A stretch of 64,000 nucleotides of DNA from Phyllosticta citribraziliensis (taxonomy: Eukaryota): assembly GCF_038025025.1 (NCBI RefSeq), contig NW_027117338.1, positions 868,001 through 932,000 on the forward strand. The letters are read 5' to 3'. Position 1 is the stretch's first letter. Each line of letters opens with the position of its first letter. Shown here in pieces: positions 1 to 64,000 of the stretch. The translations under genes and the position numbers were made by a program. The notes beneath the pieces were generated by a model. That model searched no databases, was not told the DNA's origin, and was given only the letters and a program-made list of their open reading frames with translations.

Positions 1-396
1 GTCTCCTTTCGCGACGCCTTTTACTCCGGTGCCAGCGGCGATGACTTCGGCGACTCCCTCGTTACCACCCACAGCGATTGGGTTTGGTGTGCTCATGGTG
101 GTGGTGAAGGTCGGCTTGGATGGGTATACGCCTTGGATTTGGTTGATGTCGGCTGGATTGATCGGAGAGGCGAGGAAACGGAGGGTAAGTGCATCGCCAT
201 GTGCGGGGGATATCGAGTGAGTGTGTAGGCTTAGAACGTTTTCGGGCTCGCCATAATCTTTGAAGACGAGGGCTCGGGCTTGCTCGTAGCCGTATGCGGA
301 GATGCGACGAATCTGCGAAACGGCGGGGTGACCGAAGGCGCGAGCGGGAGAAGCGAAAGGCCTTGCGGCCGTCGAGAGAATCCGGGTCGATGCCAT
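1..396 (-). CDS. ETR1: Mitochondrial trans-2-enoyl-ACP/CoA reductase (MDR family), 5' part; runs off the window edge
   Basis: Manual translation from ATG at 396 gives MASTRILSTAARPFASLARAF... (Arg/Ser/Ala-rich presequence), then ...YGEPENVLSLH...LRFLASPINPADINQIQGVYPSKP...VGGNEGVAEV, the typical Etr1/MECR N-terminus. Not in the ORF track because no stop lies inside the window. Confidence 0.92.
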   Translation of the reverse strand, partial: MASTRILSTAARPFASPARAFGHPAVSQIRRISAYGYEQARALVFKDYGEPENVLSLHTHSISPAHGDALTLRFLASPINPADINQIQGVYPSKPTFTTTMSTPNPIAVGGNEGVAEVIAAGTGVKGVAKGD

Positions 397-622
397 AGTC
401 ACTTGAGTCTGAGGAGTGGCTGTTGTGGAAGAAGCAAGCGTGAAAGTTCGCGGGGCTTGAGGTGTTTGGAATTTGTGGTCAGAGCTTCAGCCCGACGTCA
501 TACCAAGGTTGGCGGGCCGTCGGCTTCGGCCAACGGGAAGTCGATATTAACCAAACCCAGTCTACTTTGTTCTTCTCAAAACCCAGACCTTTAGATCTTC
601 TTATGACAATTCATCGACCGGC

Positions 623-1791
623 TCATTCCTCGTCCACCCAAGCTGCACCGTCTTCAAAAACTTTTTCAGGCCCTGAAAACGAAAACCATTCCTCCTCCGT
701 CAACACTCTCGTCACATTTCCAGCCTTCCGGCCTTCCAGATCCCACCCAGGCCCGAAATCGTCGAACTCGGCCATGAAAGTCACTGCATCGACACGCGGT
801 TCCGACGAACTCCACGCCGTGTAGCCCTCCGCTCGTATCGCCTCGCTCAAATATGTCTGCGCAAAGATGGAACGATGAAGACTGTTCCAAGGCCGGCCCA
901 GGCTGCATTTGCCCTTGATATCGGCTGCGATGGAGGTGTTTGCGGGTACGACGGATGACGCGTGCACGTAGACGCCGTACTTGTTTGGCGTCGTCGTGTT
1001 TGTGCCCTTCCACGCCGTGATGCCGCCACCGCAGCCGCGCAACAGCAGCGTCGAATTCTCGATCCATGGGGTTCCGAAGCCGTACAGAAAGTCCGTCTGT
1101 CCGGCGATAACACATTGGTGGAAATAGGCATTTCCTCGCTTGCCGACGTAAACAGTGTCCTGGTAGCTGAAGAAGCGTGTGTAGTAAAAGGCCGCGTTGG
1201 CATAGCTGACACCTACTGCCAGGCTTGGTCCCGCTGAATAAGGAAGGTAGTCGTTGGTAAAGTCGAGGTTGTAAGCACGAAAGTCAGACGTGCCAAATGA
1301 GATATTCGCGGGAACGGCGTATCCCGTTGGACCCGACCCGGTGAGGCTGCTTTCGAGGGTAGGTGCACTGAGGTATAGGCATTATCGAACGTGTTGACAT
1401 CGTTGCCGGTTGCCTCGTGCCAGATCACGCTCACGGTGTTAGAGGAGGCATTGAGCGGAGATTCGGTTTGGCCAAGCAGATTCAATGGACCGGGGCGAGT
1501 AATGTTGAGCTGTTCCTCATATACACCCGGGAGAATCAGAATTGTGGCAGAGGAGTTGTCGCGAGGAAGAGAGAGTATTGCAGACTGGATGCTGGTAAAA
1601 GAGGAAGTGTTGGTGGCGTTTGTGCCAACGAGCAGCGTTCCCAAAGGACAGCCTTGGAGAGGATCGGTGGTGGATGCTTGACATTCGGTGCGGTTGAATG
1701 GTAATGATGTTGCATGTGAGGCACGAACAAGGAGTGTCGCAGTGAAGCTAATCAACAAGCTTCGATTTAAGCTTGATTTGAAGACAGACAT
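623..1791 (-). pseudogene. Secreted pectin methylesterase (CE8) with an apparent frameshift at 1366/1367
   Basis: Signal-like N-terminus and SIQSAI...ILPGVYEEQLNI in frame 1. After DNAYTSV the PME sequence continues only in another frame: APTLESSLTGSGPTG...YQDTVYVG...IAGQTDFLYGFG...LGRPWNSLHRSIF. There is no room for an intron. Could be a true pseudogene or an assembly error. Confidence 0.8.
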
Positions 1792-2438
1792 GACGATCGT
1801 GACAATGCCAGAAATGCATACACGAGAGACAAGCTTTTTGGCCTGAGCATGTCCCTGACGGCCAGCTTTTACACATTTCAGGACTCCGAGGCATGACATA
1901 TACGAACAGGGGGCCTGACAGTCACACGGAACAAATTTCAACTTCCAAAGCTGCAGACTTGACCAGTACCTCCGTCGTAAAAAGGAAATAGAAAATTGCG
2001 GGGATGAGGGGGTTGGAATGCGGGACGTGGAGAAGCAGGGATTGTTCCGTCAATCGGAACGGGCCTCGCGTATGCTCAGAGTGGTTCGTTGGTGGATCTG
2101 CCCCTTTAGGGTAGGCCTCCATCCACACAACTCCTTTCCTGTCGATTCAGTCATTCAGGCTGCTTTGAAGGCTTGCTGCAAATATCCGCAACAGACACAA
2201 GGAGGGATGGGAAGAACGAACACAATCAATGAACAAGACTGGCATTTCCCGCCTTCAACCATTGTTTGGAGATAGATGTGAAGGGCAGACAGCGTTCTAC
2301 AAGAAGCGGACAGGCAGTAGTCAAGGACGAGAGTGTAAAATTGTAGATTGTAGTAGTACCTTCTCATTTGATCCACCATCTGTTTAAATCAACCTTTGTG
2401 CCGCTCCAATTTCCAAATCAGAGTCGACCCATCGTCAG

Positions 2439-3332
2439 TCACTTTTGCTGGTACTTCTCGCCCGTCGCAGTCTTGACAGCCGGCCTCTCCGCGATTCGAT
2501 CAATCCACTTGAGCAAGTGCGGGAACTGCTCCACATCCTTCTTCTCCAGGCCGCTAAACTCCCAACCCGAGACCCACGGCCACGTTCCAATGTCAGCGAC
2601 ACTGTACTTGCCCTTGCCGTTGCCAGCGAGGTAGTCCCGTGGCTCGCCGCTGTACTTGCCCGAGAGCTGGATTTCCAGCACTCCATAGACGCGCAGAGTC
2701 TCGTTGCGGAACCTCTCGATCGCGTACGGAATCTTCTCCTTGGCAAATTTGCCAAAGTGGTTCAGCTGCCCTTGGTACGGCGCACCGCTTCCGTGCCAGA
2801 AGAAGAGCCACTGCAGCGCTTGGCTGCGCTCGAGTTCGTCCTTGAAGCCGAAGACGTCGTCTTTGTCGGCGAACTTGAGAAGGTAGAGCAGCTCGGCCGA
2901 GGTTTCCATGACGGGAAAGGGCGGGTTCTTGGTGTTATCAATCAAGATGGGGATTCTTCCATTTGGATCCAGGCGCAGGAACCAGTCCTTCTTTTGCTCA
3001 TTGGTCATGATGTTGATGAGTGTGGTCGTCCATGTCGTGCCGTAGATGAGAGCGAGTTCTTCGAGCATGATTTGCACCTTTTTTCCATTGGGTGTGCTCT
3101 GAGTGACGAGATGAAGCCCTTTGGCATTCTTGACCTCCGCCGGTGTCTCGTCTGTGTAGAGATGATGAGCCATGTTGGAAAGCGTTGGAGCTGTCGAGTA
3201 TGTTCGGACACGTCGAGAGCTCAGCGTAACAAAGCCAATGTTAGGGCAGTTGACAAGTTTGTGAGGACGAAAAACGTGGGATGATGTTGAGAATCTGGTG
3301 ATTTGTCGAAGAGGGGTGGATCGAATGGACAT
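2439..3332 (-). CDS. Glutathione S-transferase (Ure2p/YfcG-like, TPNG type), intronless
   Basis: Motifs TPNGKKV, LDPNGRIP, METSAELLYL, YSVADIGTWPW. A second in-frame ATG at 3173 (MAHHLY) precedes the GST domain. Confidence 0.9.
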   Translation of the reverse strand: MSIRSTPLRQITRFSTSSHVFRPHKLVNCPNIGFVTLSSRRVRTYSTAPTLSNMAHHLYTDETPAEVKNAKGLHLVTQSTPNGKKVQIMLEELALIYGTTWTTTLINIMTNEQKKDWFLRLDPNGRIPILIDNTKNPPFPVMETSAELLYLLKFADKDDVFGFKDELERSQALQWLFFWHGSGAPYQGQLNHFGKFAKEKIPYAIERFRNETLRVYGVLEIQLSGKYSGEPRDYLAGNGKGKYSVADIGTWPWVSGWEFSGLEKKDVEQFPHLLKWIDRIAERPAVKTATGEKYQQK

Positions 3333-3841
3333 CGTCTGAGAAGGAGGGATGGTGTTTTTTGTACAGTAGCTAGCTGCACATAGGTAAGCCCTTCAGCTAC
3401 CCCTCATGCATGACGCAAGGACCCTCAGGTCGGACGTCAGATTCGTGCCCCACCATTTCTAAGCGCGCATGCTAAATTCCGGAGCTCGCTGTTGCTGGCG
3501 GCGGAAGTGATGGATTTGTAAGAAACCTAATGGCGCACGCGCGCCATCACCACATTGTCCATTCCGCTTCGGCGCTAAACCTTGTTGGGCCTCCGTGGAC
3601 CACCGACCGTCGACACCTTCGGCCAATGTTGACCCCGCCTTCCGCTTACAATATATTCTCTTTCACTTTACGATTCACAACTTGCAGTTTCAACGGCGGC
3701 GGGTCATGATGCTCCGAGTTCTGCAACAGATTGGATTGATCATCCACGATTTTGAGAGATAAACTCTTTCATGCTTTCTTTGACAGCTTCGTTCTCGACC
3801 ACTAAGGAATGCTGGCTCGAAGACAGTCCTGAAAATCCATT

Positions 3842-4981
3842 TCATCGCCCTCCAATGGTAATTATGCTTGCGGTGACTCTGTTGCTTCCCGCTTTACCTT
3901 TCAATGGTCCGCCACCAGCCACCAATATCTTTGACGGATCCCGCAGAACAATAAGACTGCGCGAATATGATGCAGGCTCTGGGCATGATATTTTGGTCCA
4001 TGGCCCCGAAGCGTCCGGCCTTGTATTGATGAAGAGTTCGGAGAAGTCACCGGCGCTGACTACAACTGTTCCGCTCTGTCCTCCAGCTGGGGTCCACACG
4101 ACGTAAGGCGATGATGTAGGGACAGTACCGTCAGTCGCCTTGAGGACTCGACCTTCAGCAGCGTTGAAGTTGAGCGGATCTCTGGAGACGCGGTAGTAGA
4201 CGGCAAAAGGCGCTTCTCGGGCGCCAAAGAACTCGTAAGTCAGGATGTAGTCACCGCTCGGTAACTTGGCAATTGTGGTCATGCCAGGGCGCCACTCATA
4301 GGTGTCGTAGGCAATGTCGTTGACGGGTGGGCTCCAGCTGAGGAGGTCGCGAGAGACGGAGTGGACTAGCTTTTGTCCATGGGCGGGGTCGCGTTGATCT
4401 GTGTAGTAGCACACTAGTTGGCCCTCGTAATCAACGAAGAATGGTTCCCAGACAGGCGTTTCTCCATTCGTTGGAAAGGACCGGCCCCCCTCCGCTACTG
4501 TCGAGACGTGGGTCCAAGTTTTCCTGTTGTGCTTCAGAAGATGACTTTGCTTGTCATCCGAGACCACCTACGCTTGATCGGTACTTGCAAAAATCTCAAT
4601 TTTCGTTCGTGAGCTGTCGGGAGGCACCGCATCTCCTGCGACCAGGATCGTTCCGGCTGGAAATCTCCCAACTTGTCTTGGAAGTTTGTACATCGTAGGC
4701 TGGTAGCGCAGGCCCCACCGATTCACAGTATCCTCGACCCTAGACAGTTCCTGCCAACTCTTGTTCTCGTCCGTTGAACGAAAGACTGGAAAGTAGACAG
4801 GCTCCGGGCCATGGTTCTCCCAAGTTGCCAAGAGGCTGTTGTCGTCGAGAAGAAGGGCTCTGGCGTAGCATGTGCCCGGATCTCTGTAGCTTGGTGGCGA
4901 TTGAAAGACGGTGACGCAATCCACGCAGTAAAAGAGCGTCGCCAAAATTACCACTGAAAAAGAGCATGACCGGAAAGGCAT
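3842..4981 (-). CDS. Secreted GH93-type exo-alpha-1,5-L-arabinanase (BNR/Asp-box propeller); 2 exons
   Basis: Hydrophobic N-terminus, LLATWEN, Asp-boxes STDENKSW and STDQAKTW, GLRYQP, TPVWEPF, YTDQRDPAHGQKLVH, RPGM, YSRSL. A 48-nt GT-AG intron (4524-4571) joins the two ORF-track fragments. Confidence 0.85.
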
Positions 4982-6142
4982 TTTTGTTGCAAATAATTGT
5001 GACGAGAACGAGAAAAAGGTTTACCAGCGGAACAACCACGGCTGCGAGATGTTGATGAATTTCTATTCCTTCGTTAAAGCAAGAGACCAATGCCAAGATA
5101 AGCGACAAGCATCAAGACGCATCCTAGATGCTTGTTTCGTTCAAATGCTGGAGAAATGGGAGGTAATTACCAAACTTTGCTGCTACTGGGCAGTACTGAA
5201 GAATTTTGAAGGCGGAGCTGCTGCACCAAGGATTCCAGTAAACCGCCCAGCAAGCCCAGAAAAGTTCTTTTGCTTCCAGTTCCCAGCGTACTGCGGAGTT
5301 TCCATAGCCACAGGCCGCCGAGCCGATGGCGATGGCCGTTGCTGCATCATCTCTCGGCCTGATGAAAACTTGAGGCTTCGTACACTTCTGAGGCTGCGTC
5401 TCGCTGGACCTTCATTCACTTCAAAGATTTGCGACTGCTTCCAGAGGGAATGATGAGAATGCTCCGTTTGTCCAGCATTTGTCTCATGATACACATGCCG
5501 CAGCTCATGCCGGGCAAGAGACTGGGATGGAGAGATTCGCTTTTGCGAATTTTCGATCAAGACCCTGAAGGGTCTTGGATGATGGGCTCATTTTGTCTCG
5601 AAATCCACACAGGGAGCACAGATCGGCAAGTCGGTGGATGTCGAGCCCCAAGGAACGGACCAGAGGGCAAAGAGATAGATGGAGCGAGGATGTGGTTGGA
5701 AGAACCTAGCGTGCCTTCCTGTCATGCCGCGGGCGGCACGCGGTACGCGTCGGCTAAAACGCGGCAGTCTACTGTAGCCTAGATCGAATGAGGTCATCAT
5801 CCACGGCGAGCGAAATGCTCGCCCGACTTAACACTCACGCACCTTCACATTGCTTCACTATACAATCCACCATTCGAACCTCTACAGCCCGCAGCTGTCA
5901 GCTGTTCTTGCCTGTCGCTCTTTTACTCCTCCTCTCCTCCTCCTTCATCAACCTTGCTTCCGCTTGATCTTCTATTCCCTGTCACACCTCAAGCCATCTC
6001 CCAGGTACATGCGGCTTGCCACATCCCTCGACCAAAGCCTCCAATACCCTCGTCGCTCTCTCGTGGCTCGCTCCACCTCGTCGTTCAATTCGATTTGTTG
6101 ACGTCCTCCGATCATTCCCGCCGCCCAACACCAACCGTCATC

Positions 6143-9100
6143 ATGTCTGAGCCGCTGAGCGGCGACGGCGATATGGCCGCCACTCCTACTTCGCCTCCTA
6201 CTTCGCTATCGAAGCCCTCTGTTGAGGCCGACTCTACCGGATACCAGCCTCCTCAGCAATTGGACAAGGGCAAGGCTCGTGCACAGAACTCTCCCGAGCC
6301 GGAACAGACAGGCCTCGCCAGCGATGACGAAGACGCCAATGAGACAGGATTGCAGTTTCTTTCCAAGATGCGCAACCAAGACGACTTGGAGCGTGATATC
6401 GGCCGCGATGCAGACAAGTTGTTGATCGACCAAGCCGATGAGCGCGACAACAAGCGCATGAATAAAGCATTGGAGGAAAAGGAGCACTGTGTCGCGCAAA
6501 TGAGACAGCTGGAGGAGAAGCTGCGAGGATTGGGGGGATTCACAGTCATGAACAAGTTGCGGGAGAAGATGAAAGAGATGGTGGAACGATTTAACAGTCT
6601 CAACCAGGATATCGTGCAGATCGAGGGTCGCATTGCCGAAAGACACCAGGTTGACAATGCCGATGCGCTGGAAGTGGGTGGGAATAAACAACAGGCTGGA
6701 GAATCTCGCCGAGATTTCCTCATTCGCACCGGCAAGATTACGCCTTTCTCTCGCATGCCGCTGGTTGGTGGGGAGGTTTCTGGTCTGGGCGAAATCATGA
6801 TGGATGCGGAGACAGAGCTCGCTTCCGAAGGTCATGACAAAGCGGCAAATCAGGCTCCGGTCTCCCATCGCAATTTGACCAAACCAGGCTTCAAGTCCGA
6901 GGTCCAAGATGGCCGATCCAAAAGTACAATCGCCAGAGATGCTCCAGCCAGCGTGTCCGAAGCTCCTGAAGCTCCTAGCCCCAGTGACGCCGGCTCTGAC
7001 GAGGCTTATGAGCCCGACCTCGATGATAAACAGCTTGCCGCTCTGGGCGAATGCGAGGATGAAGATGAAGACGACGGAATTGAAGACGACGAGTACGATA
7101 TGACAACGCCTGGTCGCAAGAAGCGCACCCGCCAGCCCAAGTCCACTGGAAGTCGGAAGAAGGCTAGGATTGACCCCGAGGATTTGGATGAAGATGATGA
7201 CACAGACATGGCCGGTGTTGACGACGGCGATGAAGATGTCTACCAGGCTCGTCTGCGCAAGTGGGTAAAACTGCGAAGCGAAGCTCGGCGCCAGGAACAG
7301 GAGCGTCGAGGCCTTCCCAAGGATCCGGAGAATGAGGAAGAATGGACTCTCCCTCACCCGACTATTCCCGACGAAGTACTTGGTGGAGACCTCAAAGTCC
7401 CTGGTGACATTTACCAGTCGTTGTTCGACTACCAAAAGACTGGCGTCCAATGGCTTTATGAACTCTACGGCCGGAATGTTGGAGGCATAATCGGTGATGA
7501 AATGGGCTTGGGTAAAACCATACAGCTCATTTCTTTTCTCGCCGCGCTCCACTACTCCAAGAAACTCACCAAGCCCGTCATCGTCATTTGTCCCGCGACT
7601 GTCATGAAGCAGTGGGTCAATGAATTCCATCAGTGGTGGCCAGCTCTCCGCGTTTCAATCCTGCACGCATCTGGCAGCGGCATGATCGACATGAAGCGCG
7701 AAACGCAGGTGGAGCGAAGTCTGGATGCGCGCCCCAATGGCACCAGGAGAACTCGTCTGACGAAAGCTGAGAAGGCCATCCAGTCTCTCGTCGACAAGGT
7801 TGAGACCGACGGACATGTGCTCGTCACTACGTACTCTGGCCTCCAGCAGTACGCGCAATTCCTCTTGCCGGTCCAGTGGGGCTATGCTGTCTTGGACGAG
7901 GGACACAAGATTCGCAATCCTAATGCCCGTATCACAATTTTCTGTAAAGAATTGCAGACGGCAAACCGGATGATTTTGTCTGGCACTCCCATGCAGAACA
8001 ACCTGACTGAACTTTGGTCACTTTTTGATTTTGTGTTTCCTATGCGCCTGGGCACACTTGTCGACTTTCGCAATTCTTTCGAGGTTCCCATCAAGACTGG
8101 AGGGTACGCCAACGCGTCCAATTTCCAAGTCGAGACAGCCAGGCGCTGCGCTGAGGTTCTCAAGGAAATGATCAGCGGATATCTCCTTCAACGCTTCAAG
8201 GTCGACGTGGCAGCCGACTTGCCGAAGAAGACGGAGCGTGTTCTCTTCTGTCGTTTGACAAAGATTCAGCGGGAAAAGTACGAGGAGTTCCTGGATTCCA
8301 ACGACGTGAAGTCAATCTTCAATGGCAAGCGACAGGCGCTGTACGGCATTGACATTCTGAGAAAAATCACCAACCATCCCGACCTGACTGATCACAAGAT
8401 TATTGAGAAGGTGTCAGACCCCAAGTACGGAAGTGGATCCAAGTCTGGAAAGATGCAGGTTGTCAAGGAGCTTCTGCAAATGTGGAGCAGGCGCGGGCAC
8501 AAGACGTTGCTCTTCGCGCAGCACCGCATCATGCTGGATATCCTCGAAAAGTTTGTGCGCAAGATGGACAACATCAACTTCTTGCGGATGGATGGAACAA
8601 CGGCCATCAAGGATCGTCAGGATATGGTTGACCGGTTCAACAATGATGCTGACATGCATGTATTCTTGCTCACGACCAAAGTCGGCGGTCTAGGCGTCAA
8701 TCTCACAGGTGCGGATCGTGTCATCATTTACGATCCTGACTGGAATCCATCGACAGACCTTCAGGCTCGAGAGCGCGCCTGGCGCCTTGGACAGAAGCGC
8801 GAAGTGGAAATTTATCGCCTGATGACCGCTGGAACGATTGAAGAGAAGATTTACCACCGCCAGATCTTCAAGCAATTCCTCAGCAACAAGATCCTCAAGG
8901 ACCCCACGCAGCGCCAGACTTTTGATATGAGGGACCTCTACGACCTCTTTTCTCTTGGGGACACCAGCGGTGGCGAGACTGAGACATCTTCTCTGTTCAA
9001 GGGCGCCGAAACTCGCTTGTCTCCCGCTGCGGCTGGTGGCGATGGCAAGCCTGGTGCGGAAGAGCTGCAAGCAATGGGCAACATCTACGGCATTGCCCGC

Positions 9101-9913
9101 GGTGAAAACTTCTATGAAGGTCCTGAAGGCGAAACTGGTGCATCTAGCAACACAGCCGAAGGTAGCAACGATGCCAGACAGCCCGAGGGCGCGACCAAGG
9201 ACGAGCGCCTCCTCAACACCATTTTCGCTCGCAGCGGCGTCTCAAGCTCGCTCAATCACGATTCCATCATTGGTGGCAACTCCAAGCTAGGTGCTGAACC
9301 CAACATCATCGCCCGAGAGGCAAAGAAGATTGCCGACGAAGCGGCTCGTGAACTGCAGCGTGCCCGTGACGCCGCGCCCAGGGTGCCCATTGGCACTGTG
9401 ACCTGGACCGGGGAGTATGGCACGGCAGGCCGTCCAGCGTCGCCTCCGCCGTTCCGTCAAGCCGTTGGCATGCAGCGCAATCGCAACGGCAGCGCCGCCC
9501 TCTCTTCACCAGCCTCATCTCGCGCCGGCACACCTGTTGCCAGGGCCTCATCGACGCGCCGAGGCACCCCCCTATCCACCAACGCTGCGCCGGCAGCAAA
9601 CAACGCCAATCTCCTCCATGGCGATGAGCTTGCGGCAGCCATCAAGGCATACCTAGCGTCTAAGCCTAATGGACTCGCCCTGTCAAAGGACCTGACGCTG
9701 CACTTCAAGGCACAGGCCGACACGCGCGAGTTCCGCGCCGCACTTGAGGCTGTTGCGGTGTTTGAGCGCGACCACCGTGGACAAGAGGGCCGCGGCAAGT
9801 GGATGGATCGCGAGGAGTGGGAGCGCCGGCAGCAGCGGGCTGACGCCAGGGAGCGCAAGAGGAGGGCCAGAGTGGAGATGGGCGCGGGCAGGGGCCGCAT
9901 CAGGCGTGGTTGA
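6143..9913 (+). CDS. RAD26: SWI2/SNF2 ATPase for transcription-coupled repair (Rad26/Rhp26/CSB), intronless
   Basis: RDFLIRTGKITPF, LFDYQKTGVQWL, GDEMGLGKT, DEGHKIRN, PDWNPSTDLQARERAWRLGQ, YHRQIFKQFL, and C-terminal TWTGEYG. The first ATG in frame is at 6143. Confidence 0.95.
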   Translation: MSEPLSGDGDMAATPTSPPTSLSKPSVEADSTGYQPPQQLDKGKARAQNSPEPEQTGLASDDEDANETGLQFLSKMRNQDDLERDIGRDADKLLIDQADERDNKRMNKALEEKEHCVAQMRQLEEKLRGLGGFTVMNKLREKMKEMVERFNSLNQDIVQIEGRIAERHQVDNADALEVGGNKQQAGESRRDFLIRTGKITPFSRMPLVGGEVSGLGEIMMDAETELASEGHDKAANQAPVSHRNLTKPGFKSEVQDGRSKSTIARDAPASVSEAPEAPSPSDAGSDEAYEPDLDDKQLAALGECEDEDEDDGIEDDEYDMTTPGRKKRTRQPKSTGSRKKARIDPEDLDEDDDTDMAGVDDGDEDVYQARLRKWVKLRSEARRQEQERRGLPKDPENEEEWTLPHPTIPDEVLGGDLKVPGDIYQSLFDYQKTGVQWLYELYGRNVGGIIGDEMGLGKTIQLISFLAALHYSKKLTKPVIVICPATVMKQWVNEFHQWWPALRVSILHASGSGMIDMKRETQVERSLDARPNGTRRTRLTKAEKAIQSLVDKVETDGHVLVTTYSGLQQYAQFLLPVQWGYAVLDEGHKIRNPNARITIFCKELQTANRMILSGTPMQNNLTELWSLFDFVFPMRLGTLVDFRNSFEVPIKTGGYANASNFQVETARRCAEVLKEMISGYLLQRFKVDVAADLPKKTERVLFCRLTKIQREKYEEFLDSNDVKSIFNGKRQALYGIDILRKITNHPDLTDHKIIEKVSDPKYGSGSKSGKMQVVKELLQMWSRRGHKTLLFAQHRIMLDILEKFVRKMDNINFLRMDGTTAIKDRQDMVDRFNNDADMHVFLLTTKVGGLGVNLTGADRVIIYDPDWNPSTDLQARERAWRLGQKREVEIYRLMTAGTIEEKIYHRQIFKQFLSNKILKDPTQRQTFDMRDLYDLFSLGDTSGGETETSSLFKGAETRLSPAAAGGDGKPGAEELQAMGNIYGIARGENFYEGPEGETGASSNTAEGSNDARQPEGATKDERLLNTIFARSGVSSSLNHDSIIGGNSKLGAEPNIIAREAKKIADEAARELQRARDAAPRVPIGTVTWTGEYGTAGRPASPPPFRQAVGMQRNRNGSAALSSPASSRAGTPVARASSTRRGTPLSTNAAPAANNANLLHGDELAAAIKAYLASKPNGLALSKDLTLHFKAQADTREFRAALEAVAVFERDHRGQEGRGKWMDREEWERRQQRADARERKRRARVEMGAGRGRIRRG

Positions 9914-10441
9914 ACGTTATGAGGACGCGCCGGTGTCCCCTCTCTTTTGAGTCGGCGCCGAGTTGGGTGGTGGGTTGTTGGTGCTTCTTCTTCTCTTCCC
10001 TTTCTTCTCTTGCGAACAGAGGCATTCACACGGCGTACTACAAAACGGTATAGGGTGGGCAGACATTTTGCCTTGACGGCAGCAAGCAAGGAGCATGGTG
10101 TTCGGAACGACTGAATGGGTTTTGCTTCTCTTTTTGCATGTTGTGCGACAGCGGAGCCGGCTGTGGTGGTGGTGGTTAGCATGACGGTGGCAGTGCACCT
10201 TTTCCCTTGCTCTCTCTTTTGGCCTTTCTCCCCTTTCTTCTTCAGGAGGATGGCTGGCTATCCAGGTTAGGCTTTACGATCGATGCGATGATGATAGATA
10301 CCCCAGAGGACGGATGGCACAGGGGTGCGATTGATACCCTCCTCTTTGCTTTACAATCAGTTTAATCAAAACCCGACTTCTCAATTTCTTGACTTGATGC
10401 TGCACCGACGTTTCAAAGTCCACGATGACAGTAGGCACCAC

Positions 10442-10636
10442 CACAGCGGTTGTCGAAGGAAATGAAACCTTCTGGCAACATGAGTGCGTCTGTGGAGCAT
10501 TCGTTTACTACTACGGCTATGGCTAAGGAGCATTCATTTACTACTACAGCTGTGCCCAACGAGCATCCATGCTTTGCTACAGTCACATTTAGGAAGCGGT
10601 CATTCAGTGACGCAGCTAGACCCAGGGAGTCTCATT
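10442..10636 (+). repeat. ~200-bp dispersed element, copy A: unique leader plus four 33-bp units with GGAGCATTC-like cores
   Basis: Colinear with the reverse complement of 45324-45522. Shares the leader TGTCGAA(G/A)GAAATG...ATGAGTGC and the end CTAGACC(C/T)AGGGAGTCTCATT. Cores start every 33 bp. Confidence 0.85.
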
Positions 10637-11357
10637 CCTCCTGACGCCCGCTGAGCCACTGCGGACGTGAAAGTCTGAGGGTGACTCCATGAGGCGGGGA
10701 AAGACACCTGCTTGGTTAAATCGGAATATGCAGGTCCACTGGCAGATGACGGGAGCGGGCTTTCAGCACATGTGCACAAGACGGGACTCAGCGACTGCTT
10801 CGAGATTTTCATTTTAGACTTGTTGTCCTCCTCAGCGTATCCTAGCAAGTTGCACAGGTCGTCGGACCAGGCTTGACTGACGTTGGCTGAACCCTCGAGT
10901 CTGACGCGCACAACACGTGCGCGCCAGACAGCAGGGACGAAATGAAAATATCTATTACACACATCTGTAGTGTTGTATTGAGGAAAAAAGAAGAAATTAG
11001 TGGGAAGAACAACCTGCCCATTACCTCCTAGCCATCTATCAGAGAGCAAGTCGCGTTGGGTGAAAGGTTGTTGTGAAGCGCGTGCTGAGAGAGATCTTGT
11101 AGTTTTGAAGCCTCCTTCTGCAGTGCTGGCAAATGGGAATTTGGAGAAGAAGAATGCCGTCATGTCATGTGGTCCCACGTGCAATGCGAGAAGCCAGAGT
11201 GTCTGCCACTATGCACACCCTGCACCGCCAGAGGTGACCGAGTCGTGAACGTGGCGGACACCGCACAGGAGCGCGGATTTGTCCAAACGGAGTCGCGACT
11301 CGGTAGAGCAACTATTCCACGCAATAGAGTGGATGGCGCCCAGTGGGCTGGGGACTC

Positions 11358-12904
11358 TTAAGCCTCCTTGACTGCATACTTCCTGCGGAACATGTCGTCG
11401 ATTTCGGTCAGGTAGTAGGTACCGGGGAACAGAGTGTCGACGGCGCCCTGAGGAGAGAAGCTCTTCTTCAGGTGGGCGTGCTCACGGAGAGCGCACATCT
11501 GTTTCGTAAATTAGCGCCAAGCCGAACAAAAGGAATACAATTTCCAAATACCTCGTCGTAAACCTGGGGAGGAACAACGCGACGCGAGTCCAGGCGCTTC
11601 TGAAGGTCAACGTTCTCGGCGAGCTCCTTGACGCTGCCCTTGACCTTGATCGACAGCATCGAGGCAGCGAGACCACTGCCGTAGGAGAAGATGCCAATGC
11701 GCTTGCCCTCGAGCTCCTCGGCAGCGACGTTGGAGATGAGAGAGATCAGACCACCCCAAACGCTACCGCAGTACATGTTACCACACATGGTAGGGACCTG
11801 GACGCTGGGCTGGACGCGAGAGGCGAAGCGCTTCTTGGTCTAATTGACAATTAGCATGCGCAAACGTGAGCGCGCAAAGCACGAAAACTTACCAGGGCCA
11901 TAAAAGTCTTCTCGACAGTCTTGTCGGAAATGGAAGCGGCGTAGTCAAGGTTGAGAAGCTCACGAGGAACCTCAGCAAAGATGGGGTTCTCAGGGTTCTT
12001 CAAGTAGTCGTTGTACAGCAGGCGGGCGTACGACTTGCTCACGAGCTTGCAAGTGGGAGCGTGGAAAGACATGTAGTCGAAGCGGTCGAGAGGAGTCTCC
12101 AGCGGGGCCTTGGCTTCGCCGTTGGTGTGGCCATTAGCCTGGGCCGCAAGCTTCTCCTCGCGGTCGTTGTAGGCCTTGTAGCAGCCGTCAACGGCCTCGG
12201 TGTAGCAGCGGATGGAGAAGTGGCCATCGACAACGGGGTACTCGCTGGTGAAGTCGGGCTTGTAAAAGTCGTAGGCGTGCTGCATGTAGGTGCCGCGCAG
12301 ACCAGGCTCAAAGGCCAGAGGCGCGTCGGGGCCAATCAGCATGGCGACACAACCAGCGCCACCCGTGGGGCGGGCGTTGCCCTTTTTGTAGAGGGCAATG
12401 TCGCCAGCGACGACAATGGCGTTGCGGCCATCCCAGGCCGACGACTCTACCCAGTTGATGGCGTTGAAAACGGCGTTGGTGCCGCCGTAGCAAGCATTGA
12501 CCGTGTCGACACCCTCGATGTTTGTGTTGCCAGAGTCCTGGAAGAGCTGCATGAGGACAGACTTGACCGACTTGGACTTGTCGAGCAGCGTCTCGGTGCC
12601 AACCTCGAGGCGACCAATGGACTTGGGGTCAAGCTTGTATTTTTTGAGCAGCGACGAGACGGTGGTCAGAGCAAGCGAGTAGATGTCTGGACAGGCGCGC
12701 GAGGTCAGATTTGGCGGTAGAGCGGTGCAGCGTGGGAGCAAACAAACCTTCTCTGTCGTCGCAGAAGCTCATTCTGGTTTGGCCGAGACCAATGGTGTAC
12801 TTCCCCTGGGCGACGCCATCGAACGTCTCCAGCTCAGCCTGGTCGACGCACTGGCTGGGGAAGTAGAGCTCGAGAGCCTTGATGCCGATGTTTTGAGGAG
12901 CCAT
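11358..12904 (-). CDS. ERG13: HMG-CoA synthase; 4 exons
   Basis: [24 protein letters not shown] (catalytic Cys), GNMYCGS, FSYGSG. Introns at 12687-12747, 11840-11892 and 11499-11551; stop TAA at 11358-11360. Confidence 0.97.
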
Positions 12905-15900
12905 TGTTAGATTGATTTGGGAGTGAGGAGAGGAGAGGCAGCGTGGGGAGGAGAGAAGGGCGTCTGGTGTCGAGAGAAAAGGTAAGGTAGACGCCGCCGC
13001 TACGTTATTTCTTCCGTGCTGGACTGGACTCCACTGCGCCATGGCCGTGGCCGTTGACAAGGGAGGCCCCGCTACGCCCCATACGGCTAGGCCCAGGCAC
13101 AATTGTTGGCGATAAACTGATAATGCACCGTCACCGCCACACCGCCATCACTTCACTTGTGCAGCAGTCCATATCAACAATTTGCTACTGTACTGTCGCT
13201 TCACCCTCTCCATCACCCCAGGCCAGGCGTCGCCTGCAGCTGCCGTCCCACAAGCCACAGCCTCACCTCATCGCCTCCCGCGCCCCGGCCGTCCACTCCA
13301 CTCCACTCAGTTCAGGTCGCGCGCAGACGTGGCAGCCAGGCGCTGTCATGCATGTCACACGGCCTTTGTACCTCAGCAGGTCGCAGCCACCCACCAAACG
13401 TTTCATGTCTGCCCAATTCTGCCCGTATTCTCACCCCAGTTGAGCTGCCTCTTTTGCTGAGAATCGCGGCTCCCGGACCCTCCCGCCCGGCCATCGCAGG
13501 GCATCGGCTGGTTCCCGCTCTCCACATCTCGGCTACCGACAATCTACTGATTATCTTATCTCCGCATCACTCCACGCCATCACCCCTCCAGCGTGCCGTG
13601 GTACAAATGCTTCCGTTTCATTAGCCTCGCCGCTTTGTTCTTTGCTTGCCATTGTTCGACCACCGCCCGCGACTCGCCTTTTACACCTCGTTGGCGGAAA
13701 CTCGACCCGGCGTCACACTTCCGCTTGCGTAGACCGAGTTCGACATGCCGTTTCGCTTCAGCCAAGGGGAACGCCTCGCGCCGGCAATCAGTCACGCTCC
13801 CATGCCGAAGTCCCTTCTCGAAAACCTGCCGATCTTTCGCGTCTATCAAGAGCTGCGGAAACATGACGATGGATAGGTAACCTCAGGCCTCAAAAGCCAT
13901 CTATACCGACTCAGGGCAACAGGTGGAATACGAGACCCTGGTCATCTACCCCGCCAAAGAGGACGACATGTTCTCCTGCTGTTGCGTCTCAACCTCTACA
14001 TGGCCGTGAGCATTTCATATGATGCTCACACGGAACCAGACACATGGCTGCTCCGATTGATTTCCTCCCTGTTGAAACTCCTTCCTATTCGACAGACTAT
14101 CCAGCAGCTACAGCCCCCGTCTCCGGACTCTCCAAGCCAACATCATGACTTGGGAAAGCGCCACCAGAAACCTACCGCAAGTGTTCGATTCGGGGATCCG
14201 GCGAATATCCACCAGAGTCAACAGAGTCAGGACCGTCGGCTTCCGAGCTCCGCCTTGCATCTTGAGATTCTACTTGTGCGCCCTCCCACCTTCCGGGTAA
14301 ATTCATCTACATCTCACAGGTCTGGAAGTTTGGTAGGTCCTTCTCCAGCCAGATGCTTCTATTCCGTGGCAACCGAGACAGACGTCCAGCAGTCCAACAA
14401 CACGCCTCCAATCCGCGAGCAACATCCGAGGCCTCGTACCCAATAGCCTCTCGATCAGTCAGTGTCGACATATTCTCGCATGACTTTAGGCTGAACCAAG
14501 CCCGTGCCACGAAATGGCGTGAGCTTGTTCATCTTTCCTTTACGTAGCGCAGCAAAGAACCAACAAGACGCTTGCATCTAGACAGGATCCAGTCGCATCG
14601 CATGTTTCTCTCCCGCACCGACAGCTGCTCGACGCTGGCTAAAACAAGCAGCCCGCTCCAGACCCCCGTCTCGCCTGTCCTTTTTGCCAAACGCAAGAGC
14701 GACAGCGGAGCGCTGCCGTCACCAAAAGATGACTGCAGCACCCAAACCGCGCTAGAGCACCGTGATGGTCGCGCACTCTTGAGACACGCAGCAGCAGCAG
14801 CCGCAGCGAACAAGGGGGACTAGGAGGAAGACAGCGCGGAGAGAGGTGAGGTGCTGCGTGCGTCACCAAAGCTGCACGCCACCCAGTCCACCCAACCTTC
14901 TTTTCCGCCTCGCGCCAGTCCCTGGAAACCGAATGGTCGGACGAGAGCGCCGCCCACCCGTACCTAGAAATGCGGCGCGCTGCTGCACGTGTCGAGCCTG
15001 TAGACGCATACTACTGGGCAAGGTTCATTTGTGGGCAAACGCCATGTTCATCCTCCCCTTGGCTTCGGATTTCCCGCTGTCGCTCTGAGCGATGCAAGTG
15101 CACAAAAGTTGAAGAAGACTTTTTGATAGACTCTTGATGCCGACCGCCGACATTGGCAAATCTTGTCTGATGCTCCTGGCAAGCGCTTGTTGACCAACAA
15201 GACTAATGTAGACGCACGTTGCCGCCTTGGCCCCGCGCAGCCGTTGAGCGTCGCTCCAGCCTCGAGCTTGACCCATTATCTGTCGGCTCTCTGTAGCCGC
15301 GAGCCAGCGACCTATTCTTCTCCCGTCCGTAATTGATCGGCCTCGCTGCCAGCAGGCCAATCAGAGTGCAGCATTTTTGCGGGGGGAATAAACTCAGCTA
15401 GAACGGCGACCTAACCATGCATGTACTGTAGATGTAAAGAACAATTGAAAGCAATTTTGTTTTGCAACCCCTGCTGAACTCTTGCATTTGCGTACTTTTC
15501 GAGGTCGTGTCAGAAGGATCAATCCGATCTCGCAACCCTCGACGAAACTGGCTCTCTGTAATTGCTCACTCCATCGTACCAAGATCGGCCAAACGCCAAG
15601 TCCACAACGTGCTCTCCATCTACTCTGCCCACAGCTCAGTTCCCCTGTGTGTGTCCCACGCATGGACGAATTCGTACTGTGTCCGCAAGACGAGGCTTTG
15701 TCGACTTTTGTCGCAGCATTCCTGCTCACATTGCCAGTCGCAAGTCTGCTAGCCAGCCGGCTCATACACTTAAATGTCCGACTACTCTCGTACCTGTTTT
15801 GCTGTCCTACCTTTGCCCCTGAAATGCGTGCATCTACTTCTGAGCAACAACAGTTGCCAGGCGACCGGAATGACGGCCATGAACTGACCAAGATCAGTCC

Positions 15901-17739
15901 AAGCGCAGGCAGACTGGTCGACGTTGTCCTGTAGCGTCGAGTGACTGTTGATGGACTGGCTTAATTAGGGACGTGGTGCCCCGACAGCGTGCTCTCCTCC
16001 CCTTCCTCGTTGACCTCCTCACTGTCTCCGTCCTTCTCCACTGCTTGCCGATCGCTGCCTGCTGCGACCCCTCCCGCCCCGAGCAAGCAGGGCTCAATTA
16101 CGAGAGGGAAAAGGAGGAAGGGGAGAACAGGCAGAGAGAAAGCACGACACATCAAGATACAACCAAAAGACAGATGAATTGGAGTGGTCGCATGATCAAG
16201 GCGTCAATGACGTTTGACAGCGCAGATCCGAACGACGCGGGGCCACGCGGTCAGACGGGGATGGTGTGGATCTATTGGGCTGGCGGGGTCGCGTTAGGTA
16301 GGTGGATAGGTATTTTTGCCCCATCCATGGAGGATGCGCATACCGAGGGAGTGGTGTGGTGTGGTATGTTTGTGGGTGTCGACTTCTGCCAAAAAGGTGG
16401 CTGAGATGCATGTCTGTTGGGTGGGCTGACTTTGTACATGCATTCTCTCATGCGCCTAGACGCGACCGACGGGGCCAATGGATGCTGGGTGGGCGGGAGA
16501 GGGCCGTTGCTGCTCTTCGTGTGGCCATCCATGACATGGAAGAAACGTTGAGATGGTTGCTGTCCGCGAGAAAGCGGTGCCACTGGAGCCTCGACCATGT
16601 CGCCCGCCCATCAGTCCGGGTCGACGTGACAAGCTTGCAGAGCCTTCTCTGTTTGGACAGGGCCGAGATGATTTGTTGACAGGAGGCACCTTTTGGCGTC
16701 CGTAAAGGCGTTTAGTCAACGTCCCATGAGCGACAGGCGCGAGAAAAGAGCGCGTGGTGCTCAGTCTTCACAAGGATGCGAGCGTGCCATGTTCGCAGAA
16801 CAGCCCTGAGGTTCGGTTGTTCTCCTTATGACGAGATGATGACAACAATAGACGCTTATAGAAATTGTTGTCAGCAGCGGTCGAACAGGGTCGTCTGAAC
16901 GCTGTGTGCCTGGCCGTCTGTGCTGGAAAAGGCCTGATGTGTGTGGCTTCCAAGCGTGGGTCTCTTGCCATCCCTTTCGACTGCCATGACAGAGACTGAG
17001 GGCAGCGACAAGGGTTTGATCGACCTCTTGGACGACAGCGGCGAGCAGCCATCCGACGGGGCCTTGTTGGAGGCTGGAGACCGGGGCGTTTGGCGATAGA
17101 GGCGCTACCAGGTGGAACGAACTGTGCGCCTGAAGAATCGGGCGAGCAGCAGGCGAGACGAAATGGCAAGGAGACGGCCGCCACACCGTTATCGAGGGAT
17201 GACTGCCTTGTTCTAACTGCAAGTGGCCGTCCGTGTGCTCGCAACTATCGACGGGATGTCTGATGAAGGATGAGGGCGCACTGACCGGCAATTTTTTTCA
17301 TCTTTTCCCTTCACGATGATCTCAAGCTGTGGATTCGGCGCTTTGGTTTTCAAATCCAGTCCGACAATGCCAACGGTGTTAGCAGATTGAGGTGAGGGAA
17401 GAGAGAGGAAAACTTGGGCGTAGACAGGCGTCTCGAAGGGTCGTCAGGAAGCTTGCCGACAGGCCGAGTTGAAGTGGTCGCGCACTGACGGGCAGATCCC
17501 CAAGGCTTAGCGCTTCCCCACTGGTGGCTTCCTTAACTGGGTTCCTTCAAAAGCTCCCGTCGCCTCTAGGCCAGCGAGGTCCATGCTTCGTGTCGACGGG
17601 CAGTGAAGAAATCATCGCTGGCCCCCCATGGTCCCTTGTTTGCCCAGCGCCTTCAACTCAGCATTGAGGAGCGAGCGGCAGAGGATTCACTGCCACGACA
17701 GGACTGATGCTCAAAGACCGAGTGGCGTTTGGGATCGCA

Positions 17740-17762
17740 CTCGTGCTCGTGCTCGTGCTCGT
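17740..17762. repeat. (CTCGTG)n microsatellite, ~4 units
   Basis: Directly visible: ctcgtgctcgtgctcgtgctcgt. Confidence 0.7.
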
Positions 17763-18837
17763 CTTCCAAGACCTCGAATCGACTTTGGTACCGTTGACAC
17801 CCGGAGCAATCCGCCTTTCTGTCCGCAGCTATTTAGCTACCTGCGACACTGCAACTGCCACGAAAATGCGGCGTTCGAATAAAAAAGTCATTTAGGTCTT
17901 CAATCCTCGATTAACATTTGGCTTGTACCTATTCCTCCGCCACTCATCCGTGGACGCCTAATGTAGCTTGGCGGTTGATAGTCGTTTGATAGCTACTTGG
18001 CCTATAGCTGTGCCTAGGTCGGTATTAAAAGTCCGTTCCCCCGATGGTGCCCATACATCCGTATAGCATTAGGAAATAAACAACAGCCCGACTTTAAGTT
18101 TTCGGTATTCCATTGCGCCGTCGCCAATTGTAACTCCGACGTCACCATTTCTTGCCTCAAACGAGGTGCAGGTCGTACCGCAATGATGATCATTCGTCCC
18201 CTCCTGTCGACACAAGCCAGTTTTGCCCGATTTGCCTTGGCAAATGACCACGCGCAATGTCGAGTTCTTAATTCGAAGAGGAAGAAATCGACCTATCTTA
18301 GCTCTAAGCCATTTCGTAAACACCTCACATACCTCTGATGAGGTCTTACCGGGCCACAGTGGCCCTCTACTTTTACTGCGGAGGTGGAACCTGTATAGTT
18401 ACGTGACGGCGTTAAGCATATGCTATGTTCCGTCTTCTTGTTCTTCATATACAGAGAGCTTCGTCGAGTTCGTGGCTGAAGTAGCTGATGAATCCACTCG
18501 ACTGCGCCCCGTTTGGGTTAACACTAACTCTTAAGCGTAGTTTTGCGTTGGCAAGTCGGCGTTTGGTAGACATTATGGACTGTCCACGATCGGGAATACG
18601 AGTAGCCTGGATGCATCATCCGCACCGGAGGCTCTGGATGTACCGCAGGTGTCGAACGGGAAAAATAAGAGGAAAGCGTCGGATGTTCCGGACGTGCTGC
18701 GCGTCGCCACCGGACATCGCCCACTCAGGACTGCTTTAAAAGTGATTCTCTCGAGCTCTTTCTGAAAATTAGCAGGCCCCTTCCGCCCTTGGACATTAAA
18801 CCAAAGATTGGGCAATCCCACCTACAAACTCTTTGTG

Positions 18838-19266
18838 ATGTTGTCATTATCACGACTTCCCCTTTTCTTCCTCGCGGCCGTCTCGGTCACAGCTTTTACC
18901 TATCAGCCTGCCCCTCAACCAGCTGGATACCCAGATCTTCCGCCCCAGACATGCGCACAACCTCCCCAAAACCTCCCCGACGGTGGGATCTTCCGACCTG
19001 CCGAGCAAGGTCCTTGCAAGCAGACCACGATCGACGTTTGTGGGAGCGGGAAGTGCGCCAAAATTGCTGCCAACGGCGGGACGGAGCTTTGTCTGGAACG
19101 CTGTGCTGACGAAGGTCCGGGAGACACCAAATGTACCAACCAGGGGCTGCAGAGCTGGAAATATGGTTGCCAGCCCACGTTAGGAGGACCTAGTGTGGAC
19201 CCGTGGAACGTGGAGTATCCTGGACCGTCTGACAAGAGAGTCGGAGCATGTACGACAAACAAGTAG
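18838..19266 (+). CDS. Small secreted cysteine-rich protein (142 aa, 9 Cys), unknown function
   Basis: ATG at 18838. Signal peptide MLSLSRLPLFFLAAVSVTA is followed by a Pro/Gly/Cys-rich mature region. Intronless and isolated in a gene-poor stretch. Confidence 0.75.
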   Translation: MLSLSRLPLFFLAAVSVTAFTYQPAPQPAGYPDLPPQTCAQPPQNLPDGGIFRPAEQGPCKQTTIDVCGSGKCAKIAANGGTELCLERCADEGPGDTKCTNQGLQSWKYGCQPTLGGPSVDPWNVEYPGPSDKRVGACTTNK

Positions 19267-20969
19267 GTTGAGCACTGCAAGATCCATTGTCCACACAGGC
19301 GTATGTTGATTGAATGCAATAGGGACTTTCCGTGTATCCTTACGAGGAATATGAACTACGTACCGTAAAGAAGCAGACTGTCCGACGGTTCTCGGGCGCA
19401 AAGAAAATGGAAAATATGGTTTCGAGAAAACATTCATGGATATTCGAAGGGAGATTCGATGATCATTGTGCGATTTGGGCGAGACTTGCGAGGGTCTTGA
19501 ATCGCCCAAACTGCATTGGAGACTGGTAACAATTGGTGATGTTGATGGAGGCGAAGCCACTCTGTAAGGGGTTCTGAAGTACTCGTTGTCTTTGCCTGGG
19601 GGTTTGCCCGAGGATTACTGTGCGTGTGTACTTCACCTCTATTTTTCAACAAATTCGTCTCTTGAAAGCAGCCTGAGGATGTTTGTGAGGCGTGAGAGTA
19701 CCACTCGGGTAATATGTTTGTTTACTTTGTACAGCTCAGCGCTGTCAGCGAAGAGCCCATGGCAGATGATCCTGGGCACTGAAATTCAAAATCAACCGGC
19801 CCGTCTGCAGGTCGGAACGAACCGCACATGGGCTCCATGACCAACGCAAGGTCGTCAAACTGTTAGCGCAGGCAGACAAAATATCCCCGGAAGCGTCATT
19901 CTGCTGCTCGAGTCTTCGGCGTCAGCAACTAGACAACGACTTGAATGGCAAATGGCCATTGTTTTCCATTTTATGTCGCCATCCGAGGGTGGAGCAGCGT
20001 CGGGCCGGTCCCCAAGCAACGCGACGGGGAAGCAGAGAAGTGGACCCTGTCAGCAGTCAGAAGGTGCGCCAACGCATGGGTCGAGATGAGGGAAGCTGGC
20101 AGCGAGGATTCGAACAGGCAGAATACGAAATATACAGGACGAAGCGAGAGCAGCAGGGCAATGAAAGGAAAGAAAATGGAAGCCGGCACGTTAGGCTGAG
20201 CCAGTGGCAGAAGGCGGCCGAAAGAGGAGGCCCAAGCCAAGAAGGCCAAGACCGAAGGCTCGGGCGAGGGAACCCACCTCTGAGAATGAAAGCGACGGGA
20301 CCGGACAGGAGGTGGCCTGGCCCGTACTGGCACGTGATGGCGACTCTCTGTTAAGGTGATTCTTCTGGCGAGTGGATGGGAGCTGGGAGGAATTGGCGCG
20401 TTGCAGTGAGCGGAGGGAGTGTCAGTCAAGGATGGTGGCAGACGGGAGGCGGGTTGGCGCGGGATGAGCTGAGAGTTTGTGAGGGGCGACAGGAAAGAAA
20501 GGGAAAAGAGCGCTTCATTGGCTCTGGGCAGGCTAAATTGAACAGCGCTGATCGCAAGAGCGCGATGTTCCTGCACCCGTGTCACAGTAATCCGTACCTC
20601 TGCCCTCTGGTCCCTCTCGAATCACGCCGAAAGCGTCGCAGACTGTGCATGACCTCTTCTGTGCCTGAAACGGCTTTGGTCTCTGCCCTCTTGCCAAACC
20701 TGGCCCGCTTCCCGAGCCAACCGGTCTTCGTCTTCACTGCACCTCGCTCCACTCGCCCACCATCACATCCGTCCGTCTCTCCACTCCGCCTCTCTACCAA
20801 CACACAACCACCACTCCTCCCGCCTCGCCTGCTCGCCCGCCCGCTCGCCTTGTACCTCCCGACTCGTCCTCCTCGCCCTCCTCACACTCCCGACGACTGT
20901 CGCGCCTGATCTACCCTCTCGCAACGGAGCCTGTACGCTCCGCCAAGGAGCCTCGACTCCCCGGTCGCA

Positions 20970-23388
20970 ATGGACAGCCGCCAGCCGCACAATCACGACC
21001 AGGCCCCGTCCAACACGAATCCAAACATCTTCGACGACGAGTATGCCGTCGAAAACTCGTCCGACCTGGACGGCGAATTCGCTGTCGCCGACGGCTTCAG
21101 ACCGACCGCACAAACACACCCTGACCCAGGTCCCACCTCTGTAGCCTCGCGTACCTCCGCCGCCCTGGAACACAGATGGAGTCGCCAGTCATCCGTCCGC
21201 CACTCTATCAGCGAAAACTTTCCTGCCGAAACCAAGAATCCTTCCGGCCCAGGCTCCTCGTCGGTCCAGCCCAGGAGCAGCATCTCCAAGGGCGGCCATG
21301 CACCACCAACATCCACGGCCGTACCTGACGAAGGTTCCAACACTCCCGTCGCCGAAAGATCGCAACCCGATTCGCCCGCTGGCCAGCGAGCTGCCATACC
21401 ACTCCAACACCGCATCTCCATCGCGTCGACATCATCGTTTGCGACCGTCCAAAACTCGAGTAGTCCGTACGCCGCTGCCAACTCGGGGCCCAGTCATCCG
21501 TATGGCATGTACCCCCAGGGCACTGGGCTCACCAGGTCCCTCAGTACCAGTACTACCGCGACCTCGAGGACCCCAGGACGCTCGTCGGTCGCTGGCCAAG
21601 GGCCACAACACCCTTACGCCATGTATCAGCAAAATGTTGTCGATGACCCTGACGAGATTCAGAGCGCACCAGCAGTGCCAAATCCCATTCCAGTAGGCTT
21701 TCCAGGATTAGGAGCGGGCTTCCATCGACAGATTGGACCAGACGGCGAAGAGCAGGACATCATCGGACCAGACGGACACATGGAACAACTACCACCGTAT
21801 TCTAGATTTCCCGAAGAAGGACCAACAAAGGCTTCGCTACTTGCTGTGCCGGAAGAGTTTGCCATGTACGAAACGGAGACACCAGCAACAGGCGGAGCAA
21901 CGGCGACCGGAGCCTCGGGGGTAGCCGGAGCCGCTGCAGGAGCCGCTGCCAATCCGTCTGCTGAAGCTTTGGTCGGAAACAACGCCACAACGAATCGCGC
22001 AGTGACAAATGGGCCCAACGAACCACAAAACGGACAAGGTCAAACTGGATCGGATGCTTCCAGCACAGTAGTAGGGACGGAAAACGAACGTAGGCCATGG
22101 AGCGAAAAGACCTGGGATGAGAAGAAGAAGACGAAAATACTATGGGGCAGAGTCCCACTCTGGCTGCTGATCATAGCTTTGGTCATCATTTTGATTCTCG
22201 CCATTGTGCTAGGCGCCGTGATTGGCACATTGGTAGCAAAGGAGAAGATGGCTGATAAGAAGCACCAGTACCAGTACGCGATTCTTCCCTCCGTTGCCCA
22301 TGCATATCTAACCTTGCAACAGGAATCCAAGCGCCGTGCTCACTTCAAGAATCGATGCAACGCCTATTCCTACGCCGACAAACCTCCCCGCTCTTCCCCT
22401 TGGCAAGTTTGCTCTGCCGATCCGCAGTCCGGATGTTTCGAGTAACGAGTGTCTTTCCATTTCGGACCAAAACGATGCGTGGTCTTGCGATATGGAGGGC
22501 GCGCCCATCGAGCTCAATGTGCAAAATCCTTCAGCCAAAGGCCTCGCTGCATGGATGAACCCTTTGCGAAATGCTTCTGGCGTCAACTACGGTACCCAGG
22601 TCCCCAAGATTGCGCCAATTCTCTTGGACTTGGTTGAGGACCTCGACAGTCCCAGCGATGGACCGGCATGGCATTTTCAGACCCTGTACGACAAGATGGT
22701 TATTTTGAGGCACGAAGACCTCAACGTCAACTCGGCATCAAACAATGACGGCAAGGTCAAACGACAGAACTCTCCGCCTTGGGCCACTGGAAGCTTCCAA
22801 ATGCCGCCAGGATTTCTGCACCGTGGTCAAGTAGTAGCCGGAGAAACACCATGGTTATGCATCTGGAACCAGACGTTCCTCGAGACCTTTTTCTATGTTG
22901 AGAGGAATAGCACCGCAGTCCAGGCGACGCCGGCAGCGACGACTCCATCTCCGAGCGCCACCTCGCCGTCCGTCTCCACGAGCTACCCGTTCCCCACGTC
23001 GGTTGAACCATCAACGACGACGGTTTTCGAGACGTCGCCCACAGTCACGGCATATCAAAAGCGGGGTTCTCCCAGCACCACTGGCCCATCGGATGCATCT
23101 TCAACGGATGATCCCGACGAACTCACATGCTATCCGCGCCTGGTCAAGCTCGAGGAGCGGCGGATGGTGACGAATACGGCGCCGTACTGCCAGAAGATGC
23201 AGCTTCTAGACGATGGACAGCTGGTCATCTGGCATGACGGCAACGGTGACGTTTTGACAATCGAGCTGAGTGAGAACGAAGACAACGACAACCACGGGAG
23301 CGGGAGCGGGAGCTCATCCTCCAAGCGGTCGCTGACGAAGCGGAACAGCGATGGAACTAGTTGCCACTGCCAGTGGACGTACTCGTGA
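20970..23388 (+). CDS. Fungal single-pass (type II) membrane protein of unknown function; 2 exons
   Basis: Long S/P-rich N-terminus with EQLPPYSRFP, a TM helix (VPLWLLIIALVIILILAIVLGAVIGTLVA), and a Cys-containing C-terminal domain ending CHCQW. Intron 22274-22322 joins the two ORFs in frame. Confidence 0.85.
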
Positions 23389-24364
23389 TGTTTCTAATTT
23401 TTGTGTTTTCTTGTTTCTGGTACTGTCTTGAAAGCATGGTTGCCGCTTATATGCGCGCAGCCTGGAGTTTGGGCACGCGGGGACGACATTGGGACATGGC
23501 GCCAAAAGGGTCAACAAGTCATATTTTCTCGATCTTTTTTCATTTTCGTCGTTCTTCGCGCAAAATGCGCTTGAGGTCAAGACCAAGGCCAAGAATATCC
23601 CTTTGTTTCATTCAATGGTCAGCTACGGGACTGGCGCCGTGCCTAGGTGTAAGGCCGTGGCTCTGGTACGCGAGCCGCCGTCGATTTTGGCATGTCTTGG
23701 CTGGATTCTGAGCGGCTCGTGTGGAAGTTTTTTCTTTTTTGTTTGATCATTTAGGTCATGGGAAAAGTCGTTTACGAGCGACTCGAGCGGTCAAAGGAAG
23801 CGGTGGAATTATAGAATCAAAGTTTCTCTCATCATGACGCTGGACGGACAGGTCGGGGCGGCGGCCGTGCGCAGGATGGGCGCATAAACACGGCGAGTCT
23901 GGCGAGTGAGGAATATTTGAGTTGGATGAATGATGAATTGAAGGTTGCACTGGATGGGCATGACGCAAGATTAGGTGCGGCTCTTTGGTGGAGGTGTGGT
24001 GCACTGCGCTGCAGCATCCAATAGACGGGAGGGACGGGTTGGACGGGGTGGACGGGGATGGGCTAGGGATGCGAGGCGGGTCGAGGTCGCGGAGACGGGA
24101 GGGGGTTTCTGTGGTTTGGGCAGCGGTCGAGATATAGTAATGTATCGTGATGGTGGAGCAGGCTCGAGGCAATGGGCAGCGGTTGGGTTGGGTTCCAGGT
24201 GGTGGTGGTGTTGTTCTGTTGCGTCGCCGGGAAGGATACGGGGGGCGCGGGCTGAGTGTTGCCAAAATTAGGGCGGCGGGCCGATCAGGTCGTCTCCAAA
24301 CCCCTGCGACGCCGTGCAGTGCTGTAGTGCGTCGGGTGCCGCCCGCTCAGGCAGGCAGGTCGAC

Positions 24365-24395
24365 TGGTCTGGTCTGGTCTGGTCTGGTGTGGTCT
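24365..24395. repeat. (TGGTC)n pentanucleotide microsatellite, ~6 units, one imperfect
   Basis: Directly visible: tggtctggtctggtctggtctggtgtggtct. Confidence 0.75.
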
Positions 24396-24725
24396 GCGTG
24401 CTCCAGAACACCAAAACCCCTCTTCCATTCCTCATCCTCTCCTCGTCCTCTTCCGACAAACACAATCCTCCCCTCTCGCCGCTTTCGTTGCCTCTCCTCT
24501 GCGCCCACTCGTTTGCGCATCCCATCCCGACAACCCACCTCATCCCAGTGCTACTTTTGTCGACCCGCCGCTAGTAGCACATCCTGGCCACAGTCCTAAT
24601 CTGGGGATCGCTGCTCTCTGGAAACGCCTGCCACCCGTTTACCATCTCAAAGCCTCTTTTCCCTCGCTGCTCCATCCGCGCTCGCTCTCCTCTCTCGCCT
24701 CAATCCACCCTCCGCCTCCTCCATC

Positions 24726-25904
24726 ATGCGGCCCGCTCAGCTGCTCGCCGCAGTTGTCACGCTGTCATCCCTTTCCGCCGCTTGGCCATGGCCTCCCAAC
24801 GTCGACGACATCAAGGGAGTCATGGGCATAGAAAACATTCTCTACAGGCGACAAAACAACAACAACAATGACCAGACGTGTGAGTTTTGACCTTTCGACA
24901 TGTCTGCCGTCACTCATGTTACACGTCCCCTTCTCCTGGACCCTGCATGCGCTGCCCTCGCACATGGCCAAATCAAAATCACTTGCTGACACCCAGAACC
25001 CGGGACAGCCTCCTCTAATTCGGCCAAAGAGACGGCCAAAGAAACAACCGACAAGGCCAAGGCAACAACCGACACGGCCTCCAAAACGGCCGCCAAAACC
25101 GACAAAACCGATTCTGCCTCAGGAACCGCTGCAAAAACGACCGGCGGCACCGCTGCCGCGACAACAGGCAAGTCGGCCGCTACCGAGACCGCATCCAAGA
25201 CGGGCAAGCAGACAGGAACCGGCAAGAGCAAGGGCACCGCCACCAGCAAGAAGACGTTCGGCGCCACGGCAGGCTATGGAGGTATTTCCATGATTACGCC
25301 TGCAGCGACCGACCAATCCTCGTTCTACAAGATTGGTGACTGGGTCAGCTTTGCTTGGAACTACACTTCGCTGTCGGTTACGCCCAAGCACATCAATGTC
25401 CTCGCCAGCTGCAGCAAGAACCAGGAAACGTATACTCTCGCATCCAACATGAGCGTCGAAAAGACGGGCATGATCTACTGGGACACGGGCGAGTACCAAA
25501 AGACGGCCACCAAGTCGCTCATAATGGAAACCTACACGCTCATCGTTTACGACGCCGATTCGAGCATTTCGGCAACGGCCGCACCAGGCTATCTCGGCGT
25601 GGCCGACACTTTCTATTTTGGAATGTATCTTCCTCAGGCATACACGCCGCGTTCAGGTAAGTCGAGTCGACCCGATGAAACGCCCAGCCCCGGCCCAGCC
25701 CCTCTCCTCCCCTCCCCTCCTCAACGACGAAACGCATTTTGGTTGGCGTTTCCCGCTAACAAATGAATTACAGAATGGTCATGCGCGGGCTGCTCTGCTG
25801 GAAACCCGTCCCTCGAACGCCAGACTCTCGGATTCCTCTTTGGAAGCTTTGCCATCACGGTGATAACCTTTACGTGGTTCGTCATCGGGGCTGGTGTCGT
25901 ATAA
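24726..25904 (+). CDS. Type I membrane/secretory protein resembling yeast Psg1 (YKL077W); 3 exons
   Basis: Signal peptide MRPAQLLAAVVTLSSLSAA, Kex2-like RR, Thr/Ala/Lys-rich stalk, conserved domain GGISMITP...YKIGDWVSFAWNYTSL...FGMYLPQAYTP, then CxxC and a C-terminal TM. Introns at 24880-25008 and 25657-25773. The Psg1 resemblance is from memory. Confidence 0.8.
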
Positions 25905-27089
25905 GAGCTTGCGGAGCATCAGGAAGCATCGACAGGATCGAAGAATGAAAAAAAAACAAACAACTGCCCACCAAGGCATCTGCGCGCGAAATCTCTCTTC
26001 TTTGCTGATGACTTTGAAAAACTCTCTACCTTTTACCTAATCTGTCGCATCTGGTTTGTTTTGGGCGGATTCTGTCGTCATTGAGAATGCTGGGGCTGGG
26101 CTGGTGGATTGGGCTGCAAGCAGCTGCATACAACCGCCTCTGACAGCAACGACAGCGGGGAAGCGCAATTGACGAATGTCCTTCGTCCGATTTACACGGC
26201 GTGAATTGACAAGAGAGCGCATCGATGGAAAGGAACAGGAGTCGACGCACAGCGAGCGCACAGCTGCTGTGGCTTCACTCAAAAAACGAAGCGTTCTAAG
26301 CGTGTGGCAGAGATCGACGAAGCCTGCTCCAGCGGCCATTGCTGAGAAAAGAGACGAGGGCGGCACCGCTTGTTTTGCCTTTTAAATCCTTCCATGTGTT
26401 TGGACATTTCCCCCTTCTTTCCCTCTCGTTTCTTGTCTCTTTTACTGTCCATCTTTCATCCCTCCTTTTTCCGGTTTTCTGTCTGCAATCATCATCATCA
26501 AAGGAGGAAAGGCGTCTATTTTGGAAGGCTACTACGACAAGGAAAGTAAGGGCTCCAAAGGGAAGCAGGAGTAATGGCGAAAAGGATCGAGGACTCTGCG
26601 AGTTGGGGAGAGAAATGATGAAGAGGCAGAGACCGACTACTGCTACTGCGAGCGAGAAAACAGACGAGAGTCGTGGAGTGCCCTGGACAGGAGCGGAGCG
26701 GAGCAGAGTACGGTATGCATGCATGGCCACGGCGATATATACATCATTTTCCATCATTTCAACTTCTTTACCTTCCAACGCTTGCTTGCTTGCGTGCGTC
26801 ATTCGTGCCATGCCGCTGGCTCAGTCTGTCAATCCGCCCGTGTCCCCCCTTTCCCCGTGTCTTCCTTCCATCACCTCCCCGCATCCATTCAACACTAATG
26901 GTAGAACCAATGTCATCTCGATAATGCAATGCGATTTGTCTCATTCAGGCTAGGCTGTCTACAGAGCCCAGCCGCGCTCCCCTCGCCTCCTCGATAGCAA
27001 CAAAAAGCCAAACGCGCGGGTATCAAACACCACCGACTCACGGTCATCCATCCGTCCACCATTCAAGGTGCTCTTAGTCTCTCCACCCC

Positions 27090-29023
27090 TCATCTCCTCT
27101 TGACCCTCTTCCTCTCCCGCCCCTCAGGCGTCCCCACACGCTCCACGCTCTCCCTCGGCGTGCCTGCCGACGGATCGCGCTCGCCCAACGCCGCCTTGGT
27201 GCCCTCGCGCGGCAGGCGCGCCGCAATCTCGACGACGTCGGCGGGCAGGCAGCGATCCATGACGTCGTCCATGTACTTGCGCACCTCGTCGGCCGGCTTG
27301 ACCCAGCGCCACAGGCAGCCCAGCACGGCCGGGTTGCTGTCGGCGGCGCGGAAGCGCACCGTGATGGGCTGGTAGTACTCCTTGAGCGCCTGGTAGTACG
27401 GGTTGGAGCGCGCCAGCGTGTTCATGGCGGCCAGGTCGATCTTTTGCACCTTGAGAAAGGACGCGAGTACTTGGTTGCCTGGCAATGCTTCGAGGATTGT
27501 TTCGCGCGGGAAGAGCAGCCGGTCGCCGTTGGTGTTGAAGTCGATACAGAGGGCGCGATAGGTTATTTGAGGAGGCGGAGGCGGTTGGACTGGCTGAGGT
27601 GGTGGTTGCGGGTGGGGTTGCGGGTGCTGGTGCGGCTGTGGTGGCCGTTGCTGCTGGTGCTGTTGGTGCTGCGGTGGCGGCGGGGCAGGTGATTTTGTTG
27701 GAGCTGTCACCGCTGATGATGGTTGAGGCGGCGGGTAGTGGCCAAAAGGAGAAGGCTGCGGAGGAGGCGTATAGAATGTCATTGGCGGTTGTTGGGGCAT
27801 ATTTGACGGAGCTGACGCTGAAGGCGTCGGCTTTGCGGGAGTAGGTGTACCCGTTGATGCTATCGAAGGAGTCCCTTGAGGCGGAGCATTCCCAGGTCGC
27901 GGAGGGACTGGGGTCTGTTGAGCTGGAGTAACAGGTGGTGTTGCGCTGGCAACATGAGCTGGGACTGATGGCCTGGTGGTTGGAGGCGGCGGTTGTGCCT
28001 TTTGCGCCTGAGCTTGAGCCTGAGCCTTCTTTTGTGCCTCCAGCCGCTCATTCAACTCCGTAATATGACCCTGGAAATACTCCAGTTGCTCCTTTGTCGC
28101 GTCGCCTCTCGCGACAATCTTCATCACATCTCTTAGCTTGTAATTTGTATTTGCTCGTTCCGCAAGCATGTGGATGACCGGATCGGGCGCAGGTTTGGGC
28201 GCGGGAGTAGCGACCTCAGCTGCAGGAGGCCGAGTCGGAGTAGGACGAGCAGGCGGCGGAGGCTGCGGTGGTCTGCTGGGTGTCTGTTTCGGGGGAGGTG
28301 GCGGATGTTTTGGCGCGGCGTTGGGTGACTGATAACTGTATGGATGAGAGGCAGCGTACCCGCCATGGTATTGCGCATGGTTTCCATAGGTCACTGGCTG
28401 ATGTACCGGTGGCTTTGGCTTTGGCGGCGGAGGTACCGTATTTTCCCTCATCGTCCAGATAGTTATATCCCATTGATGCGGATCAATGTAAAGCTTGCAG
28501 TTGCCTTCTCTCTTCATCTGTTTCGCCTTCACCGAATCCTTCTCGTCGGCCTCATTCTCCCCCTTGTCTTTGTCTTTCCCCTTTTCCTTTTCCCTTTCCT
28601 TGTGGCCTGGCAGCCTCTTCTTACCAGCCTTACTGTAGTATAGCTCGAAGATTCCCGGAGTCATCCATTTCTGTCGCGATCTCTCGAGTGCTGCTTTCAA
28701 AACGCCACTGGACTCGCAGATTAGTTCGTGGTTGAGCATGAACACACATGGACTACACACCTTTCGGTGACCGTTTGCCATTCCGAGTCCGGCAAGTCTG
28801 GGGGTTGGGGTTCCTTGAGCTCAGGAATAGGATGTCCAGGCGCAAGTTTTGTCGGAAGCGGAGGAGGTGCTGGGGTCGCTGATTTCGCAGGCTGAACCGT
28901 CTTTTCCTTGGCCGGGGTGTGCTTTCTCTTGTCCTTGTTGGGCGCTTGCTTTGGCGGCGTGGGTTCAGGCGGAGGATCTGGTTTCTGGTTGCGGGTGGAT
29001 TTTCTACGCGGTTCTGGTTGCAT
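27090..29023 (-). CDS. SWC3: SWR1 complex subunit Swc3-like protein; 2 exons
   Basis: WQTVTESGVLKAALERSRQKWMTPGIFELYY (across intron 28708-28760), PDPVIHMLAERA...VMKIVARGDATKEQLEYFQGHI, YYQPITVRF, VKPADEVRKYMDDVM. Confidence 0.75.
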
Positions 29024-29688
29024 TTTCGCGATGAGACGGGAGATGGAAGGATCGCGGTTGGACGACTGCGGCCGTGGACATGAAGAATCGATATTTGAAC
29101 GTGGAGCGCCTCAGGTTATAGCGGCATCACAGGAGAGATGGAAAACTAGACGAAGCGAGTGTCGCGTCCGAAAGCGCGTCATGTTGGGTGGAAGAGAGGG
29201 AGAGGGCCAAAAGAAGTTGCCGCGGCGGAAAACGAAGCGGAAGTGGCGCCAAGCCAAGCTGGAGCTCATCCGCTGATCTCTCCCAATCACCCACCCAGAT
29301 AACACATCAATTTGCTCTCTCCTTGCATTCACTGGAACTCGTCCGTAATTTCTGCGTCTGTATAATACTCCCGTTCCTCTCCTAGGCTTGAGATTTTGAT
29401 GGAGCGCTAGAAGCCCTGGATCAGCGTGTGTACGGTATTTGGCTGCGTTACTCCAGAGGAAACTAAAAGTTGGTCCGGGGAAGACGATAAGTCGGTGTAC
29501 GTACTCTATTTGCCTTCTCTTCATTTTGAAAGGTCTTCCCTACAGTCATGCCTAGTTGGGGGCTCATATTTCCACATGATTACGAAAGATCGCCTCATCT
29601 AGGCACCTACTTTTCCCACTTTTGGTTCTCCCTGCCACTAGTCGTATCTACGCAGTGCCAAAGACTGATTCTCAATTTGCAGCAGATC

Positions 29689-31283
29689 ATGGTGGCCTAT
29701 AAACCGATTCTCAAAGTGGGCTACTTTGGCCTCGCGGCCGTTGGAGCAGCTTATGCCATTTTTGTCTACTGCTTGACCAACCAACATCTACAAAGACAGT
29801 ATGTTGACACCAAGTTCCGCTCAAACATAGACTCTAACAAGCTTGCAGTGCCCTTTACGCCCACAAGATTGTAAATGCCTGGTGGGCAGATCCGTATAAA
29901 CCGCAATCCTTCGGGTTCGCCAGTGCGTCCTAGAAATGTCCAGCGTCAACCCAGCTTGCGCTGACTGAATTTCCAGAAAACCAAGTTACGCCGTTCAACA
30001 TCACTACACCAGACAACGAGACGCTCTTTGCATGGCACGTACTACCCTTCAACGTGTACGAGAAGCATGAAGATGAGCTCCTGGACGAGCCTGTTGGCCC
30101 CGTCAACGACCGATTCCCGCAGACCAAGGCTTTCAAGCTCCTGACCGAAGACCCCAAAGCTCGCCTCGTCATCAACTGTAAGACATGACCTCTCTTGTAC
30201 GAATCACTCTCTAACACATTACAGTCCACGGCGTAAGTGTCCCCTGATGCGACAAGCACATTCCCCTTCCGCATCCCCTATCCTCAAACTAACCACCATG
30301 ACCACATGCACAGAACGCCGGCAACATCGCCCAAGGCTGGCGCACCAGCACCTACCGCAGCCTCACGACACTGCCCAACGTGCATGTCCTGACGCTCGAC
30401 TACCGCGGCTTCGGCCACAGCACAGGATCCCCGAGCGAAGCCGGCCTCATCACAGACGGCGCCGCGCTCGTCGCTTTCGCCCTCGAGACTCTACGAATCC
30501 CGCCCGCTCGCATCGTCATCCTGGGACAGTCTCTCGGCACCGCCGTCGCGACCGCCGTCGGATTGCAGTTCACCGCGCCCGAGGCGGGCCTGGCGTTGTT
30601 GCCGCAGCGCGGACAGGACGACGACTTTGGAGACGCTCTCAAGGAGAGACTGCGCGCGTTGAGTCCGGTGGCAAGCGGCGCGCATTTCGCCGGCGTCGTG
30701 CTCGCGGCGCCATTCACCAGTCTGCCCGTCCTCGTCGACACATACCGCATCTTTGGTATCGTGCCCATTCTTTCGCCGATGCGGCAGTACCCTCGCATAC
30801 AAAACTGGCTGCGCTCGCACATTGTCGACGAGTGGAACACTCAGGGCCGGATTGAGGCGTTGGTGCGCGAGTCTGCTACTAACGCCGATGATAAAAACGG
30901 TCGTCAGGGGAAAGCCGGGTTGCATTTGCACATCGTCCATGCCAAGAACGATTTCGAGATCCCGTGGAAGCATGGACAACAGCTGTGGGAGACGGCGAGC
31001 GAGAAGTTGATCGAAGTGGGTGGCGGCGAGCAAGCAGTCAAGGTCGTAGAGCGGCGACTTGAAGCGGATGAGGGGAGGTCGGGCGTGATGAGGAGGGTGG
31101 CGGATGGGTCGGGTAACGACGTGAGGTTGGATTTGGTGCCGTATGGAGGTGAGCTCCCTTTCTTTTGCGTTGCTATTTTTTGCAAGTGCTAAACCGAACG
31201 TAGGTCACAACCGTGTCGTCACTTTTGCAACAGTCACTTTGGCTGTTCAGCGAGCCTTTGATGCCGCGGAGGCTCTGGTTTAA
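29689..31283 (+). CDS. ABHD12-like alpha/beta hydrolase (lipase); 6 exons including an 8-nt microexon
   Basis: N-terminal TM, FHGNAG (assembled across microexon 30225-30232), DYRGFGHSTGSPSEAGL, GQSLG nucleophile, HAKND, GGHN. Introns at 29799-29848, 29923-29976, 30178-30224, 30233-30313 and 31149-31203. Confidence 0.88.
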
Positions 31284-31522
31284 GTTGGAGTCTTTCACTG
31301 CATTAGAGGAGATGGATCTTTAGACAGAAGAGAGGAGTGTGGTATCGCTTTTCCCGTTTTCACCCTAGACAACATGTATAAATGTACAATAGAAACCAGT
31401 CCCAATCGCCCAAAAACAATGGTGGATCTATATTTCAGATCCGTCTAAATGCAGTCCTCGCTGTATGCGATGCGCAACATGTCTATCATTGTAGATCATT
31501 GTACAAGCCGACGGTCTCTCGT

Positions 31523-34098
31523 CTATTTGTGCCTGTCGGCCTGGGCCTTTTCGTACTTTGAGATCAAATCCTTTTGAAGCTGCATGGGCGCAGGGGCGTA
31601 ATGGCTGAACTCCATAGAGAATTCGCCCTTGCCCTGAGTTGCCGCGCGCAGCAGCGACGAGAAACCAAACATGCCGTGAAGGCTGCAGTCGGCCTGGAGC
31701 TGGAAGTCGTCGGCACCAATGTCGGTGTCGATGATGTTGGCGCTTCTCTTGTTGAGCAGGCCGACGACGTTGCCCTGGAACTCGACTGGTGCGGAAATCG
31801 ACGTCTTCATGACGGGCTCCAAGATTTGCGGGCGGCCCTGCATCATTGACTTGCGGAAAGCTTGCTGCACAGCCGTACGGAAAGCGTGCTCGGAAGAATC
31901 GACAGCGTGGGTGGCACCGTCTTCAATGACCATGGTGGTTCCGAGTACGCGGTGCCCAACGAGGGGACCCTTTTCGCAGGCGTCGTTGAAACCCTTTTCA
32001 CAAGCAAACAGGTACTTTTCATCAATGGTACCACCAACGACGCGCTGTTCAAACTCGTTCTTGTCGTAGCTGCCGCAGGGCTCCATGTATCCGATGACAC
32101 GGGCGTAGTCACCAGCACCACCAGTTTGTCTCTTGAGGGTGTGGTCAAATTTGACCGTCTCGCTAATGGTCTCGCGGAACGCGACCTGAGGCTGTCCAAC
32201 GACACAGTCGACCTTGTACTCACGGCGCATGCGTTCGACGTAAATGTCCAAGTGGAGTTCTCCCATACCGGAGATGATGGTTTGCTGCGACTCGGTGTCG
32301 ACGTGAACGCGGAAGGTGGGATCCTCGCGCTGGAAACGGTTCATGGCCTTGGAGAATTGGGTGCCGTCCTTGGAGTTCTTGGGGGAAATCGAGAGTGAGA
32401 TGACAGGTTCGGGGACGAACATCGAGGACTGTCGGAATTAGCACAAGAAAAGGCACCAAATAACGTGTCTCTTACCATAGAGTACTTGACCTTGCCGTCA
32501 GTGAAGGTGTCTCCAGATGCGCAGTCCACGCCAAAGACGGCGCAGATTTCACCTGCACCAATCTCTTGCACTTCCTCCATCTCGTTGGAGTGCATGCGGA
32601 CGATCCTGGGAACCTTGATCTTCTTTTCCGACTTTGCGTTGTAGACGAACATGCCCTTCTTCAGAGTGCCCTGGTAGACACGGATGTACGTCAACTGTCC
32701 ATAGGGACTCTCCTCCAGCTTGAAAGCCAGGCCGCAGAAGGGCAGAGAATTGTACGAAACCATCTTGACAGGAGCTTCGGCGCGCTTCCGGTCCAAAGCC
32801 ATGTTGGTGACTTCGGCAGGGTTGGGCAAGTAGTCGATGACGGCATCGAGCATAGGCTGGACAGACTTGTCGGCGAGAGCAGAGCCCATCATGACGGGGG
32901 TAAACTTGAGGCCGATTGTGGCGCGGCGGATGGCAGCCTTCATCTGATCCTGGGTAGGCTCCTCGCCCTCCAGGAAGAGATCCGCAATCTCTTCGTCTAC
33001 ATCAGCGAGCGTCTCAATCAGCTTCGCGCGTCTTTCCTGGGCAACAGGAAGAACGTCGGCAGGGATCTCGTCCGTCTCCCGAATGATTTCGCCATTTTCT
33101 CCATCGTTGTATATGGCCTTCATGCGGATCAAATCTACAACACCCTGGAACTCGTCCTCGGCGCCAATGGGAACCTGAATCGCAGCAGCAGGTATTTTGA
33201 GCTTGTAGCTGATTTGGTCGACAGCCTTGAATGGATTGGCTCCCATGCGATCCATTTTGTTGATGAAGGAAATCCTGGGCACATTGTAGCGACGCATCTG
33301 CCTGTCGACCGTGATGGTCTGCGACTGGACACCGGAGACGGCACAGAGAATCATGACTGCGCCGTCCAGAACGCGCAGCGCACGCTCGACCTCGATTGTG
33401 AAATCAATGTGACCGGGGGTGTCGATCAAGTTGATGTGGTACTTTTGATCCTGGCCTTCCTTGTCCTTTTTCACCCAGTCACAGAAAGTCGCAGCGGACT
33501 GGATGGTGATGCCCTTTTCGCGCTCCAGGTCCATCGAGTCCATCTTGGCGCCGACGGCATCCTTGCCGCGAACTTCGTGGATTGCCTTGATTCTGCCCGT
33601 GTAGAACAGCACACGCTCCGTGGCTGTAGTCTTGCCGGAATCGATGTGCGCCTAAGAGATTGTTAGCTGATGTGGCACAGCTGCTAACCAGCCGATCGGC
33701 TTTCCTAGGATACGCACAGCGATACCAATGTTTCTCACTTTGTCCAAGCGGGCATGCTCTTTCGGATCGAGGTTTTCGAGAATCGCTTCCTGGCTAAGTT
33801 GAGACGGGTCATGGAGCGCGGCTTCCAATCTGCAAGACCGTTAGCTTCGATACAGCACGAGATCGATTGTGGGTACTCACACTTGAGCGGCAGCTCCAGA
33901 CTGCCACCTCCTGGGTGACCATAGTCTCGAGCCTGGTGTCTGGGTCACTCCAAGTCGCGCCGGAGCTGGACGAAGCACGGCAGTGGATGCGCACCGTGTC
34001 TGAAGAAGTTGGGACTGGCGGCAGCCACTGCGTGCTCCGGAGGCCAGAGAGCGTGCCGTCGCCGAGGCTTGCGTCCTGATCAAACCGGTAGCCCTCAT
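31523..34098 (-). CDS. MEF1: Mitochondrial translation elongation factor G1; 4 exons
   Basis: Presequence, [61 protein letters not shown]. Three short GT-AG introns. Confidence 0.96.
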
Positions 34099-34442
34099 CT
34101 TGACTCCAACCCTCTGCGGCGAAAAAGACGAAAGGATGGCGGGAGATGGATGCGGAGATCGGCCGGGAGCATTGACCGCGACGGGGAACTTTTTTATGGC
34201 GCGCGGCATTGGATGGCGGCGGCGGCGCCCAACCAACCAACACGGCGGCGGACAGCGACGAGCGAACCGCAATTTTACCGGCACATCAACAATGTACATG
34301 TAACTAAGTCGGTCTCCATCGTTGTAGCAGTTGAATATTGGAAGTGTGACTGTTCACGATATAGATGCTGTCCCTAATGCAAATTGTACATCTCATGACT
34401 CCGCAAATGCACACGCATCGCTCTTCCGCATAAAGAGCAAAA

Positions 34443-36150
34443 CTAGAGCATGACAACACCAACCCCACCCATGTGCTTTCCTGACGCCACGTTCTTCTCA
34501 TCAGTACCCCCAAGAAGAGGTGCCGTGCGGTAGTTGTACAAGTAATAATGCAGCTGTCCATCTCCAGCCCCAAACTTTTGCTCCTCCAAGAAGAGCGGGT
34601 TGTCGAGGAGGGTGAGGGCGTTGAGCACGTCAAATTTGGCCTATCGCAGGTTAGTCAATGCAAGAAATCACCATGCCATCTCCACTTACTTTTTTGGCCA
34701 GAATGAGGCAGTCCTTCATCAACTCATTCAGCCTAACCTTTAGCTCCTTCTCACCACCCGTGAAAGCCGTCTCCGTGGCGTAGTAGTAGAGGTACGCAGC
34801 CCTCACGGTGCGGTTTGCCTTGTCCTGGATGATTGTTGACTCGAGGCAGTAAAAGGAGAAAAAGTCGGTGATTTTGCCGCTCGAGGGATCCTCGACCACA
34901 TACGACCAGACAACTTGCTCATTCGCGCCGTCCTCTTTGTGGAGAAGCCAATGCTCAACCTCTTCTTTGCTGAACTCTTGGGCCATTTGACTGCGCTGGA
35001 GATACCGAGTGAGGAGGTCTTGTACACCTTCGACATCCTTGAGCTGCATGGGGCGAAGCCCATTGGTAGCCGTTCTCTCCGGAAGCTTGTACTTGAGAAC
35101 CTGCCGCTGCTTGGTTGATCCGCGAGGCAGAGGCGAGAATCCAACTTCATAAAGCTTCTCCCAGTCAATGCTCCGGTGATAATAGCGACAAGTGGCCACT
35201 GGAGTCGGGAGGATGACACCAGCGGTGTAGATGGCCTGGTAAATGCCGTTGAGGTAGCACCTGCGGGTGATTTCCTTGATCAAAGTGGGAGCCAGGCGCT
35301 TTGAGCGGAGTTTCTTGTGGACGCAAAGGAAGTTGATCTCGATGCTGTTGACTGTCTTGCTGCGGACACGGAGTCGGACAGGAACGCCGGAAATGAATGC
35401 GACGAGTTTGCGGGACTGCGTGGCGCGTACGCCTACGTGCCAAATGTCACGCCAGCCCGGTGCCTTCAATGCCCAGTTCAAAAAGGAAGCCGAATAATTG
35501 AACCGGAACATGGCCTCGCCGTCCTCTACGTAGTGGTGCGACAGGAGCTCATAGACCTCCTGCAGCTCCGTGGCATCTTGCAGGTTCATGGTGACCCATT
35601 CGAATCCCTCGACCATTGGAGCAGGCTCTTTGGACACCTTGTCTACGTCAATCATCTTGATTGGACCATCTTCCGCCAGCTTGCCCTTTTCTTCGAAGCT
35701 GGGCACAGGCTGCGTCTGCCAGAATTTGTAACTCGACATGTCCTTCTTGTTGTTGCTGGTGGAAAGGCCAGTCAAAATGTCCGCCAAGCTCAGGTTCTTC
35801 AACATGTCGTTGATTTGTGCGTCGCTCATGCCGCTGACATCGGATTTGAGGGCAGGGTTCATGGCCAGTAGTGCTTCCAGCTGTTCTCTGTTCACTGCTG
35901 GCTTGGAGGAACTTGATGATGCTTCGGCGCTGGAGCTTCCCGTCAATGCCTCCTTAAGCTTCTTCTTCTTGCTCTTCTTCTTCTTCTTCTTTGCTTCGGG
36001 TGCGGCCGTGCTGTCTGCTGCCCCATCGTGCCCCTCGTCGGCTGAGGATTGTTCTTCGTGCTCGTCGTTCGCGTTGGTGGTTTCGGCGACAGCCTCTGCT
36101 GCGGCCTCGGCTGCGGCCGTGTTGTCGACCGGTCTCGACTCGCTCGACAT
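34443..36150 (-). CDS. NMT1: Glycylpeptide N-myristoyltransferase; 2 exons
   Basis: [33 protein letters not shown]. The last exon carries FDVLNAL...[16 protein letters not shown]...GVVML. Confidence 0.96.
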
Positions 36151-36659
36151 GTTGGGTGTCGAGATAGTGGGCAGAGGGCGTGGTTGATCGAGGTGACGGT
36201 GAGGTGGTAAAGGCACGCGGGGTGGTGGGGCTACGAGCGCTTCTCAACCACGCAACCCGGCAGGTATGCGTCGATGAGAGGAGGTGGTCCGAGCTTTTTC
36301 AAGGCAGTCCGAGTGCGTGTTTACAAGTCAGCTTCTTCTGAAGTCCGCTTCTTCCTAATCGTTGTTGGCTTCATAAGAGCTAGGCAAGTCATGATTTTGA
36401 AGACCACAGTCGCTAGTGTTCAATCCTCTGCATGATACAAAGAGATTGTTGATTCAAATACTATCGCTGTACCAGTGTCCTCCTGCAGGAGAGCTCCAAA
36501 TTTATTTCCAAGTGCCCAAAAAGATCTGTTGGAATCGTCGACCAATACCAATCGCCAGGGCCAAGTCGTCGACCTCGTGAAAACATTATCCAGGGTATCC
36601 ACCGCAAACTAAACGCCTTCCGTCGTCACTACATACAGGTACCGAGCTGAAGACTTCCA

Positions 36660-38075
36660 TCAAGTCTCCGGCTCAGTCCTCTCCGTGATGCCACTTATTC
36701 GCTGTAAAGGCCTTTCATCTACAGGTGTTGTCGCCGTTACATGAATGCTGGGGAGTCTTTCCACAGGAGGCAATTGAGGAACTCGAGGTTCTACTGGGCT
36801 CGTGTATGGAGGTGGCTCTTCCCACCCAGATTCTTCATAACGGGGAGCTTCAGGTCCTGGGATCCTGGCACTGCCGAGGTCAACTTCAGAGGTCGGTGCC
36901 AACGTAAGTCTCGAACCGGACGGAGAGCGGGAACGGGTGAGAGTGACAGTCTCAACAGATTCGCTGGGACCGGGTGCAAGACTGTCGCTTCGCATGGTGT
37001 CTGCCGTGGGCCAAATATCGAGTGACGCAGCCGTAGAGTTGGACAAGACAGAGGTGGAGGACATGTCGCGGTGATGAGTGATTCTCCCGCTCGAGGGCTG
37101 GCTGGCACCGAAAGAAGAAGCGCCGTCGAGTAGAGGTCGATTGTCCGATTCCGCCGAATTCGCCCTGATTCGAGTACCATCATGACGCGCAACTCCGACT
37201 TCAGCGTATTGTACGGATGAGACCCGTCGTTCGCGTTGTGAAGTTGCACTTTGATGCTCTGTGATGAGGTTTGCTGACAAAAGCCCGCCGTTTTCTTGAC
37301 GCTCTCGAGTCTCCCGGCGTAATCTCGCAACAGTCTCGAGATCACCTCTCTCGCGAGCTTCCCGCCTAACACGTCTCCGCTCCTCCCGTTCCGCTTGCTC
37401 AGCGCGTCGTGCCACGCGAATCTGATACAGAGACTCCATCTCCTCTTCCCGCCGCAGCTCCTCTTCGTCCACGGTTTCCGGGTGTTCGACAACAACATCG
37501 ATGCCAGCTCGGTCGCCTTCGCGACCAAGTATCCTTTCGTTTTCGCGGGCAGCAGCCGAATAAGCAGGTAGCGTCATGACGCTCCTGATGGATGTGTTTC
37601 TGTTGATGTCGGCCGAAGCTTCCACGTCGGCTGGCGATTCTGTGGTTGCTCCCGACATTTCTCGGCTATGAAGGGAGCTCTGAGGCCCTCGACGATATTC
37701 GGTGTCTTCGTTTTGAAGTTGGACCGTATATTTGCCCTTGTTCTTGCGCGGATTCCATTGCTGCAGTTTGCGCTTCAAGAAGTTACCTCGCGCGGACTTG
37801 TGCGCAGGCATCGAGTTTTTGCGGAGTACGCGGAGGCGTAAGTAGATACCAACGGCGATGGCGAGGAACAAGATGATCACGACACCGGCCTAGACATGTC
37901 AGGGTCAACGCGAGCGAGAAGGCGCCAGAGCAAGGAGACTTACGACAACCAATGCGCGCCAATCCGTCCCTGATGAATCCTTGTCATGATTAGGTTGATC
38001 GTTTTGATTGTTTTGAGGTGGATCTTGTCGCGGGAGTATCACGGATCGCCGCTTTGTGTTGACGGGCAGCCACAT
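36660..38075 (-). CDS. Single-pass membrane protein with a cytosolic coiled-coil/low-complexity tail and PY motifs; 2 exons
   Basis: ATG at 38075 (MWLPVNTKRR...DWRALVV) spliced via intron 37890-37943 to AGVVIILFLAIAVGIY (TM). Contains SIRSVMTLPAY, EMESLYQIR and EEPPPY. Confidence 0.8.
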
Positions 38076-39812
38076 GCTCGAGGGTCGAGGTCAGGAGCAA
38101 GCGCCGAGCGCGAGTAAGACAGAGAGGAGGTAGGCTGGGCGGGAAGAGACGTCTTCCGAGAGCTTCGATCAGTCGAGCATCAACGCGAGGCACCGGGCGG
38201 CAGTCAGGAACGTATGGCACGAGGGCAGCGCTGTAGAAAGCTTGGTGGTAACGAGCGCCCGCCGGTGAGTTGAAGAAGTTTGAAGCGGTAAGGGCGGATA
38301 CGTGAATCAAAATAGTAGCGCAAGGTAGGTTGTGGATGTGGAGGAGGGCCCGGGGGCTGAGTTGCAGATGCCGCGGCCATCTATCTGCGGCGAGGCACAG
38401 GCAGCCCGTTTCCACAGCTTTAGGACGCCTGCTTATTACTTGCCGCTGCTGACTTTTTGCCCATCAACTGTGCGCGCGCCAATGGACGCTGTCACGTACC
38501 AAAAATGCGTTTACTTATTGCAGCCCTGCAAACCACCAGCCAGCCTGTTTGGCAGATGTTGCGTCTCGACCATTTCCAGAGCTGTCTGTTCGTCGCGCCA
38601 TCCTCGCCGATCAACCCCCACCGTGCATTGCGTACTCTCCTTGGCCTAGCCCTTGGCCTTGACCTGGAAGCTGTCCCAGTCCCACGGCACGTCCATCCTT
38701 CGAGCAGTCTCTCATCATCACGGTCGAAAGCTTCAATGCGTTCGTTCCCGCCTCTTCGCCTGCTGCTGCATCATCAATGTCCAGGCGCATGAGCATGGAA
38801 TCCCTTCATCTCCTGCTGCTATACCGCTGTCATTTCGAAAGGCTTTCTTGCCCCTGGTGCCGGACTCACTCTCGTCATCAGACCATCTGATATGCCGCCG
38901 CCTGCCCAGTAAGCTTGCAGGTCTCCTGTTTGCCTAGAGAGATTGATTGCCAGATAAGTTTTGAGCGATCGGCTGAGCCTTGGAAAGTATCTGAGAAGTG
39001 GCCTGCCATGTCTTTGCCTCCTTACCTAGTCCATGACGGACGGCGACACTGCCAACATTCTACGGCCAATGGCCTGCGTCCCATGCTTCCGGGTGTTCGT
39101 ACTTGCATGCGGAGGCAGCCAGAGACCAATCGGCCACTATCATCCATACGACAACGGACACGCGTACAGTCTTGTCTGCGCAGAGCGAACCAGCCACAGC
39201 GTTGGACTTTCTCCACCTAGTTGCCGTACAGAACTTAGATTCATGGGCACATGTGATACTCAGCGTTTGAAATCGCCACTCGAACACACCCGCAAGTCTT
39301 GAATGAATAATGGACATGGTTCGAAAGTGTGGAGCCTTGGGCAAAGGCTCTATAATGAGTCGGAAAAGCATCTTGGTGAACACTGAGTTTTCGCGGCAGC
39401 CGTATCATTGCGAAATTTCGATTACATTTAAACCGAAGGCGAACAGCCTGCGCAGTCGCCAACGACATGTGTCTATGTGCATTCATAAGTGCTCATATTT
39501 CATTGGTTTAACACTCAGAAGTCCGGAAAAGTCACAGATATGCCGAACAATCGTTGGCGCTAACTTGGAAACGTTCAATTCAAGGTGTCTGACGTGGGCA
39601 AAACGGGACGGTTCATAAGGCTGACATGCTCTGGAATAAATGAAGGGTTCTCGAGCCAGGGGAAATCGCATGGTGATGCTTGCTGACACTGTAGGCCAGG
39701 GGCAAGTTGTAACGGTGAACAAGCTTAAGAACCTGAACCTCTTGTGGCGCATCTTCCCAGGCTCGGTCGCAAGGGTCGTGGCACACACATCCCAAGGGTT
39801 TGTGAGTTGTGG

Positions 39813-40126
39813 CTTGGATGCTCTTTAGTCCTAGTCTCTTAGGGGCTTGAATGCTCCTTGACTGACCCCAACCATTGTTGTGTGGACGACTCTTCCGACG
39901 CAGCCCTGACGGTGATCAAGCGTGAGAAACGAAATCTCTTGTGGCGCACTCTGCGTGCGAGGCTGCTCACAAATGTCGTGGCACAATCCTGAGGTTCTGC
40001 GCATCAGCGCTCGAATGCTCTCCATCACAACTCTCTAATACTGCTGAATACTCCTGAACACGTACTCTGGTCTTGAGTCGCTTGAATGCTCCCTATCAGT
40101 GTCTGCTTAGGCGTATGGATGCTCCC
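39813..40126 (-). repeat. Cluster of six co-oriented GGGAGCATTCAAG-type motifs
   Basis: Plus-strand G(A/G)AT(G/A)CTC cores at 39816, 39849, 40013, 40046, 40084 and 40117, giving spacings of 33, 164, 33, 38 and 33. Confidence 0.7.
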
Positions 40127-40389
40127 AGACTGGCCTCTGAACCCGCGGTGGCTATTTGCACCGCCACATTCAAGAGCCATTCACCTCAACGCCACACTGT
40201 CGTCATTCCCACGGCTCCCGGACCGGTCGAACGACCACTCGCACAAACCGGAAACAACCACATCCACCACTGCAGTCATGAGCCCCGTCGTCGTATTTTC
40301 ATGACCTGACCAAACTCGTTCTTAACTCGGTCTCTGCACTACAGCTTACGCCAAGTTGCCCTCTTTACCCGCTCCCTTCCGACGCCGTC

Positions 40390-41527
40390 ATGTTCGCGGG
40401 CTTTCAGCGATTCCTCTCTCAACCTCTTGATGTCCAATGGCGGGCAGCACTCGTAAAGCTCCCGCGAGCTGCTCCAGACTGGGTCCTGCGATACACATCT
40501 GATCCTCCCATCCCCTTCGTCATCAATCTCCCATCGCGCGGCACCTACAACATTCCTGTCTACGTGTTTTTGCCGCCTGAACCTACCCAAGAGGCTTGTC
40601 CAGTGATAATCGAGTTCCATGGAGGTGGCTTCGTCCTGGGGAGCTGCCTCGAGGAGGCTCCTTTTTGCTCCCTCATATCCCGAAAGTTGTCAGCGGTTGT
40701 GATTTCAGTTGATTACAGAATGGGTAATCACTTCTATCAACAGGCGATGTACATTTACTGATCAAAGCCAAGGCCCTATCGACAAGTTTCCAGCAGCACT
40801 TGAGGATGCCGAGGATGTCTTGTCCGCCATCCTTGATCCTACTTCACATGCCTATGAGCCTCTTCGCGTCGGCATAGCGGAAAACGCAAAGGCGTCGGGA
40901 AACATTTACATCACGCTCGACACCAACCGCCTCTCCATCGCAGGATTCAGCAGCGGCGGAAACATTGCCTTGAATCTCGCCTTGAGCATCAAACCTCCGC
41001 AGCTAGAGGAGCCCTGGCCCAGCCGCATTCCACCGGATTATCCCAACAAGATACCGCTCTTGCTCTACTATCCGTCATTCGACCTACGCCAAAAGCCTTC
41101 AGAGCGGACTCGGCCACCCAAGATGCCAGTTCCAAATGGGTTTTGGCATTCCAGCTTCGACGTTTTGGCGCCGACATATTGTCCGCCCGAGCAGACGGCT
41201 CATCCTCGTGCATCTCCGGGGCTGGCAGAGCTCTGTGAAGGGGGCCTGCATGACCGAGTGCGCATGTATCTTGTCCTACCAGAGCTCGACAGCTTATCTG
41301 AGCAGAGTGAAACTTGGGTCAAGAAGGTTCGTGCCGAAGGCAGGGGGACTGACCTGAAAGTGGAGCGGTACGAAGGTTTGACGCATGGGTGGGCTCAGAT
41401 GCCCGTTAGCTGGCTGAACGAGGAAGAGAAGAGGACTCGGATTGAAACCTTTGAGACTGCTGTGCGTTTTGTGAGGGACACCTGGGAGGGAAAGGAGGTT
41501 GAGGCTTCGGCGTTGGGCACAGTGTGA
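40390..41527 (+). CDS. HSL-family alpha/beta hydrolase (esterase/lipase); 2 exons
   Basis: FHGGGF oxyanion motif, SVDYRMGP (intron 40724-40772), FPAALED, GFSSGG nucleophile, ELDSL, HGW. Confidence 0.88.
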
Positions 41528-42031
41528 TTGCATTTGTCGAAAGGAATGAGACCTGGCAATGCGAGTGCATCTAGGGGGCGTTCATTTGCTGCCATAGCTG
41601 CGCTCAGGGAGCAATTGTTCGTCCGCGCTGCCGGATCCAGAGAGTCTCTTTTATTCCGACGCGCAATGTGCCGGGAGGGTTGAAAAGTTGTGACCGGAGT
41701 CTGGGTTGAGAAAGTTTCGAGGGAAGGTTGACATGACTCGACGAATTTCCACGTACAAGGCTCTACTTTCGAATCAACCTTTTCAAACTGGTGCCAAATT
41801 CCACTTCATTCAAGTATCCCGCTGTGTATGTAGGGATGCGGCCACGACTTCGCCATAGCGCTCGGTGCATCGCACGCCGAGCAACTTGGCTAGACGAGAC
41901 GCGGTCTAAAACGCGTCCACCTCATTAGACCTAGCCAAAACCTAACGACACCCAAACATCGTTCGTACGAACCAACATTGCGCACCTCTCTGCCCACGAG
42001 TCGGGAGCATTCAAGTCCACTTTCGCCAACG

Positions 42032-42382
42032 ATGGCCACCTCACACAAAAGCGCCTTCAAGATCCTAACCGGGCCGCAATGGACCGCCTGGGAGCAATCC
42101 ACCTCGTTCAACGGCGCCTCGATCGACCTGACAGACGGCTACATCCACCTTTCCACAGCAGTACAGGCCGGGGAGACATATGCGAAATTCTTTGCTGGCC
42201 AGTCGGACCTCGTTGTCGCAGAGGTCGACCTAGAAAAGCTGGGCGATACGGTCAAGTGGGAACCGTCGAGGAATTCGGAGCTCTTTCCTCATGTGTACGG
42301 CTCGATTCCACTGACAGCAGTGCTGAGGCATTGGGAAAACGTGGATGGTGCGCTCTTCCAGGAGTTGGGGGCTCAGGCGTGA
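42032..42382 (+). CDS. DUF952 family protein (116 aa), intronless, bacterial-like
   Basis: Signature segments FKIL, DLTDGYIHLST, FFAGQSDL, VDLEKLGDTVKWEPSR, LFPHVYG. Confidence 0.88.
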   Translation: MATSHKSAFKILTGPQWTAWEQSTSFNGASIDLTDGYIHLSTAVQAGETYAKFFAGQSDLVVAEVDLEKLGDTVKWEPSRNSELFPHVYGSIPLTAVLRHWENVDGALFQELGAQA

Positions 42383-42805
42383 GAGCATTGCGTCGAGCTT
42401 GAGGGCGCGAGGCTGAGAGGATGAGCCACCTTGGTGGACTGTCGCACACAACATCGCGAAGACATGGCGTTGAAATACGGTCTATGGGGCCGCTCTCTGT
42501 CCTACGGGTTGCACCCTTTTTGTGGCCTGGGCATCCTTTGGCCTTCGTTCAGGGAGCGTTCAGTCGCTGTCCACGTCAGACCAGGATTCTCCAATTTGTC
42601 CACCGCCATGCCATGTTGGCCAAGAGCTAGGTCGACATTTTTAGGGGCTTACCAAAGGATACGGGCTTGAGAATACGTCGGTACTACAACCTTGCGGATA
42701 CATTGTCCAATTCTGGGGCTGCGAATACAGTAACTAGATTCTGAATTGCCTTGCGTCTGCTCATCACACTAGCCATTCCCGCTTGGACGTGTAATGTTTC
42801 CGGGA

Positions 42806-42921
42806 TCGAATGCTCCCAGTGTCGGAACATGGTGATCCCACTCAGGAACCGGGGTCGAATGCTCCCAGGGGCGAAACAAAGTGATCCCACTCAAGAACTG
42901 GAGTTGAATGCTCCCAGTGTC
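42806..42921 (-). repeat. 49-bp tandem repeat (~2.3 units) carrying the GAATGCTCCC core
   Basis: T(C/T)GAATGCTCCCAG at 42806, 42855 and 42904. Units 1 and 2 also share GTGATCCCACTCA.GAAC. Confidence 0.8.
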
Positions 42922-43280
42922 GTGGCTGGCAATCCTTCACACGCGACCCGCATTTGGCTGCCCAGTGGAGAGTGACCAAAAATGACCGCGTCTGTGGTCA
43001 AAACACGTCTCATTTGACCATCATCAGAGGCAGCCGGTCACGGACTGAACACTATTCGCCAGCGGTGGGCGTCCACCAACCCACGTCAGCTGTCAGCTTC
43101 CCCGTGCCATGCCCTGTTGGCCTCATGGCCCGCTACTCATGGATTTTGTACATCTACTCGTGAACCACCTCTTTGCGATGTACCTTGTTCCATTGTAACT
43201 TTCGATCCACGACACCTCTCAGATTGCATTGTCCTCTCGTCAGAGGATTGGACATCAAGGTCTTGTTGAGCAACACCCCA

Positions 43281-44940
43281 ATGCTCCAGATCAGTACACC
43301 TACAGCGTGGGCTAGCCGAATTGCCAGCATCATTGTCATCATTTCCCTCTTCTATGTCGTTTACCTTGCACTCCACTCCTGGTCGACCAGGCGCCTCTGG
43401 ACCAGGAAACATGGATGTCAACGCATCAACACCCGCCATCACTCAACTGCCCGCGGTCTCCTCTGTGGAATTGACTTGATGTATGACAGCTTCCAGGCTG
43501 CCGCTTCCAGCAAATTCCTTTCAAATACCTACACCCTGTACTCGAAGCTCGGCAACACGTGGTCTACGCGGATCTTGGGAAACCCGGTGATTCACACGAT
43601 CGATTGTGACAATCTGCGAGCGGTGTACAACACCAACTTCCGCGACTGGGGCTTTGGCGCGTTTCGCGTGAACTCATTCCGCCCGCTTCTTGGGAACGGC
43701 ATCTTTGCCATCGAAGGGCCAGAGTGGCGCCGTTCTCGAGACCTGTTGCGGCCAGCTTTTGCGAAGAGCGAGGTTTCAAACCTAGAGGTGTACGAGAAGC
43801 ACTTTCAGCAGCTACTCAAAGTCATACCAGACTCCACGGGAGATGATGGCGTGATCGACCTTCAACCTCTTTTCTTTCGCCTGACAATGGACTCGGCCAC
43901 GGAAGTCATCTTTGGCAAGAGTGTGCACTCTCTGTCGACTGACAAGGAGCAATCCTCCGCGGCCAGGACCCTCGGTCACGCGTATGAGAAAGCCAAGTCA
44001 GAAATCTTCACCAACATTCTGCTCTATCCGTTCGGCAGATTGCGCTGGTGGAGCGGACTCATGCCCGCAGTCAAACAGGTCCATGGTTACGTTGACCCCA
44101 TTGTGGAAGAAGCCATCGCCATAGCTCAACGAGATGCGGAATCCACAGTGGACAAGCCATCCTACGACCAGCCCGAAGAGAAGAAGAAGCCATACTCTTT
44201 TCTCCGCGAGCTAGCCTCCTGCGCGTCCAAGGAAAAGATCCGCGGCGAGCTTCTCAGCGTGCTTTTGGCCTCGCGCGACACAACGGCTTCCCTCCTTTCC
44301 AACACAATATTCATCCTCTCACGCCGACCAGACATCATGTCTCGCCTCCTCGACGAACTCGCGCCGCTCGACGGCCAGTCGCCGACATACCCCCAGCTCA
44401 AGAAACTGGCGTACCTAGACGCCGTGTTGAAAGAATGTACGTACCGCTTCCCGTCCGCCTAAACCAAAAACTAATGCACATCCTGTAGCACTCCGTCTTC
44501 ATCCCGTTGCGCCAACAAACACCCGCACAGCCACGCGAGCGACGATTCTCCCCCGCGGCGGCGGCCCCGACGGCACAAGCCCCGTCTACGTGGCGCCGGG
44601 CACGCAGGTCGTCACGTCCATCTACGCGCTGCATCGCGACCCGAAGCTCTGGGGCGCCGCTGCGGGAGCATTCGAGCCGGCGCGCTGGCTGTCACGCGTC
44701 GACCGACGCAGTCCGCCGCACCCCTTCGCCTTCCTTCCCTTCCTCGCTGGCCCGCGCCAATGTCCCGGCCAGGGCCTTGCCATGGCTGAGGCGGGTTACA
44801 TGGTCGTGCGGTTGCTGCAGACTTTCGGGATCAGATGCGCGCCGGGCGAGGAGAGCCATGAATGGGTCGAGCATTTGGCTGTGACGTGTGAGAACCTGAG
44901 GGGCTGCAGGGTTGTCTTGGGAGATAGTGGTGGTATGTAG
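43281..44940 (+). CDS. Cytochrome P450, CYP52 clan (alkane/fatty-acid hydroxylase-like); 2 exons
   Basis: N-terminal TM, LLGNGIF, FFRLTMDSATE, I-helix ASRDTT, ESLR across intron 44437-44488, LPRGGGPDG, FEPARW, heme motif FLAGPRQCPG. Confidence 0.92.
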
Positions 44941-45323
44941 GTTCGTGGTGATGAGTGGGAGAAAACCACGACTGACAAGGAGTTTGGGGTATGGCTGGCG
45001 TTGGTGTTGCTAAGGATGTTTGAACTGCTTTGATTTCTGTTTCCTTCTTTTTCCTTTGTCTCTTTTCGTCTCTGCAATATGGTGGTTTGATGGATCCATA
45101 TGGGGTAGTCTTACGGAAGCTGGTTGTATCAGCTCAAGGTGGAGGAGATTATTGGCAAAGTCATGATGATTCATGATGGAGACAGAGGGGGGACAAGGAA
45201 AATCACTTTACTGAGGTGTCATTATGAAGCATCCAAATCAACTAGAAGGCCAAGCTGTCATTGAAATCCCTTTGGAGATCCAGATAAGACGACTGCGCTA
45301 CTGCCATAGTTGGTGTAGAAATA

Positions 45324-45522
45324 AATGAGACTCCCTAGGTCTAGATGCAGCAGTGAACGGATGCTCCATAAGTGTAGCTATACTAGTAAATGAACACTCC
45401 TTAAGCGTGACTGCAGCAGTAGATGAATACTCCCTAAGTCTGACTACAATAGTGAACAAATGCTCCCTGAGTGCACTCATATTACCAGGAGGTCTGTCAC
45501 ATTTCTTTCGACACCCACTATG
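45324..45522 (-). repeat. ~200-bp dispersed element, copy B: leader plus four 33-bp units
   Basis: Reverse complement aligns end to end with 10442-10636. Units begin AGGGAGCATTTG, AGGGAGTATTCA, AAGGAGTGTTCA and ATGGAGCATCCG, exactly 33 bp apart. Confidence 0.85.
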
Positions 45523-45678
45523 TTACTCTATGTTCATCCGATGTATGCACCCCCTACCAAGCCAATACCCGCTCAGCTTTCCGGCTGTAGAATCTAGAGT
45601 CAGCCTCATCTCACCAGGGCAGTATCCCTGTCTTGGACACACCTTCATCAGCCTGGTCCCTATTCGTAATCGGCGTGG

Positions 45679-47802
45679 TTATCCAAAGAAAAGCTTTTTA
45701 TTCCCACTCTCCCCCTGACCCAACCCATCCGCTCTAGGCCTTCCCCTCTTCCTCTTGGCATTGCTGTTCGCACTTAGCGCAACACCAGCCGACCCCGCCC
45801 CGGCAGTCATGATGCCAAAAATATTCTTCGACTCCACCGGTGTTGTCGTTGTGGTTGGCTGTGGTGACGCCGACGCTTCTGGCGGCTGCGGCGTACCCTC
45901 ATTATTCGCCTCCCTGACCGTCTCGCGAATGGCGTCACGCGACAGGCAAAAGTCAATATGCTCGTTGAGGGCGCGGTCGTTGGCCGGTTGGGGTCGCATG
46001 CAGATTGGGCAGACCCAGAGCTCCTCTGGCTCCTGACTTTCCTTTGGTGCGGCATTGAGCTGGCGTCCATGTTTGACGGTGGGCGAGGTGTGCGATTCCT
46101 GGTTTTGGTCTCGATCGCCGTGCTCTTGCTGCTGGCTGAGCCGCAGTGTCTCTACAAATTCGTCTTCGCGCTCTTGGCGCGCGGCTTCCTCGAACTCGGC
46201 TTCGGGCCAGACTTCCCATTCGTCGTTGTCGTTGGCGGTTGTGGCAGATCGCGTATTGCTGCTAGATCCAATGGATATGGTTGCGTCGGGTGTCTTGGTG
46301 CCAAGGCCGAAAAACTCGTCAATGCCGGGCTTCTTCATCGAGACAAGGTGCGTAACCCTCAGCCCCATTAGGCGCAGGGTCATATTGGGGATCTCCTTTT
46401 GGAGCTTGACGAACATCGGGAGGGCGTATTTGTACAGATCATCCGCTTTGAAAATGGCATAAGGAGCGTTCGTCTGCCGTGTTATGACCTCGTACGTGTG
46501 CAGCTTTACCTTGAGCACCAGAGTGCGGCCTTTGAACTGCGTTCGTTCGAGGTCGCCTTGGAGTTCGTCTGCGGTTCGTCGAAGTTTGGCAAGGAGCTCA
46601 TCTTTGGATTTCATATCTTTGAATGTCGATTCAGTGCCAACGCTCTTTCTCTCGCTTTCTTCGGCCGGCGCAATCTTGGTTCTGCCGACCCCCAGGAAGC
46701 ATCCGATCAGGAACTTGAAAGCCTTTTCGCCAAAAAGTCTGGGGAGGATGGCACGAGCAGAGTAAATGTCCCCGCAGGTTTCCACACCAATGGCTTGGAG
46801 CTCTCTTTCAAGCACCCTTCCAACCCCATTGACCTTGCGGGTGGGCATGTCTTTCATAAATGCCATGATACTAGCTCGGTCGCTTGGAATACGGAACTGT
46901 CCATTTGGTTTGTTTTTGTTGGACGCAATCTTGGCAAGTTTTGTATTTGCAGCGATCCCAGCAGACACCGTAATCTTGGTCTTTTCATGGACTTCACGGC
47001 GAAGCTGCTCCACAGCGCTCTCGGGAGTCATTCCATGTTCCTCGCAGTATCTGGTAATATTGAGGTATGCCTCATCGATGGATGCTGATTCAAAGCGCGG
47101 GTCGTACACTGCAAGGAATTCGCGCACCTCGTTCGCTTTCGCCCCGTATTTGTCGAAATTCATGGGCAGGCATATGAGCTGCGGGCATAGTTTCATGGCA
47201 ATAAATCCGGCCATTCCACTCCTGCAGCCGAACCTTCGCGCATGATAGTTGCAAGTCGTCAGTACACCCTTGCCTACAGCAAAAGGAACATTCTTGAGCT
47301 CCGGCCTCTCCAGCTCCTCGACGGCGGCATAAAAGGCATCGCAATCTATGTGGACTATGACCTGAGAAAGGTCTCGGCTAAGTTCGAGCTCGGCAATGTA
47401 GTCGTCTGCGCGGCGACGATCGTGGGAAAGGTCTAGACATTCGAGTTGGCGCTTCCGCTCAAGAATACGGGAGATCTTCTCGGTAAGGACCTTGTCTTTG
47501 GACTCTTCGTTGTTGAAGTACTTGGAGCCTTTGGAGGCGTTGTAGATGATTTCGGCTACCTGGTGAGCGTCAGCCCCTGGAGGAAGCAGAGGGGTAAATC
47601 AAGGGAGGCGGGCCTTGTTCTGATCGACGCCATCCTGGCCGCTCTTTTGCAATGAAGGGCCTAACAGATGGTGCTTCAAGGAGTAGTGGACATCGCGGTG
47701 GTGGTCGGCAGGCGGAGCGGGCTCGGCGGCAGGTTGCGGCGGGTCGGGGTCGGCGGAGGCAAGCTGTGCTGGATCTGGGTCCGCATGCGGCTCATGGCTC
47801 AT
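45679..47802 (-). CDS. POLK: DNA polymerase kappa (Y-family, DinB); 2 exons with a non-canonical intron donor
   Basis: EIIYNASKGSKY, HIDCDAFYAAVE, TCNYHARRFG, SIDEAYL, UBZ finger CPIC...HIDFC, basic NLS and a terminal FF motif. Needs removal of 47560-47613 (GC...AG). Confidence 0.9.
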
Positions 47803-48281
47803 GTCGAAGAGGTGTTGACGAGGGCGGAGATCATGGCGAGGGTAAATACGGGTGTTTGGGAGAGGAACGCGCGGAACGCGTTGCGGCGTCAGCCACAGAG
47901 GGTACCGGCGGACGGCCAAGTCACCCCACGACAGGGAGGCAAGCGGAAGCCAGCACGGCGGGAGAGCAAGTCATCTTCCTCGCCGTCGTCGCGGAGCCGA
48001 ATTCTTCTCCAGACCCTGCTCCTATCCTACACTGCTCGTCAACCTCGACCACCGCAGCCCAGTCGCGTTGTTTTCCTTTTGTCGGTCACGTCGTCGCATC
48101 GTCATCACCGCATCGCGCCGCTCCGTTCCAACTTCGGGCCCGCCCAGCAACACCAAAACAACCAACCCCAAGCCTCCGCCCGCCACCCCCAAATACCGTC
48201 GAATATGTCCAATGTGCGCGTCGTTCCTCCTGGCATCCTGTAGACCGATTCACCTCTGCTCCACCATCCTCCTCCCGAACC

Positions 48282-50207
48282 ATGCCACTGCCTGACAGGT
48301 TCAACGCCGCCGGCAGCAATGGCAGGGCGCTTCGGCCGACCCTTGCGTCCTCCCGCACCTCTAAAACGCCCCTCACCCCGAAACTTGCCTCGACCCAAAG
48401 CACCCCGTCGCTGTCTGCGTCCTCGAACCGCTCCGCCTTGTCCTCGACGAGCTCCAATCCCCGCACCGCCGAAGAGTCCCTTAGCAACAATGTGACGCCC
48501 CGCTCGTCCGCGAGGCGGTCAAGAGCCGGCAGCAACCAGTCCACCCCCTCGGGCACCCCAGATACCCCTAGCGGCCCTCGTCTTGTCGACCCCCCAAGGA
48601 GCACTCCCACATTGGGCTATGGAAGCACTCCCTCCAGGCCCAGGTCTGTTGTGAGCAGCGCAGGCAAGTCTGAGAGTGCACCTAGGCTGGCCAATCCCTC
48701 TGCGAGGGTGCGCTCTCGTCCCAACAGCGAAATTGGCGTCAATGACAGGGACTCCAAGTTTTTCCACGCCAGCGCCGTCCGCTCCCAAGAGCCCACCAGC
48801 GCCCCGCCGCCCAAAAAGTCAACCACCTTTCTCCATTCGAGTGGGGAAAAGGGCAGAGATGACACGCGCCCCGCACACATGGCATCACCGCCGCTGTCGG
48901 CGCTAGGGATCGAAAGGAGCCGTCCAAACAGCGTGGTCGAAACCAAATTCTTTCACGCAAATACTATTCCTGATTCGAAGAACAGCTCACCCTTGACTTC
49001 ACCGCCTCCGCTATCGGCAACATCTCCACACTTTGGGCAACCGTCATCTCCTCTCAAGGACTCGGGACACTGGCCAAACGGCAGGGGAACTCCAAGACCA
49101 AACGCGGCCCGGCGCGCGCCTTCGGAGATTTCGACCTTTTCAAATTCTGATGTGAGCGCAAAACCAGGCAACCAGCGGAGATGGAGCGGTGAGCAGAATG
49201 GAGCTGCTGCTCGTCATGGAAAGAGCCCGAGTCTATCTTCGATCGACTCGGCGACCACAACAAGACGGTCGATATCCAGTACTTTGGAAGAAGCGTCTCC
49301 CAACGGCTTTCAACTCGACGTAATATCTCCCTCTACGATACATTCGGGTGGTGCTCCTGCACATGGACGAAGTGGAAGCGTCGTCGGCAAGGAGCAGCAT
49401 ACTGGCTTGCAATCACCCCTTTCACTTCCTCAGAGCCCCACATCAGCGACGGCGGCGGATTCTGACTCGGCGCAAAATCCACTGCAAAAGATGAATGAAT
49501 TGGCTGCAAATGCAAGAAGGGAAAGAAAGGTGCTGGATCTAGAAATCAGCAATTCGTCTCTCTTGGCCATCAATCGGCAGCTGGAACGCGAGGTTCGCAA
49601 ACAAAAGGCTGAGCTAAAGCGATTTCGACGACTAAGCAGAGCTGGTCGTATTCCCTCGGCTGGCACGAACAGATCTTCGATTCTTTCTTCCGTTAATGAA
49701 GGCGAAGCGAATGATGATGACGAATTGCTTGGCCTTGGGACCTCGGATGACGAGAGCGACGACGAGTTCAAGTCCAGCGGCTCCGGTGACGAGTTTTCTA
49801 GTGAATCGTCAACGGATGAAGGTGCTCTTACACCAGGGGCATTGGCAGAAAGGGATGCCAAGCATCTCCTCCAGGACCAAAAGCGTTTGCAATTGGACCT
49901 CTCCAAACATCGAGAGATCCTCGTCGACAGCCAAAAATTGAACCAGAGCCTTAAGCGCTGTCTGACAGCCACGGAGCTGATGATAAAAGAAGGAAAAAAG
50001 GCGCTGGATCATCGAATCCGCGTAAGCGACGTCCAACTAGGCGGGCGCGTATTGACCAAAGAAGATCAAAACGAGTCAGGTTCTGAATCGGAGGGCGAGG
50101 GAGTTTCGCGCGGAGGCTCACTTCTTCCAGCCTGGAATCGTGACAGCGCTGTGGAGCTCAACGGTCCCAAGCCTCCCCCCGATTACTTTACCGGTGCGCA
50201 CTACTAA
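48282..50207 (+). CDS. Conserved fungal Ser/Pro-rich coiled-coil protein, unknown function, intronless
   Basis: 641-codon ORF from ATG 48282 with repeated KFFHA and a coiled-coil ANARRERKVLDLEISNSSLLAINRQLERE. Divergent from Pol kappa. Confidence 0.85.
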   Translation: MPLPDRFNAAGSNGRALRPTLASSRTSKTPLTPKLASTQSTPSLSASSNRSALSSTSSNPRTAEESLSNNVTPRSSARRSRAGSNQSTPSGTPDTPSGPRLVDPPRSTPTLGYGSTPSRPRSVVSSAGKSESAPRLANPSARVRSRPNSEIGVNDRDSKFFHASAVRSQEPTSAPPPKKSTTFLHSSGEKGRDDTRPAHMASPPLSALGIERSRPNSVVETKFFHANTIPDSKNSSPLTSPPPLSATSPHFGQPSSPLKDSGHWPNGRGTPRPNAARRAPSEISTFSNSDVSAKPGNQRRWSGEQNGAAARHGKSPSLSSIDSATTTRRSISSTLEEASPNGFQLDVISPSTIHSGGAPAHGRSGSVVGKEQHTGLQSPLSLPQSPTSATAADSDSAQNPLQKMNELAANARRERKVLDLEISNSSLLAINRQLEREVRKQKAELKRFRRLSRAGRIPSAGTNRSSILSSVNEGEANDDDELLGLGTSDDESDDEFKSSGSGDEFSSESSTDEGALTPGALAERDAKHLLQDQKRLQLDLSKHREILVDSQKLNQSLKRCLTATELMIKEGKKALDHRIRVSDVQLGGRVLTKEDQNESGSESEGEGVSRGGSLLPAWNRDSAVELNGPKPPPDYFTGAHY

Positions 50208-50717
50208 ATTCCCTAATGTCTGAACAATCCCTTTGCGATGTCGACGTTTTGGACACGATCGTTTCATCTCTCATCTCTATCTCATTTCACATGTCAGTCT
50301 TTTTGGGTCTCCTTGGTCACTGGAGTGTCTTCATCCGAGACTGGAAGGCGTTTTACAGTCGTCGTGTGGTTTTCCATGTTTTAGCAAGCTCAGCGCCGTA
50401 TCTTTTTGTTTCCCTACCTTTAGTCTGTCTCCCCTTATTACGCATCCGGCTAGGGTGGGTGTCTGTCCTCCTTGTACTTCATCTAGAGATACCCCAGCTT
50501 TCAACTTGAGTCAAGCCGCCGCCTTCGTCTTTGATTTATACCACTTGTGATTTCTAGTCTACCATAGAATGGCCCCCCAAAATAGTCTAAGAAATTGTAT
50601 TACGCCTTCTGGGCTTGACCTCCACCCTTGTTTTGGTTGCAAAAGTCGTAGCGTTGAGGCTCAGGTTCTGCGAATTGGAGCTCAAATGTTCTTGAGAGCA
50701 CACTGGTCTGTAGTGGC

Positions 50718-50862
50718 TTGGATGCTCCCTATGGTTTTCGGTCGAAGCCTATGAATGCTCCCTATGGTTTTCAGCCGAACCTCATGAATGCTCCCTATAG
50801 TTATCAGTCGAAGCGTATGAATGCTCCCAATAGTTTCCAGTCGGTGCCCCATGACTAGTCCC
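50718..50862 (-). repeat. 33-bp tandem minisatellite (4 good units plus 1 degenerate) with the GAATGCTCCC core
   Basis: Approximate unit ATGAATGCTCCCTATGGTTTTCAGTCGAAGCCT. Cores at 50720, 50753, 50786 and 50819. Confidence 0.85.
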
Positions 50863-50894
50863 TCGACTTTTGCAACCAAGCCTCGACCCATGTC

Positions 50895-53215
50895 TTAAGA
50901 TTCTTGATCAGCCTTGATGAGATTAAGTAACCAGTCAGGGATAGAGGGCTTCTCGTTCCAATGCTCCTCATATATCTCCTTCCACTGTGGCACGCTCTGC
51001 TCAGGGATGGCAAACACCGCCGTGACAAACCACTGTTTCTTTCCGGCGCTGATCTTGTTCTTCAAAATCGGCAGCAAAGTCCGTGGGTCAACCAAATTAC
51101 TGTTCGCATCGGCCTCGAGCATACTCCCTTCTCTTCCAGTCTCAGCACCAAGCAAATCCACGATTCCCACGGCTCCAGATCTGGAGACGGACAAGACTGC
51201 CTCTCCTCGAATCTTGTACCCTTCACCAACCTCGTCGTCGAACGCTCCCAGCGTCCTGCCATCGCGCTCCCAGCAGCCGTGTACAGCAAATGCACCCTCT
51301 GCCGTTTCAATTGACCTTTTACTCTCGATGCGATGGCACCTCAAATGCCAGTACGGATTGCGCTCCGCAGGGGGGACCAACCACGTGTCCACCCTGACGT
51401 CGGACCAAGGCTTCATCGCGCTGACCAAGACGGGCAAGCCATCGCGCTCCTCAAAGCGCGCGTCGAGGACCTCGCGCCTCATTTTCCAAATCTCGCCGCC
51501 GTCGTCGCTCAGCGCGAGCGCAGACTCGGGGACAAACTGCTCGAGCGTGTACGAGCCCGTCGACACGCTGTACGCGAATGCGGCGCTGTATGCAAACTTG
51601 CCGTACTTGGCCTGCGTGTTCTTGAGCGGGTAATGGCAGCTCTGGCCGCTGCAGAGCAAAAAGTGATGACCGCCCCTACAACTCACAATCTGCAGGGGGA
51701 CCTCGAGCTTGCGTATGGGCGGGAGAAGGCCCAGTTCGGCGGGATGTGGCTCCTCGGGAGCATTCCAGAACGGGTGCGAGTCGGGCAGGGCCAGCACCGC
51801 GAAAACAAGCATGCACCAGTACGGGGAGCCGGGCGAGTTGTAGTTCTCGGCCAAGTACGTGTTGGGATACGTGTAGCCGATGTTGAGCACACCGTTTGGC
51901 TGGAAGATGTGCTCCTGGCGCGTCCACCAGCGCAGGTTCCGCAGCAGTATTCCCTTGACCACGCCCCAGGTCAGCGGCGCGGGAAGCTCCACGTCCGCGA
52001 ACGCCACCGCTGACCAAAACGCTGCCATGGCGAATCTGTACGTCAGGCTGCGCCCAAACGTGATTCCTGCGCCGCTGCTGTCAAAGTAGTATGCAAAGTC
52101 TACTGCATACGCGCGAGAGCGGTTCTTGAATTCTTCCGCCCGCGCAGGATCTGTTGACTCGGTCAGCTTGGCGTACAGCAGCTGCAAGTACTGGATGGCG
52201 TATGATCCGCTGTAGTAGTCCATTTGCGTGTAGCCAGCCGGGCCGTCGTTGGACCATCCGGAGCCTCGGTAGAAAGTGTTGAGTTGGACCAGGTCACGCT
52301 CGATTTGCGAAGACGAGTATTCAGCGCCATTTTGGGCGAGGCCAAGGTTGGCAAAGACGCGGAACCAGAGCCTGGACACGTAGGGAGAAGTGTTAGTGGG
52401 CGGGATCGGGTGAAAGGAGGTCAGTGAAGAGGATTCTGGAAACGAGTGGTCCCGTGGAGGGACATGCGGAGCATTCAAGCTCAAGTGCTCCCGTAGAGGG
52501 CTCTGGGAGCATTCAAGTGTGAAAACGATTGGTGGAAAAATTTGGGGTCATCTCGAATTCTCGAATCCATCTCGAATCCGCTCGTGGCGTGGGGGTCACT
52601 TGCTCTCAGGGGTTCAGGGGGCGTAAGATCGAACAACTTTGAAACCGACAACACACTTCTCAAGAAACCCACTGAAATTTTGAGACATGCAAAAGCAACA
52701 TACCAGTTTGTATTCGGCATATCCTTTTCGTTCATACTCCCCAAGTACGCCTCGACGTTCTTCTTCTGCCTCTCGTCCAACCTCTTCCAAAAGTAATCCC
52801 CCGCAATCGCCAGCGCGAACCCAATCGGACAAGCCTCGACCATGCGCTGGTCTTTGTCCTCCATGTAGCCCCAGAACTCGTCGCTCTCTGGGTCAGTCGC
52901 ATTGATCAACCCCTTGATCCAAAGCTCCGCCCCCTCCCACCAAAAGCCCCCTGCCAGTAGCGGCGCCAGCCCCCACAGGGGGCGAGCGTAGCCTTCGCCT
53001 TGCGCGGCAGTTTCGTCGAATCGCGTGCCGCTGGCGCCCACGCGGATCAGAGCGCCGCCCGGCGAGGCGCCCGCGCGCAGTGGATCCAACAACGCGATGC
53101 ATGCGGCCGCAAGGTCATCACGAGTCGCGATGGGATTCAGCGAGAAGGCGTGCGGCGGATGCGAGCGGTTGCGCGACGCTGTGGCGGCCGAGGCGCTGGG
53201 GGCATGACTAGACAT
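50895..53215 (-). CDS. DUF2264 family protein (GH154 beta-glucuronidase-like), no signal peptide; 2 exons
   Basis: [28 protein letters not shown] (332-nt intron 52372-52703), [40 protein letters not shown]. Confidence 0.85.
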
Positions 53216-54546
53216 GGTTTCCTTCGGACTTGGCGGTGGACGTCGGTTGCGAGCAATGTGGATGCCTTGATACTCATGCGGTTGGCTTGGGAGGCTCCGA
53301 CTGTCGTATCTCCTGTTTATCTTTGCTGATTTCGGTCGATGAGCTTTTGAAATAGCTGTGCCTCCGCGGTTTTGCGGATGTTTGGCGTTCTCGGTGACTG
53401 ATGACGATGTGCGAATTGACCGTTTGCGATGGTGTTCCAAAAGGGGTAATGGCGAACGGTGCGGTCCGTTAAGTGAAACCAACAGCAATTCAATCAATCG
53501 CTATCTCTTTCGTGCCAAGGAATCCGTAGCCCTGCAGTGGCGCCAACAGGCTGGCTGTGGCACAACTTTTGAGGTTGATTGGATAATTTAGTTCCTTGAG
53601 GCTGATCTTCTTTCGTGATGCTGGCGGAAACTTGACCTGGCTGTCCGTGAGACCAAGCCGTCCTGTTTTCCTCTTGGTATGTCTTACATACGTCCTCCAG
53701 TCGCACTTTAACCTCTTCTATCCTCGGTGTCCTTTTAACCGACCCCGGCTAAATGGCGCGTGGCGTGAGAGGGTCGGCACCATGTCGGTTCACTCCAAGG
53801 GTTCGGAGGTGGTGAGAAAGATGGGGAGACCCACTGTCTACTCCGCATCATGTGGCATCCTTGTCGACTCTAAAGCTGGGGTATGTGGCGGCGGGGAACC
53901 TGAACTTTTCCATTCCAGGATGTGATCTGCAACGTCAACTCGTGGTCAAATATCCATCTTCGCTTCGGCTTGGCCAGCAGCTGCCCAAACTCTCTGTAGA
54001 ACAAATCTACGCTTGGAAGGTTAGTTTGTGACCAGATTTGAATGAACCGCGGCCCGGATTCTGTGCGAGCAACGCACCTCAGCGGAGATGCACAATTCAG
54101 CCCTCAAGTTCAGCTCAAAGAAACGTCGAGGCCTCGACCGTTGCCATGATATCCAACCGCCTTGGCTCTCCAGCCATCGAAAACGGAGCACAAAGCGCCG
54201 CCTTTGTTTGCTGTCGGTCGGAAAATTCGACCGCGTCTTGGGATCTGATCTTATTCGTGCTGATATACCCGCCTGGTTTTCCCACTACTCAGAGTAATTG
54301 TCCGTCGCCCTGCCGCTCATTTAGGGCCTAGGCCGACTGCCTTGGCTGACTCGCCATCTGTCACGACAGGGCTTGCTGGTGCATAGATAGATGGACTTTG
54401 TCCGCGACGACAACGCTTCGACTTCGTCACTCAATCTTCAGCCTTGACTACTTTTGCCCGGTGCTAGCTGTGGCTGTTCTTCTGGTCGCCCTTCGTTCTT
54501 CCCCAACTGGTCGCGCACGTGGGCTCGCCCGCCCCTTCCTCCCACA

Positions 54547-56701
54547 ATGACCAATTTCCTCAAGCTCGTGGTCAAAAATCAGGCGATCCATGAAGACCCA
54601 ACGCAAATATACGGATGGCGGGTTTTCATGCTGGCATGCAGCGCATGCTTCGGAGGCATGCTGTTCGGCATGGACATTGGAATTATTTCAGGTACTCTAC
54701 GGCATTAGAAAAAGGCTCGAGCTAATAGATTTTACAGGGAGGAGTCCTGACGCTACCGGCATTCAAGAAAATGTACAGCCTCGATGGTCGAAGTGCCACC
54801 TCTCTTGCGAATCTTGAGGCCAACATAGTCTCCACACTCCAAGCCGGTAAGTTGGGACTTACTGCACTCCTGGAATTTGAAAGCTTATTAGGCCCAGGCT
54901 GTTTTGCAGCGTGCTTCGTAGCCTCCTGGATCGCGGACAAATGGGGACGGAGGATCGGCCTATTGCTCAGCGCCATTGTCGCAATTGTCGGTTGTGTAAT
55001 GCAAGCCGCGGGTGAAGGGCATCTTCCGGTCATGTACATTGGCAGGTATGGTTGCGCTTTAAAATCTTGCCGCCAAGCAACGCAATCAGAAACTGTACTG
55101 ACCGGTAAAATAGATTTGTGGCGGGTGTCGGAGTAGGTGCAGCCAGCATGATCACTCCTTTGTATGTCAGTGAAAATGCGCGTAAGTCTTTCGTCATAAT
55201 GCATCTCCCGTGGTCTCCGTTGGTAGGACTGATGAGATTTCAGCGCGTGCGATTCGTGGAGGCCTGACAGGACTTTACCAACTCTTTATTGTAACCGGCA
55301 CCATGTTGGCCTTCTGGACGAACTATGGTTCTTTGCTGCATCTGTCGGGCAAATCCACATTTAGTGAGTCAAGTTCAGCTCGTGGAATCGCCTATGGGAC
55401 TCGACTGACTCTTTCCTAGTTGTCCCCTTGATAGTCCAAGCTCTTCCAGCGATACTTCTTCTTGTCAGCATGTACCTTTGCAACGAGTCCCCACGCTGGC
55501 TAGCAAAACAAGACCGCAACGAGGAGGCGCTGAGAATTCTCACTCGTGTCCGCCAGTTGCCAGAGGAGCATCCATATATCCAGGCCGAGTTGACTGAGAT
55601 CAAAGAACAGCTTGATCACGAGCGCGAGCTAATTGCGGGCTCATCGTACAAGGACCTGTTGAGAGAAATGTGGCTCATCCCCGGCAACCGGAAAGTGAGT
55701 TCAAAAACAACCACTTGCCTGTTTTTCCCCCTCTTTCTCTCATGACAGAGCTAATCTAGTGATGTTAGCGTGCTCTCATAAGTGTTGGTCTGATGGTTGC
55801 GCAACAAATGACTGGAACTAACGCGTGAGTTTGGCTCACGAACTCATACTGAAAGGGGAAACCTGTAGGTGATGAACTGACTTTGGCAGAATCAACTACT
55901 TCGCACCTCAAATCTTCAAATCCCTCGGCATAGGCAAAACAGAGAGTGGCCTTTTTGCAACCGGCATCTATGGTGTGGTCAAAATGGTGGCGTGCGCCTG
56001 CTTCCTGCTCTTCGTCGCCGATTCTCTTGGAAGACGCCGCTCGCTGCTGTGGACCAGCATCGCACAAGGGCTAAGTATGTACTACATAGCCATATACATA
56101 CGCGTGTCGCCGCCGGTCGAGGGAGACCCTGTTCCACCAGCTGGCTACGTTGCCATCGTCGCGGTCTTCTTGTTCGCTTCCTTCTTTCAGTTTGGTTGGG
56201 GCCCGGTCCCGTGGATCTACACGAGCGAGATTCCGTCAGCACGCTTGCGGTCGATGAATGTTGCGCTCGCAGCCGGGACTCAGTGGCTGTTCAACTTTGT
56301 TGTTGCAAGGGCGACACCAAACATGATTGCGACTGTCGGAAAGTCTGGATACGGGTCAGTTGGTTCATGCCTGCAATTTGTGAGTTCGAGACTGACGTTT
56401 CTTTAGAACCTACTTCATCTACGGCTCATTCTGCTTCAGCATGTTTGTGTTTGTTTGGTTCTTTATTCCCGAAACCAAAGGTAGGGGATTAAAGCTTCCA
56501 GAAAGTGGAGGCAGTGCTGATGACGTTCCAGGACTTTCTCTCGAGCGCATGGACGAACTCTTCGGTGTGACTGAGCTGCACAGAGATATGGAGACGGGAC
56601 AACGCAGCAGTGTGTCAACGCCACGTGTGGTGGATGAGAAGCATGGAATCGAACAGGTGGAGGTCGCTCCCCAACCAGAGCCGCTGGACAAGAGAGGCTG
56701 A
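54547..56701 (+). CDS. MFS sugar porter, quinate/galacturonate (GatA/GAT-1-like) clade; 10 exons
   Basis: [92 protein letters not shown]. Nine introns with donors near 54692, 54847, 55046, 55182, 55364, 55696, 55825, 56355 and 56481. Confidence 0.88.
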
Positions 56702-58334
56702 AAGGTCGCCTGCAGAATCATCAACGTCGGGATCGTCAGAGGGAAGGGTATCATGGACGTCGCCTTAGTTCAAACTATTCCTTTCTCTTTTCCCACCGCC
56801 CCAATACGACCGCCCTGTCCGGATACCCCAGGCGTTGGCACTGCCGTCATGGCAGTGTCCCATATCTTCCCACGCCCGAGTTCATAAAGACTACGTCTGG
56901 GCTCAATCTCAATTTTGACCGGTTTGGCGAGCGAGACGTCGTGTGAGATGGCGCTGTCTTTGCAAACTCGAGTTGGATTGGCCCAGATGTTTCCGAGAGT
57001 CGATACGCTTCCAGAAGGACCACCTGGACGACATGGACCAATTGCCTTTGACTTTGCTTTACATGATGTCTGTCGCATCGAGAAATGCTCAGTCATTGAT
57101 TCTGAGCCGCCGAGCCGGCAAACTTGCGAAGTCCATCGAACGCTCCCACCGGAAAGACGCCACGACTTGATCGCATAGGTCCAGCATCACGACGACCACT
57201 ATTGCTCATCACTGCTTGATTTTCATGCCGCGAGTTTCTTTCCTGAGCCTTTTTTTGCCCTTCATCAGCAACTCCTGTTCGGGCTTGTCTGCATTGCGCT
57301 TCGAAACATTTTGACACCGCCCAAGAATACCCACTCAGCGAATACTTCTCGACTTTCTGCTGTAGACTTGGCCGTATAGATCATTCTTTCCCGTGGAAAC
57401 TTGTCGTTGCTGGCACCATCTCGTTTTCTTGCATTGTTCCCACGCTCTTGATTTGGAGCCTTTTCTCAGACAGATCCGTCTTGATTTTGGAGCTACTGCG
57501 TCATTCGTCAACTCCGCATCCAGTCAGCAAACTCTGCGGTAGTTGGTGTGACTACATAGCTGCCGTGCGTTGAAGAATACTGCGGTGTTGATTACTCAAA
57601 GCAAGCGTCGGCGTATTTCCAGTGAGACGGAGGGATGAATTAGTCTAGCGTTAGAGCATCCAGGGCGACGGGGTCGGAATAAAGTTGGTGGATTCGCAAG
57701 CGATTGGCGACGAGGGGAGAGCGCACAGGGCAGCCCCTGGACCCTGGCTGGCCATGACCGACGGGAACATCACACGCACCCAGCTAGCCAACTCGTCACT
57801 AGTAGCAAAAACGCATCAATCGATCCCTTGCTCCCGCCCGCCCGTCTCCGCCAGCTAGTCAACGGCCGTCCTTCTCCAAAAAAGCACATGTCCAACCGCG
57901 TCCAGTTCTGGCCGCCAATCCGCCAATGCTCTCGTCCTACTCGATACCCTAGTCCGGCCTGGCAGGCCCAGCCGGCATACCGCAGGCTCCGTGCTACCCG
58001 CCGCCCTCTTTCGTGGCCAGCGTCAAGGATACCAGCGGAGGGGGTGGGAAGAGACGTCCACCAGCCGTGGGCTCCCTCGTCCCCGGTCCACCTCTAAGCC
58101 ACGGACGGACGCGCCAGCTATGTGTGTCTTGGACCTTCGCGTCCGCCCACCCAGGCCCATTCCCACGGACTTAGGGCTTTGGTACGTTACGGTGGAGGCA
58201 GCTCCGGACGTTTATAACGCGCACTTTGACAGGCTATGGGTCATTCTGGCCATATACTCTATCAAGACAGCCATTGCCCCTTTTCTTCTACTCTGACAGC
58301 TTCATTCCTCTGATCGCATGCATACACATCGACG

Positions 58335-59635
58335 ATGCCCATTATGCCGCCCATCAAGGTGCTCCTCGACTTCGTCTACACGCAGCTCTTCGTCAAGCCG
58401 CCCAAGCCGACGCAATCCTTTGCCGGCCGCACCGTCATCGTGACGGGCGCCAACGTTGGCCTAGGCCTCGAGACCGCCCGGTACGCTGCGCGGTTGGGCG
58501 CGGCCAAAGTCATCATCACGTCGCGGCGCGTCGACGCCGGCGAGCGGGCCAAGCAGGACATTTACAAGTCGGAGAAGCTATCGGATCCCACCCTCGTCGA
58601 GGTGTGGCAGCTGGACCTCTGCGTGAGTGGCACCGTCCGTGGCTTGTTGGCGAAAGTCGTGGCACACAACAAGAGCAGGGAATCAGTCTCGTCCTTAGGG
58701 AGCATTCAAGTCACTCTACACTAGAGAATGTGCTCAAGAGCATTCATGAGTCTAAGAGAAGAGCAAAAGGGAGCATTCAAGCGTCCATGAGCGGCAGTGC
58801 GTGGGAGGCTGTGTGTGCCATGAGTTTTCCTACCGAGCCCCGCTCCTCCCTCGATGAAGTCATCTAATTCTCGTAGGATTATGAAAACGTCCAAGCCTTT
58901 GCGGCGCGCGCAGAGCAGCTCCCCCGCCTCGACGCACTCGTGTGCAATGCCGGCGTCGCTACATCGCACTTCAAACTAGCTCAAGGCCACGAAACAACCA
59001 TCACGACCAACGTCATCTCGACGTTCCTGCTCGCGCTGCTGCTGCTGCCCAAGCTGCGCGCGACGGCGCGCGAGACGGGCACGCTGACGCACCTCGAAAT
59101 CGTTTCGTCGCTCGTCCACTTCTTCACCGACTTCCCCGAGCGCGATGCCCGCCCCGGCCAGCTGTTTTCCGACCTGTCCGACGAGAAGAAAGCCCGCATG
59201 GACGACCGCTACAACGTCTCCAAGCTCCTCGAGGTCTTTGCCGTGCGCCAGCTCGCCGCCGACCCTGAGCTCATGGGCGCTCGGAGTGACACCTCGCCAT
59301 ATCCCGTCGTTGTGACGGCCGTCAACCCCGGGTTTTGTGACTCGGCGCTGCGACGCGAGTTCTACGAGGGCTCGAAGATCACAAAATACGCCCTCAAAGC
59401 ATTTGAGCTGGTCATGGCACGGTCGAGTGAAGAGGGCGCTAGAAATCTTGTTCTGGCGGTGGCGCCAAGCAAAGCGGACCAGACGTGGCACGGGCAGTAC
59501 ATCAGCGAAGGCAAAGTGAAGCCCCCATCCAAATTCGTGCTGTCCGAAGCAGGCCTGAAGCAGCAAAAGAGGGTATGGGAGGAGATGGCAGTGATTTTGG
59601 ACAAGATCCAACCGGGAGTAACAAAGAACTTTTGA
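58335..59635 (+). CDS. Short-chain dehydrogenase/reductase (retinol dehydrogenase-like); 2 exons
   Basis: TGANVGLG, WQLDLC|DYENV (254-nt intron 58623-58876), CNAG, VSS, YNVSK, VNPG. Confidence 0.9.
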
Positions 59636-59982
59636 ATGCTTCTCAGGGGTGTCATGTCTGCGGAGGCTAACGACTGATGAAGAACACGGTCCTTTGTTTA
59701 AATCCTAAATCCGCTCTGCTCATAGGTTGGTATGATTAGGCAGATGGAGAATTCAAATTGAATTGTTGCACTGCCGACCTATCCATTGACAGGAACAGAC
59801 CGCAATATGGAAACCTCTCAGACCCAAAACATGCAAGCCTCCAGTGAAAGCACGACGGCCTTCACCCTTATTGTCATCATTCGCAATCGTTACTTCCTTT
59901 GGTTTTGTGTATAGTGCGCGTCTTTGGCCAGCGATGATGCCGTGTGCGCCGCAACGCCATGTGTTCGGGTGTGTATGCCAAC

Positions 59983-60604
59983 TCATGCCGACACGGGCTT
60001 CTCGTCCGCCGTCAGAATGCCCTTCTCGACCAGGTCCTCGGGCTTGGGGCGGCTCTTGAGGGCATTCTCGAGCTTGTCGGCACGCATGTTGTGCTCGAGC
60101 TCCAGCTGATGGGCCTGGAGCGCGGGAGCGGCGGTGGAGTCGGGAAGGATGTGGCCTAACAGAGTGAGTCGCGACATGCAACGTGGAGGACAGAGGGATG
60201 AGGAAGTTCAGGGGTTAGCGCATGGAGAAGAACCTACGCTGAACCAGCGTCTCGCGGTCGGGGCGATGCGCAATGCCCTTCTTCAAGTTGTCGGCAATCT
60301 GCTGGCGCTCGAGCTCGAGCTGCTTCTGCTGGAGAGCGCTGTCGGACGAGGTACGCGACCCCGGATCAGCACGAGTAGCGAGGATGCGGGTGACGGACAA
60401 GGAGCATTCAGGGGCCGAGGCTGCAGCAGGCAAAGGAACTCACGGAGCAGCGTTGGTGTCGAGCAGAATGTGGCGGTTCTTCAAGTCCTGCGCGTCGGGG
60501 CGCTTTTGCAGGTGCTTCTCGAGCGAGTTGCGGCGCTCAGGGCCAGCAGCAACGGGCGAGATGGACGCGGTGTCGACGATGGGGGTTTCGGATTCGGTCG
60601 CCAT
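59983..60604 (-). CDS. Small fungal RPEL-repeat protein (three repeats); 3 exons
   Basis: LEKHLQKRPDAQDLKNRHIL, LKKGIAHRPDRETLVQRHIL and LENALKSRPKPEDLVEKGIL. Introns at 60339-60443 and about 60156-60237. Confidence 0.88.
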
Positions 60605-61534
60605 GGTGAGTAGTTGTCTGGGCGCAACGGGGTTGTCGGGAGCTGTGGTGCGGGGAAGTAGTCGAGGGAGCAGAGCGAGAAGGGATGATGTAGAAGTAGT
60701 GTACAGTACTGGCGTGGCCTCGGGACAGGGTGGTGTGAGTAGGTCAGTCCGGTGGGTACCTTATGGGTATGGGTCGGGAGGCGTTGACCTGGAGATCATG
60801 TGTGTTGTTTCGCGTTTTGGCTTCTGGGCAGGATGCAGCTCGTGAGCTGTCGATTTGGGGAAGGGGACCGCTGGAAGGTGGAGCTGCGACTGGGGCTGGG
60901 GCTGCGCGGCGATCCATCCTCAGCCCCGCAAACAGGCAGCCTGCCCTGCCCTGCGAGCCTGCCCTGACCGCCTGCCGCTTGCGACCGACCGACGACATTT
61001 CTTCATCGACCTAGAGAACCTGGAGAACCTGTCAAAACATCTGCCACCTCCAACGGTTCGGCGTGCCCATCCCGTGGTTGGTGACATGCTAGTTTCGGGC
61101 GCAATGTCCACGGGTTGCCTGTCCGTTGCATCATTCGCCCGCCGTCCGCTCAGAGTTGCGTTTCGTTCGCCTTGCTCAGCCCTATTGTTTCCCACGGTAG
61201 CCCGCCGTGCTCAATCCGAACAAAGAAAGGGCTGCCGAGATTAGCAGCGACTCGCCATCTTCGGTGGGACTGATGGCGACCACTGAGGCCCGGTACTCAA
61301 GGGTGTCTGGCGCGGCTTTTGTTGATCCAGCCTCCAGCTGAAGAACCGTCTTATAAAATCACTCACTCGCCCAGCCTTGTAGACCAGATCCACTGGTGTT
61401 GATTTCTATACATCTAGCCTGCTGTTGAACTCGCACCTCACGATAGGTGGTGCCTTCCGAATAGGCTCGAGGCCATATTTGGAACGACCGTCAAGCTTTT
61501 TGACTTGGCTTTGTCTACGCCAAAAACGACCGTC

Positions 61535-62339
61535 ATGCTAAGACTTTTCTTAACGTTGTTGCTCGTAACCTTCCTCTGGACTAGTCATGCGTAAGTCTTC
61601 TTCATTCCTTGTTCGTCGTCGTCCTGCACGGGCGTCGCCGGCGACGGAGCCCCAAAGCAACCAGTCGCTCACGTCACCATCCAGCTCCGCATCTCCACCC
61701 ATTCGACCGTTTCCCACAAGCAACAATGCCACCCTGAAGCTTGGCCTCGGCGCATTCCTCACTCCTCCGCCGACTGGAGCCCTCGGTGCTGCGGCGACCG
61801 GTAACAATGTCGGCGGCCTTCGGAGCAGCCCGACTTGCACTACCAAGATCTTCGCTGGCGGGAAGTACGGGCCTCTAAGCAGACCGGAATGTACCTTTTA
61901 CGACAGCTATACCACCATGACTGAGTATGTCGACTGCGGAGGCTGCGCGTTGGAGAAGGTATCATTCGGCCATGGTCCAGTAAGTTCTCCATAAAATGGT
62001 ACAAAGGGCATCACAGCGTAATTGTGGGGGAAGATTTTCATTTTTGATATTTTTTTCAACGCCTTGTCCAAGTGCTTACAACAGCTCCTCTCAACCCGTT
62101 CTTTCAAAACCAGATCGATACTCGGTCTGCAAGATCCTGCAACTAACACATCCCGTCGCTTCTAGGTCGTCAAATGCGGCAAATACGTCAACCTGCCCGT
62201 CGGCACCATCACAGCTACAAGCTGCAAAGAGGACCGAGGCGGTGCTGCTCCACCCACTGGAAACCCGCCAAAGCCGCCACGGGTTGTTCAGCGTCCTCCC
62301 GCTGGTGGTGGCTACGAAGGCGGGATGGGCTGGTGGTAG
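61535..62339 (+). CDS. Small secreted protein (174 aa, 6 Cys, VDCGGC motif); 3 exons
   Basis: Signal peptide MLRLFLTLLLVTFLWTSHA. GTAAGT-donor introns at 61591-61684 and 61980-62165 give a 525-nt CDS: ...PTCTTK...ECTFY...YVDCGGCALEKVSFGHGPVVKC...TSCK...GMGWW*. Confidence 0.75.
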
Positions 62340-64000
62340 ATTGGTTGGATCATTGTGCAGGCGGTTTCCTGTTTGGCGGCACTTGGCCATGATGACGGCG
62401 CCTGCGGCGCTACATGATTGATTCGAGTTGGTTTTCCTCGAGCATGACTTCATCTTTCGATGTACATTGTTTCTGGTCCAAAAGCTGGTCTTGCGCAATC
62501 CAATTGTTGCGATCACCCTAGCCTTTATGCCTCTACTCAGCAGTTTGATAGGTCAAACATCGAATACCGGTCACTGCATTTCTCCGTCAATACATCCAAC
62601 CTGTCAAATTTCAGGACTAAGGCCAGAAATAACAAAAAGACAAGCAAGAATAAAAAGGAAAGATACACAGTCAGATGAGTGCTCGACCACGACCATCACC
62701 TGCATCTACAAGAACCCGACAGAAGCGAACCAATGACAGATCCAGGGCACGCAAACCAAGCCAACCTGCCTGCCAGGCAAGCGAACCGAGCGAGCGAGCC
62801 AGGACCCAGTCATCTAGCGTGCATGCATCCATCCATGCGGACATGCATCTACCCCAGCGATCGGAAGAAACCCTGCACGCCCCCCGCCCGCCGTTGCGGC
62901 AGCCATCCAGCATCGAACCAGCCAGGGCACCACCACTGACCCGACGCATCCTTGTCCTTCCATCACCAGCGCGCGAGAGAGCGTTGTCAGTCGCCAGTCG
63001 TCAAGTCCCGGACCGCTCGGCCCACTCTGCTTTCACGGGGAAGCCGGTGGTTGCTGCGTTCTCGCCTCCCTTTCCCGTTGGCATGTTCATGTGCTATGGT
63101 GATGAGACGAGGTGATGGTCGTCATTTGATGATCACTTGACTTGGTTGTGTTTGCGACTGGTGCTAAACGCAGACCATCCACATCGGTCGTGAGTTTGCG
63201 ACATGTACCTAGCAATACAAGAGGACTTCTCCGCCGCCACCGCCGTTGTCAATGTTTTCGGGCGGGCGCCAAACCAGTCATCGCGACCACGCATCCATGT
63301 CTGCGTGGGACGAGGCGAGGTGAGACAGGACGGGGATGGAAGGGGAGATTGAGATGAGGCGAGCGAGCTCGCTCCAGCCTGTCGAACACCACCACCATCA
63401 CCACCGCCACAACCACTTCTCATCTCTTCCATGGACCAAACGGAACAAACACAAACACAAAAACGTTTGCCCCCCCCCTCTGTTTTCTCTCCGCATCCCA
63501 GCACAATCGACCTGCTTCTCCACGCAACATGCGAAGATATCTGACCCCTGTCCTTGTTCTTCGTCCTACTCCTCCCCTGAAATTCGCCGCCGCTGCCGCC
63601 AATCAGATTGACGCGTCGACCGTCCCCCACCCCTCGTTTCGCGTTCAGTGGAATTTTCAAATGAAAGGAGCAGGCAGCGTTGAGGGGAAAGGCGACGAAG
63701 CAAGCCAGCCAACTGACCAAACAATAAGTCAATCCCAGAAGAAACTTCATGGTTCTCTCGCGCAGCGTCTCTGCGGTGAACGTTGTAGCGCGCTGTCGCT
63801 TAGCAACGGCGAACACGTGCAGATGTGCCTGAGGTACCGGCTTGGTCTAGTGAGTAGGAGGGCAGACAGGCGATAGCAATGACATGGCGCAGTACAGCGC
63901 AGCATCGTTTGGCCGGTTACTGCAAAGTGGCGGGGAAGAAGTGCATGTACGCGTACAGCCATCGGCAGCAGCATGATGCACAGGTGCTTGTACAGCGCGA

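What the first reader, a model, noticed from the sequence alone, without database searches (positions are those of the whole stretch)
10442..60412. Window-wide non-coding motif family GGGAGCATTCAAG in co-oriented clusters
Seen: the exact 13-mer occurs five times (40081-40093 rev, 42003-42015, 52505-52517, 58698-58710, 58769-58781), and the 12-mer twice more (39846 rev, 52468). About 20 further near-copies lie at 10494-10636, 39813-40126, 42806-42915, 45324-45468, 50718-50829, 58738 and 60401. For a given 13-mer at equal base frequencies about 0.002 hits are expected in 64 kb on both strands, although the motif was chosen after seeing it. Almost all copies are non-coding, and copies within a cluster point the same way. 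Clusters sit in convergent, divergent and tandem gaps and in introns in either orientation to the transcript. Inference: this is a DNA-level signal rather than a promoter or RNA element. Candidates are an array for a lineage-specific DNA-binding protein, a chromatin/replication/segregation mark, or the seed of a self-amplifying minisatellite element. I do not recognise it as a described fungal element.
Basis: partly seen in the sequence, partly recalled or inferred. Interest (0 to 1): 0.8.

Follow-up and report, generated by a model that had tools for sequence, protein, structure and literature searches.

The report
Two fungal MITEs share one motif
In a Phyllosticta fungus the repeated word is the preserved core of a 33-base repeat carried by two different families of miniature jumping elements and by stand-alone arrays, which suggests an unidentified protein binds it.

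Summary
The motif is real. The true core is GGAGCATTC(A/G): 834 exact 10-mers genome-wide against 56-186 expected, in a 31-Mb Phyllosticta genome. Most window clusters lie inside two MITE families with different ends. Family A has 5'-CGAGGC ends and a probable 3-bp TSD; family B has 5'-CACAGTG ends and a 4-bp TSD in 20 of 34 copies (Chapaev/CMCT-like). Both carry co-oriented 33-bp units. One window copy has an apparently empty site in a related organism. Of 100 cores censused, 61 match A or B and 39 have a recognisable TIR. The core is as conserved as the TIRs (7-10% against 24-27% in spacers). It also persists in TIR-less arrays whose spacers are near random, so decay is not uniform. Best reading: a protein-binding site spread by MITEs and sometimes kept by the host. 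No transposase was found (searches inconclusive) and binding is not shown. A genus-specific KilA-N-fold/zinc-finger family sits beside core arrays, which is a lead only. This scan noted the MITE reading, probably some arrays, and a KilA-N cluster earlier, elsewhere in this genome. Added here: two families, TSDs, census, differential conservation.

The parts
10442..10655 (+). Family B MITE, 214 bp, both TIRs, 4-bp TSD (ccac/ccac), 33-bp units with cores at 10494, 10527, 10560; lies between the SNF2 and HMG-CoA synthase ORFs
   Evidence: (181.9 bits); ORFs
39757..39908 (-). Decayed family A MITE, cores at 39815 and 39848; one clear TIR (39757), the other degenerate
   Evidence: 51.9 bits
39958..40137 (-). 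Second decayed family A copy next to the first, four cores spaced 33, 38, 33; one TIR left; upstream of the alpha/beta-hydrolase gene
   Evidence: 36.6 and 31.0 bits
41535..41670 (+).
   Evidence: (74.6 bits)
42003..42015 (+). Solitary exact core 17 nt upstream of the in-frame ATG (42032) of the DUF952 ORF, inside a probable transcript contig; no element recognised
   Evidence: (5.6 bits)
42800..42922 (-). TIR-less 49-bp tandem array with three cores; spacers unrelated to A or B; no second copy found in the genome
45305..45522 (-). Family B MITE, 218 bp, both TIRs, four core units; TSD matches at 2 of 4 bases; between the convergent P450 and IMS-family polymerase ORFs
   Evidence: (181.3 bits)
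50630..50885 (-). Family A MITE with four cores at 33-bp period; left TIR clear, right decayed; the unaligned gap in organism C is 328 nt longer (about ten units)
   Evidence: (54.4 bits)
52468..52517 (+). Two exact cores 38 bp apart inside a 332-nt intron (52371-52702) of the minus-strand DUF2264 gene; weak A similarity only
   Evidence: 12.5 bits; X2 record 9 joins across the intron
58638..58842 (+). Family A MITE, 205 bp, both TIRs, flanks gtc/ctc, cores at 58699, 58737, 58770, inside a spliced GT-AG intron (58623-58876) of the short-chain dehydrogenase gene; apparently empty site in organism C
   Evidence: (139.1 bits)
60401..60410 (+). Solitary exact core in an inferred intron (about 60339-60442) of a minus-strand RPEL-repeat gene
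   Evidence: the intron is inferred from GT/AG signals and frame, not from RNA

Best explanation
Shown: the core is the invariant head of a 33-bp (also 34- and 38-bp) minisatellite unit carried head-to-tail, 1-5 times, inside two non-autonomous DNA-transposon (MITE) families with different TIRs and TSD lengths. Their insertion spread co-oriented clusters into introns, UTRs and gaps regardless of gene orientation. Shown: the core is held as tightly as the TIRs across copies, and it also survives in TIR-less arrays with near-random spacers and other periods (34, 43-55, 49, 70-94, 120-157 bp). Inferred: it is the site of a sequence-specific DNA-binding protein. Binding helped active elements (a subterminal/internal site of the TnpA type, or a borrowed host factor), so two families kept it. 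Most inserted copies now decay neutrally. A minority of loci keep or expand the sites under host selection. The binder is unknown; a Phyllosticta-specific KilA-N-fold plus zinc-finger family is the best candidate found (about 20%).
For: TIR words 59 and 44 exact, controls 1 and 0. TSD: B 4 bp in 20 of 34 against 0.52 shuffled; A 3 bp in 6 of 24 against 1.18, 0 of 1000 shuffles. Two B copies on different contigs differ by 2%. Apparently empty site of the 58638 copy in organism C, and many different flanks at the B end in organisms A, B and C. Census: 61 of 100 cores in A/B profile hits of 20 bits or more, reversed-sequence maximum 5.9. A TIR lies within 300 bp of 39 of those 61, 1 of the other 39 and 1 of 192 background windows. 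In copies chosen by TIR only, core/TIR/spacer divergence is 6.8/6.8/23.6% for B (18 copies) and 9.9/10.1/27.2% for A (12 copies). TIR-less arrays: core column agreement 0.93 and 0.98, flanks 0.45 and 0.53, random 0.40 and 0.48 (L192, L202). Precedents: MITEs amplifying TF motifs (PMC5950925, passages); TnpA binding subterminal repeats (PMC2613891, passages).
Against: No transposase found (PF02992, PF18758, PF18759: 0 hits, controls did not ring over the cut-off), so the mobilising enzyme and any element-encoded binder are unidentified. No binding data. Private (singleton) changes fall about equally on core and spacer in B (2.6 against 1.9%, p 0.18) and A (4.5 against 5.7%, p 0.43), so host selection on ordinary inserted copies is not shown. 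39 of 100 cores are unassigned, more than the 7-22 that chance would supply. A and B spacers are weakly alike (0.32 against 0.25, p 0.03), so shared ancestry may explain part of the sharing. Sites in the divergence tests are not independent, so those p-values are overstated. The profiles were built partly from censused copies. The A TSD was picked from 20 shift/length combinations. In CACTA elements the sites flank both ends in both orientations (recalled); here they run one way.
Confidence: 0.65

Rival explanations
1. Pure relic model: one ancestral minisatellite was captured by two MITE families (through nesting or template switching); the core served only the transposase, and all present copies, TIR-less arrays included, are neutral remains with no host role.
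For: Same 33-bp period in A (16 of 28 spacings) and B (38 of 47) and weak spacer likeness. A B copy nested in an A copy at C1:1449840. Equal singleton rates.
Against: Arrays L192 and L202 have cores about 90-96% intact with spacers at shuffle level and no recognised TIR; neutral decay should erode cores and TIRs alike. Arrays with other periods and unrelated spacers carry the same core.
Confidence: 0.2
2. Host-first model: the core is the site of an ordinary, widely conserved fungal transcription or chromatin factor, and the MITEs only hitch-hike on it, as with E2F sites in Brassica MITEs.
For: Solitary cores in a 5' leader (42003) and in introns (52468, 60401). TIR-less arrays near unrelated genes. 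Precedent in PMC5950925 (passages). The core contains CATTC, close to the TEA/ATTS site CATTCY (recalled).
Against: The base after CATTC is A 77% or G 17%, not a pyrimidine, and GGAG upstream is equally fixed, unlike the recalled TEA site. No match to a known factor was tested with a tool. The neighbouring genes share no obvious function.
Confidence: 0.1
3. Mutational model: the core is a hot spot for local duplication or conversion (as minisatellite cores are, recalled), so arrays arise and are repaired around it without selection on binding.
For: Arrays of many periods. Three window arrays differ in length in organism C by +32, +56 and +328 nt, near multiples of their unit.
Against: Duplication copies spacers with cores; it cannot leave cores intact and spacers random without core-limited conversion, for which there is no evidence. 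The organism C lengths come from gaps between aligned pieces and could hold other insertions.
Confidence: 0.05

Closest known systems
MITEs that amplify transcription-factor motifs (E2F sites in different Brassica MITE families; bZIP60, PIF3, TCP15/23 motifs; PMC5950925 passages; Henaff 2014 seen only as cited there)
   Same: Short non-autonomous TIR elements; one motif shared by different families and spread near genes.
   Different: Fungal; motif of no identified factor; binding not shown; the same core is also kept in TIR-less arrays with randomised spacers.
Chapaev / CMCT-clade DNA transposons (PMC4079192 and PMC12730594, passages)
   Same: Family B has CAC..GTG ends and a 4-bp TSD, the stated Chapaev hallmarks; CMCT members have CA..TG ends and 2-5-bp TSDs.
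   Different: No transposase found, so the lineage is not established; the fungal CMCT lineages described in the passages read (EnSpm, ESTA, Plavaka) have 2-3-bp TSDs and come from basidiomycetes.
CACTA/Spm subterminal repeats bound by TnpA (PMC2613891, passages)
   Same: A short motif repeated inside the TIRs with variable spacers, conserved like the TIRs.
   Different: One-way array filling the element; shared by two families with different ends; no TnpA gene found.
MITE-borne tandem repeats (Xstir/Xmix, miDNA4, Pearl; PMC9659126, passages)
   Same: Variable number of internal tandem units; arrays persist without the TIRs.
   Different: Those arrays are described as homogenising; here the spacers diverge while a 10-bp core stays.
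MITEs of Zymoseptoria tritici (PMC4522978, passages)
   Same: Short elements in gene-rich DNA of a dothideomycete, most without a clear RIP bias.
   Different: TSDs there are 2, 5-6 or 8-9 bp; no shared internal core in the passages read.

Membership tests
MITE | Short, non-coding, bounded by TIRs | tested here: met
   A 135-247 bp, B 119-227 bp in most copies; TIR profiles
MITE | Target-site duplication | tested here: met
   B 4 bp, 20 of 34 against 0.52; A 3 bp, 6 of 24 against 1.18, weaker
MITE | Dispersed multi-copy family with empty sites | tested here: met
   59 and 44 exact TIR words on many contigs; one apparently empty site in organism C
MITE | Mobilised by an autonomous partner with the same ends | tested here: inconclusive
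   Three Pfam searches empty without working controls; the 4.9-kb TIR pair on C6 was two separate MITEs
Chapaev / CMCT (family B) | 5'-CAC..GTG-3' termini | tested here: met
   feature from PMC4079192
Chapaev / CMCT (family B) | 3-4-bp TSD | tested here: met
   4 bp
Chapaev / CMCT (family B) | DDE transposase of the clade | tested here: inconclusive
   No element-linked ORF; PF02992 and PF18759 empty, RAG1 profile not searched
Transib / RAG signal (family B starts with the heptamer CACAGTG, recalled) | 5-bp TSD (recalled) | tested here: not met
   0 of 34
PIF/Harbinger (family A) | 3-bp TSD | tested here: met
   mostly G-W-C rather than the recalled TWA; feature from PMC12730594
PIF/Harbinger (family A) | DDE_Tnp_4 transposase plus Myb/SANT protein | not tested
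TF-motif-amplifying MITEs (E2F type) | Motif shared by different MITE families and enriched in them | tested here: met
   61 of 100 cores in A/B hits
TF-motif-amplifying MITEs (E2F type) | Motif bound in vivo by a host factor | not testable with these tools
   Needs ChIP, DAP-seq or EMSA
TEA/ATTS site (CATTCY, recalled) | Pyrimidine after CATTC | tested here: not met
   A 0.77, G 0.17, C+T 0.06 in 404 array sites
KilA-N/APSES domain (candidate binder on C2) | KilA-N fold | tested here: met
   Model pLDDT 75.6; Mbp1 Z 11.5, rmsd 2.8, 91 aligned, top four rows all Mbp1/Bqt4; Foldseek probability 0.99 but E 0.055; no Pfam KilA-N hit
KilA-N/APSES domain (candidate binder on C2) | Binds this core | not testable with these tools
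   Only genomic adjacency
Centromere or segregation mark | One locus per chromosome or CenH3 association | tested here: not met
   Scattered along contigs among genes; CenH3 not testable

The most novel reading that the evidence does not exclude
A genus-specific KilA-N-fold/BED-like zinc-finger protein family (possibly the domesticated DNA-binding gene of the lost autonomous element) recognises GGAGCATTC(A/G). Two MITE families with different ends used that recognition to move and seeded about 800 sites. The host now keeps arrays of 5-13 sites with free spacers in introns and convergent gaps as insulator-like or autoregulatory platforms. This would be a fungal protein-site system built from transposon parts and caught mid-domestication.
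Probability: 0.15. Interest if true: 0.78.

Novelty: new variant of a known kind. Interest (0 to 1): 0.45.

Why it matters
MITEs are ordinary. What is unusual is one 10-bp core kept by two families with different ends and by TIR-less arrays whose spacers are random. It gives a small, tractable case of how a new binding-site vocabulary spreads through a fungal genome and is then retained, with a concrete probe and a candidate protein to test. Family B also shows Chapaev-like hallmarks (CAC ends, 4-bp TSD) in an ascomycete, which I did not find described in the papers searched. The variable-length arrays could serve as species markers in Phyllosticta.

Tried and rejected
Autonomous partner: the C6 TIR pair 4.9 kb apart was two MITEs. 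PF02992, PF18758 and PF18759 gave nothing, and their controls did not ring over the cut-off. Pfam on 105 of 168 long ORFs near arrays and on 30 of 89 ORFs in the two KilA-N regions found no transposase. Harbinger, hAT and RAG1 profiles were not searched. Metagenome scans with both TIR patterns found 0. RNA-structure role: the 58623-58876 intron folds no better than shuffles (z -0.16), although the TIR stem forms. De novo TIR search around 16 arrays or sites found no convincing arms or TSD. The 49-bp array has no second copy by BLAST. Transib (no 5-bp TSD), TEA site (wrong base) and centromeric mark were rejected as above. The first structure model (pLDDT 50) gave no useful match; a sequence search of PDB gave only a zinc finger at E 0.59. 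Partial paralogues of the candidate binder on C4, C6 and C12 have no core array. No RNA holder was listed as such. Print searches: the motif strings occur in 485 papers, and the 15 listed titles are unrelated to fungal repeats (listing only). Searches listed no paper on these elements. The library lacks most subscription journals; Repbase and Dfam could not be searched; no supplements were read.
Full report
OBSERVATION. The 13-mer with up to two mismatches occurs 19 times against 2.35 in shuffles, 0 of 100 reaching 19, and sub-words of it are the commonest 8- and 9-mers of the window. The window lies in a 31.35-Mb, 22-contig genome with ascomycete genes. A protein from this genome is identical over the aligned part to a record named Phyllosticta citribraziliensis. 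Genome-wide the 13-mer occurs 82 times (control 0) and the 10-mer GGAGCATTCA 834 times (control 25). Markov models of order 0-5, trained on about 212 kb, predict 1-4 and 56-186. A profile of 404 array sites shows information in about ten positions, GGAGCATTC(A/G). The window has 13 exact 10-mers against about 1.7 at the genome mean.

TWO MITE FAMILIES. Flanks of the first 30 of the 82 exact 13-mer loci showed a short element with about 33-bp terminal inverted repeats starting CGAGGC or CAAGGC (family A). A 13-letter TIR word occurs 59 times (control 1). At the best boundary 6 of 24 paired copies have an exact 3-bp direct duplication, against 1.18 in shuffled pairings (0 of 1000 reach 6); this was one of 20 shift/length combinations tried. 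A census of the first 100 listed 10-mers (contig C1, 0.10-3.26 of 3.42 Mb) revealed family B, with TIRs starting CACAGTG. Its 17-letter TIR word occurs 44 times (control 0). An exact 4-bp duplication flanks 14 of 21 TIR-selected paired copies (21 of 30 loci had a partner end) and 20 of 34 overall, against 0.52 shuffled, maximum 3 (one of the 34 is a spurious pairing left in). CAC..GTG ends with a 3-4-bp TSD are the stated Chapaev hallmarks (PMC4079192, passages), and CA..TG ends with 2-5-bp TSDs mark the CMCT clade (PMC12730594, passages). Both families carry co-oriented units headed by the core, mostly 33 bp apart. Two B copies on different contigs differ by 2%, so movement was fairly recent; most copies differ by 13-28% from their nearest neighbour.

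THE WINDOW. B copies lie at 10442-10655, 45305-45522 and (relic) 41535-41670; A copies at 39757-39908, 39958-40137, 50630-50885 and 58638-58842. Of 13 exact cores, 8 are in A or B, 1 in the 49-bp array and 4 outside any recognised element. Contigs of four public runs were laid on 39200-59100 (its tables are truncated). The 58638 copy sits in a spliced GT-AG intron. In organism C a contig joins 58634 to 58865 with 25 other letters, which reads as an empty site. Many contigs in organisms A, B and C end at the B terminus with different flanks, so the family is present in relatives. In one organism C contig the gaps over the 41535, 42800 and 50630 arrays are 32, 56 and 328 nt longer than in the window, near multiples of the unit. 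I read this as shared loci of variable unit number, but the letters were not seen.

HOW MUCH IS TRANSPOSON. Profiles assign 37 of 100 cores to B and 24 to A at 20 bits or more (reversed-sequence maximum 5.9); 39 are unassigned. A TIR lies within 300 bp for 39 of the 61 assigned, 1 of the 39 others and 1 of 192 background windows. Chance would supply 7-22 of the 100, so a real remainder lies outside A and B. The profiles were partly built from censused copies.

THE CORE DOES NOT DECAY LIKE ITS FLANKS. In copies chosen by TIR alone, non-CpG divergence from consensus is core 28/414 (6.8%), TIR 6.8% and spacer 469/1990 (23.6%) for B, and 9.9, 10.1 and 27.2% for A. The contrast holds in independent nearest pairs. 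But private changes are about equal in core and spacer (B 2.6 against 1.9%; A 4.5 against 5.7%). For private transversions B is equal (1.8 against 1.7%) and A lower in the core (1.7 against 4.0%). This fits selection on active elements followed by mostly neutral decay. A spaced-pair search (45 matches, 30 fetched) found arrays without recognised TIRs. L192 has 13 cores with column agreement 0.93 and flanks 0.45 (random 0.40). L202 has 7 cores, 0.98 against 0.53 (random 0.48). In four more arrays the flanks are above random (0.62-0.77), and one of these, L197, is B-like. Leaving out the two exact cores used for selection, the rest differ at 11 of 110 and 2 of 50 positions. Tandem duplication alone would not leave cores intact and spacers random, so at these loci something preserves the core. 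A and B spacers are weakly alike (p 0.03) and one B copy is nested in an A copy, so common origin of the unit is not excluded.

WHAT COULD BIND IT. No transposase was found (controls uninformative). One array on C2 lies between two tandem reading frames for a KilA-N-like domain followed by a zinc finger. The predicted structure matches Mbp1 (Z 11.5, rmsd 2.8, 91 residues; Foldseek probability 0.99, E 0.055). The Atlas gave KilA-N at 0.75, a lead only. Credible homologues were found only in Phyllosticta (four of the seven rows look like chance). A third paralogue on C15 has an internal stop, a BED-finger hit just over the cut-off and B-like three-unit arrays on both sides (53.7 and 32.6 bits). 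The C2 locus was found through the motif, so C15 is the only independent case: 1 of 1 full-length and 0 of 3 partial paralogues. The background holds about 3 element loci per 120 kb, and orphan-gene regions may collect elements anyway. This is a lead, not evidence of binding.

MECHANISM. Shown: two MITE families, TSDs, dispersal, internal arrays, differential conservation. Inferred: the core is a protein-binding site that helped active elements, as TnpA sites do in Spm (PMC2613891, passages) or as host TF motifs ride in plant MITEs (PMC5950925, passages), and a few loci are now kept by the host. Confidence 0.65. Rivals: neutral relic 0.2, conserved host factor first 0.1, mutational hot spot 0.05.

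COMPARISON AND NOVELTY. MITEs with internal tandem repeats are known (PMC9659126, passages), as are MITEs in a dothideomycete (PMC4522978, passages) and CMC/EnSpm elements in fungi (PMC5751038, passages). Both families are members of the MITE class. B works like a Chapaev/CMCT derivative, but membership is open without a transposase. Ten paper searches were allowed and nine used; none listed a description of these elements, within a library lacking most subscription journals, Repbase and Dfam. This scan noted pieces before in the same genome: the MITE reading of this core, an intronic hairpin, and conserved-core arrays, one of which matches L192 in size and copy number. Those notes came after my two-family reading was formed and are not independent support. 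Verdict: real, largely explained by MITEs, with an unexplained preserved core. New variant of a known kind; interest 0.45.

Noticed in passing
G000:C2:152000-162500 (L217, L218): Region of orphan ORFs and several unrelated tandem repeats (17-bp, 60-bp, 157-bp) around two tandem KilA-N-fold/zinc-finger frames and the start of a third, degenerate one.
   Followed up: partly
G000:C15:480000-491000 (L230, L231): Second orphan-rich region: broken KilA-N/BED-like gene bracketed by direct B-like arrays, more B-like relics, and an ORF with an LDTEF stretch that recalls DEDD exonucleases (no Pfam hit).
   Followed up: partly
P0004 (Phyllosticta capitalensis homologue): A repeated EERSC peptide upstream of the KilA-N-like domain could be encoded by a one-mismatch variant of the core; DNA not seen.
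   Followed up: no
L018 / G000:C2:2647700-2649000: About 11 cores at 60-94-bp spacing in a compound repeat of about 156 bp, plus one inverted partial copy, between convergent AAA-ATPase and helicase ORFs.
   Followed up: partly
L111 / G000:C1:1449620-1450010: A family B copy nested inside a family A copy.
   Followed up: partly
window 39738-39751 and 39936-39949: The two adjacent A copies are each preceded by the same 13-bp flank, suggesting an old tandem duplication of element plus flank.
   Followed up: no
window 52468-52492: The first core is followed by a near-inverted copy, forming an imperfect palindrome, within an unusually long 332-nt intron.
   Followed up: no
family A insertion sites: Flanks show a loose target preference, G-W-C at the duplication and A about five bases outside the end.
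   Followed up: partly
L193 / G000:C8:2053700-2054150: Eleven-core array between two histidine-phosphatase exon hits, probably in an intron.
   Followed up: partly
window 47598-50207 and 20910-22445: Long ORFs (869 and 511 aa) with no Pfam match.
   Followed up: no
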